Part shown: positions 1 through 64,000 of the stretch, piece by piece | Layout: each line of letters begins with the position of its first letter | Position numbering within the stretch: position 1 is the first letter of the stretch | Source: Candidatus Omnitrophota bacterium | GTDB lineage: Bacteria > Omnitrophota > Gorgyraeia > Gygaellales > Profunditerraquicolaceae | Direction of reading: 5' to 3' | Length of the DNA: 64,000 nt | NCBI GenBank assembly: GCA_028716245.1 | Contig: JAQUQW010000002.1 | Location: 72,947 to 136,946 of the forward strand | The notes under the pieces: model-generated | The model's database searches: none | What the model was told of the DNA's origin: nothing | Seen by the model: the letters and a program-made list of their open reading frames with translations, nothing else | Made by a program: the position numbers and the translations under genes

Positions 1-611
1 AAGTTATCCTGTTTGATTTAGGAAGGGTTTTAGTGGATTTTGACCACCAGCGCGCGGCACAAAGAATATCAGCTTTTTGCCCGAAGACCGCGGTTGAGAT
101 CTACAATCTTTTTTTTGAATCCCAGGTAACGGTAGCTTTTGAAGCGGGAAAAATAACCCCGGAAAATTTTTATCGGGAAGTTAAAAACACGCTGAATTTA
201 AAACTCAGCTATGCATCGTTTGTGCCGATCTGGAATGACATTTTTTTCTTAAGCCCTAAGAACCGCTCGGTTTTCCGGTTAGCTAATTCCCTGCGCGCTT
301 ATTACAAAACAGCCCTGCTTTCCAATATTAATGTCCTGCACTATGAATACGTAAAGAAAAACTTTCCGGTATTGGGGGTTTTCGATGAAATTTTTCTTTC
401 TTTTGAACTGGGAGCCATTAAACCGGACAGAAAAATCTACGAACAGGTTATCGGCCAACTGCAGGTTAGCCCGCAGGAAATATTTTATACCGATGACCGG
501 GCGGAATTAGTGGAAAGCGCCAAATCCCTGGGTGTCAGAGGCTGCGTATTTACTAATTTCCAACAGTTGGTAAACGATATTGCCCAGGCCGGAATAACTT
601 TTAAAAAATAA
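1..611 (+). CDS. HAD-superfamily hydrolase (IA-like), 5' end outside window
   Basis: Frame is open back to base 1. N-terminal VILFDLGRVLVDFD resembles the HAD motif I region and C-terminal YTDDRAELVESAKSLGV resembles HAD motif III/IV. The ORF track starts it at a GTG at 33. Confidence 0.55.
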   Translation, partial: VILFDLGRVLVDFDHQRAAQRISAFCPKTAVEIYNLFFESQVTVAFEAGKITPENFYREVKNTLNLKLSYASFVPIWNDIFFLSPKNRSVFRLANSLRAYYKTALLSNINVLHYEYVKKNFPVLGVFDEIFLSFELGAIKPDRKIYEQVIGQLQVSPQEIFYTDDRAELVESAKSLGVRGCVFTNFQQLVNDIAQAGITFKK

Positions 612-665
612 CATTTCCCGACGGTAATCCTAATGGCTATTCCCTGCTTTTTGAGCAAAAAATGC

Positions 666-700
666 TTGACAATGACAATATATTGTGGTAAAAAATTAAC
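666..700 (+). promoter_or_regulatory. candidate sigma70-type promoter (TTGACA, 17 nt, TAAAAA) upstream of the ATP-grasp/KamA cluster
   Basis: TTGACA at 666-671 followed 17 nt later by TAAAAA. It lies in a 295-nt intergenic leader. Confidence 0.25.
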
Positions 701-906
701 ATAGACACAATATTTTGCATAAATTTTTGGAGGTTGATAAACTAAGTTGGAAAAAATTGGATAGATTCCTAAAGGGCTTGCGGCATAAGTAATTTAAACC
801 GGGCCCTTTTTTTATAATGCGGGGTTAAATTATCAAGGATTTCATTAAAAAATTACGGCAAGAAAGTTAAATCCGCGGATTAATGGCGGTAAAATGAGAT
901 AAAATT

Positions 907-1896
907 ATGAAAACTGTGGGATTAACCTACGATTTAAAAACCGATTATAAATTCAAAGAAGGGGATCCGCTGGACGCCAATGCGGAATTTGATGCTCCTT
1001 CGACAATCAATGTTATTGCCGAGGCTATTGTCGCCAACGGCTTTAAAGTAAAGAAAATAGGCAATGCCAATAATCTGTTGGAAAAAATTGATAATCTGGG
1101 AGTGGATATTGTTTTTAATATCTCCGAAGGCCTAACCGGCAGGAATCGCGAGTCCCAGGTGCCGATTTTACTGGAAATGGCCGGTATTCCTTTTGTCGGA
1201 GCCGATGCCTTGACTTTAGGCTTGACTTTGGATAAGGTTATGGCTAAAAAAATTTTTATCGCTGAAAAAATCCCCACTCCTAAGTTTTTTGAAGTAAGCT
1301 CGGCGGAGGCCTTAATTAATCAGGATCATTGCCGGTTCCCATTGATTGTTAAACCGCGCTTTGAGGGTTCCTCAAAAGGCTTGAGTGAAAGTTCTCGCGT
1401 AGAAAGTACCGATGAACTTAAAAAGCAGGTGGATTTTATTACTAAAACCTACAAACAGCCGGCTTTAGTTGAGGAGTTTATCTCGGGGCAGGAGTTTACC
1501 GTGGCTATCGTCGGTAACGAAAACCCCGAAGTTATGCCGGTAGTCCAGATAAAGATAGACGGAAAATTAAAATTAAATGACAAATTTTATACTTTCGCGC
1601 GGATCACTTCCGACAGGTTAGAGTATATTTGCCCGGCAAAAATAACCAATGATTTAAAGAATAAACTGGACGATCTGGCTTTAAAGGTTTATCGCAGTGT
1701 TGAGTGCCGGGATTTTGGCAGGGTGGATTTTAGGGTTGATAATGACGGCAACCCTTATGTGCTGGAGATAAATCCGCTGCCTTCTTTATCTACCGAAGAT
1801 GTTTTTATGCTCATTGCCAAAAATATCGGCATTACTTATGACCAGATGGTCGGCAAGATTTTAAACAGCGCCATTGCGCGCAACGGGTTAAACTAG
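907..1896 (+). CDS. ATP-grasp ligase, D-alanine--D-alanine ligase family (paralog 1)
   Basis: 329 aa with Ddl-like N-terminal and ATP-grasp regions (LIVKP..EGSSKG.., EEFISGQEFTVAIVGNE). It abuts paralog 2 with no gap. Confidence 0.75.
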   Translation: MKTVGLTYDLKTDYKFKEGDPLDANAEFDAPSTINVIAEAIVANGFKVKKIGNANNLLEKIDNLGVDIVFNISEGLTGRNRESQVPILLEMAGIPFVGADALTLGLTLDKVMAKKIFIAEKIPTPKFFEVSSAEALINQDHCRFPLIVKPRFEGSSKGLSESSRVESTDELKKQVDFITKTYKQPALVEEFISGQEFTVAIVGNENPEVMPVVQIKIDGKLKLNDKFYTFARITSDRLEYICPAKITNDLKNKLDDLALKVYRSVECRDFGRVDFRVDNDGNPYVLEINPLPSLSTEDVFMLIAKNIGITYDQMVGKILNSAIARNGLN

Positions 1897-2895
1897 ATGA
1901 AAGTTGCCTTGACCTATAATTTAAAAAAGAAGGATCCGCAAAAGCCGGCGGATTATTTCTCCGAATGCGATTCGCAAGAGACGATTAATTCCGTGGTTTG
2001 TGCCCTCAAAACCAAGGGCCATTCCGTCGAGGCAATCGACGTGGAGTATCCGGCCTTATTTTCATATTTTCGGAAAAACCGCGTCGATATGGTCTTTAAT
2101 ATCGCTGAAGGAAAGCACGGCAGATTTCGTGAATCCGAAGTGCCGGCAGTGCTGGATTATTTAAACATACCTTATACCGGTTCGGACACCTTCTCTTTAG
2201 CCCTGGCCTTAAATAAGGGGCTGACTAAAAAAATATTACAGGCGGAGAATATCCCCACTCCCAATTTTCAGCTTTTCGTGAAAGGGGATGAACCGCTGGA
2301 TGCGCAGCTGCGGTTTCCATTAATTGTCAAGCCTAATTGCGAAGGATCGGCAAAAGGGATAAACAAGACCAATGTAGTTGAGAATAAAGAAGATCTTTTT
2401 AAGAAGGTTAGGGAATCTATAGATGTGTATCAGCAGGAAGCCCTGGTTGAAGAATTTATCGAAGGCAAAGAGTTGACCGTGGGGATCTTAGAAAACGGAA
2501 AAACCCACGTGCTTCCGATTTTAGAGATCGATTTTTCCAACTGTAAAAAAAGCGGAGAATATTTTTATTCCTGGAAGATGAAAGAGTTCCAAGGCAATAG
2601 CGAATTGGGGTTGGTGCCTGAATTCCATTGCCCGGCCAGGCTGGATAAAGAGGTAGAGGCCAAGGTAAAAGATGTGGCTTTGCGCACGCACCGGGCCGTA
2701 GGCTGTTTGGATATTTCCCGCACCGATATCCGTTTGGATAAATTTAATGTGCCGTATGTCTTGGAGATTAACCCTTTACCGGGGTTAGACCCCAAAGAAT
2801 CCAATTTTCCGCTAATGGCATATGCCGCAGGGATGAAGTATGAGGATCTTATTGAGGCAATACTAATGAGTGCCTCAGAAAGGAAAAAGGCTTAA
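1897..2895 (+). CDS. ATP-grasp ligase, D-alanine--D-alanine ligase family (paralog 2)
   Basis: 332 aa with the same architecture as the upstream paralog (LIVKPNCEGSAKG, EEFIEGKELTVGILENG). Confidence 0.75.
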   Translation: MKVALTYNLKKKDPQKPADYFSECDSQETINSVVCALKTKGHSVEAIDVEYPALFSYFRKNRVDMVFNIAEGKHGRFRESEVPAVLDYLNIPYTGSDTFSLALALNKGLTKKILQAENIPTPNFQLFVKGDEPLDAQLRFPLIVKPNCEGSAKGINKTNVVENKEDLFKKVRESIDVYQQEALVEEFIEGKELTVGILENGKTHVLPILEIDFSNCKKSGEYFYSWKMKEFQGNSELGLVPEFHCPARLDKEVEAKVKDVALRTHRAVGCLDISRTDIRLDKFNVPYVLEINPLPGLDPKESNFPLMAYAAGMKYEDLIEAILMSASERKKA

Positions 2896-4084
2896 ATTGA
2901 ATAACCCCGAAGGTTTAGAAAACCAAAAAGGACAGGTTGAAACGCCGGTTATGCCGCGGCCTCCAAGGCGTTGGCGCGATTATCAGCAAATTCCCCTTTT
3001 TAAAGATGTTAACCCGCTGGATTGGGAAGATTGGCATTGGCAGCTCAAACACAGGATCCGCACCAAGGAAGAATTAGCCCAGATTATTAAGCTTACTCCC
3101 CAGGAGGAAAAAGGAATTGATAAAGCCAAAGGCAGGTTGGCCATGGCCATTACCCCTTATTGGGCAAGCCTGATTGATATTGAAGATCCGGATTGCCCCA
3201 TCCGCAGGCAGTCTGTGCCGGTCGGCGATGAATTCTCGATTTCCCCGCACGAAATGGCTGATCCTTGCGCCGAGGACCGCGATTCTCCGGCGCCGCATTT
3301 GGTGCACCGCTATCCGGACAGGGTCCTGTTGTTGGCTACGGAGCATTGCGCGATGTATTGCCGGCATTGTACCCGCCGCAGGCTCGTGGGTGATCATGAA
3401 GAAAAAGAAACAAACCCTGAAACTAAATTTGACGCGGCCATAGAGTATATCAAAGCTAACCGTAAGATAAGGGATGTGTTGATTTCCGGCGGGGATCCGC
3501 TTACCTTAGAGGATGAGGCATTGGAATCCCTGATTGCCAAGATCCGCGACATATCGCATGTTGAATTATTAAGGATCGGTACGCGTATTCCGGCAACTTT
3601 ACCGCAGCGCGTTACTGAAAATCTGGTAAACATGATCAAGAAATATTCTCCGATCTGGATGAGCATTCATTTTAATCATCCCAAGGAGATCACCAAGCGC
3701 TGTAAGAATGCCTGCGATATGCTTTCTGAAAGCGGCATACCTTTAGGCAGCCAGTCGGTGCTTCTTAAGGGCATCAACGACCGGCCATTCATTATGAAGC
3801 GCCTGATGCATGACCTTCTGCAAATGAGAGTAAGGCCGTATTATATTTACCAGTGCGATCCGGTAAGGGGCACGCAGCATTTTCGCACCCCGGTAGCCGT
3901 GGGGATAAATATTATCGAGAAATTACGCGGGCACACTTCCGGTTATGCCGTTCCGACCTATGTTATCGACGGGCCCGGCGGCGGCGGAAAGATCCCTGTG
4001 GGGCCGAATTATATTCTTTCCCAGGCCAAGGGTAAATATGTGTTGCGTAATTATAAGGGTAAGATCTATACCTACCTGGAATAA
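2870..4084 (+). CDS. lysine 2,3-aminomutase family radical SAM protein (KamA/EpmB family)
   Basis: CAMYCRHCTRRR CxxxCxxC motif, LFKDVNPLDWEDWHWQLKHRI N-terminal signature and a KamA-like C-terminal tail. The ORF track uses a GTG start at 2870. An in-frame ATG at 2951 is a more likely start. Confidence 0.85.
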   Translation: MPQKGKRLKLNNPEGLENQKGQVETPVMPRPPRRWRDYQQIPLFKDVNPLDWEDWHWQLKHRIRTKEELAQIIKLTPQEEKGIDKAKGRLAMAITPYWASLIDIEDPDCPIRRQSVPVGDEFSISPHEMADPCAEDRDSPAPHLVHRYPDRVLLLATEHCAMYCRHCTRRRLVGDHEEKETNPETKFDAAIEYIKANRKIRDVLISGGDPLTLEDEALESLIAKIRDISHVELLRIGTRIPATLPQRVTENLVNMIKKYSPIWMSIHFNHPKEITKRCKNACDMLSESGIPLGSQSVLLKGINDRPFIMKRLMHDLLQMRVRPYYIYQCDPVRGTQHFRTPVAVGINIIEKLRGHTSGYAVPTYVIDGPGGGGKIPVGPNYILSQAKGKYVLRNYKGKIYTYLE

Positions 4085-4094
4085 TCTTTAAAAT

Positions 4095-4153
4095 AAAGGG
4101 ACAGTTTCTATTTTTCTTTTGTTTAATTTGATTGAAAAATAGAAACGGTCCCT
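4095..4153. repeat. family-3 long inverted repeat (AAAGGGAC[A/C]GTTTCTATTTTT arm, loop, reverse complement)
   Basis: Left arm at 4095-4115 and right arm at 4135-4153 match in 17 of 19 positions as reverse complements. It lies directly after the KamA stop and overlaps the annotated start of the next ORF. Confidence 0.8.
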
Positions 4154-4863
4154 GGATTCCTATGAAAATAAGCGCTTTTGCCATACCCGAAGTTGTTTTG
4201 GGAAAACATAACGTTAAAAACGATAAACTGGACCAGGCGGATAAACTGGTTAAGGCCAAGAAAAAAACTTATCCTCAGGTAGAGTTGGCCGGCGAGGACG
4301 CGGCAGCCGAAGCAGACGCTATAATTATTCCCAAAGACGCCAAGATGGATTTAATTCTTCGCGATTTGGATTTTGTGGAAACCCGCCTGAGTAAATCTCC
4401 GGAAGAAAAAGAAAAAATTATATTGAATAAAATGAAGGCAGCCCTGGAGAAAGAGGAGCTTATTTCCGGAATCGGATTAACCAATCAGGAAAAAGAAGTT
4501 ATCTCAGGGTATGGCTTGCTTACGCTTAAGCCGGTGGTGGTGATAAATAAAGAAGAACTGGAGAATTTGGGTGTTTTGTTGGCCAGGGTATTGGCAGAGA
4601 GCGGTTTTATAAGTTTTCTCACTGTCGGCGATAAAGAAAATCGCGCCTGGTTAATTAAGCAAGGCACTACTGCCTGGGAGGCAGCCGGAGTAATCCATTC
4701 CGATATCCAGCAGGGTTTTATCCGCGCTGAAATCATAAGTTTCGCCGATTTTATTGCCTGCGGCGGAGAAACCGGAGCCAAGCAGGCGGGTAAAATGCGG
4801 CTTGAGCAAAAAGAATACGTTATGCAGGACGCCGATTTAGTTAATTTCCGGTTCAACAAATAA
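4132..4863 (+). CDS. YchF-like protein consisting only of the helical and TGS (C-terminal) domains, with no GTPase G domain
   Basis: C-terminus ENRAWLIKQGTTAWEAAGVIHSDIQQGFIRAEIISFADFIACGGETGAKQAGKMRLEQKEYVMQDADLVNFRFN aligns to the YchF TGS domain. No P-loop or G1-G4 motifs are present. The likely real start is the ATG at 4162 (MKISAF). The first ~10 annotated codons are the right arm of the family-3 repeat. Confidence 0.65.
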   Translation: MKNRNGPWIPMKISAFAIPEVVLGKHNVKNDKLDQADKLVKAKKKTYPQVELAGEDAAAEADAIIIPKDAKMDLILRDLDFVETRLSKSPEEKEKIILNKMKAALEKEELISGIGLTNQEKEVISGYGLLTLKPVVVINKEELENLGVLLARVLAESGFISFLTVGDKENRAWLIKQGTTAWEAAGVIHSDIQQGFIRAEIISFADFIACGGETGAKQAGKMRLEQKEYVMQDADLVNFRFNK

Positions 4864-4871
4864 TTTCAAAA

Positions 4872-6428
4872 ATGGTTAAAATCAAAAGGGCCCTGATTAG
4901 TCTATCGGATAAAACCGGCATTGTGGAATTAGCCGGGCAGTTGCGGAATTTCGGCGTGGAGATTATTTCTACCGGCGGCACGGCAAAACTTTTACGCCAA
5001 AATGATATCGTAGTAACCGAAGTTTCTGAGTATACGGGGTTCCCGGAAATACTCGATGGAAGGGTAAAAACCCTGCATCCCAAGATTCACGCCGGCCTGC
5101 TTGCCCTGCGCAATAATCCTGAACATTTGCGGACATTAGCTGAGCATAATATCTTCCCCATTGATATGGTCGTAGTTAATTTATACCCTTTTGAAAAGAC
5201 TGCGCAGAAACCCGGGGCAAGTATTGAAGAGGTTATTGAGAATATCGATATCGGCGGGCCTTCCATGCTGCGTTCAGCCGCTAAAAACCATCAGTCGGTA
5301 GCGGTAATTTGTAATCCGCAGCGTTATGCGCAGGTAATCGCTGAACTTAAAAAATATAACGGCGCTTTATCCGAGGATTTAATGCGTCAATTAGGCGTGG
5401 AAGTTTACGGGCACACCAGTAAATATGACGCGGCAATTTATAATTACTTATCTAATTTTTATCAAACTAAAAAAGAAGCAGAAAATTTTCCGCAAGAGCT
5501 AGACTTAGCTTTTGAAAAAATTCAAGATTTGCGTTACGGGGAAAATCCGCATCAAAAGGCAGCTTTCTACAGGGAAAAAGGAAAATCCTCCGGCTTAATT
5601 AATTTAAAACAACTGCAAGGCAAAGAGCTTTCTTTTAACAATATCCTGGATCTTGACTCCGCGCTGGAATTGGTCAAGGAGTTTAAAAATCCGGCGGCGG
5701 TAATCGTTAAACACAATAACCCTTGCGGAGCCGCGGAAGATAAAAAATTGGACCGGGCATATTTAAATGCCTGGAAAACCGATAAGCTTTCGGCTTTTGG
5801 CGGTATTGTGGCCTTAAACCGAAAAATGGATTTGGCAACCGCCAAAGTCATACTCAAGAGCGGATTCCTAGAATGCATTATCGCTCCCGGTTTTGATCAA
5901 GAAGCGATAAATTTATTTAAAGAAAAGAAAAATTTACGCCTGCTTGAGCTAAAGGATTTGAATATTATCGATGAGCCGCAGGTCAAACGCGTCAGCGGCG
6001 GCATGCTTTTGCAGGGGAAAGATTTAGCAACCCTGGATTTGAATAACCTGAAGGTTGTCACTAAAAAGAAGCCTAGTAAAAAAGAGTTGGCAACTTTAAT
6101 TTTTGCCTGGAAGGTAGCCAAGCATGTAAAATCAAACGCCATTGTTTTGGCTTGCGGAACCAGGACCGTCGGTATTGGCGCCGGGCAGATGTCCCGCGTA
6201 GATTCGGTAATGATCGCCAAAAATAAAGCCGGAACTTTAAGTAAAAATTGCTGTTTGGCTTCGGATGCCTTTTTCCCCAAAGCAGACGCCATCTCCTGGG
6301 CGCATAAAGCCGGGGCCAAGGCGATAATCCAGCCCGGAGGCTCTATCGCCGATCAAGAAATTATCGCTGCCTGCGATAAATATAAGATTGCCATGGTTAC
6401 TACCGGCCTGCGGCACTTCAAGCATTAA
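4872..6428 (+). CDS. purH: bifunctional AICAR formyltransferase / IMP cyclohydrolase
   Basis: 518 aa with the full-length PurH pattern (ALISLSDKTG..LHPKIHAGLLA..VVVNLYPF..; C-terminal AICARFT domain). Confidence 0.92.
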   Translation: MVKIKRALISLSDKTGIVELAGQLRNFGVEIISTGGTAKLLRQNDIVVTEVSEYTGFPEILDGRVKTLHPKIHAGLLALRNNPEHLRTLAEHNIFPIDMVVVNLYPFEKTAQKPGASIEEVIENIDIGGPSMLRSAAKNHQSVAVICNPQRYAQVIAELKKYNGALSEDLMRQLGVEVYGHTSKYDAAIYNYLSNFYQTKKEAENFPQELDLAFEKIQDLRYGENPHQKAAFYREKGKSSGLINLKQLQGKELSFNNILDLDSALELVKEFKNPAAVIVKHNNPCGAAEDKKLDRAYLNAWKTDKLSAFGGIVALNRKMDLATAKVILKSGFLECIIAPGFDQEAINLFKEKKNLRLLELKDLNIIDEPQVKRVSGGMLLQGKDLATLDLNNLKVVTKKKPSKKELATLIFAWKVAKHVKSNAIVLACGTRTVGIGAGQMSRVDSVMIAKNKAGTLSKNCCLASDAFFPKADAISWAHKAGAKAIIQPGGSIADQEIIAACDKYKIAMVTTGLRHFKH

Positions 6429-6431
6429 GGT

Positions 6432-7781
6432 ATGCCCTACCCACAAGTTTTAGAATACCTGAATTCTTTCGCTAACTACGAAAAAAACACAAACTATTCC
6501 TATAAAGAAACAATCCGGCTGGCCCGTATGCGGGATTTTTTGTCTTTAATCGGGGATCCCCAAAATTCTTTGCGCGTGATTCATGTTGCCGGCACCAAAG
6601 GCAAAGGCTCGACTTGCGCTTTCACGGCCTACATTCTCAGGGAAGCGGGTTTTTCCGTCGGGCTCTATACTTCCCCCCACCTGGATGATTTTAGAGAAAG
6701 AGTAAGAATTTTGATCCCCATAAAGCCGTCATTGCGAGGGCACAAAGTGTCCGAAGCAATCTCGTCCCTTGATTTTGAAGGCATGATCTCTAAAAATGAA
6801 CTAATCGGTTTAGTCCAGGAATTAAAACCGGTAATAAATAAATACAACCGCCATTCAAAATACGGGAGGCTTTCTTTTTTTGAAGTATATACCGCGCTGG
6901 CTTTCCTGCATTTTTTGCGCAAGCAGGTTGATTTTGCAATTTTAGAAACCGGCATGGGCGGCAGGTTAGACGCTACCAATACTGCCGACTCCCTTGCCTG
7001 CGGGATTGCCCCGCTTAGCCTTGAGCATACGCAGAAACTGGGTAAAACTCTGGCCAAGATCAGCGCGGAAAAAGCAGGGATCATCAAAAGCAAAGGGGCA
7101 ATCGTAGTTTCCGCCCGGCAAGATAAAGAAGCGGCAAAAGTTATTTATAATCGGTGCAAAAAATTCCGGGCCAGGTTTTTTGAAGTGGGCAGGCAGATTA
7201 AATATTTTAAGTCCGGCCGGGAGTTTACCATCAAAGGTTTGCATAAAATTTATAAGCATCTGCGCCTGCGCCTTTTGGGAGCTCATCAAATGGCCAATGC
7301 TTCCCTGGCTGTTGGATTAGTTGAGGTTTTGAGTTTTTACGGTTTTCATATCGGCAGCTGGGAAATCCGCAGGGGCCTCTATAACACAATTTGGCCCGGC
7401 AGGTGCGAAGTGATTCAAAACAACCCCCGGATTGTTTTGGACGGGGCGCAAAATTTTTCCTCCGTGGATGTTTTAAAGAAAGCGATAAAAGAGAACTTTA
7501 AATATAAAAAACTTGTTTTGGTCTTGGGAATCTCGGATGATAAGGATATCGCCGGAATATGCAGGGTACTTAGCTCTCTGGCGGATGAGGTTATCTTGAC
7601 GGCTGCCGCAACCCCCCGGGCGCTTGACCCTGTGAAATTATCCGGCTATTTTAAGAAAAAAGTATATTTGACGCAAAGCGTAAAAGAGGCTAAAATTTTA
7701 GCTAGGAAAATAGCGCGCAAAGAGGATTTAATTTTAGTGACCGGTTCATTATTTGTGGTTGGAGAATTCAGGGATGTTTAA
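6432..7781 (+). CDS. folC: folylpolyglutamate synthase / dihydrofolate synthase
   Basis: HVAGTKGKGST Mur-ligase P-loop, 449 aa, FolC-like length and order. Confidence 0.88.
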   Translation: MPYPQVLEYLNSFANYEKNTNYSYKETIRLARMRDFLSLIGDPQNSLRVIHVAGTKGKGSTCAFTAYILREAGFSVGLYTSPHLDDFRERVRILIPIKPSLRGHKVSEAISSLDFEGMISKNELIGLVQELKPVINKYNRHSKYGRLSFFEVYTALAFLHFLRKQVDFAILETGMGGRLDATNTADSLACGIAPLSLEHTQKLGKTLAKISAEKAGIIKSKGAIVVSARQDKEAAKVIYNRCKKFRARFFEVGRQIKYFKSGREFTIKGLHKIYKHLRLRLLGAHQMANASLAVGLVEVLSFYGFHIGSWEIRRGLYNTIWPGRCEVIQNNPRIVLDGAQNFSSVDVLKKAIKENFKYKKLVLVLGISDDKDIAGICRVLSSLADEVILTAAATPRALDPVKLSGYFKKKVYLTQSVKEAKILARKIARKEDLILVTGSLFVVGEFRDV

Positions 7782-9156
7782 AGATGATTTAGAAGATACG
7801 ATTTCTGCGATTTCAACCGCTCAAGGCGAAGGCGGTATTGGTATCGTGCGTATCAGCGGCCGCAAGGCCTTGTCTATCGCCGATAAAATATTTGTTCCCG
7901 CCGGCAAAAAAAAGGCGGTAGATTTTAAGAGCTACACCATGCATTATGGAAAAATCATTGATAACGGTAAGATCGCCGATGAGGTTATCCTTTCAGTTAT
8001 GCGCAAGCCCCGGTCTTATACCCGCCAAGATGTTGTGGAGATAAATTGCCATGGGGGAATTTTGGCCCTGCGCGAAGTTTTGGATTTAACTTTAAAGAAG
8101 GGGGCCCGGCTTGCCTGGCCCGGCGAATTTACCCGGCGCGCTTTTTTAAACGGCAGGATTGACCTAGCCCAGGCAGAAGCGGTAATCGATATAATCCGGG
8201 CGAAAACCGATTCGGCGCTTAAGGTTAGCTTAGGGCAGCTAAGCGGCGGCCTGTCAAAAGAAATAAATAAGCTGCGCAAGAAGCTGCTGGATATTTTAGT
8301 AACGATGGAGGCAAATATCGATTTTCCCGATGAGTCGATCCCGCAACAGGATGCCGCGGGGATGCTTCAGGGGTTTAGAGCTATTGAGGCGCAGTTAAAT
8401 AAATTGTTGGAAGGCGCTTCCTGCGGCAGGATATTGCGCGAAGGTATCCATGTGGTCATTTGCGGAAAACCCAACGTCGGCAAATCCTCCCTTTTAAATG
8501 TTTTGCTTAAAAAAGAACGCTCGATCGTTACTCCTATTGCCGGCACTACCCGCGATGCCATCGAAGAGACGCTTGATATTAAAGGCATACCGGTAAAAAT
8601 TGTCGATACCGCCGGTATTCTTAAGCCGCGCGATCTAATCGAGAAGAAAGCCGTCCAGCGTTCAAGGGAGCATATTAAATTAGCGGACCTGGTAATTATT
8701 TTATTTGATGCAAGCCATCGGCTGGATGAAGGAGACCGGAGATTAATCAAAGAAATAAAAAATAAACCGGCGATCGCGGTAATCAATAAAATCGACCTAA
8801 AAGTCCGCATTGAAAGAGATCAAATTAGCCGGGTATTTCAGAACGTAGTTGAGATTTGCGCCAGGAGCGCAAAAAATATCAATTTACTGGAAGATGCCCT
8901 TTGCAGCCTTGTCTATAAAGGTAAACTGCACAGCCCGGAGTTCACGTTAGTGAGTAATCTGCGCCATGCGCGCGCGCTTAAAAGCGCCCAGAAGCTAATC
9001 AATCAAGCCAGGGATGCTTTAACCGGTGGACTGCCGCCGGAATTCATCGCCCAGAACCTTAAGGATGCCTGTGTTTATTTAGATGAGATATTGGGCAGGA
9101 GTTTCTCGGAAGACCTTTTAGAGAGAATTTTTACTGATTTTTGTATCGGAAAATAA
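7753..9156 (+). CDS. mnmE: tRNA modification GTPase MnmE (TrmE)
   Basis: N-terminal AISTAQGEGGIGIVRISG, G domain GKPNVGKSSLLN..DTAG, C-terminal CIGK. The real start is probably the ATG at 7774 (MFKDD). Confidence 0.9.
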   Translation: MWLENSGMFKDDLEDTISAISTAQGEGGIGIVRISGRKALSIADKIFVPAGKKKAVDFKSYTMHYGKIIDNGKIADEVILSVMRKPRSYTRQDVVEINCHGGILALREVLDLTLKKGARLAWPGEFTRRAFLNGRIDLAQAEAVIDIIRAKTDSALKVSLGQLSGGLSKEINKLRKKLLDILVTMEANIDFPDESIPQQDAAGMLQGFRAIEAQLNKLLEGASCGRILREGIHVVICGKPNVGKSSLLNVLLKKERSIVTPIAGTTRDAIEETLDIKGIPVKIVDTAGILKPRDLIEKKAVQRSREHIKLADLVIILFDASHRLDEGDRRLIKEIKNKPAIAVINKIDLKVRIERDQISRVFQNVVEICARSAKNINLLEDALCSLVYKGKLHSPEFTLVSNLRHARALKSAQKLINQARDALTGGLPPEFIAQNLKDACVYLDEILGRSFSEDLLERIFTDFCIGK

Positions 9157-9168
9157 AGCTTTAAAAGC

Positions 9169-9564
9169 TCAAAACAGGTTTTCTTTATTGGTAAGGGCTT
9201 TGGATATTTCCTTGGATAGGCTGGCTAAGGAAAAAGGCTTGACCAGGTAACCGACCACCCCTAACGCGGAGGCCTTCTTTATATCCACCGAGTCACCAAG
9301 GCCGGAGATAATGATTATCGGGATAGCTTGGGTTTGCGGGTCATTATTTAAAATCTCGCAGATTTCAAATCCCCCAAGATCCGGCATAAGCAAATCTAGC
9401 AGTATAAGGTCGGGTTTAAATGAATTAATGGAACTTGAGACATCCTTGGATTCTTTACAAACCATGACTTCAAAACCCGAACCGCTTAGATAGTCTTTTA
9501 ATAGGGAGAGGACTTCTTCCTGATCGTCAACGACGAATATTCTTTTTTTCGGAGCCTTATCCAT
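9169..9564 (-). CDS. single-domain response regulator (CheY-like receiver)
   Basis: 131 aa with VVDD acidic pair, phospho-acceptor in LILLDLLMPDLGG and a conserved Lys in LVKPF. Confidence 0.8.
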   Translation of the reverse strand: MDKAPKKRIFVVDDQEEVLSLLKDYLSGSGFEVMVCKESKDVSSSINSFKPDLILLDLLMPDLGGFEICEILNNDPQTQAIPIIIISGLGDSVDIKKASALGVVGYLVKPFSLASLSKEISKALTNKENLF

Positions 9565-9676
9565 AATTAATAAAAGTTTATTTTATAGGGGTATTCAACT
9601 TTGCTTATTAGTATAATTATTTTTGGGCAATAGTCAATAAAACTTATTGCAGAAAGCCAATTTTCATTAGATAATA

Positions 9677-10270
9677 ATGGATAACTTTACTGTTTTATTG
9701 GCTTTAGGAAACGCGATGAATAAAATAAAAATTGAAAAAGCCGTGCGTCAGATTTTAGAAGCTATCGGTGAAGATCCCAAAAGGAAGGATCTTTTGGACA
9801 CTCCGCGCCGGGTTGCTCAAATGTACGAAGAGATATTCTCCGGGATTAAGCAGGATCCGGAAAAAGAGCTGGAGGTTATTCTTGACCAGAAGCACCATGA
9901 GATTATCCTTCTGCGCGACATACCGTTGTATTCTGTTTGCGAACACCATCTTTTGCCTTTTTTAGGCAAGGCAAATATCGCTTATATTCCCAAGAACGGT
10001 CGGGTAACCGGGTTAAGCAAGCTTGCCCGCATAGTGGATATTTTGGCCCGCCGGCCGCAGGTTCAGGAAAGGTTAACCACGCAAATTGCCGAGATCGTGA
10101 TGAGCAAGTTAAAGCCGCTGGGAGTAATGGTGGTTATCGAAGCTGAGCATTTATGTATGTCTATGCGCGGGGTAAGGAAACCCGGGACGATGACGGTAAC
10201 CAGCGCGGTGCGCGGGATCTTTAAAGAGAATGAGAAGACCCGTTCTGAAGCGCTGGCTTTAATGCGGTAA
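9677..10270 (+). CDS. folE: GTP cyclohydrolase I
   Basis: CEHHLLPF zinc-binding motif and FolE-like length. The start is probably the ATG at 9716 (MNKIKIE). Confidence 0.9.
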
Positions 10271-11271
10271 TGAAAGGAAAGGAAGAAAGAGCTTTGAGAA
10301 AAATTCTGATTTTGTTATTTTTCGCGTTTATTTTATCCGGCTGCGCTACTTATAAATTTCAGAAATCCGTTTCATCCGGAAATCAGGGTTATTTGGTTAC
10401 TTATGATGGGGATCCTATTTTGGAATATACCATTGGGAAAGAAAAAACCCTGCCGGATTTAGCTTTAGCCAAGGAGCGTTTTAAGCGCCGCCGGTCGACA
10501 ATTGAGTATTATTATAAGCAGAGCGGCCAGATTGAGTCCCGATTTAAAGAATTCCTCTGGGATGTGCCGGCAATGTGCATGGATTTTGTGAGCGGTGTTT
10601 TACGTTGGCCGTTTATTGCCGTATCCGATTATAAATACAACCATAATCCTAAATATAAAGAAAGAATGGACAGGCTGGATCAAGAGAGGGAGGCATTGGA
10701 GAAAGCCCGGATAAACAGCTTAAAAGAAAAACTTACTGCCTATATCGCTCAAGATCTAGCCAAAGAACATTTACCACAAAGTAAAGTTGTTGAAACCCCC
10801 GTTACGCCTAAATCTCCTGAGCCGGTTGTTTTGCCGTTTGCTCAGGGGGCCTTGCCGCCAGCCCCACCGGTATCTTTGGCAGTTCAGACGCAAGTTCCTA
10901 AAAAAATAGAAACACCTAAGACCGAAACACCAGTTATAAAAGAACCAATTTCTCCGGTCTTGGCCACCGCACCGGCACCAATCAAAACAGTATTGGAGCC
11001 TCCGGTTGCCGTGATTACTGCAAAACCCATAAAAGGTTATTCTCCGCTTACGGTAAAATTTTCCGGGCAGAAATCATATTCTAAAAACGGCAAAATCGTT
11101 TCTTATAATTGGGATTTTGGCGACGGAGATACCTCATCCAAGAAAAATCCCGAGAACACTTATTGGAGTACTGTTTATGGAGCGCGTAATTTTACCGTAA
11201 CCCTTACAGTCAAGGACGCAGCAGGCTCAACCTCCAGCGCCACTTCAATAATCGAAGTATCCACCCCCTAA
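10270..11271 (+). CDS. lipoprotein with proline-rich linker and C-terminal PKD domain
   Basis: Lipobox LSGC, a Pro/Thr/Val-rich spacer, and a PKD-like domain (YNWDFGDGDTS...FTVTLTVKDAAG). Confidence 0.7.
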   Translation: MKGKEERALRKILILLFFAFILSGCATYKFQKSVSSGNQGYLVTYDGDPILEYTIGKEKTLPDLALAKERFKRRRSTIEYYYKQSGQIESRFKEFLWDVPAMCMDFVSGVLRWPFIAVSDYKYNHNPKYKERMDRLDQEREALEKARINSLKEKLTAYIAQDLAKEHLPQSKVVETPVTPKSPEPVVLPFAQGALPPAPPVSLAVQTQVPKKIETPKTETPVIKEPISPVLATAPAPIKTVLEPPVAVITAKPIKGYSPLTVKFSGQKSYSKNGKIVSYNWDFGDGDTSSKKNPENTYWSTVYGARNFTVTLTVKDAAGSTSSATSIIEVSTP

Positions 11272-11311
11272 AGGCGAAACAGTTTCCCAGCTAATCGGGA
11301 AACAGGGTTAA
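11272..11311. repeat. family-2 repeat unit (CGAAACAGTTTCC + GCTAATCGGGAAACAG modules) flanking transposase 2
   Basis: Contains the near-palindrome GAAACAGTTTC and the AATCGGG module. Its inverted counterpart is at 11801-11847 on the other side of the transposase gene. Confidence 0.7.
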
Positions 11312-11788
11312 CTAAAGTAAAAATTTATTCAAAAGCCCGTAATTATTACCAAGATTTCTTTCCGTGTAACTGCAAAAAGTATAATCTTTGGGGCTGTTTA
11401 CTAATTTTGCCCTTACAGGGTTTGTTTCGATATAGGAAATACAGTCTAGCACATACCGATTTTTAACAATCAATTTCGCTTTAAATTTACCCTGCCAAAG
11501 ATGGCCAACCTTGTTGTATTTTTTATTATAATAAGCAGTATAGGAACGTTGCAGGCATTGCATAAAATTAGATAATTTTTCCGGCACGACCGGTTGCCCC
11601 ATCAAATGGACATGATTAGGCATTAAGCAGTAACCATATAGATGGAAAGAATACTTCATTTTGTAATGTTTTAGTTGTCCAAGGTAGAACCCGAAGTCAC
11701 TTTTTTCAATAAAAACTATTTGTTTCTGATTTCCTCTTGCATAAATATGATAACAGGCGTTTTCGATTAATATTCTTGTTTTTGTCAT
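11312..11788 (-). CDS. IS200-like Y1 (HUH) transposase, RAYT-like (copy 2)
   Basis: 158 aa with HUH motif (PNHVHLM), conserved YHIYARG N-terminus and the Tyr-containing C-terminal helix region (YIETNPVRAKLV). It has family-2 repeats on both sides. Confidence 0.8.
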   Translation of the reverse strand: MTKTRILIENACYHIYARGNQKQIVFIEKSDFGFYLGQLKHYKMKYSFHLYGYCLMPNHVHLMGQPVVPEKLSNFMQCLQRSYTAYYNKKYNKVGHLWQGKFKAKLIVKNRYVLDCISYIETNPVRAKLVNSPKDYTFCSYTERNLGNNYGLLNKFLL

Positions 11789-11800
11789 TTCTCCTCCTTA

Positions 11801-11847
11801 GCCCCCGTTTCCCGATTGGGTCGGAAACAGTTTCGGGTTTTGGGTTT
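11801..11847. repeat. family-2 repeat unit (CCCGATTGGG + GGAAACAGTTTCG modules)
   Basis: GCCCCCGTTTCCCGATTGGGTCGGAAACAGTTTCGGG is an inverted copy of the element at 11272-11311. Confidence 0.7.
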
Positions 11848-13375
11848 AATTTAGTAGTTTATCCAGGCTTCGGTATTGCACTGCCTCCGCAACATGCTCG
11901 GCGCAAATTATTTCCTCTTGGTTTAAATCCGCAATCGTCCGGGCAACTTTCAGTATTTTATCATAAGCCCTGGCGGAGAACCCTAATTCGGACATCGCCA
12001 TCCGTATCAACTTTTGCGCGTTCTCATCCAGAAGACAATGTTCCTTGATTAATTTACTCTGCATTTGGGCATTGCAAAATATTCCCGTTGATTTAAATCT
12101 TTCCCGTTGAATGGCGCGCGCATTTTCCACGCGCTGCCTGATTGCTTGCGAGGTTTCCGTGTTTTTTATCTCGGATAATTCCCGGTATTTTACCTGCGGA
12201 ACTTCAATATGTATATCAATCCGGTCAAGCAGGGGGCCGGAAATCTTGCCTAAATAATTCCTGATTTTTGTGGTATTGCAATGGCAGGTTTTCTGCGGGC
12301 TAAAATAATTCCCGCAGGGGCAAGGGTTAAGGGCTGCGGCCAAAATAAAATTAGCCGGAAAAACCAAAGTCCCTTTTAAGCGGCTGACGCAAATTAAATT
12401 ATCTTCCAGCGGTTGCCTCAATGCTTCCAAGGCCTTACGGCTGAACTCCGGTAATTCATCCAGAAATAAAACTCCATGATGAGACAGGCTTATTTCTCCC
12501 GGCTTAGGAATGCTGCCTCCGCCAATTAATGCGATATCTGAAATACTGTGGTGGGGAAAGCGGAAAGGCCGGGTTCCGATAAAACCATCCTTGTTTAACA
12601 ATGCCTTTGCTACTGAATGGATCCGGGTTATTTCCAGGGCTTCTTGTAAGCTGAGGCTGGGCATAATGGTGGGGATTCTTTTGGCAAGCATAGTTTTACC
12701 GCTGCCCGGCGGCCCCAGCAAAACAATATTGTGCCCGCCTGAGACAGCTACCTCAATAGCTCGCTTAGCAAAATATTGGCCTTTGACTTCGGAAAAATCC
12801 AGGCTGTAATTCGCGTTTGTCTTAAGGATTTCTTCGGGAGCCAGTTTAAATGGCTGCCTGAGGCCGGGGTCGGCTAAGAATTGCACGACTTCTTTTAAAG
12901 TTCTTAAAGGCCAGGCAGATATTTCCGGTATAATCCCGGCTTCTTTGGCATTTTCTTCGGGAAGTATAAGGTTCTTCAGCGGTAATTTTGCCATGGTTAA
13001 ACTTATTGCCAGGACTCCGTGAACTGGCCGTAGCTGCCCGTCCAGAGATAGCTCTCCCAGAAAAGAGTAATTTTTAATAAGATCCTCATTAATTTGTTTG
13101 GTTGCCGCCAGAATGCCTAAAGCAATGGCTAAGTCAAAGCATGCCCCCTCTTTTTTGATGTTGGAAGGGGCCAGGTTCACGGTTATTCTCTCCGCGGGCC
13201 ACTGGAAACCCGAATTTTTGATTGCCGAGCGCACCCTCTCTTTGCTTTCTTTTATCGCCGTGTCGGCTAAACCGACCAAGGTAACTACCGGAAGCCCCCT
13301 GGCAACATCGATTTCTATTTCAACCGGGTAGGCTTCCAGGCCCAAGAGGCCAAAGCTGTAAATTTTTGAGATCAT
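11846..13375 (-). CDS. comM: Mg-chelatase-like AAA+ ATPase ComM/YifB
   Basis: 509 aa with N-terminal Lon-like S5 fold domain, Walker A GPPGSGKT and a C-terminal ChlI/YifB region. Confidence 0.88.
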   Translation of the reverse strand: MISKIYSFGLLGLEAYPVEIEIDVARGLPVVTLVGLADTAIKESKERVRSAIKNSGFQWPAERITVNLAPSNIKKEGACFDLAIALGILAATKQINEDLIKNYSFLGELSLDGQLRPVHGVLAISLTMAKLPLKNLILPEENAKEAGIIPEISAWPLRTLKEVVQFLADPGLRQPFKLAPEEILKTNANYSLDFSEVKGQYFAKRAIEVAVSGGHNIVLLGPPGSGKTMLAKRIPTIMPSLSLQEALEITRIHSVAKALLNKDGFIGTRPFRFPHHSISDIALIGGGSIPKPGEISLSHHGVLFLDELPEFSRKALEALRQPLEDNLICVSRLKGTLVFPANFILAAALNPCPCGNYFSPQKTCHCNTTKIRNYLGKISGPLLDRIDIHIEVPQVKYRELSEIKNTETSQAIRQRVENARAIQRERFKSTGIFCNAQMQSKLIKEHCLLDENAQKLIRMAMSELGFSARAYDKILKVARTIADLNQEEIICAEHVAEAVQYRSLDKLLN

Positions 13376-13469
13376 CGTTTCTCCTTTCTAGGATAATAGA
13401 CGTATTGAACAGGGGAATCTAACCGAAAAAAGCTTGCTTTTTAGGCCGAGGATTATATAATATAGGCTT

Positions 13470-14048
13470 ATGAATAAGGATGCGGTTAAGAACATAGTGC
13501 TTATCTTATTACTGGGTATTACTGTTTTTAGTATGGTCAAGTACGTCAGTGAATTAAGGGAAAGATTTAGGCTCCAAGAAAGCTTGGTCCAAACCCAGGA
13601 CCAGGTTACCGTCTTAGCCCAAGAGAAGCAAAACCTATTGCAAGACTTAAAGAAAGAGAAAGAGTCCAAAGAGCAACTGGAGCTGAAAAACGCGAAACTT
13701 AAAGGATATCTACGGGCAGGCGGGAACAGGATTAGGCGCCTTTTTCGGGATAATGCCATAAGCCAGAATAATCTTGAGGACGCAAGCGCCAGGCTCTCCA
13801 TATTAAAGGCGGAGAATCGGGCTCTTATTGACAGCCATAAACGTATTTATATGGAAAATGAAGGATTTAAATTAAAATTAAGTTCGGTTGTTGAGTTAAA
13901 AAAAGCAATCAAAGAGTTAAAGGCCAAAAAGCGCAGAAGTCCCGATTCGGAAGCAGGAGGCAACCAGGGTTTTTTGATCAGGGATAGCCAGCCAACTGCT
14001 TTAGAGAAGGTTAAGATCGAAGTTCTTCCTGCCCAAACTAAAAAATAA
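13470..14048 (+). CDS. membrane-anchored coiled-coil protein (hypothetical)
   Basis: N-terminal TM segment followed by a Lys/Glu-rich heptad-like region. No recognised catalytic motif. Confidence 0.5.
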   Translation: MNKDAVKNIVLILLLGITVFSMVKYVSELRERFRLQESLVQTQDQVTVLAQEKQNLLQDLKKEKESKEQLELKNAKLKGYLRAGGNRIRRLFRDNAISQNNLEDASARLSILKAENRALIDSHKRIYMENEGFKLKLSSVVELKKAIKELKAKKRRSPDSEAGGNQGFLIRDSQPTALEKVKIEVLPAQTKK

Positions 14049-14503
14049 TGAGAGATTTTTTCGCGGAGATTTATAGGAACAAGGTTTTGATGACGACTAT
14101 CTCGGCTTGGTTGATTGCTCAGACGATTAAAGTGGCCATCGGAGTCATCCGGATGAAGAGGTTTGATTTCCGCTTATTTATCGGCAGCGGCGGGATGCCT
14201 TCTGCCCACGCGGCCGGGGCCGCATGTTTAGGGACAAGCATAGGAATTGAGCATGGATTTGACAGCGTTTATTTTGCTTTAGCGTTTGCTTTTGCCATTG
14301 TGGTTATGTTCGATGCTCAAGGAGTGCGCCGCTCAGCGGGTAAACAGGCCGGTATTTTAAATAAAATTATGGAGGATATATATTGGCAGGGCAAGATCCA
14401 GGAGTTGCGTTTGCGTGAACTTATCGGGCATACTCCCGTAGAAGTAATTGTGGGGTTATTTTTAGGTATTGTTATTGCTTTGGTATCTTACAGGAGGTCT
14501 TAA
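14048..14503 (+). CDS. divergent PAP2 family membrane protein (DUF212-like)
   Basis: GMPSAHAAGAACLGTSIG...MFDAQGVRRSAGKQ is characteristic of the acid-phosphatase/vanadium haloperoxidase-related DUF212 family. Confidence 0.7.
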   Translation: MRDFFAEIYRNKVLMTTISAWLIAQTIKVAIGVIRMKRFDFRLFIGSGGMPSAHAAGAACLGTSIGIEHGFDSVYFALAFAFAIVVMFDAQGVRRSAGKQAGILNKIMEDIYWQGKIQELRLRELIGHTPVEVIVGLFLGIVIALVSYRRS

Positions 14504-15312
14504 TGAATAAAAAATATTTGGTTATAATTATAGCGGTAGCGATAATCGCGGGAGTTTTGGTGGTTTTAGCCGGCAAAAAGATAAACAACCCGGTTGGCCC
14601 GGCCGGCCGTTCATCTGTGCGTATCTGGTTGAACCAAGCGCGCCAGTTTGAGGCCAAAGGCAACCTGCTTGAGGCAAAATTATTGTATCAGAAACTGGTG
14701 AATGATTTTCCGGAGTCCCCGGATGTAGCGTATTGGCAGAAGAAGGCTGAAGATATAAATATTAAATTATTATTTTCATCCGTGGTTACTCCGAAAAGCA
14801 TAGTCTATAAGATCAGGCCCGGAGACACCATCAATAAGATCGCCCGCGAACATAAAACCACTCCGGAGTTGATTATGAAGAGCAATAATATCAATGATGC
14901 GCTGATAATTCCGGGCCGGGCAATAAAGATTTGGAACGCGCCTTTTAGCGTCCTGGTTAATAAATCCCAGAACATACTTATGCTTAAAAGCGATGAAGAG
15001 ATATTCAAGACATACATCGTGTCCACCGGAAAAAATAACTGCACTCCCGTGGGCACATTTAAAATTGTCAATAAACTTACCAATCCCACCTGGTTTAAGG
15101 CCGGGGCGATAGTTCCGGCGCAAAGCGCGCAAAATGTGCTGGGTACCCGTTGGATGGGTTTTGATTTAGCCGGTTATGGCATCCACGGGACCACCGAGCC
15201 AAAAGAGCTGGGCAAACAGGTAACCCAGGGATGCGTGCGCTTGAATAATTCTGATGTTGAAGAACTTTACAATATTATCCCAGTCGGGACAGAAGTTACC
15301 GTCATTGATTAA
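14503..15312 (+). CDS. L,D-transpeptidase with LysM domain
   Basis: Signal anchor, LysM (DTINKIAREHKTTPELIMKSNNIND) and a YkuD catalytic domain (HGT...GCVRL). Confidence 0.85.
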   Translation: MNKKYLVIIIAVAIIAGVLVVLAGKKINNPVGPAGRSSVRIWLNQARQFEAKGNLLEAKLLYQKLVNDFPESPDVAYWQKKAEDINIKLLFSSVVTPKSIVYKIRPGDTINKIAREHKTTPELIMKSNNINDALIIPGRAIKIWNAPFSVLVNKSQNILMLKSDEEIFKTYIVSTGKNNCTPVGTFKIVNKLTNPTWFKAGAIVPAQSAQNVLGTRWMGFDLAGYGIHGTTEPKELGKQVTQGCVRLNNSDVEELYNIIPVGTEVTVID

Positions 15313-15317
15313 TCCTT

Positions 15318-16265
15318 ATGGCCGGACTAGATTTTGAAAAACCTATCCTAGAGCTAGAGAAAAAAATCCAAGAGCTTAAATCTTTTATGGCTGAAAAAAA
15401 GATTGATTTGTCTTCAGAAATCAAGAAGCTCGAAGAGAAGCTGGAGCATTTAAAAAAAGATACTTATATTAATCTTAGCGCTTGGCAAAAAGTGCAGCTT
15501 GCCCGCCATCCCAAGCGGCCTTATACATTGGATTATATCGGTATGATTATGTCGGACTTTGTGGAACTGCACGGCGACCGGCTTTTTAGCGATGATAAGG
15601 CGATGATTTGCGGTTTGGCAAAGCTGGATAAAATTAAGGTTATGGTCATCGGGCATCAAAAAGGCCGCGACACCAAGGAAAATTTAAAACGCAATTTTGG
15701 CTGCGCCCATCCGGAAGGATACCGCAAGGCCTTGCGGGTAATGCAATTGGCTGAAGAATTTGATTTGCCGATCGTAGTCCTTATTGATACCCCCGGAGCA
15801 TATCCGGGTATCGGGGCTGAAGAGCGCGGGCAGTCTCACGCGATCGCGCTGAATTTACGGGAGATGGCCTCGATTAGCGTGCCGATTATGGCGATTGTGA
15901 TTGGAGAAGGAGGCTCAGGAGGGGCTCTTGGGGTGGGGGTGGCTGACCGGGTGGCGGTTTTAGAAAATTCATATTATTCGGTTATTTCTCCGGAAGGATG
16001 CGCGGCAATCCTTTGGAAGGACGGGGCCAAGGCCCCTCAAGCGGCAGAGGTATTAAAACTTACCGGCCAGGATCTTTTAAAAATGGGCATTATCGACGAG
16101 GTAATCCCCGAACCCCTGGGCGGAGCGCATCGTGACGCGCAAAAAACCGCTTTAAACATCAAGGAAGCAATTTTAAGGAATTTTAAGGAATTAAGGCTTT
16201 TGGATAAAGAAGCATTGCTTAAATTAAGGTATAAGAAGTTCAGGTCAATGGGTGTTACCGGATGA
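15318..16265 (+). CDS. accA: acetyl-CoA carboxylase carboxyltransferase alpha subunit
   Basis: 315 aa, MAGLDFEKPILELEKKI start and carboxyltransferase domain (IDTPGAYPGIGAEERGQ). Confidence 0.9.
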   Translation: MAGLDFEKPILELEKKIQELKSFMAEKKIDLSSEIKKLEEKLEHLKKDTYINLSAWQKVQLARHPKRPYTLDYIGMIMSDFVELHGDRLFSDDKAMICGLAKLDKIKVMVIGHQKGRDTKENLKRNFGCAHPEGYRKALRVMQLAEEFDLPIVVLIDTPGAYPGIGAEERGQSHAIALNLREMASISVPIMAIVIGEGGSGGALGVGVADRVAVLENSYYSVISPEGCAAILWKDGAKAPQAAEVLKLTGQDLLKMGIIDEVIPEPLGGAHRDAQKTALNIKEAILRNFKELRLLDKEALLKLRYKKFRSMGVTG

Positions 16266-16777
16266 TTGAGCAGGAGCTAATTTTATTAGGCCTGTTACGC
16301 CAAAGCCCCAAGCACGGTTACGAAATTAAGGTAAAAGCGCGCGAAATCCTCTCCTCTTTTGCCGGAGTCCAGTTAAAGTCAATATATTACCCCCTAAGAA
16401 TTTTAGAAAAAAAAGGCCTGCTTACCAAGTGCGCGGATAAATTAGGCAGCAGGCCAAGGCGTTTTGTCTATTGCCTTACCGAAAAGGGTAAAGAGCGCTT
16501 TGAGATATTGCTTAATAAAAACCTGCTGGATTTTACGCGCCCCCAGTTTACTCTTGACCTAAGTTTATATTTCCTCAACTTCTTGAAACCAGCTTTAGCC
16601 CGGCGCCGGCTAAAGAAGAGGCTGGAAATTTTAGGAAAGATCTCCAGCGGCATAGAAAAGATGCTAAAAACCAAAGAATTAAAAGAATCCCTGGCGATTT
16701 CCCGGATTATGGAACATAATCTCTGCCTGCTGCGTGCCGAGTCTTCCTTCCTGAGTTCACTCCTCCAAAAAATTTAA
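16262..16777 (+). CDS. PadR-family transcriptional regulator
   Basis: PadR winged-helix signature (HGYEIKVKAREIL...YPLRILEKKGLL). The stop TAA at 16775-16777 overlaps the first bases of REPIN A. Confidence 0.75.
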   Translation: MIEQELILLGLLRQSPKHGYEIKVKAREILSSFAGVQLKSIYYPLRILEKKGLLTKCADKLGSRPRRFVYCLTEKGKERFEILLNKNLLDFTRPQFTLDLSLYFLNFLKPALARRRLKKRLEILGKISSGIEKMLKTKELKESLAISRIMEHNLCLLRAESSFLSSLLQKI

Positions 16778-16840
16778 ATAGGGACAGCGACCATTTTTCT
16801 CTAAGCTAAACTTCCAAAAAATGGTCGCTGTCCCTATTTA
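16776..16840. repeat. REPIN-like element A (family 1: AAATAGGGACAGCGACCATTTTT, 17-nt spacer, reverse complement)
   Basis: The left arm overlaps the PadR stop and the right arm AAAAAATGGTCGCTGTCCCTATTTA ends at 16840. Confidence 0.85.
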
Positions 16841-16896
16841 TTTAGGCATAAAAGACGTTGAAAATACTATGGTTAGAACAAGGTAACGGTTCAATA

Positions 16897-16949
16897 GGGG
16901 GACGTTTATATTTTTTTAAAGTTGAAGCTGTAAAAAATAGAAACGTCCC
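16897..16949. repeat. family-3 long inverted repeat (GGGACGTTT[A/C]TATTTTTT arms)
   Basis: Left arm at 16897-16917 and right arm at 16933-16949. It is itself bracketed by a 9-bp inverted repeat, GGCATAAAA at 16845-16853 and TTTTATGCC at 16976-16984. Confidence 0.7.
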
Positions 16950-17012
16950 ATTTCTTTTAAGGCGGACAGCAAGTTTTTATGCCCCCGTCGGCAAAATCAG
17001 TAAAAAAAGTAA

Positions 17013-17047
17013 AATAGTGCTTGACAAAACATATTATTTTATATATT
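17013..17047 (+). promoter_or_regulatory. candidate sigma70-type promoter in the AT-rich intergenic region upstream of the MerR-like/GspA-like/secretin operon
   Basis: TTGACA at 17013-17018 followed about 17 nt later by TATTAT/TATAAT-like sequences. Assigned by eye only. Confidence 0.3.
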
Positions 17048-17086
17048 ATTTCATATATAATATAGTAATTGCTATAACATACCATA

Positions 17087-17341
17087 ATGATTTTTTCAAA
17101 TGGAGGAAACATAATGGCTAAAATATTGATCTCACCGGGTGAAATCAGCAAAATCCACAATATCTCCTATCAGACGATAAACTACTATACAAATTTAGGC
17201 CTGTTGATGGTCAAGAAAAGGAACGCCAATAACCGGCTTTATAGTTCCCGGCAGGTAAGCGCCTGCTTAAAGAAGGTCAATGACCTTAAAAGCCGGGGGT
17301 ATTCCCTGAAACTTATCTGTGATCTGTTAAGAAAGGGTTAA
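17087..17341 (+). CDS. small MerR-type HTH DNA-binding protein
   Basis: HTH of MerR type (ISKIHNISYQTINYYTNLGLL). The likely start is the ATG at 17114 (MAKILISPGE). Confidence 0.6.
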   Translation: MIFSNGGNIMAKILISPGEISKIHNISYQTINYYTNLGLLMVKKRNANNRLYSSRQVSACLKKVNDLKSRGYSLKLICDLLRKG

Positions 17342-18166
17342 ATGAGCTATTATTCGGTCCTTGGACTAAAAAAAGAGCCTTTTTCCAACAGCCCTGACCC
17401 GGAATTTTTTTACGAGTCAAATGAGCATAAGGCGGCGCTGATGCGCCTGCTGGTTGAAATACGCCTGCGCCGGGGTTTGAGCGTCATCTTAGGCGATGTT
17501 GGAGTAGGCAAGACAACCCTTTCGCGTAAACTTTTTCAAATGCTCAAAGAGCGCCCGGATATGCTTTTTTATATGATTATGGACCCTACCGCCCAAAGCG
17601 AGGAGCTTTTTCTGGAATCATTAGTGCGCACATTCAATATCCAGGACCAGATCCAGGGCAAAGCAAGCATCCTTGATTATAAAGAGGCGATTAAAAAACA
17701 CCTTTTCCAAAAAGGGGTTGAAGAGAATAAAACCATAGTTTTGGTGGTGGATGAAGCGCAGAAGTTAAACGCCGATTCGCTGGAAATTTTACGCGTTTTA
17801 CTGAATTATGAAACAAATGAATTTAAATTACTGCAGTTGGTGCTTTTTGCGCAGATGGAACTTTTGCCGCGGATCAAGGAGATAAAAAACTTTTTTGACC
17901 GGATTGTGCTTAAATACGTGATCAATCCTTTGGATGAGCCGGAAACGCGGGATCTGATTAGTTTTCGCCTCAGGCAATCCGGGTTTAATACAGAGTTGAA
18001 ACTCTTTACAGACGAAGCAGTTAATGAAATCCAGCATTACAGCCAAGGGTATCCCCGCAGAATAAACCTGATTTGCCATAACGCGCTAAGAAACCTGATT
18101 ATGGGTAACAAAACGGTTATCGATGGGGCGCTTATCCGTGACTTAGTCGCAAGGAGCGTAGTGTAA
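17342..18166 (+). CDS. ExeA/GspA/MshM-like AAA+ ATPase (secretion system accessory)
   Basis: Walker A LGDVGVGKTTL, Walker B VVDEAQ, and ExeA-like length and context upstream of the secretins. Confidence 0.75.
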   Translation: MSYYSVLGLKKEPFSNSPDPEFFYESNEHKAALMRLLVEIRLRRGLSVILGDVGVGKTTLSRKLFQMLKERPDMLFYMIMDPTAQSEELFLESLVRTFNIQDQIQGKASILDYKEAIKKHLFQKGVEENKTIVLVVDEAQKLNADSLEILRVLLNYETNEFKLLQLVLFAQMELLPRIKEIKNFFDRIVLKYVINPLDEPETRDLISFRLRQSGFNTELKLFTDEAVNEIQHYSQGYPRRINLICHNALRNLIMGNKTVIDGALIRDLVARSVV

Positions 18167-18819
18167 TGATCGACAAGCAAACTTCTGACGAGAGGTTACT
18201 TAAACTTATTGAGGGCACCGGGGAACCTAAACACCCGGGAGCTATGTCCGTCGGGGCAAGAAGGCTGGCCGCCCATCCCCTGGCCGTTAAACTTAATTTT
18301 CTTGAACTAAAATCGAAGCTTAAAGACTTAAAGGTTAATTTACTCGTTTTAAATAAAGGCTTGATTGGTTTGGCAGTTTTCCTAACGTTTATGTTTTTGT
18401 ATATCCTTATCAGCGGTTCAATAATTTCTAAATCCAACTCTATTTCTTTTACCCCCAGGGATAGCTCGGCAATAATAAAATTAATATCCGCCGGAGAGGC
18501 TCAAGGGTTGATGCGCAAAAACATCGCCAATCAGAATATCACCAGGGATTTTTTTCTTCCCTTTGGCGAAAAACGCAGTGTTCCTGTGCAGGAGGAGGGC
18601 CCGGATATAACCGAAGAGGTCAAGGCCCTGAAACTTGTCGGCATTATCTGGTCGCGTAATCCTGAAGTGATGATTGAAAATTCCAAAGACTCTCGGACAT
18701 ATACTTTAAAAAAAGGCGAATCGCTTGGCGATAAGTTCAAGATTAAAGAGATTTCACGGACTTCGGCTATTTTGGTGGTAACCACCCCGGCCGGCTTAAA
18801 GGAATATGAGTTAAGATGA
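18166..18819 (+). CDS. single-pass membrane protein with C-terminal beta domain, GspC/PilP-like secretin partner (putative)
   Basis: One TM segment (LIGLAVFLTFMFLYILI) and a C-terminal TYTLKKGESLGDKFKIKEISRTSAILV resembling the HR domain of GspC/PilP. It lies between the GspA-like gene and the secretin. Confidence 0.4.
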   Translation: MIDKQTSDERLLKLIEGTGEPKHPGAMSVGARRLAAHPLAVKLNFLELKSKLKDLKVNLLVLNKGLIGLAVFLTFMFLYILISGSIISKSNSISFTPRDSSAIIKLISAGEAQGLMRKNIANQNITRDFFLPFGEKRSVPVQEEGPDITEEVKALKLVGIIWSRNPEVMIENSKDSRTYTLKKGESLGDKFKIKEISRTSAILVVTTPAGLKEYELR

Positions 18820-20327
18820 AGTTAGAAAAGCTTATTTTATGCGCGGTTTTTATTTTGTCCTTTGCAGGATTGGTTTTGGCCGAAGATATTATCGTTGAAG
18901 CTGCTAAAGCGTCTGAGCCGTCAGCAACATTTACCGATAAAGTTTCTTTGGATTTAAAGGGGGTTGATATTAACGAACTTTTTAAATTACTTTCCGCGAA
19001 AACCGGGATAACGATTATTCCGTCTCCGCAGGTCAGCGGGAGGATCACGGTATTTATGAATGATTTAAGCTTTTCCGATGCGCTGGATGTAATTGTTACC
19101 ATGCAGGATTTGGCTTATGAAAGAAAGGCAAATGTAGTCAAGGTAATGACTTTGGCAGAATATGAAAAGGCCTACGGAAAGAAATTCGGAGAGCGCAAGG
19201 AAACCCGCACCTTTAAGCTTGCTTATGCTAAGCCGGCAAACGTGCTCAATGTGATCAATTCCCTGAAATCCGAGCTGGGCAAGATTATTTCCGATGATTC
19301 AACCGGCACCGTCATTATTATAGATACTCCGCAATCCATGGAAGTTATGGCTAATACGATAAAAGAGCTTGACCGGCCCCTGGAGACGCTGGTCTTTGAT
19401 GTCAACTACGCGCGTTTTACCGATATAAAAAATTACCTTAATGAACTGATTACTCCGGGAGTCGGGCAGATAATCGTGGATGAAAGAAGCAGCAAGGTGG
19501 TTGTTTATGACCTGCCGCAGCGCTTAAACCGGATAAAGAAACTTATGCGGGAGTTTGACGAACAATCGCGCCAGGTGCTGATTACCGGCGAAATTATTGA
19601 AGTTACGATCGATGATAAATTCCAAAGCGGTATTGCCTGGGATAAGATTTTTAACCAAGCGGACCTGCATAACCTGGAGTTGGTGGGGAATTTTCCCATA
19701 AGCCCGGCGCTTTCCAATTATGGAAAGATCAGCTTAGGCACATTAGCCCAGGACCATTATAATATAGTAATGAATATGCTTAGTACTTACGGCTCTACGA
19801 AAGTGCTTACCCGGCCAAGGATTGTTGTGGTCAATAAGGAGGAAGCTAAAATACTTGTCGGTACGCGCGAGGCTTATGTAACCTCGACCCAAAGCCAGGG
19901 ACAATCCACGACCCTTACCGCGGAAAGCGTGCAGTTTATCGATGTTGGGTTAAAACTTGCGGTTGTGCCGACCATTGGCGCCGATGGTTTTATTACAATG
20001 AAGATAAAACCTGAAGTCAGTTCAGTGCAGAGCACATTAACCACAACTGCCGGCACGGTTGTGCCGATAGTGGAAACCTCGCAATCCGAGACAGTGGTTA
20101 AAGTAAAAGACGGCAATATGCTGATTATCGCCGGACTGCTTAGAGAAGAAAATGACAAAAGTGATTCAGGGTTGCCTGGCTTATCGCGCCTGCGCATCTT
20201 GGGCCATTTATTTTCTACGAGGGGAAGGGAAAAGAAAAGAAAAGAGTTGGTTATATTTATAACTCCTACAATAATAACCGGAACAAACAATATCAGCCGT
20301 GAGGTAAAGAGTGAAAGCAAACAATAA
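18816..20327 (+). CDS. gspD: secretin (GspD/PilQ family), paralog 1
   Basis: Signal peptide, N0/STN-like domain (LKGVDINELFKLLSAKTGITIIP), and a secretin C-domain (VLTRPRIVVVNKEEAKILVG...ITPTII). Confidence 0.85.
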   Translation: MKLEKLILCAVFILSFAGLVLAEDIIVEAAKASEPSATFTDKVSLDLKGVDINELFKLLSAKTGITIIPSPQVSGRITVFMNDLSFSDALDVIVTMQDLAYERKANVVKVMTLAEYEKAYGKKFGERKETRTFKLAYAKPANVLNVINSLKSELGKIISDDSTGTVIIIDTPQSMEVMANTIKELDRPLETLVFDVNYARFTDIKNYLNELITPGVGQIIVDERSSKVVVYDLPQRLNRIKKLMREFDEQSRQVLITGEIIEVTIDDKFQSGIAWDKIFNQADLHNLELVGNFPISPALSNYGKISLGTLAQDHYNIVMNMLSTYGSTKVLTRPRIVVVNKEEAKILVGTREAYVTSTQSQGQSTTLTAESVQFIDVGLKLAVVPTIGADGFITMKIKPEVSSVQSTLTTTAGTVVPIVETSQSETVVKVKDGNMLIIAGLLREENDKSDSGLPGLSRLRILGHLFSTRGREKKRKELVIFITPTIITGTNNISREVKSESKQ

Positions 20328-22524
20328 ACTCATAAATAGGGACAGCGACCATTTTTTCAAAAACCTTTGGATTCGTAAAAAATGGTCGCTGTCCCTATTT
20401 ATCCTGCTATCTTTAATCAGCCCGCTTGGCGCAAAAAGCGATTCCGCGCAGGAAGATCAGATAGTTGAAGAGAGTCCGAAGGATAAGATATCCTTGGACC
20501 TGAAAAATGTGGATATTGTTGAGTTATTGCGGATTGTCTCGCTTAAAACCGGAAGGACAATCGTTCCCAGCAAGGATGTTTCCGGCCGCATCACCATCTA
20601 TTTAAGCCAGGTTGCCTTTGATGACGTCCTGGATATTATCCTGCTTACTCAAGGGTTGGCCCTAAACAAAAAAGATAACGTGTATTATGTGATGAGTGAA
20701 GCCGAATACAAAAAAATGTATGGCCGGGATTATATTGACCAGAGAAAAATTGAAACAGTCAAGCTTTCCTACGCCAAGCCTTCCATAATTTTTAACGCGC
20801 TCGGCCAGCTTAAATCCGATGTCGGTAAAATCGTAGTTGATGAAGCCAGCGGCACGATAATCCTGATCGATATCCCGGAAAAGCTGGAACTGCTTCAAAA
20901 AACAATCAAAGAATTAGACCAGCCGTTGACTACCGCTATCTATGACCTTAATTACATTAAGCCTGCCGATGCCAAAACCCAGCTTAACGCCGCCATTACT
21001 CCGGGTACAGGCGAGGTAATTATCGATGAAAGAAACGGCAAGGCCATAATTTCGGACCTGCCCAGAAAAATAGATAAGTTAGGGATGCTGGTGCGTGAGA
21101 TAGACGAGGAATCCCGCCAGGTTTATATTGAAGCCGATATCGTCGAGCTTACTTTGGATAATCAATTCCAAAGGGGGATAGACTGGGAAAAGCTATGGAG
21201 TTCTGCGGCAATGAATGGATTGGATTTTTCCGGGAATTTTCCTTTAGCCGCTTTAACGGCAGTGGGGGCAATAACTCAGAAAATCTCAGTGGGTACCTTT
21301 GCCACCAATCATTACCAGGCGATCCTGAATTTTCTAAATACCTACGGAACTACGCATGTTGTTTCCCAGCCGAGGATTGCCGTAGTCAATAACGAAGAAG
21401 CCAATATTATGGTCGGTACGCGCGAGGCGTATATTACTCAGACGCAAAGCCAGGCAACCGCGACCACCGTAACTTCTGAAACCGTAGAGTTTATCGATGT
21501 TGGTGTTAAATTAAAAGTTGTACCTAAAATCAGCGCCGATGATTTTATTACGATGAAGATAAAACCTGAAGTCAGTTCTGTTACCAGGACGCTTACTACT
21601 TCTCTGGGTAGCGTTGTTCCAATAGTGCAAACTTCTCAGTCAGAAAGTGTCGTAAAAATAAAAGACGGGATGATGATTATGATCGCCGGAATGACTAAAG
21701 TTGAGAAGACCGACACAATCAACGGCTGGCCGGTATTGTCAAAAATCCCTTTCTTAGGAGTATTGTTTAGCAATCGCGTGAAGGATACCAAGAGGACCGA
21801 AGTAATTATTTTTCTTACCCCGCACCTGTCGCGCGGCGACGCGGGGTTAAGAGGGGATGAGATAACTAAAATATTGCCGATGGAGAATTTACCGGAGCGC
21901 TTGCAAAACAAGGTAGTCAGGGATAAAGCAATAGATAAGGGGCTATTTACTCCTGAAAAGATGAAGGAAGAATTGGCCAAGAAGCAGGCAATAGAGGTAG
22001 CTGCCGAAGAAACAGCCGAAAGGACCGCCGCAGACAAATTGGCAAAGGCGGCAGAAAAGGCAGAAAAGGCAGCGGTCAAACAAACAGTTGCCGCCGAAGT
22101 AAAGAAATCCAGCCCAAGAGAAGCCGCCAAAGAATATTACCAAAAAGGCCTGCGCGCGCAGGCGGATTCCGATAATGAAGAAGCAATCCGTAATTTTATA
22201 AGAGCCGCGCAGTTGGATAAAAAATACGCCGCCGCTTACAATAGTTTAGGGATTATTTATGAGCAGGAGAGTAAGCCCGAGAAATCCGAGGAGATGTATC
22301 TAAAGGCCGTTTCAGCTGACGAGCGTTATTGCCCGGCCTATTCAAATTTAGCTTTATTTAATGAAAATCGCAAAGATTTTACCAAAGCTTTAGAGTATTG
22401 GCGCAAACGCGTTTTATACGGCGATCAAAATAGCGAATGGACAAAAAAGGCTATACAGCGGATAAAAGAACTTGAGAGCAACAAAGGCGAAACTGTTTCC
22501 GATTCAATCGGGACAGGGGGGTAG
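20311..22524 (+). CDS. gspD: secretin (GspD/PilQ family), paralog 2, with C-terminal TPR extension
   Basis: N0-like domain (LKNVDIVELLRIVSLKTGRTIVP), secretin C-domain (VVSQPRIAVVNNEEANIMVG), then a Lys/Ala/Glu-rich linker and TPR repeats (AIRNFIRAAQLDKKYAAAYNSLGIIY...). Its ATG overlaps the paralog-1 stop by 17 nt. Confidence 0.85.
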   Translation: MKANNKLINRDSDHFFKNLWIRKKWSLSLFILLSLISPLGAKSDSAQEDQIVEESPKDKISLDLKNVDIVELLRIVSLKTGRTIVPSKDVSGRITIYLSQVAFDDVLDIILLTQGLALNKKDNVYYVMSEAEYKKMYGRDYIDQRKIETVKLSYAKPSIIFNALGQLKSDVGKIVVDEASGTIILIDIPEKLELLQKTIKELDQPLTTAIYDLNYIKPADAKTQLNAAITPGTGEVIIDERNGKAIISDLPRKIDKLGMLVREIDEESRQVYIEADIVELTLDNQFQRGIDWEKLWSSAAMNGLDFSGNFPLAALTAVGAITQKISVGTFATNHYQAILNFLNTYGTTHVVSQPRIAVVNNEEANIMVGTREAYITQTQSQATATTVTSETVEFIDVGVKLKVVPKISADDFITMKIKPEVSSVTRTLTTSLGSVVPIVQTSQSESVVKIKDGMMIMIAGMTKVEKTDTINGWPVLSKIPFLGVLFSNRVKDTKRTEVIIFLTPHLSRGDAGLRGDEITKILPMENLPERLQNKVVRDKAIDKGLFTPEKMKEELAKKQAIEVAAEETAERTAADKLAKAAEKAEKAAVKQTVAAEVKKSSPREAAKEYYQKGLRAQADSDNEEAIRNFIRAAQLDKKYAAAYNSLGIIYEQESKPEKSEEMYLKAVSADERYCPAYSNLALFNENRKDFTKALEYWRKRVLYGDQNSEWTKKAIQRIKELESNKGETVSDSIGTGG
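20334..20402. repeat. REPIN-like element B (family 1), 69 nt, lying in frame inside the 5' end of secretin paralog 2
   Basis: Arms are at 20334-20358 and 20378-20402. It is translated as INRDSDHFFKNLWIRKKWSLSLF within the predicted signal peptide. Confidence 0.85.
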
Positions 22525-22566
22525 GTATCATCCCCATGTCCCGAACAACTTGGAAACAGTTTCGAT
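22508..22566. repeat. GC-rich hairpin (CGGGACAGGGG...CCCCATGTCCCG) overlapping the secretin-2 stop, plus a family-2 core GGAAACAGTTTCG
   Basis: 12-bp stem with one mismatch at 22513-22548. The palindromic family-2 core is at 22551-22563. A likely terminator/REP-like site. Confidence 0.55.
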
Positions 22567-22571
22567 AAATA

Positions 22572-23924
22572 ATGAACATAAATTTTAAAGAAAAGAAATT
22601 GCTTCTGGCGTTTGCGTTTTTAATCCTGCTTACCTTTTTAATCGGCCTGTTTGGCATAGCCCAGATCCAGGGATTAAGCCGTAAGATCGAAGGTTTAGGC
22701 AGGTATAATTTAAAGCGGCAGAGCGCCGTGCTGGAGATGCGTATAAATAACGCGGTTTATGCCATGGGTATCCGCAATTATGTTTTTTGGCGCGCCTTCC
22801 GCTATTTGAACGCCATGCCGATAGCGGTAAACGTGGATAAAGTTTTTGCCGTAGGAGAAAATTTTAAAAACCAGCTTAAGATTTACCGCCAAAGCGCATA
22901 CTTAGGCCAGGAAAAAGAGTGGGCAAATCAAATTACTGTTTCATTCGATGAGGCTTTTACGCTTGGCAAAAAAATTATTCAATCAGCGGATAAAGAGGAA
23001 TCCGGAAAAATCAACGAGGCTACAAATAACCTGCTGATGAACTTTGAGAACCGTATTTATAAAATAGACGAGTTTTTGAATAATTTTATGGGTAAATCCA
23101 ATCTTGAAGATGTGCAGCGGCAGTTATTTTTGGCTAACGCGGATAAGCAGCAGGCGATTTTTTTCTTAAAAATCAGTTTAATCAGCGCGCTGATTGTGGG
23201 GATATTGATCGCGCTCTCTGTATATCGCCGAAGAATCAAGGAGCGCTCCTACCGCCAGCAAATTTTTAACCGGATGATTAATATTGAGGAGAACGAAAGG
23301 AAAAATCTTTCCGCGGCGGTGCATGATGAAATGGGCCAGGATTTAAGCGCGCTAAAAATTTACCTTGGGCTTGTTTCTCAGGAGCTGGCGGAAGCAAAAG
23401 AAGATTTGAAAGCAAAAGTCGAAGAATGCAAAAAGATAACCGCAGGACTTATTGACAAAAGCCACAACATTGCCTTTTTGCTCAGGCCTCCGGATTTGGA
23501 TGAAGTGGGATTGTTGGAAAGTTTAGAGTCGCTGCTTTTAGAATCCAGCCATCTCAGCGGCGTTGAATATATTTTTCAAAAACCCGCCGGCAGCCTTGCG
23601 TTGGCTCCGGAGTACAGCTTGTTAATTTACCGCATAGTGCAGGAACTGGTTACGAATATGATCAAGCACTCAAAAGCTAAAAATGTGGAAGTCAGTATCA
23701 ATAAAAACGCAAATTCCATAGAATTATTTTACCGCGATGACGGGCAGGGGTTTGATTACAATCAGGACGCCAGGAAATTCTTAAGGCGCAGGGAAGATAA
23801 ATTCCGGCTTGGGCTAATCGGCTTAAAAGAAAGGGTGGAGGTGCTCGACGGGTCAATGCAAATAAATTCATCTTCCGGAAAAGGGACGAGCATTACCGTA
23901 ACACTTCCGATAATATGCCCATAA
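22572..23924 (+). CDS. sensor histidine kinase (HisKA_3 / NarX-LiaS-type)
   Basis: Two TM segments, H-box AAVHDEMGQDLSALKIY (HisKA_3 type) and a HATPase_c domain (DDGQGFD...GLIGLKERVEVLDGSMQINS). Confidence 0.85.
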   Translation: MNINFKEKKLLLAFAFLILLTFLIGLFGIAQIQGLSRKIEGLGRYNLKRQSAVLEMRINNAVYAMGIRNYVFWRAFRYLNAMPIAVNVDKVFAVGENFKNQLKIYRQSAYLGQEKEWANQITVSFDEAFTLGKKIIQSADKEESGKINEATNNLLMNFENRIYKIDEFLNNFMGKSNLEDVQRQLFLANADKQQAIFFLKISLISALIVGILIALSVYRRRIKERSYRQQIFNRMINIEENERKNLSAAVHDEMGQDLSALKIYLGLVSQELAEAKEDLKAKVEECKKITAGLIDKSHNIAFLLRPPDLDEVGLLESLESLLLESSHLSGVEYIFQKPAGSLALAPEYSLLIYRIVQELVTNMIKHSKAKNVEVSINKNANSIELFYRDDGQGFDYNQDARKFLRRREDKFRLGLIGLKERVEVLDGSMQINSSSGKGTSITVTLPIICP

Positions 23925-24562
23925 AAATTGCGATCGTTGATGACCATGATATAATCCGCACCGGCGTAAAAAGCGTTTTGGAAAAACACACCCAGTATGA
24001 GGTTTGTGTTGAAGCAGCCAACGGAGAAGCGGCTTTAAAAGCCGCCGAAGACTTTAAACCGGACATTATGCTGTTGGACATTTCGATGCCCAAACTCAGC
24101 GGGCTGGATATAATCAGCCGGATAAAACGCCTCAGCCCACAGACAAAGATAATCATTATCTCGGTCTATAAATTAGGCACATATATCTTAAAGGCTTTAC
24201 GCTGCGGGGTTAACGGTTATATCAATAAAGATAATCTTGCCGAAGAGCTTATCCCGGCTTTATCGCGCATAAGTTCCGGAGGTTCTTATCTGGGTTCAGA
24301 AATCTCTGACTATTTGGCGCAGACAATGCAGGATTCCCAAAAAAAAGAAATACCAAAAGGGTTAAAGATTTTAAACGCGCGTGAACAGGATGTCCTGCGC
24401 CTGGTAGCGGAAGGTAAAACCGCCAGGGAGATCGCCGAAGTCATGTTCTTGAGCCGCCGCACAGTAGAAAATTACAAAAATAGCATACTTAAAAAGCTGA
24501 ATTTACATAAGACCAGCGACCTGATTAAATATTCATTGGAGAATAAATTTCTCGATGCTTAA
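23915..24562 (+). CDS. NarL/FixJ-family response regulator (REC + LuxR-type HTH)
   Basis: REC with VDDHD and DIMLLDISMPKLSG, and a C-terminal LuxR HTH (LNAREQDVLRLVAEGKTAREIAEVMFLSRRTVENYKNSILKKL). It overlaps the kinase gene by 10 nt. Confidence 0.88.
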   Translation: MPIKIAIVDDHDIIRTGVKSVLEKHTQYEVCVEAANGEAALKAAEDFKPDIMLLDISMPKLSGLDIISRIKRLSPQTKIIIISVYKLGTYILKALRCGVNGYINKDNLAEELIPALSRISSGGSYLGSEISDYLAQTMQDSQKKEIPKGLKILNAREQDVLRLVAEGKTAREIAEVMFLSRRTVENYKNSILKKLNLHKTSDLIKYSLENKFLDA

Positions 24563-24938
24563 GAAGGTAGATAAAATTTTGAAAATAGCACGGCAGGATG
24601 ATGAAATTCTGGCGGTATTTCTATTCGGCAGCCTAGCGCGGCGAGAAGGACATAAAACAAGTGATATAGATATTTGTTTAATATTGAAACCAGGCAGGTA
24701 TTCTTCTTTAGGCCTTTCTGAGAAAAGGTTTGAATATCTTAAGGTATTCGATTTAGATGTGCAGATTTTTCAACAGCTGCCTCTTTATATTAAAATGAGG
24801 GTGATAAAGGATGGGAAAAAACTTTTTTGCGCGAATGAAGATGAGTTATATCAAAGTGTTTTTAACACGATTACGGAATTTGAAGATTATAGAGATATTT
24901 ACCGTGATTATTTAATGGAGGTAGGAAATGTTAGATAA
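24555..24938 (+). CDS. MNT-type nucleotidyltransferase (antitoxin of a HepT/MNT pair)
   Basis: Pol-beta-type NTase motif GSLARREGHKTSDIDI, 127 aa. Confidence 0.8.
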   Translation: MLKKVDKILKIARQDDEILAVFLFGSLARREGHKTSDIDICLILKPGRYSSLGLSEKRFEYLKVFDLDVQIFQQLPLYIKMRVIKDGKKLFCANEDELYQSVFNTITEFEDYRDIYRDYLMEVGNVR

Positions 24939-25359
24939 AAATAGGATTTTGGTGAAAATTGATGAGCTTGATGGTTATCTTGATGAGCTTGAACAGATTG
25001 CCCCGGCAAAATTGAAATTTAAAGAATACCAGGTAATCGAAAAAAAACGCAGTTGTGAAAGGTTATTACAGCTTTCCATTGAAGCTGTAATCGATATTTG
25101 CAAATTTTTTGTTTCGGGGATGAGATTAGGATTGCCTGCTGAGGAGAATGACCTTTTTGATAAAATGCAAAAGAAAAAATTATTGTCTAAGGAGATGGCG
25201 GTGATTTTAAAAGAAATGAAAGGTTTTAGGAATATTTTGGTTCACGAATATGCAGCCGTGGATGACGAACTTGTATTTAAAGCAATAAAGACAAAATTAA
25301 AAGATTTTAGGAGATTTAAGAAAGAAATCTTAGCAGTATTGGCAAGAGTTAGCAGATAA
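24928..25359 (+). CDS. HepT-like HEPN toxin (DUF86)
   Basis: HEPN R-x4-HxY motif (FRNILVHEY). It overlaps the MNT gene by 11 nt. Confidence 0.8.
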   Translation: MLDKNRILVKIDELDGYLDELEQIAPAKLKFKEYQVIEKKRSCERLLQLSIEAVIDICKFFVSGMRLGLPAEENDLFDKMQKKKLLSKEMAVILKEMKGFRNILVHEYAAVDDELVFKAIKTKLKDFRRFKKEILAVLARVSR

Positions 25360-25423
25360 GGGGATATCATGTTTAAGATTAAAAATGTCCAATTTGAAAT
25401 GTCCAATGTGAATAAAATAGGGA

Positions 25424-25479
25424 CAGCGACCGTTTTTTGGTCGTTTTGCTTAGAGAAAAATGGTCGCTGTCCCTATTTA
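25424..25479. repeat. REPIN-like element C (family 1, CCG variant of the arm)
   Basis: AAAATAGGGACAGCGACCGTTTTTT, a 13-nt spacer, then AAAAATGGTCGCTGTCCCTATTTA. Confidence 0.85.
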
Positions 25480-25586
25480 AAAAAGAGTATAATGCGCAAT
25501 GAAAACGAGTAGTTTACCCATTGAAAGAATATATGATAAATAGTATATTATCTGTAGATGAAAGAAGGGCAGCAGAAGAGGATGAA

Positions 25587-26927
25587 ATGAATAAATATAC
25601 TGTTGGCATAATTCTGGGTATTTTAGGCGCGGGGTTAAATTGCCAGGCGCAGGCGAATCAGGTCTTAGAGCAGGCGCCTTTTGTCCTGGAAGATAATTTA
25701 GCCGGCCCGGCCACGGTAGAACCAGAGCCGATCTTTGCCACAGGAATAATCAAAACTATCTGTGTATCTTATGAGTTTACCGGCCAGGTGAGTTTAGAAG
25801 CCAGCACCAATGGAGGCGTTGATTACACAAAAATAATCAATGGCTCACCGCTTGTTGATGGATTTATTCCGGGAAACCAGCTGCGCTTTAGGGCAAATAT
25901 CGGACCGGCAAGCAGTTTAAAAAAATTAACCATTGGTTACACTGATTCATCAGGAGTATCCAGATTATACCGCAACCCCGATTTAGCAAATTATAAAAAT
26001 CACCGTGAAATTTATATTTCCGGAGGCAGCCAGGAAGTATTTAATTATCCCCTGGAAATAAAATTGGATCCTTTAGCAGCCGGCACTGAAATTTATTTTA
26101 CCGCGGCTGACGGTCAAACTCCGCTTTATTATTATTTAGAAGATCCCGCGCGCTGCTACGTGAAGGTTCTCCAGATCCCCAAAGAAGGCACAAAAATTTA
26201 TGTTTACTGGAAAAATAGGGACAGCGACCGTTTTTCTCCAAGTGAAACAACCAAAAAACGGTCGCTGTCCCTATTTTTAGACGGCAATAAAGTTTTTCCG
26301 TTTTTTGAGGATTTTAACGATGCCTCTTTAAACGCGGAAAAATGGGAAATAATTCCCGGGCTAAAAAAAGAATACAGCATTAAAGATGGATATTTACGGA
26401 TTAAAGATTGTTTAGTGGTAACGCGAAATTTTAAAACCCAACAGGGCATCCTGGAGTTCAAAGCCAAGGCGGAAGAGAACGCGGGGATCCAGGTAGTTGT
26501 GCGCACAAAAGTTTCCGCGGGGTTATCTCCTTACGAACAAATAGTTTACTCTTCGAATTATCCGGGAGCAGAACATACTATCGCGATCAATAACATTGCC
26601 AAGGTGAATATAAGTAATCCGATAAAACCGCTTACCTATTATATCTATCAAGCAACCATCAATTCCACCGGCATTCTTTTTGAAAGATACAGTGAAGACC
26701 GGAAGGAAAAACAGGCCGAGATAAAATTTTTGGATGTGGGGAATTTTAGTGAAGGTTATATTGGTTTAAAAGCGGATGCCGCGCCGTTTAATGCCGGCAG
26801 TGTTTATTTCGATTGGATCAGGGTCAGGCCGTATGTGGAAGTTGAACCAAAGGCGGTGATAAATAGGGACAGCGACCGTTTTTCTCTTCTAGGCGACCAT
26901 GAACCTGTTGCTGAGGTGATGAGATGA
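25587..26927 (+). CDS. secreted DUF2341-like + LamG/concanavalin-like domain protein, carrying an in-frame REPIN insertion
   Basis: Signal peptide MNKYTVGIILGILGAGLNCQAQA preceded by an AGAGGA RBS (the ORF track start at 25521 is probably too far upstream). PLEIKLDP...YYYLED...YVYW resembles DUF2341. NDASLNAEKWEII...GYLRI resembles LamG-like. The ORF is uninterrupted through REPIN D. Confidence 0.6.
   Translation: MNKYTVGIILGILGAGLNCQAQANQVLEQAPFVLEDNLAGPATVEPEPIFATGIIKTICVSYEFTGQVSLEASTNGGVDYTKIINGSPLVDGFIPGNQLRFRANIGPASSLKKLTIGYTDSSGVSRLYRNPDLANYKNHREIYISGGSQEVFNYPLEIKLDPLAAGTEIYFTAADGQTPLYYYLEDPARCYVKVLQIPKEGTKIYVYWKNRDSDRFSPSETTKKRSLSLFLDGNKVFPFFEDFNDASLNAEKWEIIPGLKKEYSIKDGYLRIKDCLVVTRNFKTQQGILEFKAKAEENAGIQVVVRTKVSAGLSPYEQIVYSSNYPGAEHTIAINNIAKVNISNPIKPLTYYIYQATINSTGILFERYSEDRKEKQAEIKFLDVGNFSEGYIGLKADAAPFNAGSVYFDWIRVRPYVEVEPKAVINRDSDRFSLLGDHEPVAEVMR
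26214..26277. repeat. REPIN-like element D (family 1, CCG variant) embedded in frame in a coding sequence
   Basis: Translated without a stop as NRDSDRFSPSETTKKRSLSLF between the DUF2341-like and LamG-like parts of the host ORF. Confidence 0.85.
26860..26886. repeat. solo family-1 REP arm (left arm only) forming the 3' end of the DUF2341/LamG ORF
   Basis: AAATAGGGACAGCGACCGTTTTTCTC with no intact right arm. It is translated as INRDSDRFSL at the C-terminus. Confidence 0.75.
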
Positions 26928-26932
26928 AAGCG

Positions 26933-26968
26933 GCCCTATTTCCCGATTGGGTTGGAAACTGTTTCGGA
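26933..26968. repeat. family-2 repeat unit (CCCGATTGGG + GGAAACTGTTTCGG) immediately upstream of the giant gene
   Basis: GGCCCTATTTCCCGATTGGGTTGGAAACTGTTTCGGAGG. Its 3' end supplies the GGAGG ribosome-binding site 9 nt before the ATG at 26980. Confidence 0.7.
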
Positions 26969-26979
26969 GGAGTGGTTAG

Positions 26980-29900
26980 ATGAGTAATCGGCAGAAAGCA
27001 AAAATAGCTACGCGGGTAATCCTGGTGATGCTCTTTACAGCCGCCTTCGGGATGTTCTTGTCTTACCTATATCATCACTCCATCGAAGCGGTAGAGACAA
27101 ACTCTGTTGTCATAAGTAACCCTACCGCCACCACGGCAAATGCCAGCCAGAGGAAATTAGCGCGCGCCACCAACGGAGATTTATACGCGGTTTATGCCCG
27201 TCTTGACGGGGCAAACCAGCAGATTTATTATGCCAAGTCCACGGATAACGGCGCAACCTGGATAGAACAGGGCAAGGCCCACGCCGATGTAGCGGCTGAG
27301 CAGAAAGAACCGGCAATCGCCATCGATTCTTCGGATAATCTTTACATTGCCTGGGCCGGCAAGGGCTGGGGAACCAACACCGCTAATTTTAATATTAAAT
27401 ACCGTAAATATAATAAAGCAACCGCGTTATGGGATACACAGGAATCCGTGACCGACGCTGCGTATGACCAATTCGCGCCGGCGTTAGCTTTGGACTCAAG
27501 CAATAACATTCATGTTGCCTGGTATGGCAAAGGCTGGGGAACCAACACCGCCAACAATAATATTCAATATCGCAAAAGGACAACCTCCTGGCAAACACAG
27601 GAATCCGTGACCGACGCTGCGTATGACCAATTCGCGCCGGCGTTAGCTTTGGACTCAAGCAATAACATTCATGTTGCCTGGTATGGCAAGGGCTGGGGAA
27701 CCAACACCGCCAACAATAATATTCAATATCGCAAAAAGACAGCCTCCTGGCAAAAACAGGAATCCGTAACCGACGCTGCTTACGATCAACTTTCGCCATC
27801 GCTTGCCCTGGACTCAGCAGATTACGTTTACGCGGTTTGGGCCGGCAAAGGCTGGGGAACCAACACCACTATTGATAACATTGAATATTCAAAACGCGCC
27901 ACTCTCAGCACTGACTGGGCAGCCAACCGTGAGTCAGTTACTGACAGCGCAAGCGCGCAACTTTCGCCATCGCTTGCCCTGGACTCAGCAGATTACGTTT
28001 ACGCGGTTTGGGCAGGCAAAGGCTGGGGAACCAACACCGCCAACAATAATATTCAATATCGCAAAAGGACAACCGCCTGGCAGGGGCAATCAGGAATTAC
28101 GGATTTGGCGTCAGACCAAACCAATCCCACGCTTTTTTGGCATCCACAGCCAACCATATTCACCAGCGTAAAAACAAACATTATTACCTCAGGCCACAGT
28201 TTTATCTGGACTACCGGTTCAGGAGTTAAATTCTACGCCAGCGACGGAATTATCTTCCCTAAGGTTTATTTTGTTTTGAGCCCGGCGAATTCCACGCCTA
28301 CTGTCGGCTCAAGCACGGATGTAACGATTACCGCCGCCAAAAAAGACGCGGCTAACGCCGATGTTACCGTAACCGATTATAATGTGGCAACCACAGTAAG
28401 TGTAAGCGCCGACGGGGCGGCTAAATTTACCGCGCCGAGTTCCGGAAACCCGATTTCTCTTCGGGATATTGATTGGAAAAGCGGCGCAGCCAGCGTAACG
28501 ATTACCGATGATACCGCCCAAAGCGTTACCGTTAAGGCGGCAGACCAGAATAATGCTTCGATCACCGGAACAACCTCAGTTTCCTTCCAGCCGACAGCGG
28601 CAGATAAATTACTCCTTAATCACCCCGCGGCTATTGATGCCGGCACCCGCGCCGCGTATATAGTAACCCTGGCGGATGCCCGTAACAATAACGTAAATGC
28701 CGGCTCAGGCGGACAGGTAATTTATCTGTTTACAACTTCCGCAAGCGCCAACGCGAAATTTTACAACGCGGCCTCCGGCGGCAAGGCGATTACCAGCGTA
28801 ACTATTCCCAGCGGCAGTTCTCTGGCGAGCGCCTGGTATTACGACGATACTGCCGGCACTTATACCATAACCGCTTCAGATGCTTCCCCTGCAAACGGCG
28901 CAATTGGGCTGGCTGACGCGCAGGATACAATCAAAGTTAACCCCGCAGCCGACCTGAGCAAAAAATATAAGATTAAATTTGACAATGATGAAGCGGAAAT
29001 CGGCGATTTCCGGGCCAAGGACTTCAAACCTCACGTAAAAATGAAACGCTGGGGCGAAGAATGTTACTTTAGCATCGAGTTTCCCGAGAGCAAAATACCC
29101 GCCAAGGATAAATCCGTAGGCGTAGAGGCAGACAAGATAAAATGGAAGTCACCGGATTCAGAGGCGCATTTTTACAAGAAGGGGAGCAAGCAAATCAGCG
29201 CCAAGGATAATAAAGGAAAAAGCCGCGGCTTTTTGAAGAATGAATCCGGCGCTTTGGAGTTTGAAGTGGTTTTGGATAAGAAACCGGCCTCCAATATAAT
29301 CAGCTTACCCATAGAAACCAAGGGCCTTAAATTCTATTATCAGGGGCCGTTAACTGCCGAAGAAATAAAGCAGGGAATAGTCCGGCCGGATGAGGTGGTG
29401 GGGTCTTACGCGGTGTATCATGAAAGTAAAAATGACGGCGCATATAACACCGGCAAGGCCTTCCATATTTACCGGCCAAAGGTCATCGATGCCACGGGGA
29501 ATACGATTTGGGGCCAGCTGGACATCGACGCAGTAAAAGGCGCCTTAACCATCACTATTGACCAGTCCTGGCTAAATAGCGCGGCTTATCCGGTAACCAT
29601 TGACCCTGAATTTGGTTATATGTCGATAGGTTCAAGCTCTATCCCTTTGAACAATATAACCCGCGGTTCAAAATTTACCGCCCTCGTAATGACGCCGGCT
29701 ACAATCGGAGCTTATTTGGGAAATACCGATGCCACTGCTTCTCACACCGCCAAGTTCGCTATTTATAAGGCGAGCGATTCATCCCTTGCAGGCCAGACCC
29801 AGGAAGTAACTATTCCCGCCTCATCTACAGGCTGGTATACGGGCGTCTATATTGTTGGCCCAAGCTTAACCGCCGTAGATTACGCCTTAGTGGCCAAAGC

Positions 29901-32900
29901 CAGCACCGCCGACATTATGATGTATTTTGACAGTGGCACTGCTAATCAGGGGGTTTCCCAGGCAAGCGTTTATTCGGATGCCTGGCCGCCAACCGCGAGT
30001 TTTACCAGTGATAATTATAAATATTCTATTTATGATCCCGCGGATATTACTCCGCCAACTCTGAGCAATCTCATCCTTTACGGCAATGTCAGCGGCTCAT
30101 CTGCCTACGTCAATGGCACTGCGCAGGATAATCAGATGGCCAAAGCTAAAGTAACCCTCTCCGATGATACCTCTATTACCTTAGATATCCAGTTTTCAGA
30201 AGACGGCTCAACCTGGGGTATCTATAACGGAGTTGCAAATGGGGCAGGTTCCAATAGCACCACCGGCGGCTCAACCTGGACAGCCGGGACTTATGTAACG
30301 GTTCCCGGCATAACTACAACTCCCACTGCCACGAATATAAATGTAAATGCTTCGGGAGCGTATGCTGCTACCGGCAACGGTGTCTGGAAATTCACTACTG
30401 ATGGCGCAAAGACCCTGTATGTCAGGATAAGGGATGCATCAGGTAATGTGACCAGCGGCTATGTTACATTGCCGGCTGATGATCTTACAGGCGCGACAAG
30501 TTTAACTAGCGCCAACTGTGGAACTTTAAGCGGAGGTGTCTGGAACGCAACCACTAGTAAATGCGATTGGACTCCGGTTAATGGCGCCACAATTTCTGGG
30601 AATTACAGCAATGTCGGCGTTTTTACAGTTACCAGTGGCTATACAGTGAATCTTACGGCCGGTACACCCCTAAAAGTACATGGGGTTACAGCTAATATCG
30701 CCGGGAATTTGAATGGGGATTATGCCGGCTATACCGGCGGCGCCGGCGGTTTAAAAACGAATTGGCCGACTGGCGCTACTGGCGGCTATGGTGGTATTAA
30801 TGGTGGCGGTATTGGTGGCACTGCCAATTCCAGTCCTAATAGCAGTGGTGGTGGTGGTGGTGGTGGTGGTTATGGTACTGCTGCCGGCTCCGGTGGCTCC
30901 GGTGACGCCGCCGGTGGCGCCGCCGGTGGCGCCGGTGGCCCTATTCTTGCCAGTAGCACTTTAAATGGTATCGATATTAATATGGGTGCTGGCGCAGGCG
31001 GAGGCGGAGGCGGAGGCGGAGGAGATACTTTATTAGGCATTAATGGTTATCAAGGTAATTCTGGCGGCGGAGCAGTTTATCTATACGCTTCAACCACTGC
31101 AACCGTGAGCGGAACTATTTCTATGAATGGCGGCGCCGGTGGCGCAGGTGGAGCCGGAGGAGGTTCTACGGATGGTTGTTATAGTAATAGGGCTGGCAAC
31201 GGTGGTGGTGGTGGTGGTGGTGGTGCCGGCGGCGGAATACTTATTAATGGAAATGCAGTCACGGTAAGCGGTACTTTAAGAACTAACGGCGGCGCCGGCG
31301 GCGCCGGCGGCGCCGGCGGCGATGTTGGTTGTTCCACCGGCGGCGCCGGCGGCAACCTTGGCGGCAGCGGAAGGATAAAGGTGTTTGGCGGTTCCTATAC
31401 CATTACCAACGCGACTTTTAGCGCCACCGGTTATAATACTACCTATAATTGCACTAGCACCAATAGTATCTGTAATAGCGGCACTATTTATACTCAGAAT
31501 CTTCCTGTCCTTGCTTCTATTACCTTAGATAGCACCGCGCCCGCAGGCGGAAGCATAACCTATGCGGATGGAAAAACGTCTTCTACCTCAACTACTATCA
31601 CATTGGTTGACGGCACTGACGCTCTTTCCGGCATAAGCTCAAAAATTTTACAAAGGGCATCAGCAACTTACACAAATGACAGCGTAGGCGTTTATTCAAG
31701 TTTTAGCATGCTTGCGACAAATCCCGTTTCACCCTATACCGACAGCACTATAACAGCGGGCAACGCTTATAAATACCAGTATGTAGTAACTGATGCCGCG
31801 GGTAACTCCGCTGTTTATGCATCAGCCAGCGTGGTCAAGGTATTTGGCGCCATCAATAATTATCTGGTAAGCGCCACTACGCCCCAGGCCGGAGGCATTG
31901 GCTGGAGTGAGACCGTAACCGCCAAGGACATCTCCGGCAATATAGTTACTACCGCCGCAAACACAGCGACAATGTCTTCATCCTCGGCAAATGTTAAGTT
32001 TTATACCAATAATACTTATACTACGCAAACCACCACTTACACCCTTTCTTCAGGCGCGGTAACGATTTATGTCCAGGATACCCCAGCCGTGCCGGAAACC
32101 ATAACTTTGACCGCAACAGATGCTGCTCTTAAAACCGGGACCAGCGGAAACATTACCGTAAATTATCCTTCTCCCGCGCCCGTAGCTCCTCCTGCGGGCT
32201 ACACTACTAAATACGCCCAGCCGATGTTTGTCTGGAACGCTCCTTCAGGATATACTGTTCAGCAGTATGCTTTATCCATAGACGGCGGCGCTGATATTAC
32301 CGGCATCACCAATACCTATTATCGCTATACCGGCGTAAACCTGAGCAATGCCGCGCACACCTGGCAAGTAAAAGCACAAATCGGCGGACTCTGGACTAGT
32401 TATTGCGCTACGGTTAATTTCACGGTAAATACCGCTTCAACCGCAAATGATATCACCGTCTCTACAGCAGTAACCTGGGACGGCACAAAAATATATGATG
32501 ATGTTACCATAACCGGCACTGGTTCGATAACACATAGCGCCAATACTGCTACGAAAACAAATTGGCTTAATCTGATTAGTATGGGAAGCGTAATGATTAA
32601 CTCGGGCGGCTTTATTGATGTTTCCGGAAAAGGGTATTCGGGGGGAAACGGCCCTGGCCCGGGAGTTACTTGGTTGGGTTATCCGACTGGCGGCGGAGCC
32701 CATGGGGGTAACGGCGGAGCCAGCGCTTCGGCGGGCGGCGTTGCTTACGATAACGTATTAATACCGGCTGATATGGGAAGCAGCGGTGGTAGCGATAATA
32801 TCTCGAATTCGAATGGGCCGGCCGGAGGAGGATTCATTAAGTTAAATGTTTCGGGAACTCTTACTAATAACGGATCAATTATCGCTAATGGCAATAATGG

Positions 32901-35900
32901 CGTTATTCAGACTTCTGTTTACGGGACCGGCGCGGGCGCCGGAGGCGGTATGTATCTTTTAACCGGCACGCTTGCGGGTTCCGGAGCATTTGCCGCAAAC
33001 GGAGGCAATGGTTATGTTGGAACAGGTTATGTAGGCGGCGGCGGCGGCGGCGGAAGGATCGCGGCTTATTATACTACTTATTCTTATACCGGAAGCGCAA
33101 CTGCTACCGGCGGCACAGGCGCTAATGCCGGCGGCACAGGCACCATTTACGGCTTAATTGACCATTATGTGTTTACGGTTACCAGCCCGCAGAGCGCAGG
33201 CACTGGCTTCACCGCCACAGTAACCGCCAAGGATGTCAACAATACCACTATTCCTTCCGGCGCTAACATTACTCTGACCACTACCGGCTCAGCTAAATTC
33301 TATACCGATAATACCTATATTACCGAGAAGATCCCGGCAACTTATACGCTTGTTTCAGGCGTAAGCCCGACTATTTACATCAAAGATAACGTAGTCCAAA
33401 ACATCATTTTAACCGCTACCGGAAACGGCATAAGCACTGCATCAAGCGCGATTACGGTTAATCCGGGCAACTTAGACCATTTTACAATTACCAGTTACCC
33501 AACAAGCACAACTGCCGGAGATAATTTCGGAGCAAACAATGTCGTGGTAACCGCCTATGATGCCGTTAATAACGTCAAGACTAACTATACCGGAAGCGTT
33601 TATTTTACCTCAACCGATGCCCAGGCAGTTTTGCCTTATACCAGCGCGTCTAAATATACCTTTATAGGCGGAGATAACGGAACGCACACCTTCGCCGGCA
33701 CAGGGTTTACTTTAAAGACAACACCATCTGAGACAATCACGGTTACCGACGGGACAATTTCCCAGGTATCAAGCGCGATTACGGTTAACCCTGCGGCAAC
33801 ACTCGGTTCTTTTACTATTGCGGGTTTTCCTGCAACCACTACGGCCGGCGTTCCTTTCGCCTCACCGGCTAATGATGTTGTAGTTACCGCTAAAGATACC
33901 TATAATAACGTCAAGACTAACTATACCGGAAGCGTTTATTTTACCTCAACCGATGCCCAGGCAGTTTTGCCTTATACCAGCGCGTCTAAATATACCTTTA
34001 TAGGCGGAGATAACGGAACGCACACCTTCGCCGGCACAGGGTTTACTTTAAAGACAACACCATCTGAGACAATCACGGTTACCGACGGGACAATTTCCCA
34101 GGTATCAAGCGCGATTACGGTTAACCCTGCGGCGATTGCTTCTTATGTAATTTCCGCCACTAGCCCGCAGACTGCAGGCGTGGGCTGGAGCGGAAGCGTA
34201 ACTGCCAAGGATGCCTTTGGGAATACGGTGACTACAGATCCGGGAACAGTTGTAACGCTGAGCAGTGCAAGCTCAGCCAAATTCTATGCTTCTCTAACAA
34301 ACGCGAATAGCGATACCGGCGGCAGCGCGACATTGTCATATACTTTATCTTCCGGTGTTATTCCTATATATGTTAGAGATAACAAGGTTGAAGCTATTGC
34401 TTTAACCGCTACGGATGCTCTAACTAAGACCGGAACCTCCAGCGCAATTAGCATTAACGTTGCCCCGGCTAATAAAATCGTCTTTACTTCTGCCGCGCAA
34501 ACTCTGGTCGCCGGAACTGTTTCAACCGCCTATACCGTTCAGGTGCAGGACCAGTATGGAAACTTAAGAACCAGCGACGCGCTGGCGCTAACACTTGGCT
34601 CTAATTCCACAACCGGTGCGTTTGATACCTCCGCGGCCGGAGCCTTTAACGGAACAGTTACCTCCATAACCACAGTAAACGGCATCGGCACCTTCTACTA
34701 CAAAGACACAGTTACCGGCTCGCCTGCAATTACCGTAGCCTACACCGGTCTGACTTCCGGCACCCAAACCCAGACCATTACTGCCGGCGCGATAACGCCA
34801 ACAATAACCTCTGCCTCTTACAAAGCAGGCGCAACCCCCAACACTACCGTTGCTTTTACCGCCGCTAACCCTATACCGATTGGCGGCAAGATCAAGGTAA
34901 CCTTTGACCAGGATTATGATTTAAGCGGAGTACTGGGAGTGGTTTCAGGTAATACCGGAGCAACTGTAACCGTCTCTGACCAGACCTTGATTATTAACGT
35001 CGGCACCGCAATCAGCGCAGGCAGCCCGGTGAGTATCGTTGTCTCAGGGATAAAGAATCCGCTGATCCTTGGTATAACCGGAACCTATGCGGTAAAAACC
35101 TATACCGTAGCTGATGTCTTAATTGACCAAGGCACAGCCGCGGTCAATACCATAGTTGCGCCAATCATAACTCTGCTTACACCTTCAGCCGCGGGAATTA
35201 CCTTAGGCGATACCCAGAGCTACCCGATTACCTGGAGTTATGATGGTGCAATATCCAACAACCTTTCCTTATATTATGCCAATGAGGGCGGATTGGTTTA
35301 TCCGGCAACGCCGAATATTGCTTCAGCAGTAACTAATAGCGGTACCTATACCTGGGTAGTTCCCGATGACCCGCGTTTAGCAACTAAGGTAAAAATAGAA
35401 GATATATTTTATCAGATAATGAAAGACACCACGGACACGCAGTTTAATGCCGGTACGCAGAGTAATACCGTTGTTTCGGGGACCGGCAATGCGGCGGGGG
35501 TAGTTTTATTACCTGGATCTGCACCATATTCTTCCTCTGGTATCTATACTTCCCGTTCTTTGGATACCGGTACCGGCGGAGCGCAGAGCTTTGGAAAATT
35601 AGAGTGGACTGCTAATGTTCCGGCGCAATGCGGAGCAAACGCGGTGAAATTCCAGGTTGCCGCAAACAACGATAATGCCACCTGGAACTTTGTCGGCCCT
35701 GACGGCACAGCGGCTACCTACTTTACTGTTTCCGGCACCAGCATTTCATCCACTCTTAACGGCTTACGTTATATTAAATATAAAGCGTATTTAGCCACTG
35801 CCGATATAAATTACACGCCTACATTACAGGAAGTAAAAGTCGGTTTTGCCAGCCCGACCAGCGCAAACCGCGTAATCTCCAGTGAATCGGCCAATACCTT

Positions 35901-38900
35901 TGTTATGGCAGGTAGGACCAGCGTTTATTATTTGAGCGCACCGGCGGATATCGTTGCCGGGACCACTGCCCAATACACACTCACGCGCAAAGATTCCAAC
36001 GGCACATTGGTAACCGTGGGGAATGAAGCGGCTACTCTGGCTTCCACCTCTACCGGCGCCAATAAGCAGTTCAGGGCCACTGCAGGCGGGGCGGCATTAA
36101 GCCCGTCTCAGATAACCATCCCCGACGGAAGTTCGGCGGTAACTTTCTACTATTACGACGAGAAGATGGGTACTTATAGTATAACTGCTTCGCGCACAGG
36201 CGTAACTTCGGCAACCGACAGCATTAATGTCCTGCACGCAGCCGCCGACCACTTAAGGTTCCAGAGTAATATTACCACTCCGCAGAAGGCCGGCGCTTCT
36301 TTTATGCTGCCCTTGCTTGAGGCGGTGGACCAATACGGGAATATCCTCACCGGCGACTACGGCGCCACTGCTTACGCCGGAACAAAAACGATTTCTTATT
36401 CTCTAAGCGGGCTGGCAAACGCGCCTAACGGGACTCCGAATGATTCCTGGACCACCAGCGTGCCTTTTACCAACGGCACTTCTAACGTAGCTACGAATTT
36501 AATTACTACCTTATACCGGGCGCAGACGACCAGCATCATTCCTAATGACCCGCTGCTTCCGGCATTAACCGCTAATGTCGCCTCTAATGCCATTGTGGTT
36601 AATCCTGAGTTGGCAGTCACCCTTAAATTTACGCAGCAGCCTTCAGCTACTTCATTGATAAATGTGGCGCTGGCCGTGCAGCCGAAAGTAAACATCCAGG
36701 ATACTTACGGCAACCAGACGCATGATACGACCGCAGTTACGCTTTATGATTCTACTCTCAATACCAGTTATCTGGACGGGACAGGCACGATCTCTGCCGT
36801 TGCTAATCCGGTTTCTGCGGTGGATGGCTTGGTAAGCTTTAGCGGGGTTAAATACAGCGGTTTCCCTACCAGCGCATCCAGCACTATTTACCTTTACGCG
36901 CAGGCAGCAGGCCTGGCGCCGGCTTATTCCACTGCCATTACCTTTAACGTTGCCAGCACCTCTACAGTTTCCGCGGTAACTGTGCCGGTGGCTAATTTCA
37001 ATCTTATACCTACCAATGATACTCAAGCGAAGAAATTCGCCGTGTTGAAATTTAGAGTGAATGATACCGGGGATGACGGCATTCCCACTTTAATTGACGG
37101 GATTAAGGTGGACATAGGAGGCACAGGGTTGAATGCTTCCACGGATATTGCTTGGGCCGAACTTTATGATGATACCGCTGCGGCCAGTGTTTCTTCGGTG
37201 ACCGGCGCTGCCATTACCAATACCCAGATACTCTTTGGTGCGGCGGCAAACAATGATTCCCTGGCCGGTTTAACAAGTATTGCCAGCGGGACAAGCCGCA
37301 ATTACACGGTTTATATCTATATGAAGCCGAGCAAGCTTACGGCAGTCGAGGGCAATACCTATACCTTTAATATTAATGAGACAGGGGTTTACGCGGATTT
37401 AGGCTATTCTTCCAAGATGGCCGGCAATAGCGCGGCGGTTACTCCGGTTATCGGGACTATCCAGGTAGACACATCGCATATTGAGGTAGTTAGCGATACA
37501 GGCGCCTCTTCTTTGAGCCTGACTGCCGGGGTGGGCGCCAATATTATCCTGCGCGCCACCGATGCCAATAAGAATATAGACAGCAATTATACCGGCAACC
37601 ACACATTTGTATTTTCAGGGTTAAATCCTGTAACCACTTATAACCCCATGGTGGATGCGACGAATTTTGGCGTGAATAAGACAATCGGTTTTACTAATGG
37701 CGTTTCTACCACGGCCCTTCTGAAAGCCTACAAGAAGGAAACAGGCACGGTATCTGTTACAGAATCCGGACAGAGTTATCTGTGCCATACGCTTTCTGCT
37801 AATGTGGCCGCTGCTTCTGTTAGCAAAATATCCATTGCCAGCGGGAACAGCCAGACTACTGCCATTAACACAGCCCTGTTGCAGCCGTATGTGGCGTTTA
37901 TTTCTGATCTTTATGGCAACCCTGTAAGCGCGGTAAGCGCGACTTTTGGCATCGCCAGCGTTCCTAGCGGAGCAACCGGCCAGTTATTAAGCGTTGTTCC
38001 AGCCTCAAGCGATGTCAACGGCCAGATATCTACTATTTTGACTACAGGTAATCTTGCCGGGACCTACGTGGTTTCCGCGACTTCTGTGGGCCTTACCGGT
38101 TCACCGCTCAGTTTTACTTCCAACGTTCTGGCACCGACGGCAATGAGCAAGATAAGCGGAGATAACCCGTTAGGAAAGAAAGTTACGGAAATCCTGGCTC
38201 CTTTTGTTATCCAGGTAGTTGATGCCACCAGCACGCCTATTCCTAATGTTACGGTGAATTTTGCCATAACCAGCACGCCTTCAGGCGCCACTGGCGCGCT
38301 TTCCGCTGCGCAAGCGGTAACGGATAACAACGGCCAGGCTTCGACTATTTTGACTTTAGGAAATAAAACCGGCACATATACTGTAACCGCTTCATACCTT
38401 TCTTACACTCAAACATTTACCGTAACCGCGAATCCGCAGCCGCCTTATAAAGTTGTTTTAAGCGGGCCCAGTTCCGTCAATGCCGGGGATGCCTCAACAG
38501 TATTTACGCTGAATATCCAGGATCAATATAGTAATGCCAGCCCTGTTTCTGCCAACACAGTGTTTAATTTAACCAATTCGCCTTCTACTACCGGCGGTTT
38601 CTATAGCGATAGCGGGGCAACAATCAGTTTAGGCACGCAGATCACTGTGGCCGGCGCCGCAAGCAGCAATACTTTTTATTACAAAGATACGGTTACCGGC
38701 GCGCCCGTGATTACGGCTGCCCGTTTTAGCGGAGATACGCTTACTACTGTAAGCGCATCGGTTCCTTTAAGCGTGGTGCCCGCGGGATTAAGTTACTTCA
38801 AGGTTAGCGCAGCCGATACCTCGGTAATGACCACCGGCGGTTCGCGCGCAATCACCGTTACCGCCTATGATCTGCAAAATAATATCAAGACAGATGTTAG

Positions 38901-41900
38901 CACAGTGAACGTGGTTTTCTCCGGAGCCAATTCTTCTCCTTCGGCTAGCGCTCCTACCTGCACGAATAACCTGGCAGCAGATACCGCTTTTGGCACAAGC
39001 ACGGCGCTTAATTTTGTAAACGGTGTGGCAACTACTACCTTTAAGGCGTATAAAGCGGAAGTCACGCATATCAAGGCTACTGCCGGCGCAGCGACTACTT
39101 CGGATATCAATGCTTTAAATATCACGGTTAAACATGGGGCAGCCAACCACCTGAAATTCAGCGCGGCATTTACCGAGCCGCAGGGCGGTTTTCAGGCAGG
39201 CGTGGGATTTACTTTAAGCGTGTTGAACGGGGTAGATTTATACGACAATATCTGTGACGGAGCAAATGGCGCGACTGCTTACAGCGGGACAAAGGCAATT
39301 ACCTATGCTTTGAGCGGGACAGCCAATGCGCCGGATGGTTCTGCCCAGGATACCTATACTAACAGCGTTGTATTCAATGCCGGCCTTTCCACTTCAACTT
39401 TAAATACCACTTTGTATCGTGCGCAGACTACCAGTATCACTGCCAGCGATGCGCTTCTAACCGGCATAAACGCCGCTTCAGGTTCAATCATGGTTAATCC
39501 CAAGCCGGTTTCCAAGCTTTTCTTTACGCAGCAGCCTTCGACCGCTTCATTGACAAACGTGGCGCTGACGCAGCAGCCGATAGTTTCCGTAGCGGATATG
39601 TATGGTAATGCCGTAACCTCGGCCGTCGACCAGGTCACCCTGAAGGCTTCCACTACCACCGGCATTTATACCGCGGCAACCAATGGCACTCTTTCCGGCA
39701 CAGCCCTATCGGTAAATCTTGTCAACGGCAAGGCAGTGTTTAGCGGCATAAAATATAGCTACCCTGAAACCATATACCTTAAAGCCTCGGCTGCCAATGC
39801 CGCTGTGGTGGATATATATTCTTTTGGCATCGCCTTTGGCACGGCTACCGACGGGACTCTTACTGCCGGGCCGTTAGTCGAGCCGGCAGAGATATCTTCT
39901 ACGGTCGATTCCGATGGTGCAAGGGTAAATATTTTTGATTTTAAAGTCAGCGATGCCGGCACGGACGGTTATGGCATACCGATAAAACAAATCAGGATTA
40001 ACCGCAATACACTGGCGGATACAACCGGCGGCTGGTCAACTTATATTGCCGGAGCCAAGATTTCCGACGGCACCACCACTCTCTTAGGTACGATTACGGA
40101 TAATGTCCTGACTTTTGGCGCCGGCACCAGCACGATTTACACGGTTGCCGACGCAGGTAATAAGACATTTACCTTAAGCATCTACCTGAAACAAAGCCTG
40201 CCTGTGGGCGCGGACGGAAAGTTCCTCGGCTTCAGTATTAACCCGAATACCGATATAACCGTGGATGCAGTAGGTTCCCAGTTTACCACCGCCACCGCCT
40301 TGACCAGTTCTACTAAGGTGCAGGTAACCATAACCAAATTTATGGTTAGCGCAAGCGCAAGCAGTATGCTGGCGGGTAATGGGATTGCCATCAACATTAA
40401 GGGCACGGACATCAACGGTAACATCGATACCGATTACATCGGAGACAAAGAGATAATCTTTAGCGGGGCAAGCGTTGCTTCAACCGGCACAAACCCTACC
40501 TGTACTAACTATTCCGCAGTAGGCATAAATTTTGGCGGCATAACCCTGGTAAGCTTTGCTGCAGGCCAGAGTTCCTCTACCATAACAATGAAACTATACA
40601 AAGCGGAGACCGCTGTCATTAAAGCCACTACCTCTGATTCTTTGTTTACTACTTCCGCCGCCGATGCTTTGAATATTACGGTTACCGGCGGCGTTGCAAG
40701 CAAGCTTTCCTGGAATACTCAGCCGGTGGCTACAGTAGCAGCTAATGCCCCGTGGTCTGCGTTTAAAGTGAGCGTAGTTGATGCTTATGGAAATACTGCT
40801 TCCAGCGCAATTAATGTAACGGTTGCCCCTACCGGAGGCACTTTGAGTGCGGCAGCAACTGCTCAAGTTGCAGCGGTATCCGGCATAGCGACCTTCGATA
40901 ATTTTGCGGTGTATTGCGCAGCTTATCCGGGGACAGTTACCTTAAATGCTACTGCTGCTGGAGTTACCGCCAGCGGCGCATCTAATAATGTAACCGTAGG
41001 AGAAAAATATGCGATTACAATGAAAGCATTTGATTCGGTAAACGGCAGCCCATTGACCGAAGTCACGCTTAAGATTATCGATTCAAACACCGGCCTACTG
41101 GTTTCCGGCCTTACTAACCCGATAATCGGTAATAGCCCGTTTTCGTTTAATCTGCCTTACGGAAAATATAGTTTTAATTTTAATAAAACCGCCTACGTAG
41201 AGAGCACGGTTAATAAGACTGCGGATGTTCCTGCGGATGCGGTTGACGGCGCCTACGACAATAATATCAGCTGGACGGTGTTTCTGATGTCCACTGCTGA
41301 ATCTCTGGCGGATTACCGGGTATTAAGTAACTTTGTCTATGATGAAACTAATGACCGGATAACCGGCTTGGTGCGGCTGGAGAAAAGAGGTAAGCAGATT
41401 ACCAGCGATGCCATAAATACCCTAAGAACCAGCGCTTTAAATATCTTCGATAGTTCCGACGCGGTTAACCCTAAATATACCGCTTCATTGGCTACCTCCG
41501 ATGCAAACGGCAATTATTATTTTAATATTGATAATGCCGTAGCAGCAAAGGGTTTTGTCAAGGGCAGGGATTATTTTGCCAAGATGACTATTCTCTACGG
41601 CGGAGTTGATTTATCAACGAATGTAACGTATTCGGCGGCTAATGATTTTACGATCTCGGTAATGTCAACTTTAAATACCCTAGCCAACCAGATTGTGGCC
41701 TCGGTTGCATCCGAAGGGGCTCTTACCAGATCACAACTGACCTCGACAATAGAATCTACGGCCGCGGCTACTCAGGCACAGGTTGCCCAGGTAAGTACTC
41801 AGGCAGCGCAGATCTTAACCGCTACAGGCACTACCATACCTGCGCAGATCACTACAGCACAAACAGCGGTAACCGATACCATTGCTACCAAGGTTGAGCC

Positions 41901-42603
41901 GCATGTTGAGTCCGGTATCCTTACCCGTCAAAATACGGTCAAACAGGGCGGAACAGCCACTATCCGTTATCGCGCCGCCGGCAGCGGGCTTGCGCCGGTC
42001 TTAAACGTTTATAACCCTAAGGATGTTTTGCTTCTTGCGAATAAGCCGATGAAAGAAATAGGTGCGACCGGTGTTTATGAATATGACCTGACTTTCCCGA
42101 TTTCCTGGGGCACGGGTGATTTCTCGGTAATCTGTTCTGAATCCACCAAAGGCACGGCAGACGCCTTGGTCATGACCGTTACCCAGTACGATATAGAAAC
42201 CGTCTCCAATAATGTTGCGGCTGTGTTGGGTAATACCGGAGGATTAACTAACTTAAAGGACGTTACTGCTACATTAAGCAGCCAATTTGATAGTATGGAT
42301 AAAATACTGGCCCAGATCAGCAAAGATGTTGCCGGTAAGCTCGGAGAAGCCAAGGGCGCGGTCAATGACCTGGCCGTTGCCTTTAAACAGCTGGAGGACA
42401 TGAGCAAGCAGATTAAGAATATCGGCGGGACAAAAGGCATCAATTTGGAAAAACTTTATGAAGTTTCCAAGGATAAGAAAGCGGACCTCGAGTATTTGAA
42501 GAATAAGAGCGAAGAATTAAAGGCGACCATGGAATTGAATCAGAAGATGCTGGAAAATGCCGGCAAGAAACCGGTAGTGCAGACCTGGTTTGAATTTAAG
42601 TAA
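26980..42603 (+). CDS. giant (5,207 aa) cell-surface protein with signal anchor, BNR/beta-propeller repeats, Gly-rich beta-helix-like regions, FN3-like and many Ig-like domains, and a C-terminal coiled coil
   Basis: Single uninterrupted 15,624-nt ORF with a GGAGG RBS. It has an N-terminal TM anchor and an Asp-box (STDNGATW) with 53-aa propeller-blade repeats. Long Gly/Ala-rich stretches resemble parallel beta-helix/GLUG-like repeats. Dozens of ~100-aa Ig-like (Big-type) units carry recurring TITLTATDA / VTAKD motifs. Confidence 0.85.
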   Translation: MSNRQKAKIATRVILVMLFTAAFGMFLSYLYHHSIEAVETNSVVISNPTATTANASQRKLARATNGDLYAVYARLDGANQQIYYAKSTDNGATWIEQGKAHADVAAEQKEPAIAIDSSDNLYIAWAGKGWGTNTANFNIKYRKYNKATALWDTQESVTDAAYDQFAPALALDSSNNIHVAWYGKGWGTNTANNNIQYRKRTTSWQTQESVTDAAYDQFAPALALDSSNNIHVAWYGKGWGTNTANNNIQYRKKTASWQKQESVTDAAYDQLSPSLALDSADYVYAVWAGKGWGTNTTIDNIEYSKRATLSTDWAANRESVTDSASAQLSPSLALDSADYVYAVWAGKGWGTNTANNNIQYRKRTTAWQGQSGITDLASDQTNPTLFWHPQPTIFTSVKTNIITSGHSFIWTTGSGVKFYASDGIIFPKVYFVLSPANSTPTVGSSTDVTITAAKKDAANADVTVTDYNVATTVSVSADGAAKFTAPSSGNPISLRDIDWKSGAASVTITDDTAQSVTVKAADQNNASITGTTSVSFQPTAADKLLLNHPAAIDAGTRAAYIVTLADARNNNVNAGSGGQVIYLFTTSASANAKFYNAASGGKAITSVTIPSGSSLASAWYYDDTAGTYTITASDASPANGAIGLADAQDTIKVNPAADLSKKYKIKFDNDEAEIGDFRAKDFKPHVKMKRWGEECYFSIEFPESKIPAKDKSVGVEADKIKWKSPDSEAHFYKKGSKQISAKDNKGKSRGFLKNESGALEFEVVLDKKPASNIISLPIETKGLKFYYQGPLTAEEIKQGIVRPDEVVGSYAVYHESKNDGAYNTGKAFHIYRPKVIDATGNTIWGQLDIDAVKGALTITIDQSWLNSAAYPVTIDPEFGYMSIGSSSIPLNNITRGSKFTALVMTPATIGAYLGNTDATASHTAKFAIYKASDSSLAGQTQEVTIPASSTGWYTGVYIVGPSLTAVDYALVAKASTADIMMYFDSGTANQGVSQASVYSDAWPPTASFTSDNYKYSIYDPADITPPTLSNLILYGNVSGSSAYVNGTAQDNQMAKAKVTLSDDTSITLDIQFSEDGSTWGIYNGVANGAGSNSTTGGSTWTAGTYVTVPGITTTPTATNINVNASGAYAATGNGVWKFTTDGAKTLYVRIRDASGNVTSGYVTLPADDLTGATSLTSANCGTLSGGVWNATTSKCDWTPVNGATISGNYSNVGVFTVTSGYTVNLTAGTPLKVHGVTANIAGNLNGDYAGYTGGAGGLKTNWPTGATGGYGGINGGGIGGTANSSPNSSGGGGGGGGYGTAAGSGGSGDAAGGAAGGAGGPILASSTLNGIDINMGAGAGGGGGGGGGDTLLGINGYQGNSGGGAVYLYASTTATVSGTISMNGGAGGAGGAGGGSTDGCYSNRAGNGGGGGGGGAGGGILINGNAVTVSGTLRTNGGAGGAGGAGGDVGCSTGGAGGNLGGSGRIKVFGGSYTITNATFSATGYNTTYNCTSTNSICNSGTIYTQNLPVLASITLDSTAPAGGSITYADGKTSSTSTTITLVDGTDALSGISSKILQRASATYTNDSVGVYSSFSMLATNPVSPYTDSTITAGNAYKYQYVVTDAAGNSAVYASASVVKVFGAINNYLVSATTPQAGGIGWSETVTAKDISGNIVTTAANTATMSSSSANVKFYTNNTYTTQTTTYTLSSGAVTIYVQDTPAVPETITLTATDAALKTGTSGNITVNYPSPAPVAPPAGYTTKYAQPMFVWNAPSGYTVQQYALSIDGGADITGITNTYYRYTGVNLSNAAHTWQVKAQIGGLWTSYCATVNFTVNTASTANDITVSTAVTWDGTKIYDDVTITGTGSITHSANTATKTNWLNLISMGSVMINSGGFIDVSGKGYSGGNGPGPGVTWLGYPTGGGAHGGNGGASASAGGVAYDNVLIPADMGSSGGSDNISNSNGPAGGGFIKLNVSGTLTNNGSIIANGNNGVIQTSVYGTGAGAGGGMYLLTGTLAGSGAFAANGGNGYVGTGYVGGGGGGGRIAAYYTTYSYTGSATATGGTGANAGGTGTIYGLIDHYVFTVTSPQSAGTGFTATVTAKDVNNTTIPSGANITLTTTGSAKFYTDNTYITEKIPATYTLVSGVSPTIYIKDNVVQNIILTATGNGISTASSAITVNPGNLDHFTITSYPTSTTAGDNFGANNVVVTAYDAVNNVKTNYTGSVYFTSTDAQAVLPYTSASKYTFIGGDNGTHTFAGTGFTLKTTPSETITVTDGTISQVSSAITVNPAATLGSFTIAGFPATTTAGVPFASPANDVVVTAKDTYNNVKTNYTGSVYFTSTDAQAVLPYTSASKYTFIGGDNGTHTFAGTGFTLKTTPSETITVTDGTISQVSSAITVNPAAIASYVISATSPQTAGVGWSGSVTAKDAFGNTVTTDPGTVVTLSSASSAKFYASLTNANSDTGGSATLSYTLSSGVIPIYVRDNKVEAIALTATDALTKTGTSSAISINVAPANKIVFTSAAQTLVAGTVSTAYTVQVQDQYGNLRTSDALALTLGSNSTTGAFDTSAAGAFNGTVTSITTVNGIGTFYYKDTVTGSPAITVAYTGLTSGTQTQTITAGAITPTITSASYKAGATPNTTVAFTAANPIPIGGKIKVTFDQDYDLSGVLGVVSGNTGATVTVSDQTLIINVGTAISAGSPVSIVVSGIKNPLILGITGTYAVKTYTVADVLIDQGTAAVNTIVAPIITLLTPSAAGITLGDTQSYPITWSYDGAISNNLSLYYANEGGLVYPATPNIASAVTNSGTYTWVVPDDPRLATKVKIEDIFYQIMKDTTDTQFNAGTQSNTVVSGTGNAAGVVLLPGSAPYSSSGIYTSRSLDTGTGGAQSFGKLEWTANVPAQCGANAVKFQVAANNDNATWNFVGPDGTAATYFTVSGTSISSTLNGLRYIKYKAYLATADINYTPTLQEVKVGFASPTSANRVISSESANTFVMAGRTSVYYLSAPADIVAGTTAQYTLTRKDSNGTLVTVGNEAATLASTSTGANKQFRATAGGAALSPSQITIPDGSSAVTFYYYDEKMGTYSITASRTGVTSATDSINVLHAAADHLRFQSNITTPQKAGASFMLPLLEAVDQYGNILTGDYGATAYAGTKTISYSLSGLANAPNGTPNDSWTTSVPFTNGTSNVATNLITTLYRAQTTSIIPNDPLLPALTANVASNAIVVNPELAVTLKFTQQPSATSLINVALAVQPKVNIQDTYGNQTHDTTAVTLYDSTLNTSYLDGTGTISAVANPVSAVDGLVSFSGVKYSGFPTSASSTIYLYAQAAGLAPAYSTAITFNVASTSTVSAVTVPVANFNLIPTNDTQAKKFAVLKFRVNDTGDDGIPTLIDGIKVDIGGTGLNASTDIAWAELYDDTAAASVSSVTGAAITNTQILFGAAANNDSLAGLTSIASGTSRNYTVYIYMKPSKLTAVEGNTYTFNINETGVYADLGYSSKMAGNSAAVTPVIGTIQVDTSHIEVVSDTGASSLSLTAGVGANIILRATDANKNIDSNYTGNHTFVFSGLNPVTTYNPMVDATNFGVNKTIGFTNGVSTTALLKAYKKETGTVSVTESGQSYLCHTLSANVAAASVSKISIASGNSQTTAINTALLQPYVAFISDLYGNPVSAVSATFGIASVPSGATGQLLSVVPASSDVNGQISTILTTGNLAGTYVVSATSVGLTGSPLSFTSNVLAPTAMSKISGDNPLGKKVTEILAPFVIQVVDATSTPIPNVTVNFAITSTPSGATGALSAAQAVTDNNGQASTILTLGNKTGTYTVTASYLSYTQTFTVTANPQPPYKVVLSGPSSVNAGDASTVFTLNIQDQYSNASPVSANTVFNLTNSPSTTGGFYSDSGATISLGTQITVAGAASSNTFYYKDTVTGAPVITAARFSGDTLTTVSASVPLSVVPAGLSYFKVSAADTSVMTTGGSRAITVTAYDLQNNIKTDVSTVNVVFSGANSSPSASAPTCTNNLAADTAFGTSTALNFVNGVATTTFKAYKAEVTHIKATAGAATTSDINALNITVKHGAANHLKFSAAFTEPQGGFQAGVGFTLSVLNGVDLYDNICDGANGATAYSGTKAITYALSGTANAPDGSAQDTYTNSVVFNAGLSTSTLNTTLYRAQTTSITASDALLTGINAASGSIMVNPKPVSKLFFTQQPSTASLTNVALTQQPIVSVADMYGNAVTSAVDQVTLKASTTTGIYTAATNGTLSGTALSVNLVNGKAVFSGIKYSYPETIYLKASAANAAVVDIYSFGIAFGTATDGTLTAGPLVEPAEISSTVDSDGARVNIFDFKVSDAGTDGYGIPIKQIRINRNTLADTTGGWSTYIAGAKISDGTTTLLGTITDNVLTFGAGTSTIYTVADAGNKTFTLSIYLKQSLPVGADGKFLGFSINPNTDITVDAVGSQFTTATALTSSTKVQVTITKFMVSASASSMLAGNGIAINIKGTDINGNIDTDYIGDKEIIFSGASVASTGTNPTCTNYSAVGINFGGITLVSFAAGQSSSTITMKLYKAETAVIKATTSDSLFTTSAADALNITVTGGVASKLSWNTQPVATVAANAPWSAFKVSVVDAYGNTASSAINVTVAPTGGTLSAAATAQVAAVSGIATFDNFAVYCAAYPGTVTLNATAAGVTASGASNNVTVGEKYAITMKAFDSVNGSPLTEVTLKIIDSNTGLLVSGLTNPIIGNSPFSFNLPYGKYSFNFNKTAYVESTVNKTADVPADAVDGAYDNNISWTVFLMSTAESLADYRVLSNFVYDETNDRITGLVRLEKRGKQITSDAINTLRTSALNIFDSSDAVNPKYTASLATSDANGNYYFNIDNAVAAKGFVKGRDYFAKMTILYGGVDLSTNVTYSAANDFTISVMSTLNTLANQIVASVASEGALTRSQLTSTIESTAAATQAQVAQVSTQAAQILTATGTTIPAQITTAQTAVTDTIATKVEPHVESGILTRQNTVKQGGTATIRYRAAGSGLAPVLNVYNPKDVLLLANKPMKEIGATGVYEYDLTFPISWGTGDFSVICSESTKGTADALVMTVTQYDIETVSNNVAAVLGNTGGLTNLKDVTATLSSQFDSMDKILAQISKDVAGKLGEAKGAVNDLAVAFKQLEDMSKQIKNIGGTKGINLEKLYEVSKDKKADLEYLKNKSEELKATMELNQKMLENAGKKPVVQTWFEFK
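27439..28086 (+). repeat. intragenic tandem repeat array (159-174-nt units encoding propeller-blade repeats), copies 1 and 2 near-identical
   Basis: CAGGAATCCGTGACCGACGCTGCGTATGACCAATTCGCGCCG... recurs at 27439, 27598 and 27757 with a 159-nt period. Copies 3 and 4 share a further near-identical ~78-nt segment (27788-27866 vs 27959-28037). Confidence 0.9.
30847..30870 (+). repeat. (GGT)8 triplet microsatellite encoding poly-Gly inside the giant gene
   Basis: Perfect GGT x8 run. Similar runs occur at 31201-31221 (GGT x7), 31291-31320 (GGCGGCGCC units) and 33037-33054 (GGC x6). Confidence 0.9.
33571..34130 (+). repeat. 333-nt tandem duplication of an Ig-like domain unit with a 227-nt block that is 100% identical
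   Basis: 33571-33797 is identical to 33904-34130. The encoded peptide VKTNYTGSVYFTSTDAQAVLPYTSASKYTFIGGDNGTHTFAGTGFTLKTTPSETITVTDGTISQVSSAITVNPA occurs twice. Confidence 0.9.
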
Positions 42604-42610
42604 GGACAGG

Positions 42611-42680
42611 AATAAAGGGACCGTTTCTATTTTTTAATAATAGAAACGAAGAAAAAAATAGAAGCGGTCCCTTTATTTTA
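42611..42680. repeat. family-3 long inverted repeat immediately after the giant-gene stop
   Basis: AATAAAGGGACCGTTTCTATTTTTT at 42611-42636, a 19-nt spacer, then AAAAAAATAGAAGCGGTCCCTTTATTTT. The spacer contains a partial extra arm copy (ATAGAAACG). Confidence 0.8.
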
Positions 42681-42735
42681 GAAACTTATTGAATATAGAA
42701 AGTTTCCTTGGTAAAATAAGCCTTGGAGGATTATT

Positions 42736-43422
42736 ATGAAAATTGGGAAGCTTGCTTTCCTATTTTTTGTTTTGGGCCTGTTATTATGCCAACCCGCGCA
42801 GGCAGGGATCTCAATGCGCCTTATGGCGTTAAATCCCGCGGATTCGGTACAGACGGTTACGATTAAAGCTTATCTTCCCCTGGAGGTAAAACCCGAGGAT
42901 GTAATTTATAAAGACGATCTGGAGGTTATTTACGATACTCAACAGGGCAGTTATTATGTTTACGGAGAATATGAGCTTAAGCCCAAAGAGGTCCTGGAAA
43001 AAGAAATAGAGTTAAGGGATATCTGGGTAATCGATGCTTCCCAGATAGCGATGATCCGCCAGGAGGCCAAAGAGATCCTGGAAGGTTTTAAGAAAACAGA
43101 TTCCATGGAGCGGGCAACGGTTCTTTACAATGGCATAGATAAGAAATTAAAAGATGTGGAACAGATGCAAGCCATCGCATCTGCCAGCCCGGGCTACAAG
43201 ATATCGAATTACCGCAATAGCATGACTCTTTTAAATTCCGCAAAAGCCGACCTGCTGGCGGCAAAGACGCTGTTAGCCGAAGTTACGCCCAAGGGAATGG
43301 CCAAGCTTACCTGGAAGATTATTTTATTTATCATTATATTTCTGGGTATTTTGGCCGCCGGGTTCTTTTTTGTCTGGCAGCGCCAGAGCAAACTGGAAGC
43401 GGAACAAAAACCCCCCGAATAA
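42736..43422 (+). CDS. exported protein with C-terminal membrane anchor (hypothetical)
   Basis: Signal peptide (LLCQPAQAGIS), a soluble domain and a C-terminal TM segment (LTWKIILFIIIFLGILAAGFFFVW). No recognisable catalytic motif. Confidence 0.5.
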   Translation: MKIGKLAFLFFVLGLLLCQPAQAGISMRLMALNPADSVQTVTIKAYLPLEVKPEDVIYKDDLEVIYDTQQGSYYVYGEYELKPKEVLEKEIELRDIWVIDASQIAMIRQEAKEILEGFKKTDSMERATVLYNGIDKKLKDVEQMQAIASASPGYKISNYRNSMTLLNSAKADLLAAKTLLAEVTPKGMAKLTWKIILFIIIFLGILAAGFFFVWQRQSKLEAEQKPPE

Positions 43423-43435
43423 ATATCATGAGAAT

Positions 43436-43551
43436 AAATAGGGACAGCGACCATTTTTCCCATTCTTTCCGTCATTCCCGCGTAAGTGGGAATCTGATCC
43501 CCGCTTTTGCGGATATGACAATTTTGAAAAAATGGTCGCTGTCCCTATTTA
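43436..43551. repeat. REPIN-like element F (family 1) with an extended 65-nt spacer containing two additional small hairpins
   Basis: Left arm at 43436-43460 and right arm at 43526-43550. The spacer has ATTCCCGCGTAAGTGGGAAT and CCGCTTTTGCGG hairpins. The right arm encodes residues KKWSLSLFI of the downstream signal peptide. Confidence 0.8.
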
Positions 43552-44297
43552 TTTTGTTTTTTATCCCAGCCTGTGCCTGGGCTGAAGTGAGCACTTCGCT
43601 TTGGCAGACCAAAAAATCCCAGCATTTTATTATTTATTATCAGGAAAGCGCCGATGATTTTGTCAATGAGCTGGATGTTTCAGCGGAAAATTATTATAAC
43701 AGCATCGTCGAAGAATTAGGTTTCCGCCGGATGGATTTCTGGAGCTGGGATGACCGGGCAAAGATATATTTATTCAATAACAGCGCCGATTATTTAAATG
43801 AGACCGGCGGCTTGGCCTGGAGCGGGGCGCAGGTTTCGGTAAAGCTACGCACGATCAAGACCTTTATCGGCCAGGAGACTTTTTTCGATTCTATACTTCC
43901 GCATGAGCTGACGCATATAATCTTCCGGGAATTTATCGGTACCAAAACAGAGCTGCCGCTTTGGCTGGATGAAGGTATCGCCTGTTCTCAGGAAAAAAGC
44001 AGCCTGATTTCGCGGATGGATTCAGCCAGGGCGCTGGTTAAGCAGGATACATATTTAAAATTTGATAAACTCTTCCAGATATATAACTCCACGCTTATCG
44101 TGCCGAATGTATTTTATTCCGAGTCCGCATCGATTATCGTTTTTTTGCTAAAAAAATATGACCGGGAATTATTTTTGGATTTCAGCCGGAAGCTTCGCGA
44201 CGGCATGCAGTGGAAAAACGCCCTTTTAAACACGTATCATTTTTCAAATTTTGAAGAAATGGAATCTGCCTGGAAGGATTTTATGTTGAATAAATAG
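43515..44297 (+). CDS. secreted putative zinc metallopeptidase (HExxH ... E)
   Basis: Signal peptide MTILKKWSLSLFILFFIPACAWA. HELTH plus a downstream LDEGIA is consistent with a gluzincin-like fold, but family assignment is uncertain. The stop TAG at 44295-44297 lies inside the REP arm. The ORF track start at 43428 would include the whole of REPIN F. Confidence 0.5.
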   Translation: MTILKKWSLSLFILFFIPACAWAEVSTSLWQTKKSQHFIIYYQESADDFVNELDVSAENYYNSIVEELGFRRMDFWSWDDRAKIYLFNNSADYLNETGGLAWSGAQVSVKLRTIKTFIGQETFFDSILPHELTHIIFREFIGTKTELPLWLDEGIACSQEKSSLISRMDSARALVKQDTYLKFDKLFQIYNSTLIVPNVFYSESASIIVFLLKKYDRELFLDFSRKLRDGMQWKNALLNTYHFSNFEEMESAWKDFMLNK

Positions 44298-44315
44298 GGA
44301 CAGCGACCATTTTTC
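44292..44315. repeat. family-1 REP arm (left) upstream of the RAYT gene
   Basis: AAATAGGGACAGCGACCATTTTTCC. It has no local partner; its inverted partner lies 3' of the transposase gene. Confidence 0.85.
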
Positions 44316-44412
44316 CTTCAGTCGTTCTTTGATAGATTAGCTTAAATATTTTAGTTAGATTTCCTTTTTTCTGGCGTCTATTGATAATAGAAGAAAGGGA
44401 GGAAAAACTAAT

Positions 44413-45084
44413 ATGCCTAGAATTGCCAGAGTTGTAGCGATAGGTCAACCTCACCACATTACACAAAGAGGTAACTATCGGCAAGACGTATTCCTTAACG
44501 CGGATAACCGAAAACAATACCTTGCCTGGATTAATGAATATAGCGTAAAATACGGGGTTCTCGTTTTGGCCCATTGCCTGATGGCAAATCATGTTCACTT
44601 TATCGCTATTCCTAATGAAAGCGATTCGCTGGCTAAAACATTCAATACCGCTCATATGCGTTATTCCCAGTATTTTAATAAAAAGTTGAAGCAGAGCGGG
44701 CATCTTTGGCAGGGACGTTTTTATTCTTGTGTGTTGGATCAATCTCATCTTATACTTGCCGCTCGTTATATTGAAAGGAATCCTGTGCGCGCAGGACGCG
44801 TAGAGAAACCTTGGCAGTGGCCATGGTCAAGCGCCGCCGCCCATACGAATAGGAAGGATAATAAATCGATTGAGTTTGGGGATCTTCTCGGGATTATCGG
44901 CATGTCAAGCACCGCGTGGGAAAAATACATTGATTCCGCGGAAGAGGACAATTTTTTACAGGATATAAGAAAGCATACGTATGCCGGTCGTCCCCTCGGG
45001 GCGCCGGAATTTACTATAGGTTTAGAGGAAAAATGTGGTAGAAGGTTATGCGCGTTACCGATAGGGAGGCCAAGAAAAAGCTAG
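44413..45084 (+). CDS. REP-associated tyrosine transposase (RAYT; IS200-like Y1 HUH transposase), copy 1
   Basis: 223 aa with HUH motif (ANHVHFIAI) and a conserved C-terminal Tyr-helix region (YIERNPVRAGRV). Inverted family-1 REP arms lie 97 nt upstream and directly after the stop. Confidence 0.85.
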   Translation: MPRIARVVAIGQPHHITQRGNYRQDVFLNADNRKQYLAWINEYSVKYGVLVLAHCLMANHVHFIAIPNESDSLAKTFNTAHMRYSQYFNKKLKQSGHLWQGRFYSCVLDQSHLILAARYIERNPVRAGRVEKPWQWPWSSAAAHTNRKDNKSIEFGDLLGIIGMSSTAWEKYIDSAEEDNFLQDIRKHTYAGRPLGAPEFTIGLEEKCGRRLCALPIGRPRKS

Positions 45085-45108
45085 AAAAATGGTCGCTGTC
45101 CCTATTTA
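45085..45108. repeat. family-1 REP arm (right) directly after the RAYT stop codon
   Basis: AAAAATGGTCGCTGTCCCTATTTA, the reverse complement of the arm at 44292-44315. Confidence 0.85.
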
Positions 45109-45123
45109 TTAAAGGAGGATTAG

Positions 45124-46002
45124 ATGCAGCAGGAGATTAATATTTTAGTAGTTGAGGATGACCCGTCCGCGGCCAGTTGTTTAGAGGCAGCTTTAAAACT
45201 CGCGGATTACCACGTTTGGCTAGCCGCCACTCCGCAGGAAGGCCTGGAACTCCTGCATTCAAATACATTTCCCGTGGCAATCACGGAGTTACGTTCACCA
45301 AAGATGAACGGGATCCAGTTTACCCGCCAAGCGCATAAAATTTCCGCGGGGACAAATATTTTGGTTTTAACGCCCTACTCTTTTGTCGGTTCAGCCATAG
45401 AAGCAATGGAGGAAGGGGCTTACGGTTATATCACCAAGCCTTTAAACAATTCAGAGATACGCATTGTAGTCGAGCGGGCGGTAGAAAGGTATTTTTTGCT
45501 TTCCACCAGTGATGAAAAAGACTATTTTGTGGACCTGGCCGTGCGCGACGGGCTCACCGGTTTGTTTAACCGACGGTATTTCAATGAGTTAATTAACGTG
45601 GAAGTCAACCGCGTAAAACGGTTCCCGACGGCATTATCCTTACTAATGCTTGACATCGATAATTTTAAAAACTATAATGATACCCAAGGCCATCAGGCCG
45701 GAGACGAATTGCTTAAGAGCGCGGCAAAAGTATTTAGGAATTCCGTGCGCGCGGTAGATATCGTCAGCCGTTACGGCGGAGAAGAATTTATTATTATACT
45801 TCCTCAGGCCGATAAAAAAGCCGCGCAGATTATCGCCGAACGCCTGCGGGTGCAGGTAAGTCTCTATCTTCCGACAACGGTAAGTATCGGCATTGCTACT
45901 TTGCCGGATGACGCCAGCGAAGTAGAACAGTTGATTGAAAAAGCGGACAACGCTCTTTATCAGGCAAAAAAAACCGGTAAAAACAAGTGGTGCGTAGCTT
46001 AA
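45124..46002 (+). CDS. REC-GGDEF protein (diguanylate cyclase) with Glu at the phospho-acceptor position
   Basis: GGDEF active site RYGGEEF with an upstream RxxD I-site (RAVD). The receiver has the acidic pair VVEDD, but the position aligned to CheY D57 reads VAITELRSPKMNG (E, not D). Confidence 0.8.
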   Translation: MQQEINILVVEDDPSAASCLEAALKLADYHVWLAATPQEGLELLHSNTFPVAITELRSPKMNGIQFTRQAHKISAGTNILVLTPYSFVGSAIEAMEEGAYGYITKPLNNSEIRIVVERAVERYFLLSTSDEKDYFVDLAVRDGLTGLFNRRYFNELINVEVNRVKRFPTALSLLMLDIDNFKNYNDTQGHQAGDELLKSAAKVFRNSVRAVDIVSRYGGEEFIIILPQADKKAAQIIAERLRVQVSLYLPTTVSIGIATLPDDASEVEQLIEKADNALYQAKKTGKNKWCVA

Positions 46003-46008
46003 AAAATT

Positions 46009-46233
46009 ATGCGTTTTGCGATTTTAGAGCCTAAAGGGGCAATCTGGCGGGGAATGGCTAAAAAAGTAAATCTGCCGGCGGCGGAGGGAGAAATGTGCGT
46101 GCTGGATTTTCACCAGCCTTTTGTAGCCCGGCTTAAAAAAGGCAATATTGTTTTTTCCAATACGCGTATCGCGATAAAAGACGGAATCGCCTTTATGCGT
46201 TCGAATAACCTGACGGTTTTTGCGAATAAATAG
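46009..46233 (+). CDS. atpC: F-type ATPase epsilon subunit, N-terminal beta-sandwich domain only
   Basis: 74 aa. AEGEMCVLDFHQPFVARLKKGNIVF matches the epsilon GE.GILPGHAPL...L.PG core. The C-terminal helical hairpin is absent. Confidence 0.6.
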   Translation: MRFAILEPKGAIWRGMAKKVNLPAAEGEMCVLDFHQPFVARLKKGNIVFSNTRIAIKDGIAFMRSNNLTVFANK

Positions 46234-46235
46234 AT

Positions 46236-46299
46236 AAATAGGGACAGCGACCATTTTTTCTTGGTCGTTTAGATAAAAAATGGTCGCTGTCCCTATTTA
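46236..46299. repeat. REPIN-like element H (family 1) between epsilon and c subunit genes
   Basis: Arms are at 46236-46260 and 46275-46299. The spacer contains the inner mini-hairpin CGACCA...TGGTCG. Confidence 0.85.
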
Positions 46300-46307
46300 A
46301 TTAACCT

Positions 46308-46520
46308 ATGTCCACACTGGCATTAACAATCCTGATGTTTTTAAGCACTGCCGGCCCTTCCGCGGTGATTGCCTTTGTGGGATATTCCGCTGTTAAATCT
46401 ATTGCCCGTAATCCTTCCGCAAGCCCAAAAATATTTATTGTCATGATTTTATCTTTTATTTTTGCCGAAGCAATCGCGATTTTAGCGCTTTTGATTTTAT
46501 ATAACCTGTTCTCTAAATAG
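46308..46520 (+). CDS. atpE: F-type ATPase c subunit (proteolipid)
   Basis: 70 aa with two TM helices, an ARNP loop and a conserved carboxylate in FAEAIAILALL. Confidence 0.8.
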   Translation: MSTLALTILMFLSTAGPSAVIAFVGYSAVKSIARNPSASPKIFIVMILSFIFAEAIAILALLILYNLFSK

Positions 46521-46532
46521 GGCCAATATATA

Positions 46533-47246
46533 ATGCTTATCCAGCTTTTAATTCTCCAGTTCATTACTTTTATTGGAATTATTTTCCTTCTGCGTTTTTT
46601 ATTTGCCCGCCAGCTGAAATCAGCCCTTGAGAGGCTGAATATCCTGCACGAAGAGAATCTATCTAAAGAAGAGGAACTTAAAGAAGAGTTGCGCCGGGCT
46701 AAGGAAGAAAGCCAGGTGCAGATCCAGCAGGGTAAGGATGAAGCGGAACTGATTATTGAAGAGGCAGGCAAGGAGGCCCAGCGTATACGGATGAATATGG
46801 AAGTTCAGGCCAAACAGCAGGCAGAGAAAATTATTGCCGACAGCCACCTAGAAGTTGAAAAGCTTAAAGTAAGCGTAATTAAGGATGTTCAGGCGCAAAG
46901 CGTTGAGCTTGCCTCCCGGATGATTGCCGAACTGCTTACGGAAACCGATAAGATTGCCCTGCAGTATGAGTTTGCCAATGGTGTTATCGAAGAGATCTCC
47001 CGCCTGCCGAAAGAACAGTTTAATGTGCGGGGAAATCAAGTTAAGGTTGTTTCCAGCTTTCTGCTTTTAGACAGGCAAAAAAACGCGATTAAGCGCGTTT
47101 TAGCAGAGAAGATCGGCAAGGAGATAGAATTAAATGAGCAGATAGATCCCAAGCTTATCGGGGGCCTGACCATAGAGCTGGGCGGTATGGTTATCGACGG
47201 AACGCTAAAGAGCAAGCTCCAGAGAATCATTCCTCATCTTAAATAA
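46533..47246 (+). CDS. F-type ATPase b subunit fused to delta (OSCP) subunit
   Basis: N-terminal TM plus a long charged coiled coil (b-like). The C-terminal IDPKLIGGLTIELGGMVIDGTLKSKLQRI matches the conserved delta C-terminus. Confidence 0.7.
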   Translation: MLIQLLILQFITFIGIIFLLRFLFARQLKSALERLNILHEENLSKEEELKEELRRAKEESQVQIQQGKDEAELIIEEAGKEAQRIRMNMEVQAKQQAEKIIADSHLEVEKLKVSVIKDVQAQSVELASRMIAELLTETDKIALQYEFANGVIEEISRLPKEQFNVRGNQVKVVSSFLLLDRQKNAIKRVLAEKIGKEIELNEQIDPKLIGGLTIELGGMVIDGTLKSKLQRIIPHLK

Positions 47247-47250
47247 AAAA

Positions 47251-48708
47251 ATGAAGATTGAAGCCTTAGACATAAAAGAAATCGGAAGGATCGAAGAGCT
47301 TAAGCAGGGGATTGTGAAAATCAGCGGTTTGCCTAATTGCGCCTATGGGGCTGTAATCGAATTCGATAATGGATTAAAAGGAATGATCGTTGAATTTGAC
47401 GCGCAATTTGCCTTTGGGATTGTTTTTGGGGATGAACGCAGGATTAAGGTCGGCGATACGGTTTCCACCCGCGGCCAGCTGCTTAATGTTCCGGTAGGGG
47501 ATAATTTTATCGGCAGAGTGGTTGATCCTTTGGGTAACCCGATAGACGCAAAAGGTAAAATTGAGCCGGCAGCGGTAAATCCGGTCTTCCATCAGGCATC
47601 CGGGGTTATGGAGCGCGAGCCAATAAGCCATCCTTTGCATACTGGGATAAAAATTATCGATATGCTTATCCCGCTGGGCAAAGGCCAGCGGGAATTGATC
47701 GTCGGAGACCGGCAGATCGGCAAAACCAGCATCAGTTTGGATATGATCATCAATCAAAAAGGCAAAAATGTTATCTGCATTTACTGTTGGATCGGAGGAA
47801 GCAGCGCGGCTTTTAATAAGATTATCCAGGTGCTTAACCAACAGGGTTGTATGGACTTTTGCCTTGCTGTCTGCGCCTCGGCAAGCGCCTCGGCAAGCGA
47901 ACAATATATTTGTCCTTATACCGCCGCGGCATTAGGTGAATATTTTATGTATAATGGTAAGGATGTCCTGGTAATTTTTGACGATTTGACTAAGCACAGC
48001 TGGGTTTACCGGCAGATGTCTTTGCTGCTTGAGCGGGCCCCGGGAAGGGAAGCGTATCCGGGAGATATCTTTTTCTTACATTCACAGCTTATGGAGCGCG
48101 CCGGCCGCCTGAAGAAAGAATTCGGAGGCGGGACAATGACATTCTTGCCGTTAGCCGAAACACTGCAAGGTGATATTACCGGTTATATCTGCTCGAATAT
48201 CGTTTCGATGACCGACGGGCAGATTTATTTAAACTCCGGGCTTTTTCAGGAAGGTTTCAAACCGGCGATCGATTTGGAACTTTCAGTTTCGCGTATCGGA
48301 AGCAAGGTGCAATGCCCGGCCATCCGTAAATTAAGTGAAGGCCTGCGTTATGAATACGTGCAATACCGTTCTTTACTGCGTTTGACCCGCCTGCGCACCA
48401 AACTTAGCCCGGAGAGCGCCCAGCAACTGCAGCGGGGCCGGGCCCTTTATGAGCTTTTGATTCAGGAAAACGGTTCTCCTTTATCTCAGGCAGAGGAGAT
48501 CGCTGTTTTTTTTGCCTTTCGCCAGAAGATACTTGAGTCAATCAGTATCGAGCAGGTAAAATTGTTTAAAAATAATTTCTTTGCCTATTTAGGCAAGCAT
48601 CAGCAGAATTTAGTGGGGCAACTGGATAGCAAAGGTGAGCTTACGGAAGAAATTAAACTGCTTTTGGATAAAACGATAAAAGATTTTTTCCGCAGCCAGG
48701 ATAAATAG
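47251..48708 (+). CDS. atpA: F-type ATPase alpha subunit (divergent)
   Basis: Walker A GDRQIGKTS and alpha-like N-terminal beta-barrel and C-terminal helical domains. It contains a 12-nt exact tandem duplication (47875-47898) encoding ASASASAS. The stop TAG overlaps the REPIN I arm. Confidence 0.8.
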   Translation: MKIEALDIKEIGRIEELKQGIVKISGLPNCAYGAVIEFDNGLKGMIVEFDAQFAFGIVFGDERRIKVGDTVSTRGQLLNVPVGDNFIGRVVDPLGNPIDAKGKIEPAAVNPVFHQASGVMEREPISHPLHTGIKIIDMLIPLGKGQRELIVGDRQIGKTSISLDMIINQKGKNVICIYCWIGGSSAAFNKIIQVLNQQGCMDFCLAVCASASASASEQYICPYTAAALGEYFMYNGKDVLVIFDDLTKHSWVYRQMSLLLERAPGREAYPGDIFFLHSQLMERAGRLKKEFGGGTMTFLPLAETLQGDITGYICSNIVSMTDGQIYLNSGLFQEGFKPAIDLELSVSRIGSKVQCPAIRKLSEGLRYEYVQYRSLLRLTRLRTKLSPESAQQLQRGRALYELLIQENGSPLSQAEEIAVFFAFRQKILESISIEQVKLFKNNFFAYLGKHQQNLVGQLDSKGELTEEIKLLLDKTIKDFFRSQDK

Positions 48709-48768
48709 GGACAGCGACCATTTTTTTGGCCGCTACACTTAGAGAAAAATGGTCGCTGTCCCTATTTT
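48703..48768. repeat. REPIN-like element I (family 1) between alpha and gamma subunit genes
   Basis: Arms are at 48703-48727 and 48745-48768. The first arm contains the atpA stop codon. Confidence 0.85.
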
Positions 48769-48780
48769 ATTTATTATTAA

Positions 48781-49623
48781 ATGATACCCGTAGGAAAGTT
48801 AAAATCAAACCTGCAATTTAATAAAAACCTCGGGGATTTAATTGAGGTAATGAAGTTGGCGGCAACCCTGCAGTTTAACCAGTTCCGCCTGAAACAGGAG
48901 CCTTCCGAAGATTCTGTCCGGTTTTTGGAAGAGATCCTTGGCATATTGTTTTCTTCGGGGGTAAAAGATGGCTTGCTGCAGCCGAAGGAGAACCTGCCTT
49001 CGCTTTTGCTTTTGATAAGTTCCGACGAAGGATTTTTAGGCGAACTAAACTTTCTTCTGGTAAATAAGCTGCTTTCTGGCCGAAGGCAGCAGGATAGAAT
49101 CGTCTGCTCAGGCCAGCAGGGGGCCAATTATCTAAGAGAGATCCAGATAGATTTTTCTTTTTTTGATTCACCGGGCGAAAAAATAGAAACTCAGCCATTG
49201 GCCAAGATAAGGGATTATCTCTTACGCCAGTATTTTGACCGTAAGGTCGGCAGGATTTATGTCGTTTATTCGCGTTTCACCAACATTACCCAGCAGCAGG
49301 CAGAGTTTGAAATCCTGCTGCCTTTGCCCCTAACTCCCGGTGCTTCCGGAAAGGGGCTGGCGCATCTTTTGATTGAGCCTGATTCTCGAGAGGTAATCAA
49401 AGGATGGATTAAATGCTGGTTGGATTTTCGCCTTTATCAAATATTCTGGTCAAGCAAGCTGGCGGAGTTTGCCGCCCGGGTTATGCATTTAGAAGGCAGC
49501 GTGCAGGAATTAGGCAAGATCAACAGCCATTTGCGCATGGAGTATTTTAAATACCTGCACGGTTTATCTGATAAATCAGTGCGTGAATTGACTGCGGCCC
49601 GGCTAATCGGGAAAGAAAGATAA
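48781..49623 (+). CDS. atpG: F-type ATPase gamma subunit (divergent)
   Basis: 280 aa. The N-terminal helix GKLKSNLQFNKNLGDLIEVMKLAATLQF and the C-terminal helix are gamma-like. Confidence 0.65.
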   Translation: MIPVGKLKSNLQFNKNLGDLIEVMKLAATLQFNQFRLKQEPSEDSVRFLEEILGILFSSGVKDGLLQPKENLPSLLLLISSDEGFLGELNFLLVNKLLSGRRQQDRIVCSGQQGANYLREIQIDFSFFDSPGEKIETQPLAKIRDYLLRQYFDRKVGRIYVVYSRFTNITQQQAEFEILLPLPLTPGASGKGLAHLLIEPDSREVIKGWIKCWLDFRLYQIFWSSKLAEFAARVMHLEGSVQELGKINSHLRMEYFKYLHGLSDKSVRELTAARLIGKER

Positions 49624-51021
<1,398 letters not shown>

Positions 51022-51023
51022 AT

Positions 51024-52643
51024 ATGTCGACGAATAAATTATTAGGGGAGATGCTGGTAAAAAGAAATTGTATTACCCAGGAGCAGCTTGATCAGGTGCT
51101 TAAGGACTCTGTCTGCCAGGAGGATATGCTTGGGGCTATTCTGGTGAACAAGGGCCTGTTAAAAGAAGAGGATTTGCTCAAAGCGCTTTCTGAACAGTTC
51201 AATTTACCGTTTTTTGCCCGCTTAAAAGACGCCCATATCTCTACGGAGGCGATTAAAGCCGTGCCGGCAAAATTCGTCAAGCACTATGGTTTTATGCCGA
51301 TTAGTTTGGAGGGTGAGGCTTTGACTGTGGCGGTATTTAATCCCATGGATGTTTGGCTGGCGGAAAATATCAAATTGAACCTGGGGTTTAGGGTCAGCCG
51401 GATTTTAACTTCCCGCCGCGAGGTGGAGGCGGCGATACATAAATATTACGGGGCAGTGGCCGGAACCGTCGATAAGATCATGGAAGAGAAGATCGGCCAG
51501 GGCACAAAGTTAGCCAAGGATGAGAGCGTTGAAGATATTGAAAAAAACGCGGGCGAAGCATCGGTGATCGAGCTGGTTAACCAGATAATCAGCGAGGCAA
51601 TCAAGATGCGCGCCACGGATATCCATATTGAGATATACGTGGACAAGGTAGTCTTACGTTACCGTATTGACGGGGTCCTTCGGGAAATGAAGATGCCCCA
51701 GGACGCTTATTATATAGAGCCGGCGATTGTTTCGCGGATTAAAATTATGTGCCATTTGGATGTTGTCGAACACCGCATTCCGCAGGACGGCCGGGCAAAG
51801 GTGCGCTTGCTTGACGGGCAGGAAGTAGATTTAAGGGTTTCGATATTACAGGGGTATTTCGGAGAAAATGTGGTTATCCGGATCCTTCCTTCCCAGGTGT
51901 TGTTAGATTTAGATAAAATTGGGTTTGCCCCCGAAGATTTAAAAACGATCGTGAAGCTTTTGCAAAAACCGCACGGGATTATCTTAATTACCGGGCCTAC
52001 CGGAAGCGGTAAGACCACCACGCTTTATACCTGTTTAAGCCGCCTGAACCGTAAGGAGGTAAAAATTATCAGTATTGAAGACCCGGTTGAATACGCCATT
52101 GAAGGGATAACCCAGATCCATGTTAATCCCAAGGTGGGCTTAACTTTTGCCAGCGCCTTGAGAAGCGTCTTAAGGCATGACCCGGATATTATGATGATCG
52201 GTGAGATTCGTGATTCTGAGACCGCCGACCTGGCAATCCGCTCATCCCTTACCGGGCATTTGGTTTTCTCCACCTTGCATACTAATGATTCTGCCAGTGG
52301 TATTGCCCGGCTTATGGATATGGGTATTGAGCCCTACCTTTTAGCTTCTTCGGTTGAGGTAATTATCGCCCAGCGCCTGGTGCGCCTGCTCTGCCCGTTG
52401 TGTAAAGGCAAGGGGTGCGAATCTTGCAGTGAGACGGGATTTAAAGGGAGAAAGCCGATATATGAAATTATGCTTATCGATAATGAAATCCGCGGGATGA
52501 TTACCGAACATAAGAACGCCCAGGATATTAAGGCCAAAGCCAGGGAAAAAGGCATGCGCACGCTTATGGAGAATGGTATGCTTTTGGTCCAAGAAGGTTT
52601 AACGACTAAGGAAGAGATCATGCGCGTGGTGGAGTTGGAATAA
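51024..52643 (+). CDS. gspE: type II secretion / type IV pilus assembly ATPase GspE/PilB
   Basis: N-terminal T2SSE_N-like domain, Walker A GPTGSGKTT and the tetracysteine motif CPLCKGKGCESC. The ATG at 51024 follows a GGAGAG RBS. The ORF track start at 50997 overlaps atpD. Confidence 0.9.
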   Translation: MSTNKLLGEMLVKRNCITQEQLDQVLKDSVCQEDMLGAILVNKGLLKEEDLLKALSEQFNLPFFARLKDAHISTEAIKAVPAKFVKHYGFMPISLEGEALTVAVFNPMDVWLAENIKLNLGFRVSRILTSRREVEAAIHKYYGAVAGTVDKIMEEKIGQGTKLAKDESVEDIEKNAGEASVIELVNQIISEAIKMRATDIHIEIYVDKVVLRYRIDGVLREMKMPQDAYYIEPAIVSRIKIMCHLDVVEHRIPQDGRAKVRLLDGQEVDLRVSILQGYFGENVVIRILPSQVLLDLDKIGFAPEDLKTIVKLLQKPHGIILITGPTGSGKTTTLYTCLSRLNRKEVKIISIEDPVEYAIEGITQIHVNPKVGLTFASALRSVLRHDPDIMMIGEIRDSETADLAIRSSLTGHLVFSTLHTNDSASGIARLMDMGIEPYLLASSVEVIIAQRLVRLLCPLCKGKGCESCSETGFKGRKPIYEIMLIDNEIRGMITEHKNAQDIKAKAREKGMRTLMENGMLLVQEGLTTKEEIMRVVELE

Positions 52644-52644
52644 A

Positions 52645-53883
52645 ATGATATTTTTATATAAGGCTAAGAAAAACCTTAAGGAGGTTGTCGAGGGCAAAAT
52701 CGACGGGGGCAGTGTCGAGCAGGTGCTTGAAGATCTGCAGGCAAAAGGGCTTGTGCCGATTTCCGTCGAGCCGTTAATCGGCCCGCCTGTTTCCGCAGCG
52801 GCATCCGCAAAAACTTCCCCCAAACCCGAAACAGTTTCCAACCCAATCGGGAAATGGGGTTTAAAAAACCTAGTTTTGTTCACCCAGAAACTTTACAATC
52901 TGGTTAATTCCCGCGTAGAGTTACTTAGCGCCTTAAGGCTTTTAGAAAAGGACTGCCAAAATCAGACCGAAAAATTATTACTTTCCGATATCATAAAGAA
53001 TATTAAAGACGGTGTTTCATTTTCCAATTGCCTTAGCCGCTACCCGCAGTATTTCCCGCAATTTTACGTCAATATTGTCCACACCGGCGAGGCAACCGGC
53101 AAGCTCAAAGATTCCCTGATCCAACTTTTGGACTATCTGCGCCGGTTTGAAGATTTAAGGACCAAGGTAAAACAGGCGCTTGCTTATCCAATATTTATGA
53201 CTTTGGTTGGCGTAGGCACGATATTTGTAATGCTTACTTTTGTCCTGCCGAGGCTGGCCGGGATGTTTGAAGATTTTCAGGCGCAGCTGCCCTTACCCAC
53301 ACTTATTTTACTCAATATCGCGAATTTCCTTAAAGCTTATTGGGTATTTGTAATCGGATTTATTGTTATTCTTGTCTTTGCGTTTAAGGTCAACGGCGCA
53401 GGCAAGGAAAGTGTTTTTAGCCGCCTGAAATATCATATTCCCATTGCCAAAGATATTGTTTATAAACAGTCGGTGGCCAACTTTTCCAGAAGTTTATCCC
53501 TGCTTTTGCAAAGCGGAGTGAACCTGCTTTCCGCCTTGGCCGACGCCGGTCCGATAATCGGCAATCCGGTTTATGTCAGCCAACTTGAACAGGTGCGCCG
53601 TGATATCAGCCAAGGCATGCCTTTTTCAGACTCCTTGGCCAAATTCAAAATCTTCCCGGATTTTTTTGTGCAGATGATCCGCGTCGGCGAAGAAGGCGGC
53701 AGGCTGGACAGCGTACTGGCGGATATCGCCGAGTCTTATGAAAAAGAGATTGAGGCAGATTTAAAGGTCGTCAGTTCCCTTATTGAACCGGCGATAATTT
53801 TGGTCCTGGGCCTGGTGATCGGGGCGATGGTTATTGCCATGCTCCTGCCGATATTTAATATGAACAGCCTTGTCGGTGGCTAA
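52645..53883 (+). CDS. gspF: platform protein GspF/PilC
   Basis: 412 aa. The N-terminal FLYKAKKNLKEVVEGKIDGGSVEQVLEDLQAKGLVPISVEP is the typical GspF/PilC start, followed by two T2SSF domains with three TM segments. It carries a family-2 repeat in frame at 52825-52859. Confidence 0.85.
   Translation: MIFLYKAKKNLKEVVEGKIDGGSVEQVLEDLQAKGLVPISVEPLIGPPVSAAASAKTSPKPETVSNPIGKWGLKNLVLFTQKLYNLVNSRVELLSALRLLEKDCQNQTEKLLLSDIIKNIKDGVSFSNCLSRYPQYFPQFYVNIVHTGEATGKLKDSLIQLLDYLRRFEDLRTKVKQALAYPIFMTLVGVGTIFVMLTFVLPRLAGMFEDFQAQLPLPTLILLNIANFLKAYWVFVIGFIVILVFAFKVNGAGKESVFSRLKYHIPIAKDIVYKQSVANFSRSLSLLLQSGVNLLSALADAGPIIGNPVYVSQLEQVRRDISQGMPFSDSLAKFKIFPDFFVQMIRVGEEGGRLDSVLADIAESYEKEIEADLKVVSSLIEPAIILVLGLVIGAMVIAMLLPIFNMNSLVGG
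52825..52859. repeat. family-2 repeat unit (CGAAACAGTTTCC + CCCAATCGGG + GGAAATGGGG modules) embedded in frame in gspF
   Basis: Translated as PKPETVSNPIGKWG in the linker after the N-terminal cytoplasmic domain. The ORF stays open. Confidence 0.75.
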
Positions 53884-53884
53884 T

Positions 53885-53950
53885 AAATAGGGACAGCGAC
53901 CATTTTTTGTTCGCTATCCCTATTAAAAAAATGGTCGCTGTCCCTATTTA
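53885..53950. repeat. REPIN-like element J (family 1) directly after the gspF stop
   Basis: Arms are at 53885-53908 and 53925-53950. The spacer contains a partial extra arm copy (TCGCTATCCCTATT). Confidence 0.85.
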
Positions 53951-53961
53951 TTAAGATAATT

Positions 53962-55335
53962 ATGAGAACTAAAGTAATCATAGAGCTTGCGGAGTCCTGC
54001 CTTAAGGTTGTTATCGGCCGTAAGGTTGCGGTTGAGCCTCTGGCCAGCACTGAACCGGCGGTTATTTCCAACACTTTAAGCTTGATATTAAAACAAAATA
54101 AATGCGGCAAAAATTTTGATGTTTTCGTGGTGTTTAACCGCAATAAAATAACTGTGCGCCGCCTAGACCTGCCCTCCCAAGACCCCAAGGAACTCGAACA
54201 GATGCTGGGCCTCTGCCTCGTGCGCCAGATCCCCTATCATAAAGAAGAGGTTTGCTGGGCATATCAGAATTTAGGGTTTGACGGCACAAGCAACAGCCAC
54301 CTGATTTTGGCCATTGCCTTAAAAAATGTTTTTAAAAATGTGGTCAACGCTTTTATTCCCATAAATATCCTTCCGGAAGCCATATTAATGAGCTCGCAAG
54401 GTCTCCTGCATTATGTGGCTGAAGCATGCAAAGATAAATCTTTACTGCAGGGTTCATACCTGATCCTGGATATTGACGCAAACTATAGCGACCTGGTGCT
54501 GGTGGATGAGCGTAAGTTAGGCTCAAGCGTGGTGATACCGCAGGGGGCAGTCCAGTTAAAAAACGAGCAGGAAAAAGAAAAATTTGCCATTGAATTGAAG
54601 CAGGCGCTGGTTGCCTTGAATAACGAAATCCCCGATGCCAAATGCGACAGATTATTCTTAACCGGCGCCTCAGCAGCGTATCTTACCCTTATCGAGTCAG
54701 CCCTGGCCAGGGATTTTAATTTGAAGGCGCAGTATATCTCTTCCAAGGAGTACGATAATTTCATCTCCGGAGGCTTAAAGGATATTTCTTTATCCGCGGT
54801 GCTGGGGTTTAGTTCGCAGATAGCCAAAGATGATATTAAATTTGTTGTCCCCGAGCTGCAGGTAAAAAAAGAAATGAAATCCAAGGTGCAGCAACTGATG
54901 ATCCTGGGGGTGGTCCTGGTTTATATCCTGATTTCTTTAGGCGGAATTGCTTTGCTCAGGCTTATTCAGCAGCAGCTTTATTCAGCCAGCCTTAAGGAGA
55001 GGGTCGTTTCTTTAGGTAAAAAAACCAAGGACCTGGAGGATATTACCGAAAAATTAAAAATTGCCAAACAATACGCGGATCCCAAGTCTTCGGTATTATC
55101 TTCCCTGTATTCGCTAAATAGGTTGTGCCCGGAGAGCGTAACCATTACCAATTTTAATTGGGAACTTCAAAAGAGCCTGTCTTTTAGAGGATACGCTCAA
55201 CAGATACCCGATATTTTAACTTTTACCAATACTCTTAGTAATTCCGAATCTTTTAAGGGCGCGCAAAACCGTTACACCCGCAGGCGTAAATTAAAAGATA
55301 AAGATGTGGTTGATTTTGAGGTGGTCGTAAAATGA
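53962..55335 (+). CDS. PilM-PilN fusion (GspL-like inner-membrane assembly protein)
   Basis: 457 aa. The N-terminal ~300 aa is an actin-like PilM/GspL cytoplasmic domain. This is followed by a TM segment (LMILGVVLVYILISLGGIALL) and a PilN-like periplasmic domain. Confidence 0.6.
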   Translation: MRTKVIIELAESCLKVVIGRKVAVEPLASTEPAVISNTLSLILKQNKCGKNFDVFVVFNRNKITVRRLDLPSQDPKELEQMLGLCLVRQIPYHKEEVCWAYQNLGFDGTSNSHLILAIALKNVFKNVVNAFIPINILPEAILMSSQGLLHYVAEACKDKSLLQGSYLILDIDANYSDLVLVDERKLGSSVVIPQGAVQLKNEQEKEKFAIELKQALVALNNEIPDAKCDRLFLTGASAAYLTLIESALARDFNLKAQYISSKEYDNFISGGLKDISLSAVLGFSSQIAKDDIKFVVPELQVKKEMKSKVQQLMILGVVLVYILISLGGIALLRLIQQQLYSASLKERVVSLGKKTKDLEDITEKLKIAKQYADPKSSVLSSLYSLNRLCPESVTITNFNWELQKSLSFRGYAQQIPDILTFTNTLSNSESFKGAQNRYTRRRKLKDKDVVDFEVVVK

Positions 55336-55865
55336 GAAAACTAACCACCAAGGAAAAAATATTATCGCTATGTATCGGTTTATTGTTAGGGTTATTTGCG
55401 GTTAAAAGTTTTGTCCTGGGCCCGATATATGAAAAAACCGCTGTTTTTTCCGCAGAGATCGAACAGTCTAAAATGGCCATCCATAAATACCTGGCCTTGG
55501 AACATAATCGCCCGGGAATTCTTAAGGCGCAGAAACAAATCGAAGGTTATTCCAGCCTTCGGGGCTCTGATGAAGAGAAATCAGCGATGGTGATGAGCAA
55601 AGTTGAGGCTGAGGCCAGGAAATCCAAACTGCAAATATTAGATATGAATGTTATCGGTTCCACCAAGGTAAAAGGCGGAGTAGTGACGCTTTACCGCGTT
55701 TCCTTGCGCGCCGAAGGCCAGCTGAAAAATATTTTGGATTTTATTTCCGGTATTGAAGGGGCCAACATTTTGTTGCAAGTTGAGAAAATCACTTTGTCTG
55801 CCAAGGATGAAACTGGGAGCGTCTTAAAAATAGACACCACTATATTAGGAGTTTCATTTTCATAG
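55332..55865 (+). CDS. PilO/GspM-like inner-membrane protein
   Basis: 177 aa with an N-terminal TM, a coiled-coil region and a periplasmic domain. Its position between the PilMN-like gene and the pseudopilin gene supports the call. Confidence 0.55.
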   Translation: MRKLTTKEKILSLCIGLLLGLFAVKSFVLGPIYEKTAVFSAEIEQSKMAIHKYLALEHNRPGILKAQKQIEGYSSLRGSDEEKSAMVMSKVEAEARKSKLQILDMNVIGSTKVKGGVVTLYRVSLRAEGQLKNILDFISGIEGANILLQVEKITLSAKDETGSVLKIDTTILGVSFS

Positions 55866-55866
55866 A

Positions 55867-55921
55867 CCCCATTTCCCCTTCAGGTCCGAAACAGTTTCGA
55901 TTCTAAAGAGGAAATGGGGCC
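55867..55921. repeat. family-2 repeat: 10-bp stem CCCCATTTCC/GGAAATGGGG enclosing the palindrome CGAAACAGTTTCG
   Basis: Perfect inverted repeat at 55867-55876 and 55912-55921, with the palindromic core at 55888-55900. It lies between the pilO-like and gspG genes. Confidence 0.8.
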
Positions 55922-55943
55922 ATAAAGCTATAAGGAGATTATC

Positions 55944-56369
55944 ATGAAAAAAGTTTTCGCTCCGTTAGGAATAAGACAAGGATTCACTTTGATTGAGTTA
56001 ATACTGGTAGTAATTATTATCGGAATTTTGTCGGCGATGGTCGTGCCGCGGCTTGCCGGCCGCTCCGAGCAGGCGCGCGCGCAGGCGGCAAAAACAGATA
56101 TTAATTCCAGCATCCCTCTTGCCCTGGATCTTTATGAAATGGATATGGGCCATTATCCCGAATCCCTGGATTACCTGAGGACGCGTCCGGCAGGGGACGC
56201 CGATAACTGGCATGGGCCATACTTAAAGAAGAAGCCGGTGGATCCCTGGAATAAGCCTTATCTATATAAAGCCCCGGGCGACCATAATCAGGAGGGCTAT
56301 GATCTTTCTTCTGCCGGCAAGGATGGGCAACCCGGCACAGCAGATGATATTGTAAATTGGAGTGAATAA
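55944..56369 (+). CDS. gspG: major pseudopilin GspG (type II secretion)
   Basis: Prepilin leader with QGFTLIELILV cleavage/methylation motif and the GspG signature DPWNKPYLYKAPGDHNQEGYDLSSAGKDGQPGTADDI. Confidence 0.88.
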   Translation: MKKVFAPLGIRQGFTLIELILVVIIIGILSAMVVPRLAGRSEQARAQAAKTDINSSIPLALDLYEMDMGHYPESLDYLRTRPAGDADNWHGPYLKKKPVDPWNKPYLYKAPGDHNQEGYDLSSAGKDGQPGTADDIVNWSE

Positions 56370-56778
56370 GGTGAATAATTTGAAAGGGTTCGCCCCTTCG
56401 GGGTTCACTTTAGTTGAGGTGATGATTAGCGTGCTGATACTGGGGGTTGGCTTGACCCTGGTAGCCAATTCTTATATCGTTGCCTTAAGGGGAGTAAACT
56501 CTACGGCTAACAATATCGGAGCTTTGCGCCTGGGGCGAGAAAAGTTGGATGAACTTGAGCTCTTAAGTTTAAAAGACGGCTTATCCGCTTCCGTTACCCA
56601 GGATATTTTAAAATCTCCTGCTAAAAGTTATGATTATAAACAGGAAATCATTGAAATAACCCAGCCAAAAGATTTGGCTAAATTCCTTGTACAGGCCTGC
56701 CTGAGCCTTAGTTGGCAGGAACAGAATGCCACAAAAAATGTCACTTTTTCCACATACCTGCCCAGGCAAAAACAATAA
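56362..56778 (+). CDS. minor pseudopilin (GspH/GspI-like)
   Basis: Prepilin-type N-terminus GFTLVEVMISVLILGVGL, 138 aa. Confidence 0.65.
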   Translation: MNKVNNLKGFAPSGFTLVEVMISVLILGVGLTLVANSYIVALRGVNSTANNIGALRLGREKLDELELLSLKDGLSASVTQDILKSPAKSYDYKQEIIEITQPKDLAKFLVQACLSLSWQEQNATKNVTFSTYLPRQKQ

Positions 56779-57334
56779 ACTAAGCGCTTTTACTTTAGTG
56801 GAACTGCTTATTGCGGTTTCTATATTTTCCGTCGTCAGCATCGCGATTTATTCGACTTTTAGTTCAGGAACTTCTGTTTTAGGCCGGGTAAAGAATATTG
56901 ATTTTATCCAACAGAGGATTTTACTTAAAACCGAGAGATTTTCCAGGGAATTAAGAGAGCTTCCCGCCTGTAGAAAACAGCTGTTTTCGGGTACGAAAAC
57001 AAAGATTAGTTTCCCCGGGAATCCAGATTATATCCCCTGCCGCATAACTTATTATTTTGACAGTTCCTCTTTTTGTCTTATGCGCGTAGTAGATAAACTC
57101 AGCCAGATCATTACGCCCGAGGGGAAAGTGGATGCGCAATTTAAATCAAAACCGGCGGTTTTTTTATCCAAGATTAAAGAAGTAAAATTTAGCTATCTTA
57201 ATTTAGATCTGATTAAGAATGAATATAACTGGATAGATGAGTGGAGGCAGGATTATTTGCCTGTTGCTGTTAAATTGACTGTTACCAGCCAAACCCAAGA
57301 ATATGTCTCGACAGTATTTTTACCTAAAGCGTAA
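56726..57334 (+). CDS. minor pseudopilin (GspJ-like)
   Basis: Prepilin-like N-terminus KLSAFTLVELLIAVSIF (Ala rather than Gly at -1), ~200 aa. The likely start is the ATG at 56738. Confidence 0.55.
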   Translation: MPQKMSLFPHTCPGKNNKLSAFTLVELLIAVSIFSVVSIAIYSTFSSGTSVLGRVKNIDFIQQRILLKTERFSRELRELPACRKQLFSGTKTKISFPGNPDYIPCRITYYFDSSSFCLMRVVDKLSQIITPEGKVDAQFKSKPAVFLSKIKEVKFSYLNLDLIKNEYNWIDEWRQDYLPVAVKLTVTSQTQEYVSTVFLPKA

Positions 57335-58241
57335 GCCGCAAGGCAATAAGAAAGCAAGCATCCTGGTGCTCTGCCTCTGGGCAATAATGATCCTCTCCAT
57401 ATTGGGCATGGGCTTAACCGGATTGGTTTTTCAGGAGATACGGTTTGCCAGAACTTACCAACGATTAAGTTTCTCTTTGCCTGCCGCCAGAGGGGCGCTA
57501 AAAACAGTGTTCTACTTAAGAGAAAAAGACGCCACACCTACTTTTGATACCTTTGGGGAATTAGCCGAAGAAAATGAGATGGCTTTATGCGGGAACAACT
57601 CTTATAAATACTATTTTGCGGATAAAAGTAATTCGGCTGATAAAAGCCTGGCTGTTACCAGCCAGATTATCGATGAGAGCGCGTTGATTAATTTAAACAC
57701 CGCTTCTAAGGACGTGCTGATGCGGCTGCCGGGGATGGATGAAGAGTTGGCGGAAAAAACAGTTAATTCCGGGTTGCGCCCTTTTAGCTCAATCAATGAA
57801 GTGCTTTTAGTTGAAGGCATGAGCCGCGATAATTTTATACTTTTTAAGGATTTGGTTACTGTGTATGGGGCAGGAAAAATAAACATTAATACCGCAAGCA
57901 AGGCAGTACTTTTAGCTTTAGGTTTAGATGACCAGCTGGTAGAGGCGATTTTGCGTTTTCGGCAAGAGCACAAAATCATCAATCCTGATCCGGTAGCTAT
58001 TCCCCAAGTGCTGGGCTATGGTTTTTCCAGCACTGATAAGATACTTGATGATTTAAGGGCATTTACTTTTTTGAGTTTAAAGCAGGAGCAGGATCTCCTG
58101 GCGCTGGTTTCTATATTGGGTGTAAAATCAGAGTATCTGCGTTTTAATATTATCCCTTACTCCGGTAGCAGGCAGGGGCTGCACTATAGCATTGTTATCC
58201 ATCCCGCAAGTAAGAAGATTCTCTCCTGGAACGAACAATAA
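57303..58241 (+). CDS. GspK-like pseudopilin with helix-hairpin-helix motifs
   Basis: N-terminal TM (ILVLCLWAIMILSILGM) without a prepilin cleavage motif, and tandem HhH-like motifs (LINLNTASKDVLMRLPGM; ININTASKAVLLALGL) as in GspK. Confidence 0.65.
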   Translation: MSRQYFYLKRKPQGNKKASILVLCLWAIMILSILGMGLTGLVFQEIRFARTYQRLSFSLPAARGALKTVFYLREKDATPTFDTFGELAEENEMALCGNNSYKYYFADKSNSADKSLAVTSQIIDESALINLNTASKDVLMRLPGMDEELAEKTVNSGLRPFSSINEVLLVEGMSRDNFILFKDLVTVYGAGKININTASKAVLLALGLDDQLVEAILRFRQEHKIINPDPVAIPQVLGYGFSSTDKILDDLRAFTFLSLKQEQDLLALVSILGVKSEYLRFNIIPYSGSRQGLHYSIVIHPASKKILSWNEQ

Positions 58242-58246
58242 TTGAC

Positions 58247-58294
58247 TTGACAAAGAACCCTCTATTTACTAAAATTAAATAGTAAAATTTTACT
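58247..58294 (+). promoter_or_regulatory. candidate promoter (TTGACA, 16 nt, TAAAAT) followed by a perfect 16-bp palindrome TAGTAAAATTTTACTA (candidate operator)
   Basis: TTGACA at 58247-58252, TAAAAT at 58269-58274 and the palindrome at 58279-58294. It lies upstream of REPIN K and the small ORF / PanE / KS cluster. Confidence 0.3.
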
Positions 58295-58306
58295 ATATTA
58301 AATAGA

Positions 58307-58371
58307 TAAATAGGGACAGCGACCATTTTTTCTTGGTCGCGTAGATGAAAAAATGGTCGCTGTCCCTATTT
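58307..58371. repeat. REPIN-like element K (family 1)
   Basis: Arms are at 58307-58331 and 58347-58371, with the inner mini-hairpin CGACCA...TGGTCGC in the spacer. Confidence 0.85.
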
Positions 58372-58386
58372 AAATGAGGTTAAGTT

Positions 58387-58653
58387 ATGATTTGGGAAAC
58401 TAAGACTGAAAGTAAGTTCAAAACTCTGATTTCCAAAATACCCGTATTCCATCGGCGGATTACCGAATCAGTGGTCAGCCGTCAAGCCGAGAAAATCGCC
58501 GGTAATCGTAATTGCCGCCAGGTGGAAGATCAGGATGTAATTGCCGCTTTTTTCTCCGATGTCCCGTCGCCGTTCTACAGCATGATGGTCCGTCTTCTTG
58601 AGCAGAATGGTTTTGATTATAAAAAGTATGGTTTTCCAAAGGAGACTCGGTAA
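58387..58653 (+). CDS. small hypothetical protein (88 aa)
   Basis: ORF with an AGGT-rich RBS region. No recognised motif, and no DSL motif, so it is not an ACP. Its stop overlaps the next gene's start (ATGA). Confidence 0.4.
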   Translation: MIWETKTESKFKTLISKIPVFHRRITESVVSRQAEKIAGNRNCRQVEDQDVIAAFFSDVPSPFYSMMVRLLEQNGFDYKKYGFPKETR

Positions 58654-59657
58654 TGCGTATCGCCATCATTGGCGCCGGGGCCATCGGTTGTTTAGTTGCC
58701 GCTTATCTTAAGGAAAAGGGCGAAGAGGTAACCTTAGTCGGCCGCAGCGGGGCGGTCAAGGTGATCAGAGAAAACGGCATCGTTGTTTCGGGGGTCAGGG
58801 GCAATTTTCTGGCGCATATCGGTATTTCCGACACCCTAAATTATGTTCCGGATTTAGCCATCTTGGCTACTAAAACACAGGATATCAATTCTGTTTTGCA
58901 GGACAACTCCCATTTACTGCAGAATTCCCTCTTATTAACTGTGCAAAACGGCGTACGTGCGGATAACTTGGTTGCCCGATACGTCCCTGCGGAAAAGGTC
59001 ATTTCCAGTATAGTTATGTTCGGGGCAACTAGCTTAGAGCCGGGCAAAGTAGTGCATAATTTTGAAGGCAGCTGGGTATTGGGGAGCTTCTTTAATCCCA
59101 ATCCTTCCGAGTCCTTACTTTCCGTAAGCCTGGTTTTAGATAAGGCATTTCCGACAATAATAAGCAAAGACATAAAAGGGATGAAATATTTAAAGATTTT
59201 TGTCAATGCCAACAACTGCCTGCCGGCAATCATCGGCAAGAGTATGCAGGAGGTCTTTAGCGACCTGGCGATCAGCCGGATCAGTATTGCCATCTGGAGA
59301 GAAGCTTTCAGGATTATCGATTATATCGGGATAGATTTGGTTTCTCTCCCCGGATTCCCGCTGGAAAACCTTACCAAGCTTACGGCTATGCCCAGCGAGT
59401 TGGCAGCCCAGGTTTTTTCGGAGCGCATGAAAAACCTGAGCAAAGAACCGTTATACGGTTCGATATTGCAGAGTATAATGCGCGGTAACCTTTCGGAGAT
59501 TGATTATATTAATGGCGAATTTGTGCGTCTGGCCGAAGAAAATAATATGCCGGCGCCTTTAAATAAGATTTTAGTGGAGATGGTGCATCAGGTGGAAAAG
59601 AATAACCGGTTTTTCAGCAAAGAAGATTTGATCCAAAAGACCAGGGAACTAATTTAG
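58653..59657 (+). CDS. 2-dehydropantoate 2-reductase family (PanE/ApbA) NAD(P)-dependent oxidoreductase
   Basis: Rossmann N-terminus MRIAIIGAGAIGCLVAAYL, 334 aa, and an ApbA-like C-terminal helical domain. Confidence 0.7.
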   Translation: MRIAIIGAGAIGCLVAAYLKEKGEEVTLVGRSGAVKVIRENGIVVSGVRGNFLAHIGISDTLNYVPDLAILATKTQDINSVLQDNSHLLQNSLLLTVQNGVRADNLVARYVPAEKVISSIVMFGATSLEPGKVVHNFEGSWVLGSFFNPNPSESLLSVSLVLDKAFPTIISKDIKGMKYLKIFVNANNCLPAIIGKSMQEVFSDLAISRISIAIWREAFRIIDYIGIDLVSLPGFPLENLTKLTAMPSELAAQVFSERMKNLSKEPLYGSILQSIMRGNLSEIDYINGEFVRLAEENNMPAPLNKILVEMVHQVEKNNRFFSKEDLIQKTRELI

Positions 59658-59661
59658 AAAA

Positions 59662-60258
59662 ATGAAAGAAGTTAAAACCCCTTTTCCCCGCTTGAAACTT
59701 ACCGTAACGCAAGTTTTAGGAGATTGTTACCACGGTTATAAGAGCGGCGATGAAATCATTTTAGAAGATTTTACCCATGCCCCGGTCCATTTCTGTTTGG
59801 GGCTGGCGCACGCGCTTTTTCCGGTAATCTATGCTTTAAGTTTTGGGGCAAAATTCGGGTTCCGCGATAACCAGCGTTCTTTGCTGGTGACCTGTCCCGA
59901 CGGAGGAAAGCTGGAATTTAAAGCCGAAATTCTGGATAAGCAGGGCAAGCTTGAGGTTGTTCCAAGAGACCCCCAACATAAAGGGCCAAATCCTAAGAAG
60001 ATGATTATTGAGGTAGCTGAGGCAAAAGGAAAATGCGCCTTTGGATATAAAGTCGGGGATAAATGGGAAACGCAGGGTTTAAAATGTATCCCGGGTTTTT
60101 GCGGGGCGGCATTCCACACGGCATTCCCGGCTTTGTTTGCTTTAAATTTTGGAGCCAAGTTTTTCTTTGTGCCGGATCCGGATTCAATTGATACGGTTAC
60201 CTGTCCGGACGGGGGCAATATTGTTTTTAAGGTTACCAGAATTGGGGAGAAGAAATAA
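59662..60258 (+). CDS. tandem two-repeat Cys/His-containing protein (each ~95-aa half has GxC..GYKxGD ... FC..xH..FP..FGAKF ... VTCPDGG..FK)
   Basis: Internal duplication is visible by eye. Each half has three Cys in conserved positions. I recall an uncharacterised TIGR04076-like family with a CPDGG motif, but I cannot verify that assignment. Confidence 0.5.
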   Translation: MKEVKTPFPRLKLTVTQVLGDCYHGYKSGDEIILEDFTHAPVHFCLGLAHALFPVIYALSFGAKFGFRDNQRSLLVTCPDGGKLEFKAEILDKQGKLEVVPRDPQHKGPNPKKMIIEVAEAKGKCAFGYKVGDKWETQGLKCIPGFCGAAFHTAFPALFALNFGAKFFFVPDPDSIDTVTCPDGGNIVFKVTRIGEKK

Positions 60259-60262
60259 TTTT

Positions 60263-61525
60263 ATGGCTAAACGCAGAGTAGTAATAACCGGTATAGGAGT
60301 AATCTCGCCTAATGGCATCGGTAAACATAACGCCTGGGAAGGTTTTTCCAGCGGAAAAAGCGGGGTGCGTTTAGTTGACGGCTTTGATGTTTCTGTTTTT
60401 AATACCAAGATTGCCGCCGAAGTCAGGGATTTTGACCCTTTTAAATTGGGTCTGAATCACCAGGAGGCCATGCGCATGGATCGCTATGTGCAGTTTGGAG
60501 TGACTGCCGGCAAGATGGCAATAGAGGACAGTAAATTAGATTTTTCCCAAGAAGATACCCGGCGTATCGGGGTTTGTTTAGCCAATGCCATCTGCGGGAC
60601 AAAATATATGGAAGAGGAGTTTGCTTTAGTTACCGAGGACGGGAAAAAACCGATCAACCCGGCGCAGGTTAGGCCCGATCTCTATGACGCAGCGATGTTT
60701 AACACTCCTTCGATAGAAATCAGCGCGCGTTTTGGCTTAAAAGGGATTTGTAACACTATTTCTACGGGATGCACTGCCGGCACAGACTCATTGGGTTTTG
60801 GTTTAGAAAGCATTCAGGATGGGGAGCAGGATGTAATGATCTGCGGAGCTGCGGAAGCCCCGCTTACCCCGATTACCTTCGGCGCTTTTGATGTGGTCAA
60901 TGTTTTATCCGTGCGTAATGATGAGCCGCAGAAAGCCTCGCGTCCTTTTGATAATAAGCGTGACGGATTTGTGCTCGGAGAAGGAGCGGGAATCTTAATT
61001 CTTGAAGAATTAAATCACGCCTTAAAACGCAATGCCCCGATTTATTGCGAAGTTTTAGGTTTTGGCACCAGCTGTAATGCCTTTCACATGACCGACCTGC
61101 CTTCTGACGGACGGGCGATGGAAACCTGCATCAGTTTGGCCTTAAAAGATGCGCAGGTCAAGCCCGGCGAGATTGATTATATCAACGCGCACGGCTCAAG
61201 CACGCGGATGAACGATATCTTTGAGACCAATGCTTACAAGGCAATTTTTGGCCAGTATGCTTATAAGCTGCCGATCAGTTCGCTTAAATCCATGATCGGC
61301 CATCCTCTGGCCGCGGCAAACGCCATTGAGATGACCATGGTCTCGATGATTTTTGAGAAAAATATCCTTCCTCCGACGATAAATCAGGATGAAAAAGATC
61401 CGCAGTGCGATTTGTATTATATTCCCAACCAGGCAATCCAGAAAAAAGTTAACACAATTATAAAAACCAGCAGCGGTTTTTCGGGGATACATTCTTCGCT
61501 TATTTTAAGAAGGTTCGGTGGATAA
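60263..61525 (+). CDS. beta-ketoacyl-ACP synthase (KAS I/II family, FabF-like)
   Basis: Active-site Cys in ISTGCTAGTDSLG and the two His in NAHGSSTRMND and KSMIGHPLAAANA. A GGGGAGAAG RBS sits before the ATG at 60263. The ORF track start at 60149 overlaps the upstream gene. Confidence 0.88.
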   Translation: MAKRRVVITGIGVISPNGIGKHNAWEGFSSGKSGVRLVDGFDVSVFNTKIAAEVRDFDPFKLGLNHQEAMRMDRYVQFGVTAGKMAIEDSKLDFSQEDTRRIGVCLANAICGTKYMEEEFALVTEDGKKPINPAQVRPDLYDAAMFNTPSIEISARFGLKGICNTISTGCTAGTDSLGFGLESIQDGEQDVMICGAAEAPLTPITFGAFDVVNVLSVRNDEPQKASRPFDNKRDGFVLGEGAGILILEELNHALKRNAPIYCEVLGFGTSCNAFHMTDLPSDGRAMETCISLALKDAQVKPGEIDYINAHGSSTRMNDIFETNAYKAIFGQYAYKLPISSLKSMIGHPLAAANAIEMTMVSMIFEKNILPPTINQDEKDPQCDLYYIPNQAIQKKVNTIIKTSSGFSGIHSSLILRRFGG

Positions 61526-62754
61526 TGGAAAAAATCGCAATTACCGGTATTGGAGTTGTCAGTCCTTCGGGTATCGGAAAGCGGCAGTTTTGGGCAAACC
61601 TTAAAAGCGGTCGTTCATTTATTAAAGAGATTACCCGTTTTGACGCTTCACTATACGCTGCGCATATCGCCGGACAGATTGATGATTTGGAAAAATACAG
61701 CCATATCTCCGAAAGGCTTTTAAAAAAAATCGATGCTTTTTCGCATATGGCGCTGGTTGCTTCGGAGATGGCCCTGCAGGATGCCGGGATCGATATTAAA
61801 AATGAGGATCCCAATCTTGTGGGGATTTTTTTGGGCAACGCTATCGGCGGCTGGCTCTATGCCGAAACTGAATTAAGGGATTTATATTTAGAGGGCCGGG
61901 AAGGTGTTTCACCTTATATGGCCTCTGCCTGGTTTCCCGCCGCTCCCCAGGGACAGGTCTCCATTTATTATGGAATAAAAGGTTTTAGTAAGACCGTGGT
62001 CAGCGACCGGGCCAGTTCTTCGATGGCTTTAGGGTACGCCCGGAAAGTTTTAGCGAAAAATAAACTGAATATGATTTTGGCAGGCGGTATGGAGGCTCCG
62101 GTTACCCCTTATGCCTTATTATGCTGTAATACCTATGGGGCGCTATCCAAAAATAATCATAATCCCCAGGGGGCGTACCGGCCATTTGATAAACAGCGCA
62201 ATGGTTTTGTAATCGGCGAGGGCGCCGGAATTGTAGTCATGGAAAGTGTCCGGCGCGCCCAAAAAAGAGGCGCAAATATCTTGGGGGCAATCTGCGGATA
62301 CGGCACGACTTGCGACGGGGTGGACAGGATCAATTGTGCCAGCGACGGAAAAGAGCTGGCGCGGGCAATTAATATGGCGCTTAGTGACGCCAAGGTAAAT
62401 CCCGAAGAGATCGGTTATATTAGTTTAGATGGTTTAGCAGTTGATCTCTGGGATAATTCTGAAATCAAAGCTTTAAAGATGGTTTTCGGGGATAATTTAA
62501 AGAATATTCCGTTGAGTTGCCCCAAATCCATGTTTGGAAATTTGCTTGGAGCATCGGGTGTGCTGGATATGATTATCGCGCTTTTAACTATGAAGCATAG
62601 TTTAGTCGCCCCGACTTTAAATTTAGAGGTTCCGGCTTTAAATAATTTAAATTATGTGGCCAAGAAAGCCAGGGAATATAAAGTAAACAAGTCTTTGATC
62701 ATCTCGCGCGGCCGCGGCGGGATTAATGCGGTTTTAGTAGTTGAAAAAAACTAG
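61525..62754 (+). CDS. ketosynthase-like protein lacking the Cys-His-His triad (chain-length-factor-like partner)
   Basis: KS fold (ITGIGVVSP..., GGMEAPVTP), but the active-site Cys position reads SDRASSSMA, the first His position reads ISLDGLAV and the second reads KSMFGNLLGASG. Its start overlaps the upstream KS stop (ATAATGG). Confidence 0.75.
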   Translation: MEKIAITGIGVVSPSGIGKRQFWANLKSGRSFIKEITRFDASLYAAHIAGQIDDLEKYSHISERLLKKIDAFSHMALVASEMALQDAGIDIKNEDPNLVGIFLGNAIGGWLYAETELRDLYLEGREGVSPYMASAWFPAAPQGQVSIYYGIKGFSKTVVSDRASSSMALGYARKVLAKNKLNMILAGGMEAPVTPYALLCCNTYGALSKNNHNPQGAYRPFDKQRNGFVIGEGAGIVVMESVRRAQKRGANILGAICGYGTTCDGVDRINCASDGKELARAINMALSDAKVNPEEIGYISLDGLAVDLWDNSEIKALKMVFGDNLKNIPLSCPKSMFGNLLGASGVLDMIIALLTMKHSLVAPTLNLEVPALNNLNYVAKKAREYKVNKSLIISRGRGGINAVLVVEKN

Positions 62755-62840
62755 AAACAGTTTCCAAGCTAATCGGGAAACAGTTTCTGCTTTAACTTGG
62801 AAACAGTTTCGAAGTTAAAGAGGAAATGGGGGTAAAGGGA
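62754..62840. repeat. composite family-2 repeat cluster (three GAAACAGTTTC cores plus AATCGGG and GGAAATGGGG modules)
   Basis: AGAAACAGTTTCCAAGCTAATCGGGAAACAGTTTCTGCTTTAACTTGGAAACAGTTTCGAAGTTAAAGAGGAAATGGGGG. It includes the hairpin TTAACTTGGAAACAGTTTCGAAGTTAA. Confidence 0.8.
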
Positions 62841-62847
62841 GGGTAAA

Positions 62848-64000
62848 ATGAAGATATTATTTGTTATGCCCAGGGTCGGCGCATGGGCAACGCACGGCAT
62901 ACACCGGTCACCAAACCAGCTTTACGCGCACTGGGCTGCGTATGTGCGGGAGAGGGGTTATGAAGATGTCGCGGTCATCGACGGAAGAGCACTGGAAATA
63001 CCCATGGACCAGCTGGTGGAGCAGGTAAAGGCAAAAAACCCGGATGTCGTGGTTATGGGCGAGCAATTGCACGGTTATGGCGGCTACGGCGTATTACGGC
63101 ATTTTAAAGAGGCAGCGATCAACATTAAAAAAGCGCTGCCTAAAACAAAAATAATTCTCGGCGGGTTATGGTATTCGGCGATGCCGGTGCCGACATTAGA
63201 AGAGAACCCTGCGGTTGACTTTGTGGTTATGGGGGAAGAGGAATCTTTTGGAGATTTGATCGAAGCCATCGATAAAAAGAAAAATTTTAAGGATGTTGGC
63301 GGGGTAACTTCGCGGGTTGACGGACAAATCGTCATGGGCCCGCATAAGCCGCTGATGGAAGATCTAGACAAGCTTCCTTTACCGGCCTATGACTTATTTC
63401 CGATGGATAAATATGTCGGCCACACTTATTGGAAACCATTTGTGGATATGGTTACTTCGCGGGGCTGCCCTTCAGCATGCACCTTTTGTTATGAATGGGA
63501 CCAGTTTGATCCGCGTTCGCCTTCGGATTTCTTGAAATGGCGGGCTAAATCTCCGGAAAGAGTTATGGAAGAGATGAATCTTCTGCATAGAAAATACGGG
63601 GTTAAAGTCGCGGTTATCCAGGACGATAATTTTAATGTCGACCCCAAAAGAGTGCAGAAATTTTGTGAACTTAAAAAAGCATCGAATAATCCAATTAAAT
63701 GGGTATCTTTGGGCCGGGCTATTGATTGGGTTAATTGCGAATCGATCTTGCCCCTGATGAAAGAAAATGGTTTATTCATGGGTGTTTTTGGCATCGAGGT
63801 GACAACTCAGTCAGAGCTCAAGCGAATCGCTAAAGGTATTACTATCGACCAGATTAAGAAAACCATCGAGATCTTGCGTAAAAATGATATCGCGATTGTC
63901 GCGGATATCATGATGGGTTTTGATTATGATACCGAGGCCATTGTTAAGCAGCGTTTTGAGTTTACGGATCAGGTTGATCCGGATATCCTTTGGGTAGGCT
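62848..64000 (+). CDS. B12-binding domain radical SAM protein (3' end outside window)
   Basis: ATG at 62848 after a GGGAGGG RBS. The N-terminal B12-binding-like Rossmann region (KILFVMP..VVVMGEQ...KIILGG) is followed by TSRGCPSACTFC (CxxxCxxC). The frame is open to the end of the window. It is not in the ORF track because no stop codon falls in the window. Confidence 0.8.
   Translation, partial: MKILFVMPRVGAWATHGIHRSPNQLYAHWAAYVRERGYEDVAVIDGRALEIPMDQLVEQVKAKNPDVVVMGEQLHGYGGYGVLRHFKEAAINIKKALPKTKIILGGLWYSAMPVPTLEENPAVDFVVMGEEESFGDLIEAIDKKKNFKDVGGVTSRVDGQIVMGPHKPLMEDLDKLPLPAYDLFPMDKYVGHTYWKPFVDMVTSRGCPSACTFCYEWDQFDPRSPSDFLKWRAKSPERVMEEMNLLHRKYGVKVAVIQDDNFNVDPKRVQKFCELKKASNNPIKWVSLGRAIDWVNCESILPLMKENGLFMGVFGIEVTTQSELKRIAKGITIDQIKKTIEILRKNDIAIVADIMMGFDYDTEAIVKQRFEFTDQVDPDILWVG

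What the first reader, a model, noticed from the sequence alone, without database searches (positions are those of the whole stretch)
20334..20402. REPIN inserted in frame (69 nt, 23 codons) inside the signal-peptide coding region of the second secretin gene
The secretin-2 ORF starts at an ATG overlapping the secretin-1 stop. It reads MKANNKL-[INRDSDHFFKNLWIRKKWSLSLF]-ILLSLISPLGAKSD. Removing the 69-nt element leaves a textbook signal peptide, MKANNKLILLSLISPLGA. The insertion length is a multiple of three and contains no stop. The right arm (KKWSLSLF) simply extends the hydrophobic core. A mobile inverted repeat is therefore tolerated inside a secretion signal.
Basis: seen in the sequence. 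Interest (0 to 1): 0.7.

Follow-up and report, generated by a model that had tools for sequence, protein, structure and literature searches.

The report
Hairpin repeat inside secretin signal peptide
A 71-base mobile hairpin repeat sits in frame in the first 30 codons of an outer-membrane secretin gene of an uncultured Omnitrophota bacterium and now encodes part of its export signal; in-frame repeats like this are known in other bacteria, but here related species carry repeats at this same spot again and again.

Summary
A perfect inverted repeat (26-nt arms 20332-20357 and 20377-20402, 19-nt loop) lies in codons 8-31 of the second secretin ORF. It is in frame and has no stop. It belongs to a REP/REPIN-like family with 21 arm matches in the window (0.07 expected). 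Two inverted arms also flank a RAYT-like Y1 transposase gene at 44413-45084.

- The start codon is GTG 20311, not ATG. It is the only canonical in-frame start upstream of the mature domain.
- Removing the block leaves a 12-residue uncharged core. That is shorter than in all 33 orthologues annotated without a full insert (minimum 14). The right arm (KKWSLSLF) therefore supplies part of the signal peptide rather than just extending it.

Across Omnitrophota, secretin-2 starts inside the end of secretin-1, so the usual landing zone for such repeats, just past a stop codon, falls inside the signal peptide. Twelve of 23 species loci carry a palindromic insert there, from at least four families. Eleven keep the frame. 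This argues that translation reads through the insert.

The window's copy is the reverse complement of the copy in three relatives. It is conserved far above synonymous sites, which is unexplained.

This is a new member of a known kind (in-frame REP/RPE/MITE insertions). Interest is moderate.

The parts
20332..20402 (.). REPIN-like hairpin: left arm 20332-20357, loop 20358-20376, right arm 20377-20402. It is read in frame as INRDSDHF-FKNLWIR-KKWSLSLF.
   Evidence: I3: 26-nt arms, 100% complementary; codons; fold -52.4 kcal/mol, z -7.1.
20311..20433 (+). Inferred signal-peptide coding region of secretin-2, 41 codons: n-region MKANNKLINRDSDHFFKNLWIRKK, hydrophobic core WSLSLFILLSLISPL, and GA before KSD.
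   Evidence: The cleavage site is inferred from the conserved ...[S/N]PLGA motif of orthologues. No signal-peptide predictor was run.
20311..22524 (+). Secretin-2 ORF, 737 aa, with Secretin_N, Secretin and C-terminal TPR domains. Start GTG 20311.
   Evidence: It is identical to NCBI protein P0001 from a Candidatus Omnitrophica MAG.
18816..20327 (+). Secretin-1 ORF, 503 aa. Its stop (TAA 20325-20327) lies 5 nt before the hairpin and inside secretin-2 codons 5-6.
20301..20305 (+). Shine-Dalgarno-like GAGGT, 5 nt upstream of GTG 20311. It also encodes part of the secretin-1 C-terminus.
   Evidence: Read from the sequence. The same motif is present in L064, L065 and L066.
44413..45084 (+). RAYT-like Y1 transposase gene, 223 aa, with an HVH (HUH) motif and a Tyr in ARYIERNP.
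   Evidence: PF01797, E 4e-14; NCBIfam REP_Tyr_transpos 70.7 bits against a cut-off of 80, versus IS200 19.9 bits.
44290..44314 (+). REP arm flanking the transposase gene on the left.
45084..45109 (-). REP arm flanking the transposase gene on the right, in inverted orientation.
16775..16840 (.). Family copy. Its TAA is the stop of ORF 16262-16777. The copy is absent from the orthologous site in L065.
25415..25478 (.). Family copy, intergenic.
26211..26278 (.). Family copy in frame inside the DUF2341-like ORF 25521-26927 (KNRDSDRFSPSETTKKRSLSLF).
26859..26884 (+). Solo REP arm that forms the C-terminal extension of the same ORF.
43433..43553 (.). Family copy with a nested second repeat, read through at the N-terminus of the Peptidase_MA_2 ORF (...KKWSLSLFILFFIPACAWA).
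46235..46299 (.). Family copy, intergenic.
48703..48767 (.). Family copy. Its TAG is the stop of ORF 47251-48708.
53881..53953 (.). Family copy. Its TAA is the stop of ORF 52645-53883.
58307..58372 (.). Family copy, intergenic.

Best explanation
The 71-nt hairpin is a copy of a REP/REPIN-like non-autonomous element. Its family is most likely mobilised by the RAYT-like Y1 transposase encoded at 44413-45084.

Elements of this kind settle just downstream of stop codons. In this clade of Omnitrophota, secretin-2 starts 11-14 nt before the secretin-1 stop. The normal landing zone therefore falls in codons 6-8 of secretin-2, between the MKxNN start and the hydrophobic core of its Sec signal peptide.

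The left arm carries TAA and TAG in two of its three frames. Only copies that fall in the third frame, have a length divisible by three and contain no stop can leave secretin-2 exportable, and those are the ones seen.

Translation starts at GTG 20311, coupled to secretin-1, and reads through the hairpin. The product has a long but workable signal peptide. The left arm and loop form an extended n-region. The right arm supplies the two lysines and the first six residues (WSLSLF) of the hydrophobic core. About six original core codons have since been lost, so the element is now a working part of the signal.

Shown: the sequence, the family, the transposase, the frame statistics, and presence or absence in orthologues. 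Inferred: mobilisation by this transposase, translation through the hairpin, export and cleavage.
For: Family and transposase:
- 21 arm matches against 0.07 expected: 9 full hairpins, 1 solo arm, and 1 pair flanking a Y1 transposase.
- The transposase matches PF01797 (E 4e-14). Its best NCBIfam match is REP-associated tyrosine transposase.
- The copy at 16775 is absent from the orthologous site in L065.

Landing zone after stop codons:
- In 121 distinct family copies from metagenomes, 66 abut the 3' end of an ORF of at least 100 aa. In 22 of them the element's own TAA or TAG is the stop.
- The same holds for three copies in the window.
- REPs lying less than 20 bp from the 3' ends of ORFs are described in PMC3733652.

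Overlap of the two secretin genes: the secretin-2 start lies 11-14 nt before the secretin-1 stop in most orthologous loci.

Frame:
- GTG 20311 is the only canonical in-frame start, and it has a GAGGT 5 nt upstream.
- 12 of 23 GTDB species loci carry a full palindromic insert here, from at least four families. Eleven keep the frame from the overlapping start, including L001 and L025, where gene callers chose a downstream start.
- Grouping likely shared events gives 9 in frame and 1 broken. The probability is 3.6e-4 if one third were in frame by chance (my calculation).

Role in the signal peptide:
- The uncharged stretch is 17 aa with the element and 12 aa without it. Orthologues annotated without a full insert have a median of 22 and a minimum of 14.
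- The Peptidase_MA_2 gene and its orthologues reuse the right arm as KKWSLSLF followed by a hydrophobic core. So do several metagenome ORFs (L085, L125, L163).

Precedent: in-frame REP and RPE insertions, and a Yersinia MITE that forms part of a signal peptide (PMC3733652, PMC2229807).
Against: - There is no expression, proteomic or signal-peptide-predictor evidence.
- A perfect 26-bp stem starting 22 nt after the start codon could hinder translation.
- Several orthologues have an alternative in-frame start in or just after the element: TTG before KKW in L066, L016 and L009; ATG in the loop of L012; ATG right after the element in L014 and L025. In those species the element could be an untranslated leader.
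- The transposase scores below the NCBIfam equivalog cut-off (70.7 against 80) and has no PDB sequence match.
- The arms are not themselves small palindromes, and they carry ATAG rather than the GTAG or CGTC tag of classical REPs.
- Conservation of the element far above synonymous sites is not predicted by simple tolerance.
Confidence: 0.75

Rival explanations
1. The hairpin has been domesticated as a cis-acting nucleic-acid element at the secretin-1/secretin-2 junction, on top of being coding sequence. It could set the ratio of the two secretins by stalling ribosomes that terminate secretin-1, by modulating coupled initiation of secretin-2, or by protecting the upstream mRNA. It could also act at the DNA level.
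For: - The 71-nt element is 65-67/71 identical (after reverse-complementing) between the window and L065, L066 and L016.
- By contrast, third codon positions of the flanking gene are only 42-49% identical to L066 and L016.
- The flip changes the encoded peptide, so the constraint is not on the protein.
- The loop CGAATCCAAAGG is found in no other REPIN in 1.24 Mb of fetched loci, which argues for one old insertion.
- Six arm pairs show changes on both sides and 94% of cells are paired; 1 of 500 shuffles reached this.
- The stem begins 5 nt after the secretin-1 stop. From my own knowledge, Liang, Rudd and Deutscher (2015) reported that E. coli REPs within about 15 nt of a stop codon reduce translation of the upstream gene.
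Against: - Arm conservation and covariation are expected for any copy of a palindromic mobile family, or from gene conversion with other copies.
- The closest relative (L064) lacks the element. Other relatives carry unrelated repeats at the site, so no single structure is required.
- A similar loop occurs in a peptidase-gene copy in another genome (L125), so the loop type may be a rare mobile subfamily.
- An RNA-level role is hard to square with an inverted loop.
Confidence: 0.22
2. The element is effectively an untranslated spacer. Secretin-2 is translated from a start inside or after the hairpin, and the open frame back to GTG 20311 is incidental.
For: - Some orthologues have such starts, and gene callers sometimes used them (P0036 MKKWALSLF, P0052 MKWSICLF, P0004 MTVFVLF).
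- PMC3733652 cautions that many REPs at the N-termini of ORFs may lie outside the gene.
- An ATT codon (20371-20373) precedes RKKWSLSLF.
Against: - In the window and in L065 there is no in-frame ATG, GTG or TTG between the upstream GTG and the mature domain.
- No Shine-Dalgarno-like motif precedes the ATT.
- The frame from the overlapping start is kept in 11 of 12 insert-bearing species loci. That would not be expected if the stretch were untranslated.
Confidence: 0.08
3. The insertion has disabled secretin-2 (so it is a pseudogene or no longer exported), or it is an assembly artefact.
For: A long n-region and a strong hairpin could reduce expression. The sequence comes from a metagenome-assembled genome.
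Against: - The 737-aa ORF is intact, with all domains.
- It is 83-86% identical to orthologues, and third positions diverge faster than the gene as a whole.
- The same arrangement is present in independent assemblies and samples.
Confidence: 0.03

Closest known systems
REPIN/RAYT systems (REP doublets mobilised by REP-associated tyrosine transposases; Pseudomonas fluorescens, E. coli REP/BIME with TnpA-REP)
   Same: - A short repeat occurs as inverted pairs that form a long hairpin, with many dispersed copies.
- A Y1 HUH transposase gene is flanked by two inverted repeat units.
- Copies sit mostly just after the 3' ends of genes.
   Different: - The arms carry ATAG rather than a GTAG or CGTC tag and are not themselves small palindromes.
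- The transposase scores below the NCBIfam equivalog cut-off.
- The host is Omnitrophota.
- In the metagenome sample, 8 of 121 copies lie inside ORFs and 14 more at ORF N-termini. Classical REPINs are described as extragenic.
Rickettsia palindromic elements (RPE) and intragenic REPs (Ogata et al. 2000, as cited in PMC3733652 and PMC2229807)
   Same: Palindromic mobile repeats are inserted in frame in genes that stay functional. They add 20-30 residues and are sometimes at the N-terminus.
   Different: - RPEs are 105-146 bp and have no known cognate transposase.
- Here the insert lies in a cleavable export signal rather than on the surface of the mature protein.
- The same codon position is occupied by several unrelated repeat families across a phylum.
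Yersinia 168-bp palindromic MITE (YPAL/RU-2) fused to YPO1552 (Delihas 2007, summarised in PMC2229807)
   Same: A mobile palindromic element fused in frame so that part of a predicted signal peptide is encoded by the element.
   Different: - The Yersinia case is proposed to create a new small exported protein.
- Here the element is inserted into, and partly replaces, the existing signal peptide of a conserved secretin.
- The same happens independently in a peptidase gene.
Extended signal peptides with long n-regions (for example the ESPR of autotransporters; from my own knowledge)
   Same: A long, charged N-terminal extension precedes an otherwise normal n-h-c signal peptide.
   Different: The ESPR is a conserved protein motif. 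Here the extension is a by-product of a DNA repeat and differs between relatives.

Membership tests
REPIN (REP doublet forming a hairpin) | Two copies of a short repeat in inverted orientation, separated by a short spacer, able to form a long hairpin. | tested here: met
   26-nt arms, 100% complementary, 19-nt loop. Fold -52.4 kcal/mol, z -7.1.
REPIN (REP doublet forming a hairpin) | Many dispersed copies in the same genome. | tested here: met
   21 arm matches in 64 kb against 0.07 expected, including 9 full hairpins. The whole genome was not available.
REPIN (REP doublet forming a hairpin) | A cognate RAYT gene flanked by the same REP units. | tested here: met
   Y1 transposase ORF 44413-45084, flanked by inverted arms at 44290-44314 and 45084-45109.
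REPIN (REP doublet forming a hairpin) | Each REP unit is itself an imperfect palindrome with a conserved GTAG or CGTC tag at one end (PMC3733652). | tested here: not met
   The arm reads ATAAATAGGGACAGCGACCATTTTTT. It has ATAG rather than GTAG and no internal palindrome (read).
REPIN (REP doublet forming a hairpin) | Evidence of mobility: presence or absence at orthologous sites. | tested here: met
   The copy at 16775-16840 is absent in L065. The secretin-site copy is absent in L064. The DUF2341 copy is absent in L066.
RAYT (REP-associated tyrosine transposase) | Y1 HUH transposase fold with an HUH motif and a catalytic Tyr. | tested here: met
   PF01797, E 4e-14. HVH and ARYIERNP are present.
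RAYT (REP-associated tyrosine transposase) | Scores as a RAYT rather than an IS200 transposase. | tested here: inconclusive
   NCBIfam REP_Tyr_transpos 70.7 bits (cut-off 80), against transpos_IS200 19.9 bits. No PDB sequence match.
RAYT (REP-associated tyrosine transposase) | Single copy per genome. | not testable with these tools
   Only 64 kb of the genome is available.
In-frame intragenic palindromic repeat (RPE / intragenic REP type) | Insert length is a multiple of three, with no stop, and the host ORF is otherwise intact. | tested here: met
The 737-aa ORF has all its domains.
In-frame intragenic palindromic repeat (RPE / intragenic REP type) | Orthologues without the insert exist. | tested here: met
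   P0002/L064 and many others.
In-frame intragenic palindromic repeat (RPE / intragenic REP type) | The insert-encoded residues are actually translated. | not testable with these tools
   Only indirect support: the frame is kept in 11 of 12 insert-bearing species loci.
Sec-type cleavable signal peptide | Positively charged n-region, a hydrophobic core of about 7-15 residues, and small residues at -1 and -3. | tested here: inconclusive
   By inspection: the n-region ends in RKK, the core is WSLSLFILLSLISPL, and GA precedes K. No SignalP-type predictor was available.
Secretin (GspD/PilQ/MshL superfamily) | Secretin C-domain plus Secretin_N / N0 domains. | tested here: met
   PF00263 E 4e-43, PF03958 E 5e-21. 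All NCBIfam equivalog scores are below their cut-offs, so the subtype is undetermined.

The most novel reading that the evidence does not exclude
The junction hairpin is not just tolerated. It is an old, domesticated REPIN kept under selection on the nucleic acid itself (arms and loop), while also encoding part of the signal peptide.

It may tune the stoichiometry of the two tandem secretins. Its loop can also invert between the perfect arms. In the orientation seen in L066 and L016, the loop creates an in-frame TTG start directly before KKW-LSLF. In the window's orientation it does not.

More broadly, the arms of this REPIN family may act as ready-made modules for the n-region and hydrophobic core. 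These modules repeatedly seed or rebuild signal peptides and membrane anchors in Omnitrophota.
Probability: 0.2. Interest if true: 0.7.

Novelty: new member of a known kind. Interest (0 to 1): 0.45.

Why it matters
- It documents a REPIN/RAYT-like system in Omnitrophota, an uncultured phylum.
- It gives a clear structural reason why a repeat that normally lies between genes ends up in coding sequence. A stop/start overlap places the post-stop landing zone inside the next gene's signal peptide.
- The repeated, frame-preserving occupation of one codon position by unrelated repeat families is a natural experiment on how much a signal peptide's n-region can absorb. It also shows repeat DNA being turned into functional signal sequence.
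- It has a practical side. N-termini such as INRDSDHF..KKWSLSLF, VIASERSERSNP..LAMT or NRNGPF in Omnitrophota and CPR proteomes derive from repeats. They can mislead start-site calling, signal-peptide prediction and protein clustering.

Tried and rejected
- Rfam: a scan of the whole window found no family at gathering score, so the hairpin is not a described RNA family.
- Terminator scan: the consensus scan of 16000-27500 did not flag any REPIN, because their loops exceed its limit, and it found no more sites than shuffles. I therefore do not claim a terminator role.
- PDB: a sequence search with the transposase found nothing.
- Protein database: searches with the repeat-encoded peptide failed. 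One query was too short and one returned no candidates. The frequency of repeat-derived peptides in proteins was estimated from DNA loci instead.
- Independent insertions of a common loop subfamily: I considered that the shared loop in the window, L065, L066 and L016 reflects this. I think it less likely, because the loop is absent from the other REPIN copies in 1.24 Mb of fetched loci. It is not excluded, because a related loop occurs in L125.
- Lipoprotein signal: rejected. There is no lipobox Cys in the window protein.
- In-frame ATG in the right arm: rejected. AAAATGG is in another frame and runs into a stop.
Full report
**What is at the coordinates.** The window comes from a Candidatus Omnitrophota metagenome-assembled genome. 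The secretin-2 protein is 100% identical to NCBI protein P0001, from a 487,646-bp contig.

At 20332-20402 there is a perfect palindrome: 26-nt arms at 20332-20357 and 20377-20402, with a 19-nt loop. It lies inside ORF 20311-22524 (737 aa), which carries Secretin_N, Secretin and C-terminal TPR domains. The ORF reads through it as MKANNKL-INRDSDHFFKNLWIRKKWSLSLF-ILLSLISPLGAKSD.

- The start codon is GTG 20311, not ATG.
- It lies 14 nt before the secretin-1 stop (TAA 20325-20327), so the two ORFs overlap by 17 nt.

An in-frame TAA sits two codons upstream of the GTG. No other in-frame ATG, GTG or TTG precedes the mature domain. GAGGT lies 5 nt upstream of the GTG. As RNA, the region folds at -52.4 kcal/mol, z = -7.1 against shuffles.

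**It is a copy of a repeat family with its own transposase.** The arm core has 21 matches in the window against 0.07 expected. These comprise:
- nine full hairpins
- one solo arm
- one pair of inverted arms (44290-44314 and 45084-45109) flanking a 223-aa ORF

That ORF is a Y1 (IS200-like) transposase (PF01797, E 4e-14). Its best NCBIfam match is REP-associated tyrosine transposase: 70.7 bits against a cut-off of 80, compared with 19.9 bits for IS200. It has an HVH motif and the Tyr of ARYIERNP. This is the gene-plus-flanking-REP layout of RAYT systems.

The arms differ from classical REPs: the tag is ATAG rather than GTAG, and the arms have no internal palindrome. I therefore call the family REPIN-like.

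Presence or absence at orthologous sites supports mobility or turnover:
- The copy at 16775 is missing in L065.
- The copy inside the DUF2341-like gene is missing in L066.
- The secretin copy is missing in L064.

Rfam has no match.

**Why it sits in a signal peptide.** I recovered 63 loci from GTDB species genomes using conserved internal secretin motifs, so the sample does not depend on gene calls. In nearly all close orthologues, the secretin-2 start (MKxNN) lies 11-14 nt before the secretin-1 stop.

The left arm of this family carries TAA and TAG in two of its three frames. Copies typically sit at or just after a stop codon:
- In the window, three upstream ORFs end in the element's own TAA or TAG.
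- In an independent sample of 121 distinct copies from metagenomes, 66 abut the 3' end of an ORF of at least 100 aa. In 22 of them the element's stop is used.
- REPs lying close to the 3' ends of ORFs are a described property (PMC3733652).

Because of the stop/start overlap, that landing zone is codons 6-8 of secretin-2.

**Orthologues: a recurrent, frame-preserving hot spot.** Of 23 species loci with the junction available:
- 12 carry a full palindromic insert at exactly this place
- 3 carry a solo-arm remnant
- the rest go straight from MKxNN into the hydrophobic core

The inserts come from at least four unrelated families:
- GGGACAGCGACC: L012, L014, L015, L016, L025 among the 23 species loci, and also the window, L065 and L066
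- GGGACCGTTTCTATTTTT-like: L004, L021
- GTCATTGCGAGC-like, giving VIASERSERSNP..LAMT: L001-L003
- others: L007, L009

Protein N-termini of 69 orthologues show the same picture.

In 11 of the 12 loci, the frame from the overlapping start stays open through the insert. This includes L001 and L025, where gene callers had picked a downstream start. Only L009 is broken, and it has acquired a new start inside the inserted DNA.

Collapsing likely shared events gives 9 in frame against 1 broken. If one insertion in three were in frame by chance, 9 or more of 10 has probability 3.6e-4 (my calculation). This is the main argument that translation starts at the overlapping start and runs through the repeats. 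It is indirect. In several species an alternative start exists in or just after the element: TTG before KKW in L066, L016 and L009, and ATG in L012, L014 and L025. In the window and in L065 no such start exists.

**The element is now part of the signal peptide.** With the element, the uncharged stretch before the charged mature N-terminus is WSLSLFILLSLISPLGA (17 aa). Without the 69 nt it is LILLSLISPLGA (12 aa). In 33 orthologues annotated without a full insert, the median is 22 and the minimum 14.

Insert-free orthologues typically have 12 residues between MKxNN and the conserved [S/N]P. In the window, WSLSLF from the right arm plus the remaining ILLSLI also make 12 (read).

The right arm therefore supplies the lysines and about half of the hydrophobic core, and about six original codons have been lost. 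'Removal leaves a textbook signal peptide' is an overstatement. I could not run a signal-peptide predictor.

**The same reuse occurs elsewhere.**
- In the window, the Peptidase_MA_2 ORF (43428-44297) begins MRINRDSDHF...ADMTILKKWSLSLFILFFIPACAWA-EVS, running through REPIN 43433-43553. Its orthologues show the same range of repeat-derived N-termini as the secretin.
- A DUF2341-like ORF carries an internal in-frame copy (26211-26278). A solo arm forms its C-terminus.
- Among the 121 metagenome copies, 8 are internal and in frame in long ORFs. Another 14 lie at the N-terminus of ORFs of at least 100 aa. Several of these are followed by signal-peptide-like or prepilin-like segments.

**An unexplained feature.** The window's element is the reverse complement of the element at the same site in L065, L066/L067/L179 and L016. 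After flipping, 67, 66 and 65 of 71 nt are identical, against 55-57 unflipped.

The loop CGAATCCAAAGG occurs in no other REPIN in 1.24 Mb of fetched loci containing more than 140 copies. A single old insertion with a later inversion or re-insertion is therefore the simplest reading.

The flanking gene is only 73-74% identical to L066 and L016, with 42-49% identity at third positions. The flip also changes the encoded peptide. The conservation therefore looks like a constraint on the nucleic acid, or repeated conversion.

L066 has a compensatory arm change and L065 the one-sided intermediate. On six aligned site copies, 94% of cells pair and six pairs change on both sides; 1 of 500 shuffles reached this. 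Such covariation is expected for any palindromic mobile family, so it does not prove selection at this locus.

I rate a regulatory or domesticated role at about 0.2. The closest relative (L064) lacks the element, and other relatives carry unrelated repeats there.

**Comparison with what is known.**
- In-frame palindromic repeats in functional genes are known from Rickettsia (RPE) and for REPs in several phyla. Those studies warn that copies at N-termini may lie outside the gene (PMC3733652).
- A Yersinia MITE has been proposed to form part of a signal peptide (PMC2229807).
- REPIN/RAYT systems are well described.

This case is a new member of that kind. Its distinctive points are the host phylum, the mechanistic reason for the location (the stop/start overlap), the repeated occupation of one codon position by unrelated families with the frame preserved, and the partial replacement of the hydrophobic core.

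**Verdict.** My confidence in the main explanation is 0.75. Novelty: new member of a known kind. Interest: 0.45.

Noticed in passing
window 44290-45109: A RAYT-like Y1 transposase gene (44413-45084, 223 aa) is flanked by two inverted arms of the same repeat family. It is probably the mobilising enzyme of the family.
   Followed up: partly
window 26211-26278 and 26859-26884 (ORF 25521-26927): A REPIN lies in frame in the middle of a DUF2341-like protein (KNRDSDRFSPSETTKKRSLSLF). The copy is decayed in L065 and absent in L066. A solo arm replaces the C-terminus of the same protein.
   Followed up: partly
window 43428-43640: The N-terminus of the Peptidase_MA_2 ORF runs through REPIN 43433-43553, which itself carries a nested second repeat (gtcattcccgcg...). 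The right arm again gives KKWSLSLF followed by ILFFIPACAWA. Orthologues show many different repeat-derived N-termini.
   Followed up: partly
window 22488-22564: A palindrome of a third family (GGAAACAGTTTCG, 9 hits in the window) overlaps the secretin-2 stop. Its left arm encodes the last 11 residues (ETVSDSIGTGG), an extension that is absent from the orthologue consensus.
   Followed up: no
window 4092-4158, 16898-16950, 42611-42677: A second hairpin family (GGGACCGTTTCTATTTTT) is present. Its right arm read in frame gives NRNGPF or KNRTVPF. That peptide appears as a remnant in the signal peptides of many secretin-2 and peptidase orthologues, including L064, the closest relative.
   Followed up: partly
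window 26980-42603: A giant ORF of 5,207 aa. The homologous gene in L065 carries Laminin_G_3 and DUF2341 domains.
   Followed up: no
L147 640-704 and L181 348-: Metagenome copies of the REPIN lie in frame immediately upstream of prepilin-like leaders (KGFTFVELFIV, RGFTLVETIII). The family also abuts type IV pilin or pseudopilin genes.
   Followed up: no
L009 2267-2600: This is the one orthologous locus where several stacked repeats broke the frame from the overlapping start. A new in-frame start inside the inserted DNA precedes KKWALSLF.
   Followed up: partly

Follow-up and report, generated by a model that had tools for sequence, protein, structure and literature searches.

A REPIN-like palindromic repeat read in frame in the inter-domain linker of a secreted Omnitrophota protein

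How did a palindromic repeat come to lie, in frame, in the middle of an open reading frame (ORF) of a Candidatus Omnitrophota bacterium, and is the gene that contains it still intact? The window analyzed here, a 64,000-nucleotide stretch of one contig of this bacterium, contains such an arrangement in a gene for a secreted protein, with a second, incomplete copy of the same repeat family, designated family A, at the 3′ end of the gene (Table 1). A sequence-only reading of the window had claimed that the ORF runs straight through the internal element, and this was confirmed. The palindrome is perfect over 68 nt: its 25-nt arms (26211-26235 and 26254-26278) are 100% complementary and enclose an 18-nt loop (26236-26253), and the ORF reads it as ...VYW-KNRDSDRFSPSETTKKRSLSLF-LDGNK..., without a stop from K209 to L231. 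Folded as single-stranded DNA, the palindrome gave -27.6 kcal/mol (z -12.4), and the 81-nt RNA stretch around it gave -40.1 kcal/mol (z -7.4). A perfect RNA stem of 25 bp could be a substrate for RNase III or an obstacle to ribosomes, which is a point against the explanation preferred below.

Table 1. Features of the host gene, its repeats, and the RAYT-like unit (positions in the window)
Feature	Position	Strand	Evidence
Family-A doublet, intergenic, upstream of host gene; not in L001 or L002	25415..25478	+	Synteny with L001/L002 resumes at its right end
Host gene, secreted DUF2341 + ConA-like (LamG-like fold) protein, 446 aa	25587..26927	+	ORF list, Pfam, Foldseek, dN/dS
Family-A palindromic doublet (REPIN-like), K209-L231 in frame	26211..26278	+	Inverted repeat, fold, L001/L002, pLDDT
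Incomplete family-A element: left arm and loop, no right arm; encodes I425-E439	26859..26903	+	Arm search, loop match
Last 7 codons and TGA stop, PVAEVMR-stop	26904..26927	+	Read from 3′ ends
Family-2 repeat (CCCnATTTCCCGATTGGGTnGGAAACnGTTTCGG) between stop codon and ribosome-binding site of 5207-aa gene	26934..26967	+	Repeat families D12-D14
Family-A doublet with nested family-C palindrome in loop (43471-43519); 5′ end of Peptidase_MA ORF 43428-44297	43436..43550	+	
RAYT-like unit: left arm, Y1 transposase gene 44413-45084, right arm	44292..45107	+	Pfam, NCBIfam, arms

Two independent assemblies, L001 and L002, have the same element at an identical codon position, in genes that are 89% and 88% identical, respectively, to that of the window at the protein level. 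An assembly artifact is thus an improbable source of the internal element. The three genes differ around it only by indels of -3, +9, and -6 nt, all of them multiples of 3: one of 3 nt at the left junction, one that duplicates 9 nt in L001, and one that removes 6 nt from the L002 left arm. The arms differed at 1 of 94 compared positions, versus 11% of positions in the flanking coding sequence; mere tolerance of the element does not explain such near-invariant arms, and this too counts against the preferred explanation. In both arms and in all three genomes, the in-ORF copy has G-C in place of the A-T of the other window copies and, therefore, a compensated pair. The L002 loop fits the window loop better when inverted (score of 14 versus 6), and the loop nearest to it is that of the copy at 48706, indicating that the loop was flipped or replaced. 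Comparison of the three genes thus suggests that the element is old and has been kept in frame.

Searches with the host protein returned 80 homologs, and the named ones are from Omnitrophota metagenome-assembled genomes (MAGs). An annotated protein of a Candidatus Omnitrophica MAG (P0001, on a 487-kb contig) is 100% identical to it. It had been proposed that, if all homologs ended before the repeat, the downstream part would belong to a separate gene. However, the 32 homologs that were aligned in full are colinear through both protein parts, and both linker-flanking motifs lie in one chain in 67 of the 80. The match to Pfam DUF2341 (PF10102; 38.3 bits versus a gathering threshold of 23.4; E value, 1.8e-9) covers residues 166 to 255 and spans the insert. 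Pairwise dN/dS against seven homologs was 0.12 to 0.18 upstream of the linker and 0.08 to 0.11 downstream, and in the comparison of the window with L001 and L002 it was 0.09 to 0.14 on both sides (dS, 0.40 to 0.48). Both halves of the gene are therefore under purifying selection.

The AlphaFold model of the host protein (mean pLDDT, 77) has two confident beta-sandwich regions. Values of pLDDT below 50 were restricted to residues 1 to 25 (signal peptide), 214 to 226 (insert), 326 to 336, 339 to 341, and 428 to 446 (tail). The two repeat-encoded stretches are thus both among the low-confidence segments, and the insert is modeled as a linker between the DUF2341 sandwich and the ConA-like domain. 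The model of the C-terminal domain is confident, and the residues of this domain are conserved across the 32 aligned homologs. In Foldseek comparisons, the C-terminal part resembled GH16 glucanases and the C-terminal beta-sandwiches of GH43 (E value, ∼1e-6; target-normalized TM score, ∼0.5), and Pfam Laminin_G gave no match in the host protein. The earlier description of this part as LamG-like consequently holds at the level of the fold alone, for which the model supports the ConA-like class. Taken together, the predicted structure and the substitution statistics support a single continuous gene for a presumably functional two-domain protein.

The linker that carries the element varies in length among relatives. 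In ∼30 distant homologs, the segment from ...IPKEG to VFxFFDDF is constant at 36 to 37 amino acids and is without a repeat (YYGNKEAKDxSxPxxVF), whereas the same segment in the close clade has 38 to 79 amino acids. These lengths, the low pLDDT, and the dN/dS values of 0.08 to 0.18 bear out the earlier suggestion of a REPIN-tolerant linker and support the location of the element in an insertion-tolerant inter-domain segment. The linker DNA contains family A in the window, L001, and L002, and in L003 it contains another palindrome, family B (AAAAATGGGACCGTTTCTATTTTT...). The linkers of L004a and L004b retain part of a single family-B arm, and in L004b this remnant lies beside a third palindrome, family C (GTCATTCCCGCGGAAGCGGGAATC..., peptide IPAFAGMT). 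The L006 linker has a fourth, family D (GTCATTGCGAGCC...GCTCCTCGCAATGAC, peptide VIASP...APRND), and no palindrome was found in the linker DNA of L005, which represents the empty state. Across the orthologs, at least four unrelated palindromic families therefore occupy one linker, and the peptides encoded by families A to D are unrelated to each other.

In a rough neighbor-joining tree from which variable columns were left out, the family-A genes were nested in the family-B clade and family D appeared on several separate branches, so that at least five events are needed. No close relative with an empty site was found in the databases searched. The nearest homologs, 88 to 90% identical, carry the element, so that both the insertion itself and its precise boundaries are reconstructed rather than observed. 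The repeated occupancy may be due in part to the site simply being the most permissive place in the protein, and the attraction of the next element by an existing palindrome may also contribute. At the position of the right REPIN end, the empty L005 linker has the sequence TCTAAATATTTAGAT. A target-site preference was considered, with AAATATTT resembling two joined element ends, and was rejected: there is no such motif at three empty sites of the element-free locus L127.

Family A is abundant in the window. The arm (TAGGGACAGCGACC[G/A]) had 22 matches with ≤3 mismatches in the 64 kb, compared to 0.83 expected, and none of 100 shuffles reached that number. The matches form ∼11 loci, mostly doublets of 57 to 61 nt with homologous loops in either orientation. 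The in-ORF doublet is the only one of these that is gene-internal; the others are intergenic or at gene ends, and most copies immediately follow a stop codon, in very short intergenic gaps. In ORFs 43428-44297 and 47251-48708, the stop codon is itself the TAG of the arm, and family A thus habitually adjoins gene 3′ ends. The G variant of the arm (CCG), which had been noted in both copies of the host gene, was indeed concentrated here, accounting for 4 of 5 arms within 25300-27000 and 0 of 16 elsewhere in the window (Fisher P = 8e-4). Direct copying of the in-ORF element to the CCG copies at 25418 and 26864 was considered as a source of this clustering, but the loops differ in type or orientation, and simple local copying fails.

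A candidate transposase gene for the family lies 18 kb downstream of the in-ORF element. ORF 44413-45084 (223 amino acids) matched Pfam Y1_Tnp above threshold (E value, 4.1e-14; 53.2 bits), and its best NCBIfam match was REP_Tyr_transpos (REP-associated tyrosine transposase), with 70.7 bits, below the cutoff of 80. That score and the restriction of the 3′ tail of the host gene to one assembly are further points against the preferred explanation. Inverted arms, 44295(+) and 45104(-), are located one on each side of the ORF, and the upstream Peptidase_MA gene ends with the TAG contributed by the left arm. The arm-flanked transposase arrangement was also found in four to five other genomes, including L016, L018, L020, and L084, with RAYTs that are 50 to 65% identical, and the whole unit is absent from the syntenic locus L127. 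The doublets look like non-autonomous derivatives of the RAYT-type unit and are functionally REPIN-like.

A single family-A arm folded at 0 kcal/mol, without a hairpin of its own, and its tag is ATAGGG, hence ATAG and not GTAG. Because the single arm is unstructured and the tag is ATAG instead of GTAG, the arms are not classical REPs, and a RAYT flanked by long TIRs together with a family of TIR doublets describes family A better than a classical REP doublet does. The label REPIN given by the sequence-only reading is therefore apt with regard to the association with a RAYT-like gene but not with regard to the hairpin and the tag. An Rfam scan of the whole window yielded no known RNA family.

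The 3′ end of the gene has a second family-A copy, which had been described as a half-element ending at 26886. The left arm and loop, without a right arm, were found as described, but the copy, which starts at 26859/26864, extends to ∼26903. Its loop matches the inverted loop of the copy at 58311 in 17 of 19 bases, and none of 300 shuffles scored as well. Homology to L001 and L002 stops exactly between AAAT and AGGGAC, the start of the arm. The sequence GAGGTGATGAGATGA may be the native end of the gene, because it resembles GGAGATGAGCAGATGA in L003 and L004. A REP-mediated truncation of an originally longer gene had also been suggested. However, the aligned homologs all stop 3 to 12 residues after a conserved VEVEP and the window protein stops 25 residues after it; therefore, the 3′ copy lengthens the ORF, by roughly 13 to 22 codons. 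The lengthened tail is known from one assembly only (P0001; 1 member, 1 contig).

What follows the gene also differs among the orthologs: a ParE toxin module in L001, a small secreted-protein gene in L003 and L004, and, directly, the 5207-aa gene in the window. The family-2 repeat that had been noticed after the stop codon is real; the family has five copies in repeat family D14 and ∼6 loci in the window. In the L006 ortholog, the C-terminus is encoded by a family-2 repeat, and thus the 3′ end of the gene is a second variable site. A direct repeat, GGTGAT, brackets exactly 60 nt at this end. The sequence CCCTATTT at 26934 was considered as a relic of the missing right arm and was discarded, as it belongs to the family-2 consensus and the fold of 26855-26950 was not significant (z -1.8).

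The explanation that we consider very probable is that a palindromic element of a RAYT-associated family inserted into the linker, was kept in frame, and is translated. A non-autonomous element, with a loop of ∼18 nt enclosed by two 25-nt arms (ATAAATAGGGACAGCGACC[A/G]TTTTT), would have landed in the coding sequence of the secreted DUF2341/ConA-like protein and been retained there. It could have survived because the site is a predicted disordered linker between two beta-sandwich domains, because the element can be read in this frame without a stop (on this strand, two of its three frames are open), and because the junctions were adjusted by indels that are multiples of three. The outcome would be an extra peptide of 21 to 22 residues, NRDSDRFSPSETTKKRSLSLF, provided that the hairpin-bearing mRNA is indeed translated. 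The second copy would have arrived at the extreme 3′ end of the gene, the usual location for family A, in a frame in which the TAG goes unread; with its right arm lost, translation would continue through the arm and loop to the TGA at 26925-26927. The linker would then be a recurrent landing or retention site. Mobilization would probably depend on the RAYT-like Y1 transposase, whose putative single-stranded DNA substrate would carry ATAGGGACAGCGACC.

It is conceivable that the palindrome in the ORF has been co-opted, with its DNA or RNA hairpin or its peptide being functional, as an mRNA processing or pausing site or as a flexible spacer. Co-option would account for arms that differ at a single position of 94, against a divergence of 11% in the flanking coding sequence and a dS of ∼0.4, for the change of an A-T to a compensated G-C pair in both arms common to the three genomes, and for the presence of some palindrome in the linkers of most close-clade members. 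However, L002 has a left arm shortened by 6 nt and an inverted or replaced loop, and L004a has just a one-arm remnant; therefore, a perfect hairpin is not required. The mutually unrelated peptides of families A to D also count against this reading, and the conservation could stem from family-wide constraint or copy correction. Thus, co-option seems unlikely. Far less probable still is that the gene is a decaying pseudogene broken by a mobile element and open in this frame by accident. With two of three frames open, a stop-free passage through the element is not improbable, and the 64-nt core of the element is not a multiple of three, but the low dN/dS upstream and downstream in all seven comparisons, three independent indels that are all multiples of 3, and a confidently modeled C-terminal domain with residues conserved in the 32 aligned homologs are difficult to reconcile with decay.

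The solo arm at the 3′ end is more equivocal. Instead of an in-frame insertion upstream of the native stop, it might mark the junction of a deletion or rearrangement, or else a mis-join of the assembly at the repeat, a reading to which we assign a substantial probability that nevertheless falls short of even. The homology to L001 and L002 ends exactly where the arm starts, and the window is missing the small secreted-protein gene located after the L003 and L004 orthologs. In addition, the copy has no right arm, and the tail is present in one contig only. However, the last 15 nt of the gene resemble the native end in L003 and L004, and the GGTGAT repeat brackets exactly 60 nt, a combination that fits in-frame insertion followed by decay of the right arm. 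Furthermore, a 25-nt arm is shorter than the usual assembly k-mers. Either reading lengthens the ORF, and none truncates it.

Palindromic families were also found in frame in other genes. At its 5′ end, the Peptidase_MA ORF 43428-44297 continues through a family-A doublet. Homologs of this protein typically start with MKKIFLFL..., and among close relatives the N-terminus comes from family A (KKWSLSLF), family B (KNRTVPFIL), or family D. Family B has three doublets in the window. In genomes other than that of the window, family A also occurs in frame in the inter-domain linker of a MutL protein (L068, residues 352 to 367), between DNA_mis_repair and MutL_C, and in the hinge of an SMC protein (L112, residues 1155 to 1172).

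The arm is not confined to genomes labeled Omnitrophota. An exact 21-nt arm was present in at least 120 stretches of species-representative genomes, compared to ∼2 expected by chance in 596 Gb. Among the matches listed, 50 records are labeled Omnitrophota and 9 Nitrospirota or Thermodesulfovibrionia, the latter including contigs of 0.98, 1.7, and 1.9 Mb, and further labels include Desantisbacteria, Aerophobetes, Deltaproteobacteria, and more. The phylum labels are those of the database records, and errors of binning could affect the short contigs but not those of megabase size. The exact arm under many phylum labels argues against purely vertical descent, the mode expected of a REPIN/RAYT system, in which a single RAYT per genome is passed on along with its REPINs. 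Phage carriage was considered as a route of spread between phyla and was rejected, as the viral contigs of IMG/VR gave no exact match to the arm.

Several elements of this picture have precedents. Previous work has described REPs wholly within ORFs, notably of replication and repair genes; REP termini that supply TAG stops, and REPs close to the ends of ORFs; recB genes of two Xanthomonas species with different REPs at roughly one site; and RAYT genes with long TIRs, accompanied by TIR repeat families of moderate abundance (Di Nocera et al. 2013, PMC3733652). These features all have a counterpart here. However, the host here belongs to Omnitrophota, a phylum not in that paper's list, and the tag is ATAG, compared to GTAG or CGTC there. 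The locus further differs in having at least four unrelated families in one linker across orthologs and an arm identical over 21 nt under several phylum labels.

The inverted doublets with a short spacer, the high copy number, and the mostly extragenic location are shared with REPIN/RAYT systems (Bertels and Rainey 2011, PMC3116915), as are the arms flanking a Y1 transposase gene and the conservation of sequence over long divergence. Family A consists, accordingly, of inverted units with a short spacer that form a long hairpin, and within the window it is multicopy and predominantly extragenic. Unlike the REP units of such systems, which are themselves short imperfect palindromes with a 5′ GTAG tag, the single arm has no hairpin and no GTAG, and the NCBIfam RAYT score is below its cutoff.

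Mobile palindromes in frame in functional genes are known from Rickettsia as Rickettsia palindromic elements (RPEs) (Ogata et al. 2000, as summarized in PMC10969869). In the present case, likewise, the insert lies wholly within the ORF and is stop-free, orthologs without it exist, and the host is predicted to be functional and the site permissive. As far as that summary describes them, RPEs resemble the elements studied here in adding a peptide at fold-compatible sites and in comprising several families. They are ∼150 bp long with no known dedicated transposase, according to the same summary, versus 58 to 68 nt and a link to a RAYT for the element in this study, and the likeness drawn here is one of description. 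A literature search of incomplete coverage found no paper describing such elements in Omnitrophota. Thus, intragenic REPs, REP-supplied TAG stops, and RPEs were already published, and what goes beyond the published picture is the occurrence of several unrelated families in one linker, the strong conservation of the arms relative to the host gene, and the exact 21-nt arm in genomes labeled as several phyla.

These results have consequences for annotation. The peptides NRDSDRF...KRSLSLF, IGTATVF...VAVPIY, IPAFAGMT, and VIASP...APRND in Omnitrophota proteins are translated repeats rather than family signatures, and differences in ortholog length at repeat sites do not indicate separate genes. For studies of evolution, the gene family is a compact natural experiment, with a linker of fixed ancestral length and at least four element families in close relatives, and would suit studies of the filtering of mobile palindromes into proteins, of whether palindrome attracts palindrome, and of why arms remain near-invariant as the host gene diverges. 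An arm common to different phylum labels conflicts with the prevailing view that REPIN/RAYT systems are inherited vertically. A broader and more doubtful proposal, which we put forward tentatively, is that in one Omnitrophota clade disordered segments (linkers, signal-peptide N-termini, and C-terminal tails) serve as landing pads for palindromic elements that nest, replace one another, and become translated, and that the family-A arm belongs to a RAYT-linked element that moves between phyla and is not vertically inherited. If the segments do act as landing pads, such elements would continually supply new linker and signal-peptide sequence.

The surroundings of the DUF2341 gene are subject to turnover of small cassettes, which are both gained and lost. 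The region upstream of the gene was compared with the corresponding segments of L001 and L004, two loci from other assemblies with DUF2341 orthologs. In both loci, an MNT/HepT toxin-antitoxin pair is separated from the DUF2341 gene by two small minus-strand ORFs (∼142 and ∼53 aa), and the same two ORFs are directly upstream of the gene in a third ortholog locus, L002. The window has only a doublet of the palindromic, REPIN-like family A in place of these ORFs, with synteny returning at the right end of the doublet. The L004 contig carries two tandem DUF2341 paralogs, each followed by a gene for a small secreted protein. The linkers of these paralogs are unlike, one containing only a remnant of the family-B palindrome and the other family C plus a family-B remnant.

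The variant of the family-A arm with GACCG rather than GACCA was restricted to the three family-A elements around the DUF2341 gene, where it was found in 4 of 5 arms, versus 0 of 16 elsewhere in the window (p = 8e-4). Despite sharing this variant, the three elements differ in loop type and orientation.

Coordinates of repeats, compared segments, and genes, with example loci carrying the exact family-A arm
Feature	Source	Coordinates
Family-2 copies	window	26934-26967; 11260-11316; 11803-11855; 22478-22565; 52812-52868; 55867-55919; 62743-62840
Family-B doublets	window	4098-4152; 16898-16950; 42617-42671
Upstream segments compared	window	24555-25359; 25415-25478
Upstream segment compared	L001	2201-2774
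Upstream segment compared	L004	2491-3064
Tandem DUF2341 paralogs (P0009 and P0008)	L004	3295-4656 and 5835-7277
Region with G-variant elements	window	25300-27000
Peptidase_MA ORF, read-through 5' end	window	43428-43600
SMC gene	L112	2422-7740
Exact family-A arm, L068	CAWKOO010000001.1	
Exact family-A arm, L045	CAWBMP010000004.1	
Exact family-A arm, L057		

Family B, the occupant of the DUF2341 linker in the ortholog locus L003, is represented in the window by three doublets with arms GGGACCGTTTCTATTTTT, one of them immediately 3' of the stop codon of the 5207-aa gene. Families A and B have GGGAC...CCGTTT in common, and the family-A arm of L002 resembles family B through its 6-nt deletion. Family 2 is a separate repeat, CCCnATTTCCCGATTGGGTnGGAAACnGTTTCGG, which contains small internal palindromes, had no match in Rfam, and often directly precedes a ribosome-binding site. 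The C terminus (GFPIGSETVS*) of the DUF2341 ortholog in L006 is encoded by a family-2 repeat.

The family-A doublet at the 5' end of the Peptidase_MA ORF is read through. The probable signal peptide of this protein, MTILKKWSLSLFILFFIPACAWA, would begin within a nested family-C element and extend through the family-A right arm. Orthologs of the protein have the N terminus MKKIFLFL or one that comes from a family-B or family-D element.

A scan of species-representative genomes for the exact family-A arm 21-mer, ATAGGGACAGCGACCRTTTTT, yielded at least 120 stretches (L007 to L126). In one of these, L112, the SMC gene has a family-A element in the hinge, and its N-terminal ATPase region contains an intein bearing a LAGLIDADG domain. 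The 21-mer had zero matches in viral contigs. Among the listed matches, most were labeled Omnitrophota, and the other labels included Nitrospirota (with contigs of 0.98 to 1.9 Mb), Desantisbacteria, Aerophobetes, Deltaproteobacteria, and Scalindua, among others. The spread of an exact arm over such genome labels is unusual for a REP-type repeat.

Follow-up and report, generated by a model that had tools for sequence, protein, structure and literature searches.

A 5,207-residue putative envelope fibre of an Omnitrophota bacterium and its genetic coupling to a small membrane protein

The 64,000-nt stretch of Omnitrophota DNA that was analysed (the window) encodes a 5,207-aa protein, the giant, which belongs to a large, previously undescribed and unnamed Omnitrophota family of envelope fibres of 3,000-5,700 residues. 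Judged by gene order, the tail of the giant is genetically coupled to p228, the 228-aa product of the following gene, the two being adjacent almost everywhere and fused in frame in many lineages. The giant is best read, with reasonable though not high confidence, as a Sec-exported envelope fibre of ~5,200 residues that is tethered at its C-terminus via p228 and carries a variable distal binding head. In addition, we infer adhesion, processing by a peptidase and export via secretins. The giant gene and the parts of its product are located in the window as follows:

26980-42603, plus strand: giant gene, ATG start, 5,207 aa (by inference MDD5477349.1)
26980-27099, plus strand: N-terminal export signal or anchor, aa 1-40 (basic n-region, ~20-aa hydrophobic core, then SIEA/VE)
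27112-28179, plus strand: beta-propeller-like module, aa ~45-400 (one Asp-box, five W-x-G-K-G-W-G blade repeats)
28258-28950, plus strand: two Ig-like repeats, aa 427-657, ending the part common to the 794-/847-aa proteins of relatives
28945-30048, plus strand: domain X, aa 656-1023, phage-virion-like, all-beta with two lobes
30685-31419, plus strand: Gly-rich module 1, aa 1236-1480 (40% Gly; defined by composition only)
32617-33129, plus strand: Gly-rich module 2, aa 1880-2050 (31% Gly)
33145-41007, plus strand: stalk, aa 2056-4676 (~105-aa Ig-like repeats, Big_1-like domains, ~570-aa super-repeat)
41008-42600, plus strand: conserved C-terminal basal module, aa 4677-5207 (family matches, AlphaFold2 model)

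The giant gene is real and under purifying selection. As the preliminary description had stated, a single ORF takes up 24.4% of the window (15,624 of 64,000 bases, none of them N); GGAGG is found 9 nt 5′ of the ATG, and an ORF of this length is beyond chance. The sibling MAG GCA_028715785.1, an independent assembly, encodes an ortholog (P0069) that is colinear with aa 3229-5207 of the giant, 79% identical over 1,991 aa and free of stops, and dN/dS between giant and sibling was 0.255 for the last 1,229 codons, compared with 0.07-0.12 for neighbouring genes. The giant ORF is therefore neither a chimera nor a pseudogene, a worry that the preliminary description had raised. DNA repeats within the gene are short: blade units of 159 nt are 60-91% identical, and one 266-nt pair (33532-34133) is 95% identical. 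Repeat collapse could at most have changed how often one domain of ~110 aa occurs. Misassembly (a chimera or repeat collapse) or a decaying pseudogene, in favour of which the metagenomic source, the internal repeats and a GC shift (0.49-0.51 in the gene, 0.43-0.46 in the flanks) can be cited, has a negligible probability given the sibling ortholog, 16 further loci in which ORFs of at least 3,000 aa end in the same C-terminal module, and the fact that repeats make up <10% of the gene and are mostly diverged.

For the family search, the C-terminal 568 aa of the giant were used as the query against 1.84 billion representatives. Matches comprised at least 303 clusters (50% identity) at E ≤ 1e-3 and 133 at E ≤ 1e-30, and every named match was from 'Candidatus Omnitrophica/Omnitrophota'. 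Among the best 150 representatives, 45 were 3,500-5,743 aa long, with the module at or beside the C-terminus. That this is a genuine giant protein of envelope or surface type, from an Omnitrophota bacterium, is supported. By these matches, the last ~530 aa are the family-defining module, in which AlphaFold2 predicts two beta-sandwiches followed by a 77-aa helix, an Ig-like sandwich and a tail that is helical and ends in KPVVQTWFEFK (family consensus ...KPVxQTWFEF), consistent with the coiled-coil tail described earlier. Identity to the sibling is 93% over the last 85 aa and 20-50% over aa 4816-5044, which precede the tail. This strongest divergence between giant and sibling lies inside the C-terminal module, which is unexpected for a purely structural base.

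From aa ~2990 onward, the giant is colinear with 16 other family proteins at 37-58% identity. The stalk contains a super-repeat of ~570 aa (aa 3081-3670 resemble aa 4047-4621), and the ~105-aa repeat family is present in ~17-19 copies; Big_1 scored just below the cut-off (34.2 versus 34.9 bits). An Ig-like array had been reported before and was found, with roughly two dozen domains (the ~105-aa repeats plus Big_1) in place of dozens. Searches of Pfam, NCBIfam, PHROGs and PDB sequences were essentially blank and identified in the giant no domain for which ligand binding or catalysis has been demonstrated, which counts against the reading as a fibre with a binding head.

Two features lie directly beyond the giant gene:

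42609-42679, plus strand: hairpin with a 27-bp stem just past the giant's stop codon (-35.2 kcal/mol, z -9.3)
42736-43422, plus strand: p228 (MDD5477350.1), 228 aa, with signal peptide, ~75-aa conserved domain, coiled coil, C-terminal membrane helix and short basic tail

p228 had no match in Pfam, NCBIfam or PHROG and is 93% identical to its sibling counterpart (dN/dS 0.118). The preliminary description had listed it as a small exported protein; the signal-peptide-like N-terminus agrees with this, but the C-terminal membrane helix makes it a bitopic membrane protein. A p228 homolog follows the giant in all five looked-up loci (L007, L008, where it is duplicated, L009, L092 and L093), and in 58 of 60 informative metagenome loci the gene just before p228 encodes the giant's tail. 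Where 10 kb of upstream flank was available, the ORF before p228 stayed open for at least 3,000 aa to the locus start in 16 of 18 cases. Moreover, p228 is fused in frame to the tail in five metagenome loci (L158, L160, L170, L172 and L173) and in 13 of 150 family representatives, including the 4,564-aa P0136; in these fusions, ...KPITKSWLEPGS runs straight into mature p228, with its membrane helix and basic tail. By this measure, p228 is the most tightly linked partner of the giant. Because p228 is both adjacent and fused to the C-terminus, the coiled-coil tail is most likely a membrane-tethered base, not a free end. The support for pairing of the tail with p228 is genetic, consisting of adjacency and fusion. 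The strong hairpin between the two genes counts against the tether reading; this stretch has no counterpart in the sibling, in which the spacer between giant and p228 is ~50 nt.

At the other end, N-termini vary across the family, and the N-terminal third of the giant is a lineage-specific mosaic of propeller, phage-virion-like beta-sandwich and Gly-rich modules. N-terminal modules are exchanged among family members, phage structural proteins and DUF2341/LamG proteins. What had been called an Asp-box propeller contains one canonical Asp-box (STDNGATW at aa 87) and five blade repeats of 53-57 aa, and in its homologs this part is assigned to Pfam SBBP, BNR_4 or BNR_2. The homolog of aa 1-657 is a separate protein of 794 or 847 aa in L001 and L002. 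In L001, a close relative with the same synteny of histidine kinase, response regulator and DUF2341 gene, it is a stand-alone 794-aa protein, and giant size is thus not ancestral for the N-terminal part. Domain X is a module of phage structural proteins, with a fold resembling capsid-decoration, tail-spike and baseplate proteins as well as carbohydrate-binding sandwiches; another giant, P0165, starts with domain X directly after its signal anchor. Both Gly-rich stretches noted earlier are present by composition. Module 1 had no Pfam match and no homolog among the fetched family members, and segments like module 2 occur 2-3 times in giants P0085, P0093, P0099 and P0141.

The orientation of the fibre could also be the reverse, with the N-terminal helix holding the protein and the C-terminal coiled coil as its free distal end; in a variant, both ends would be held (the N-terminus by its own helix, the C-terminus via p228), giving a loop or envelope-spanning strap. 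We regard this as unlikely, but as the alternative that survives best. It draws on the N-terminal segment, aa ~9-32, which is the sole strongly hydrophobic stretch of the giant (Kyte-Doolittle) and is conserved in P0001 and P0002, both of which keep the 'IEA', and on the divergence from the sibling, which is highest near the C-terminus, as expected of an exposed tip. The ~20-aa core, with SIEA/VE after it, is long for a cleaved signal peptide and may remain in the membrane, in which case both ends would be anchored. However, the tail is fused to a membrane-helix domain in many relatives, the family keeps its C-terminus and varies its N-terminus, and in most members the same position is taken by a canonical AxA signal peptide, which is cleavable and not an anchor. 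Of the N-terminal membrane anchor in the preliminary description, the hydrophobic segment stands, while a role as an anchor is less likely, given the signal peptides of most family members.

The neighbouring genes that bear on function are:

18816-22524, plus strand: tandem pair of secretin genes, with a TPR tail on the second (context)
22572-24562, plus strand: histidine kinase (HisKA_3) and LuxR/GerE response regulator (context)
25587-26927, plus strand: DUF2341 protein, 446 aa, MDD5477348.1, 'DUF2341 domain-containing protein' at NCBI (Pfam PF10102, E 2e-9; signal-peptide-like N-terminus)
43428-44297, plus strand: Peptidase_MA_2 protein (Pfam PF13485, E 7e-12; HELTH motif; signal-peptide-like N-terminus)
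46009-58241, plus strand: F-type ATPase operon, then type II secretion-like genes (context)

These flanks match the earlier account of a DUF2341 gene upstream, exported and HExxH proteins downstream, and type II secretion loci on both sides, and the comparison of synteny it had proposed linked DUF2341, p228 and the peptidase to the giant across relatives. The DUF2341 gene of the window contains an in-frame REP element (26213-26276). A counterpart is found immediately 5′ of the L001 propeller gene (65% identity) and, at 32% identity, immediately 5′ of the L092 giant, and DUF2341 and Laminin_G_3 are fused within giant P0131 and the propeller homologs P0003, P0007, P0008 and P0025. Peptidase_MA_2, whose start codon is uncertain because of a REP pair at 43441-43545, is next after p228 in L007, L093 and 38 of 52 metagenome loci. 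The kinase/regulator pair is 5′ of DUF2341 in L001 too (82% and 91% identity); the response regulator was found in L092, and L008 has a different pair. Secretin and TPR genes are also upstream of the giants in L008 and L093. The ATPase genes are ordered epsilon, c, b/delta fusion, alpha, gamma, beta, and the cluster lacks a gene for the a subunit; the type II secretion-like genes (50997-58241) encode E, F, PilM/N, M-like, G, pseudopilin, J and K. In L007, L008 and L093, the giant is likewise preceded by secretin(s)/TPR and followed, in this order, by p228, (peptidase), ATPase and type II secretion E/F. In the metagenome loci, the cassette leads into the ATPase b/delta gene in 30 of 33 cases.

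This conserved synteny, with secretins upstream and E/F/G/J/K homologs downstream, together with the export signal at the N-terminus of the giant and the published proposal invoking type II secretion for Omnitrophota giants, would also fit a soluble exoprotein released by the flanking system, such as a scaffold that binds or degrades polysaccharide, with p228 as a pilotin- or chaperone-like export factor. We consider this improbable, since a tail fused to the p228 membrane helix, as in many lineages, would not be released without cleavage, and searches of the giant showed no domain of a glycoside hydrolase, lyase or peptidase. Similarly improbable is that the giant, p228, the atypical F-type ATPase and type IV filament genes form one machine for attachment or motility, driven by the ATPase, with the giant as its surface 'leg' or strap. 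The ATPase operon directly after the cassette, its unusual gene order and the lack of an a subunit nearby would be in keeping with such a machine, and Seymour et al. (2023, PMC10066038) group such Omnitrophota ATPases with Mycoplasma type 2/3 ATPases and place them near type IV pilus genes; a parallel is offered by the gliding legs of Mycoplasma mobile, which an F1-like ATPase drives, namely Gli521, with a membrane segment at its C-terminus, and Gli349, with 18 repeats of ~100 aa (PMC7052211). But the likeness to the Gli proteins is by description; an ATPase that keeps c, b/delta and the c-ring carboxylate could be no more than the ATP synthase of the cell; the linkage to a housekeeping operon may have historical reasons; and the cytoplasmic tail of p228 offers only ~15 aa for coupling to a motor.

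In the favoured reading, a fibre tethered via p228, the giant would be exported by Sec via its N-terminal signal, its C-terminal tail would dock on the periplasmic part of p228 or pair with it as a coiled coil, and the membrane helix of p228 would tie the base to the cytoplasmic membrane. Roughly two dozen Ig-like domains would form a stalk of the order of 100 nm. Since the conserved tail is paired with or fused to p228, the variable head probably points away from the cell, where its target might be a carbohydrate or surface ligand, either on particles or on another cell. The DUF2341 protein could work with the propeller head, the secreted Peptidase_MA_2 could mature or release the fibre, the secretins and type II secretion-like machinery could provide passage over the outer membrane, the two-component system and a GGDEF regulator could control the fibre, and the whole would sit inside a 'symbiotic ATPase / type IV filament' locus. 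An inner-membrane-tethered fibre of a diderm must cross the outer membrane, which speaks against this model, and we know of no type II secretion system that exports a membrane-tethered substrate of such size.

Giant proteins of Omnitrophota have been described as Archaeovorin-type and Dockerin-type (West-Roberts et al. 2023, bioRxiv 10.1101/2023.11.21.568195), and long proteins have been catalogued (Nielsen & Lui 2026, bioRxiv 10.64898/2026.06.07.730766). The giant resembles the two types in phylum, association with the envelope, general absence of Pfam annotation, adjacency to secretin, GspE and GspF-type genes, and a proposed role in cell-cell contact. That it is one of these proteins, with a function in degradation of prey cell walls, is very unlikely, although the organism and the nearby type II secretion-like genes agree. 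At 5,207 aa it is 6 to 28 times shorter and below the study thresholds (>30,000 aa, ≥10,000 aa, ORFs >20 kb), it has one N-terminal hydrophobic segment compared with tens of membrane helices, it lacks SecA_DEAD, C39, S8, dockerin, TSP3 and enzyme domains, and it is followed by p228 and Peptidase_MA_2 in place of PilZ genes. Size, helices and domains thus contradict membership in the published class, and the preliminary description, which likened the giant to genes reported from Omnitrophota-like nanobacteria, is corrected on this point. In gene arrangement, the locus is like the 'symbiotic' F-type ATPase/type-4a pilus loci of Seymour et al. (PMC10066038), in which an ATPase operon is <10 kb from type IV filament genes; in the passages on these loci, 'giant' denotes ORFs over 20 kb only, and a 3,000-5,700-aa fibre gene, p228 and Peptidase_MA_2 are not described as parts.

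Domain X was compared with phage virion surface proteins, namely cyanophage A4 capsid protein 9jwb_Z, Bxb1 tail spike gp29 and the phi812 baseplate DUF4815 protein, but here it is a single domain within a chromosomally encoded protein of 5,207 aa, whose locus is conserved together with housekeeping genes, and no other phage genes were found near the giant. The type I-secreted giant repeat adhesins of Gram-negative bacteria, such as SiiE, LapA and MpIBP (PMC6272769), share with the giant a length of thousands of residues, a long array of Ig-like beta-sandwiches and, in the favoured reading, one end held by the cell with the other binding ligand. In contrast, the giant has an N-terminal Sec-type signal and no RTX repeats or C-terminal type I secretion signal, no ABC/MFP/TolC genes are present in the window, and the giant is proposed to be tethered by a C-terminal membrane-helix protein, separate or fused, rather than by an N-terminal plug lodged in a channel of the outer membrane. 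Gli349 (3,183 aa) and Gli521 (4,727 aa) are on the surface of the very small host-associated bacterium Mycoplasma mobile (PMC7052211). By description, features in common with the giant would be repeats of ~100 aa, one membrane segment at an end of the protein (the C-terminus in Gli521), a binding 'foot' at the distal end and a functional tie to an F1-like ATPase. Mycoplasma, however, lacks an outer membrane, its Gli genes are not beside ATPase genes, and the ATPase here retains c and b/delta.

The giant gene was recovered by ORF scan at window positions 26980..42603 (+) as 5,207 uninterrupted codons with an ATG start and a GGAGG motif 9 nt 5′ of the ATG. Its 15.6 kb occupy 24.4% of the window, in agreement with the single 5,207-aa ORF and 24% of the preliminary description, which had also raised the worry of a collapsed repeat or an assembly chimera. 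The contig of a sibling MAG (GCA_028715785.1) starts within an ortholog, whose product (P0069, 1,991 aa) was colinear with giant aa 3229–5207 at 79% identity, contained no stops and was followed by the same gene order as in the window. Internal DNA repeats were few: the propeller blade units were 60–91% identical, and one 266-nt pair (33532–34133) was 95% identical. dN/dS against the sibling, calculated by the Nei-Gojobori method over the last 1,229 codons, was 0.255, compared to 0.07–0.12 for the ATPase, type II secretion and GGDEF neighbors and 0.27 for the peptidase. Because the sibling ortholog is intact, the DNA repeats are few and dN/dS is 0.255, the gene was taken as real and a chimera or pseudogene was ruled out; what is left of the original worry is a possible copy-number error in one ~110-aa repeat. 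The giant is under purifying selection, yet it is evolving several times faster than its neighbors.

Its last 85 aa were 93% identical to the sibling, as was p228, the 228-aa product of the next gene. A local divergence hotspot was found in the ~230 aa before the tail, at aa ~4816–5044 (window 41425–42067), where identity fell to 20–50% with indels within an Ala/Thr/Gln-rich helix; it is flanked by the 93% identical tail and by a 90–100% identical stalk segment (aa 3977–4216). Diversifying selection, or a spacer under little constraint, may lie behind it. Across window positions 26001–42000, GC of the giant was 0.49–0.51 versus 0.43–0.46 in the flanks, and GC skew was negative, reversed relative to the rest of the window. 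This shift is probably a codon-composition effect of Gly/Ala/Thr-rich sequence; a foreign origin of parts of the gene is a possible alternative. Promoter and terminator scans around the giant gave nothing above shuffled expectation. Directly 3′ of its stop codon, a perfect 27-bp-stem hairpin (42609–42679; −35.2 kcal/mol, z −9.3) was present; the sibling, whose intergenic spacer is shorter, lacks it. Candidate identities for the hairpin are a terminator, an mRNA-stabilizing element and another mobile palindrome.

The layout of the protein was pieced together by comparing it with itself, by iterative profile searches and from two predicted structures.

Layout of the giant protein (amino acid positions)
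1–40, export signal/anchor segment: basic n-region, ~20-aa hydrophobic core, SIEA|VE; sole strong hydrophobic segment
~45–400, propeller-like part: one Asp-box and five 53–57-aa W-x-G-K-G-W-G blades; homologs with SBBP, BNR_4 or BNR_2
427–657, two Ig-like repeats (profile search)
656–1023, domain X
1236–1480 (40% Gly) and 1880–2050 (31% Gly), Gly-rich modules (composition)
~2056–4676, stalk: ~105-aa Ig-like repeats, Big_1-like domains, ~570-aa super-repeat
4677–5207, C-tail module (AlphaFold2)

The N-terminal Asp-box propeller described earlier corresponds to the propeller-like part. The ~105-aa Ig-like repeat family was present in 17–19 copies across the whole giant when jackhmmer was run against the family set, and in only two near-identical copies when it was run against the giant alone; the Ig-like array stands, and the "dozens" of Ig-like domains claimed for it come down to 17–19 copies of one family plus the Big_1-like domains. 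In the super-repeat of the stalk, aa 3081–3670 are similar to aa 4047–4621. Apart from the N-terminal segment, a hydropathy scan (Kyte-Doolittle, 19-aa window, threshold 1.6) picked up just two windows, both marginal, at aa 2670 and aa 2724. Pfam searches with the giant as halves and as ten 570-aa tiles (up to E = 1) returned noise and a sub-threshold Big_1 match (34.2 bits versus a 34.9 cut-off) in two stretches at aa ~3610–3818. NCBIfam and PHROGs had no match for parts of the giant, p228 or the DUF2341 protein encoded upstream, and sequence searches of the PDB had none for the giant. The AlphaFold2 model of the C-tail module (38-sequence alignment, mean pLDDT 78) comprises a pair of beta-sandwiches, a helix of 77 residues, an Ig-like sandwich modeled with very high confidence and a tail that is helical, so that the protein ends in a helix as modeled; a Foldseek search of the PDB with this model retrieved nothing more specific than macroglobulin, pilin and Ig sandwiches of a generic type.

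A HMMER scan of 1.84 billion representative proteins with giant aa 4640–5207 as the query matched 303 clusters at E ≤ 1e-3, of which 133 also passed E ≤ 1e-30. The match reaches the C-terminus, or ends 200–265 aa before it, in nearly all family clusters, and the consensus end is ...KPVxQTWFEF. All named matches are "hypothetical protein", mostly "partial", from Candidatus Omnitrophica/Omnitrophota. Among the best 150 representatives, 45 are 3,500–5,743 aa long, and 16 proteins form a subfamily that is colinear with the giant over the last ~2,200 aa (37–58% identity). N-termini across the family are unrelated to each other except for the signal peptide, which in most has a classical AxA cleavage site; in many members a "FVQTDWSGG" domain follows the signal peptide in place of the propeller.

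The genes around the giant carry PHG87_ locus tags and are arranged as follows.

Genes flanking the giant (window positions)
Far upstream, in order: ExeA-like AAA_22 ATPase, unknown gene, two tandem secretins (18816–22524), the second with a TPR tail
Between the secretins and the DUF2341 gene: HisKA_3 kinase, LuxR/GerE response regulator, MNT/HepT toxin-antitoxin pair
25587–26927: DUF2341 protein (MDD5477348.1; Pfam PF10102, E 2e-9; signal-peptide-like N-terminus)
42736–43422: p228, 228-aa protein (MDD5477350.1)
43428–44297: Peptidase_MA_2 protein with a HELTH motif
Far downstream, in order: REP-associated transposase-like gene, response regulator-GGDEF gene, F-type ATPase operon
46009–51021: F-type ATPase operon in the order epsilon, c, b/delta fusion, alpha, gamma, beta
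50997–58241, after the ATPase: GspE-, GspF-, PilM/N-, GspM-, GspG-, GspJ- and GspK-like genes

The immediate flanks are those of the preliminary description (DUF2341 upstream, exported and HExxH proteins downstream). The parts of p228 are, in order, a signal peptide (...PAQA|G), a conserved ~75-aa domain with the pattern NPS...LKAYLP-EVKPEDV...YD...DIW, a coiled coil, a C-terminal hydrophobic helix and a basic tail. This pattern predicts a membrane protein whose N-terminal part lies outside the cytoplasm; because a signal peptide is present, the ~75-aa domain is not expected to be cytoplasmic. Pfam (E ≤ 1) gave no PilZ and no other match to p228 save noise on the membrane helix, and a PilZ identity was rejected since the domain also appears to be exported. 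A lipoprotein was rejected as well, as Leu precedes the Cys and the Cys is not conserved in one homolog (L093).

A p228 homolog was encoded 3′ of the giant in all five other loci compared (L007, 93% identity; L009, 76%; L093, 41%; L092, 32%; and L008, where it is a tandem duplication within one 454-aa protein). An alignment of five sequences, with the L008 halves left out as too divergent, was used to scan JGI metagenomes and yielded 80 loci. Sixty of these loci had 750 nt or more of upstream sequence, and 58 of the 60 encoded the tail of the giant (aa 4970–5207) immediately before p228 and in the same orientation. Where the upstream flank reached the full 10 kb (18 loci), the ORF preceding p228 ran without a stop back to the edge of the locus, over 3,000 aa or more, in 16. 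Downstream, Peptidase_MA_2 was the gene after p228 in 38/52 metagenome loci, and the ATPase b/delta gene (30/33) and an RR-GGDEF gene (17/33) were found beyond. The earlier claim that flanking genes are linked to the giant therefore holds in relatives. In five loci (L158, L160, L170, L172 and L173) tail and p228 are fused in-frame with no stop and no signal peptide between them: the tail "...NDKPITKSWLEPGS" runs into "ILMNAVVVNPS...", followed by the membrane helix and basic tail. Thirteen of the 150 best family representatives, including proteins of 4,564 and 3,147 aa, are fused in this way too, with p228 joined on from about its residue 28. On this genomic evidence p228 is a near-obligate neighbor of the tail of the giant and is repeatedly fused to it, and the fusions point to a specific candidate protein-protein interface between the two.

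Secretion-like genes (type II/IV) lie beside the giant on both sides, as had been described: the secretins upstream, and the E, F, M/N, G, J and K homologs downstream. The ATPase operon is wedged between the fiber cassette and the GspE/F genes, with a GspE/PilB-like gene beginning at 50997, which places an F-type ATPase <10 kb from type IV pilus-type genes. Its gene order is unusual and the cluster contains no a-subunit gene; the c subunit retains the helix-2 Glu, and the same arrangement was found in L007, L008 and L093. Secretin(s)/TPR, giant, p228, peptidase, ATPase and type II secretion-like E/F form a conserved locus frame in these three loci and in metagenome loci.

Several observations concern repeats and mobile elements at this locus. 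Over a stretch of 300 nt (19771–20070 versus 21326–21625) the two secretin paralogs are 73% identical, and the TPR tail of the second is encoded by separate genes in L008 and L093. A REP-like palindrome with arms GGGACAGCGACCRTTT occurs at 21 sites in 16781–58366 (0 expected by chance), mostly as inverted pairs ~38 nt apart. One arm lies on each side of an IS200/Y1_Tnp-like gene (44413–45084), which scored 70.7 bits against the NCBIfam model "REP-associated tyrosine transposase" (cut-off 80) and has no counterpart at this position in the sibling; elements and gene look like a REP/RAYT system. REP elements also lie in-frame within annotated CDS (26213–26276, 26866–26881, 43441–43545 and 20339–20395), translated as ...NRDSDRFS... 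or ...KKRSLSLF.... In the DUF2341 protein one is in a loop and one at the C-terminus; at the 5′ end of the peptidase ORF the element encodes part of the signal-peptide n-region, and the second secretin ORF has another at its start. The DUF2341 ortholog in L001, a relative's locus, carries other insertions in the same two loops. The regulator-DUF2341 spacer (window 24555–25359; L092 752–1838) is a hotspot for small mobile cassettes, MNT/HepT in the window and PhdYeFM-like plus HicA/HicB-like in L092; a 23S_rRNA_IVP/bAvd-like gene (L001 1685–2071) lies one gene earlier, between kinase and regulator.

The N-terminal part of the giant was compared with a fairly close relative in JGI sample 3300009538, whose kinase, regulator and DUF2341 protein are 82%, 91% and 65% identical to those of the window. 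The order HK, RR, DUF2341 is kept and is followed by a complete 794-aa protein, which is 64% identical to giant aa 1–657 and continues with ~140 aa of unrelated sequence; an 847-aa version is encoded on a second contig from this sample. In another giant (P0165, GCA_043808115.1), a signal anchor leads directly into a homolog of aa 656–1023 at 56% identity, a reading that depends on a start codon set 55 codons upstream. The separate 794-aa protein and the P0165 N-terminus together suggest that a propeller-Ig protein was joined to the front of a P0165-type giant, and the giant looks like such a fusion from its alignments. A scan of GTDB genomes with the N-terminal alignment gave only distant propellers (Zixibacteria, an archaeon and Dehalococcoidia), and no synteny was obtained among these species representatives. 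Four proteins (P0003, P0007, P0008 and P0025) carry the propeller in fusion with DUF2341 or Laminin_G_3, and one giant (P0131) contains three internal DUF2341/Laminin_G_3 pairs, which ties the upstream DUF2341 gene to the fiber head.

Domain X (window 28945–30048) has >763 homologs, mostly standalone proteins of 370–650 aa without a Pfam domain. In IMG/VR, 183 stretches encode a relative, and on one contig (L028) its gene comes after portal, protease and major-head genes, with a run of small genes behind it; a direct viral homolog was matched in BFVD (E 1e-33). A prophage origin of the giant was rejected since, phage-like as domain X is, the locus is chromosomal and syntenic between genomes. 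The head of the giant is variable and exchangeable, with phage-virion-like and lectin-type modules, which suggests a possible route for target specificity to evolve. Domain X lacks Pfam and PHROG annotation, and the confident structure model made of it (m2b0ea527a233) is, with the genomic contexts, a first handle on a very abundant unannotated phage protein family. In one locus (L010) it lies among very large unknown genes and a DUF2341 gene. A contig with a 2,650-aa giant homolog opens inside a reverse-transcriptase gene directly upstream of the homolog (L009 1–999), and the fragment has DGR-like motifs (IGLPIGNLTSQ, YMDDF). A diversity-generating retroelement, suggested by this fragment and by the 23S_rRNA_IVP/Avd-like genes of L001, was rejected, as there was no template/variable repeat pair in L009 or the window and the annotated window ORFs include no reverse transcriptase; with no such pair on the L009 contig, its target, if any, would be off-contig.

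With moderate confidence, we read the giant as a tethered fiber with a variable distal head and a base held via p228. The tail would bind the exported part of p228, whose helix would tether the fiber base in the cytoplasmic membrane; the secretins would give passage through the outer membrane, the Ig-like array would form a stalk on the order of 100 nm, and the N-terminal head would be distal and bind a surface ligand. The DUF2341 protein may work together with the propeller, and the Peptidase_MA_2 protein may mature or release the fiber. The topology is in this way made testable (C-terminus tethered, N-terminal head variable). Of the earlier reading as a giant adhesin or fiber, the gene and its flanks were confirmed and adhesion and export route stay putative; likewise, the linkage of DUF2341, p228 and peptidase to the giant stood, and their accessory or attachment roles are candidate ones. 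The main rival, unlikely in our judgment, keeps the N-terminal segment as an anchor, with the N-terminus alone or both ends held; the single strong hydrophobic segment of the giant would suit it, and the AxA sites of most family members and the tail-p228 fusions would not. Release of the giant as a type II secretion exoprotein, to which the secretion-like genes on both sides lend themselves, is improbable. A surface element of an ATPase-driven machine, for which the place of the operon in the locus frame speaks, is given equally little credence.

Omnitrophota are ultra-small, uncultured and probably host-dependent, and attention has so far been on ORFs >10,000 aa. We propose that the C-tail fibers with p228 are a distinct and common Omnitrophota class of 3,000–5,700 aa, new here, which sits beneath the size thresholds of published surveys and has the C-tail module plus p228 as its sequence signature. 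The published Omnitrophota giants (West-Roberts 2023) exceed 30,000 aa (gene >90 kb) and have numerous transmembrane regions, PilZ homolog(s) immediately downstream and an adjacent type II/IV secretion-like cluster; their Archaeovorin/Dockerin types have a SecA_DEAD or SecA preprotein-binding domain, a C39/S8 peptidase near the N-terminus, and enzyme domains or dockerin plus TSP3 repeats. Other surveys used thresholds of at least 10,000 aa and ORFs >20 kb (PMC10066038). At 5,207 aa and 15.6 kb the giant is below the thresholds of all three surveys. In contrast to the published giants it has one strong hydrophobic segment by hydropathy scan instead of tens of membrane helices, none of the SecA_DEAD, SecA preprotein-binding, C39, S8, enzyme, dockerin or TSP3 domains in the Pfam searches of halves and tiles (E up to 1), and p228, with no PilZ match, as its downstream gene. 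Nearby secretion-like genes are the sole shared criterion, and the giant is not of the kind already reported in Omnitrophota, as the preliminary description had it. In the searched passages of the Nielsen & Lui 2026 catalogue, no mention was found of tail anchoring or Ig-like fibers.

The locus matches in arrangement the "symbiotic F-type ATPase / type-4a pilus loci" described by Seymour et al. (PMC10066038), with an ATPase <10 kb from type IV pilus-type genes. For those loci, attachment to and motility on host cells were proposed by analogy with Mycoplasma type 2/3 ATPases, and the passages searched yielded no mention of the fiber-p228-peptidase cassette, which would be a fixed component of a locus already suspected in host contact.

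The likeness to the type I-secreted SiiE/LapA is that of a giant Ig-repeat adhesin in functional style; unlike these, the giant has no RTX/HemolysinCabind match, and there are no ABC transporter, MFP or TolC genes among the annotated window ORFs. Set beside invasin/intimin-type proteins, which have Big_1 domains above the Pfam threshold and an outer-membrane beta-barrel at the N-terminus, the giant scores just short of the Big_1 cut-off, has no detected barrel domain and starts with a propeller. The giant family is a giant repeat fiber/adhesin set apart by a putative C-terminal anchoring system that is distinct and had no name before, by a mosaic head related to phage proteins and by its fixed position in a locus for which a role in host contact was already suspected; what had been a vague "giant surface protein" becomes a defined family whose specific interface and topology can be tested, not categorically new.

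Two proteins of Mycoplasma mobile (PMC7052211) resemble the giant by analogy only: Gli349, which is 3,183 aa long and has repeats of ~100 aa, and Gli521, whose 4,727 aa include a membrane segment at one end. By that analogy, it is conceivable at long odds that giant, p228, Peptidase_MA_2, atypical F-type ATPase, flanking secretins and type IV filament genes form one conserved apparatus of ultra-small Omnitrophota, in which the ~100-nm fiber, held in the membrane by p228 and displayed through the envelope, would be moved, retracted or tensioned by the ATPase or the pilus motor to grip and pull host cells. If true, such an apparatus would be the diderm equivalent of the M. mobile gliding machine of Gli349/Gli521 legs and F1-ATPase, and its heads would come from the phage receptor-binding repertoire.
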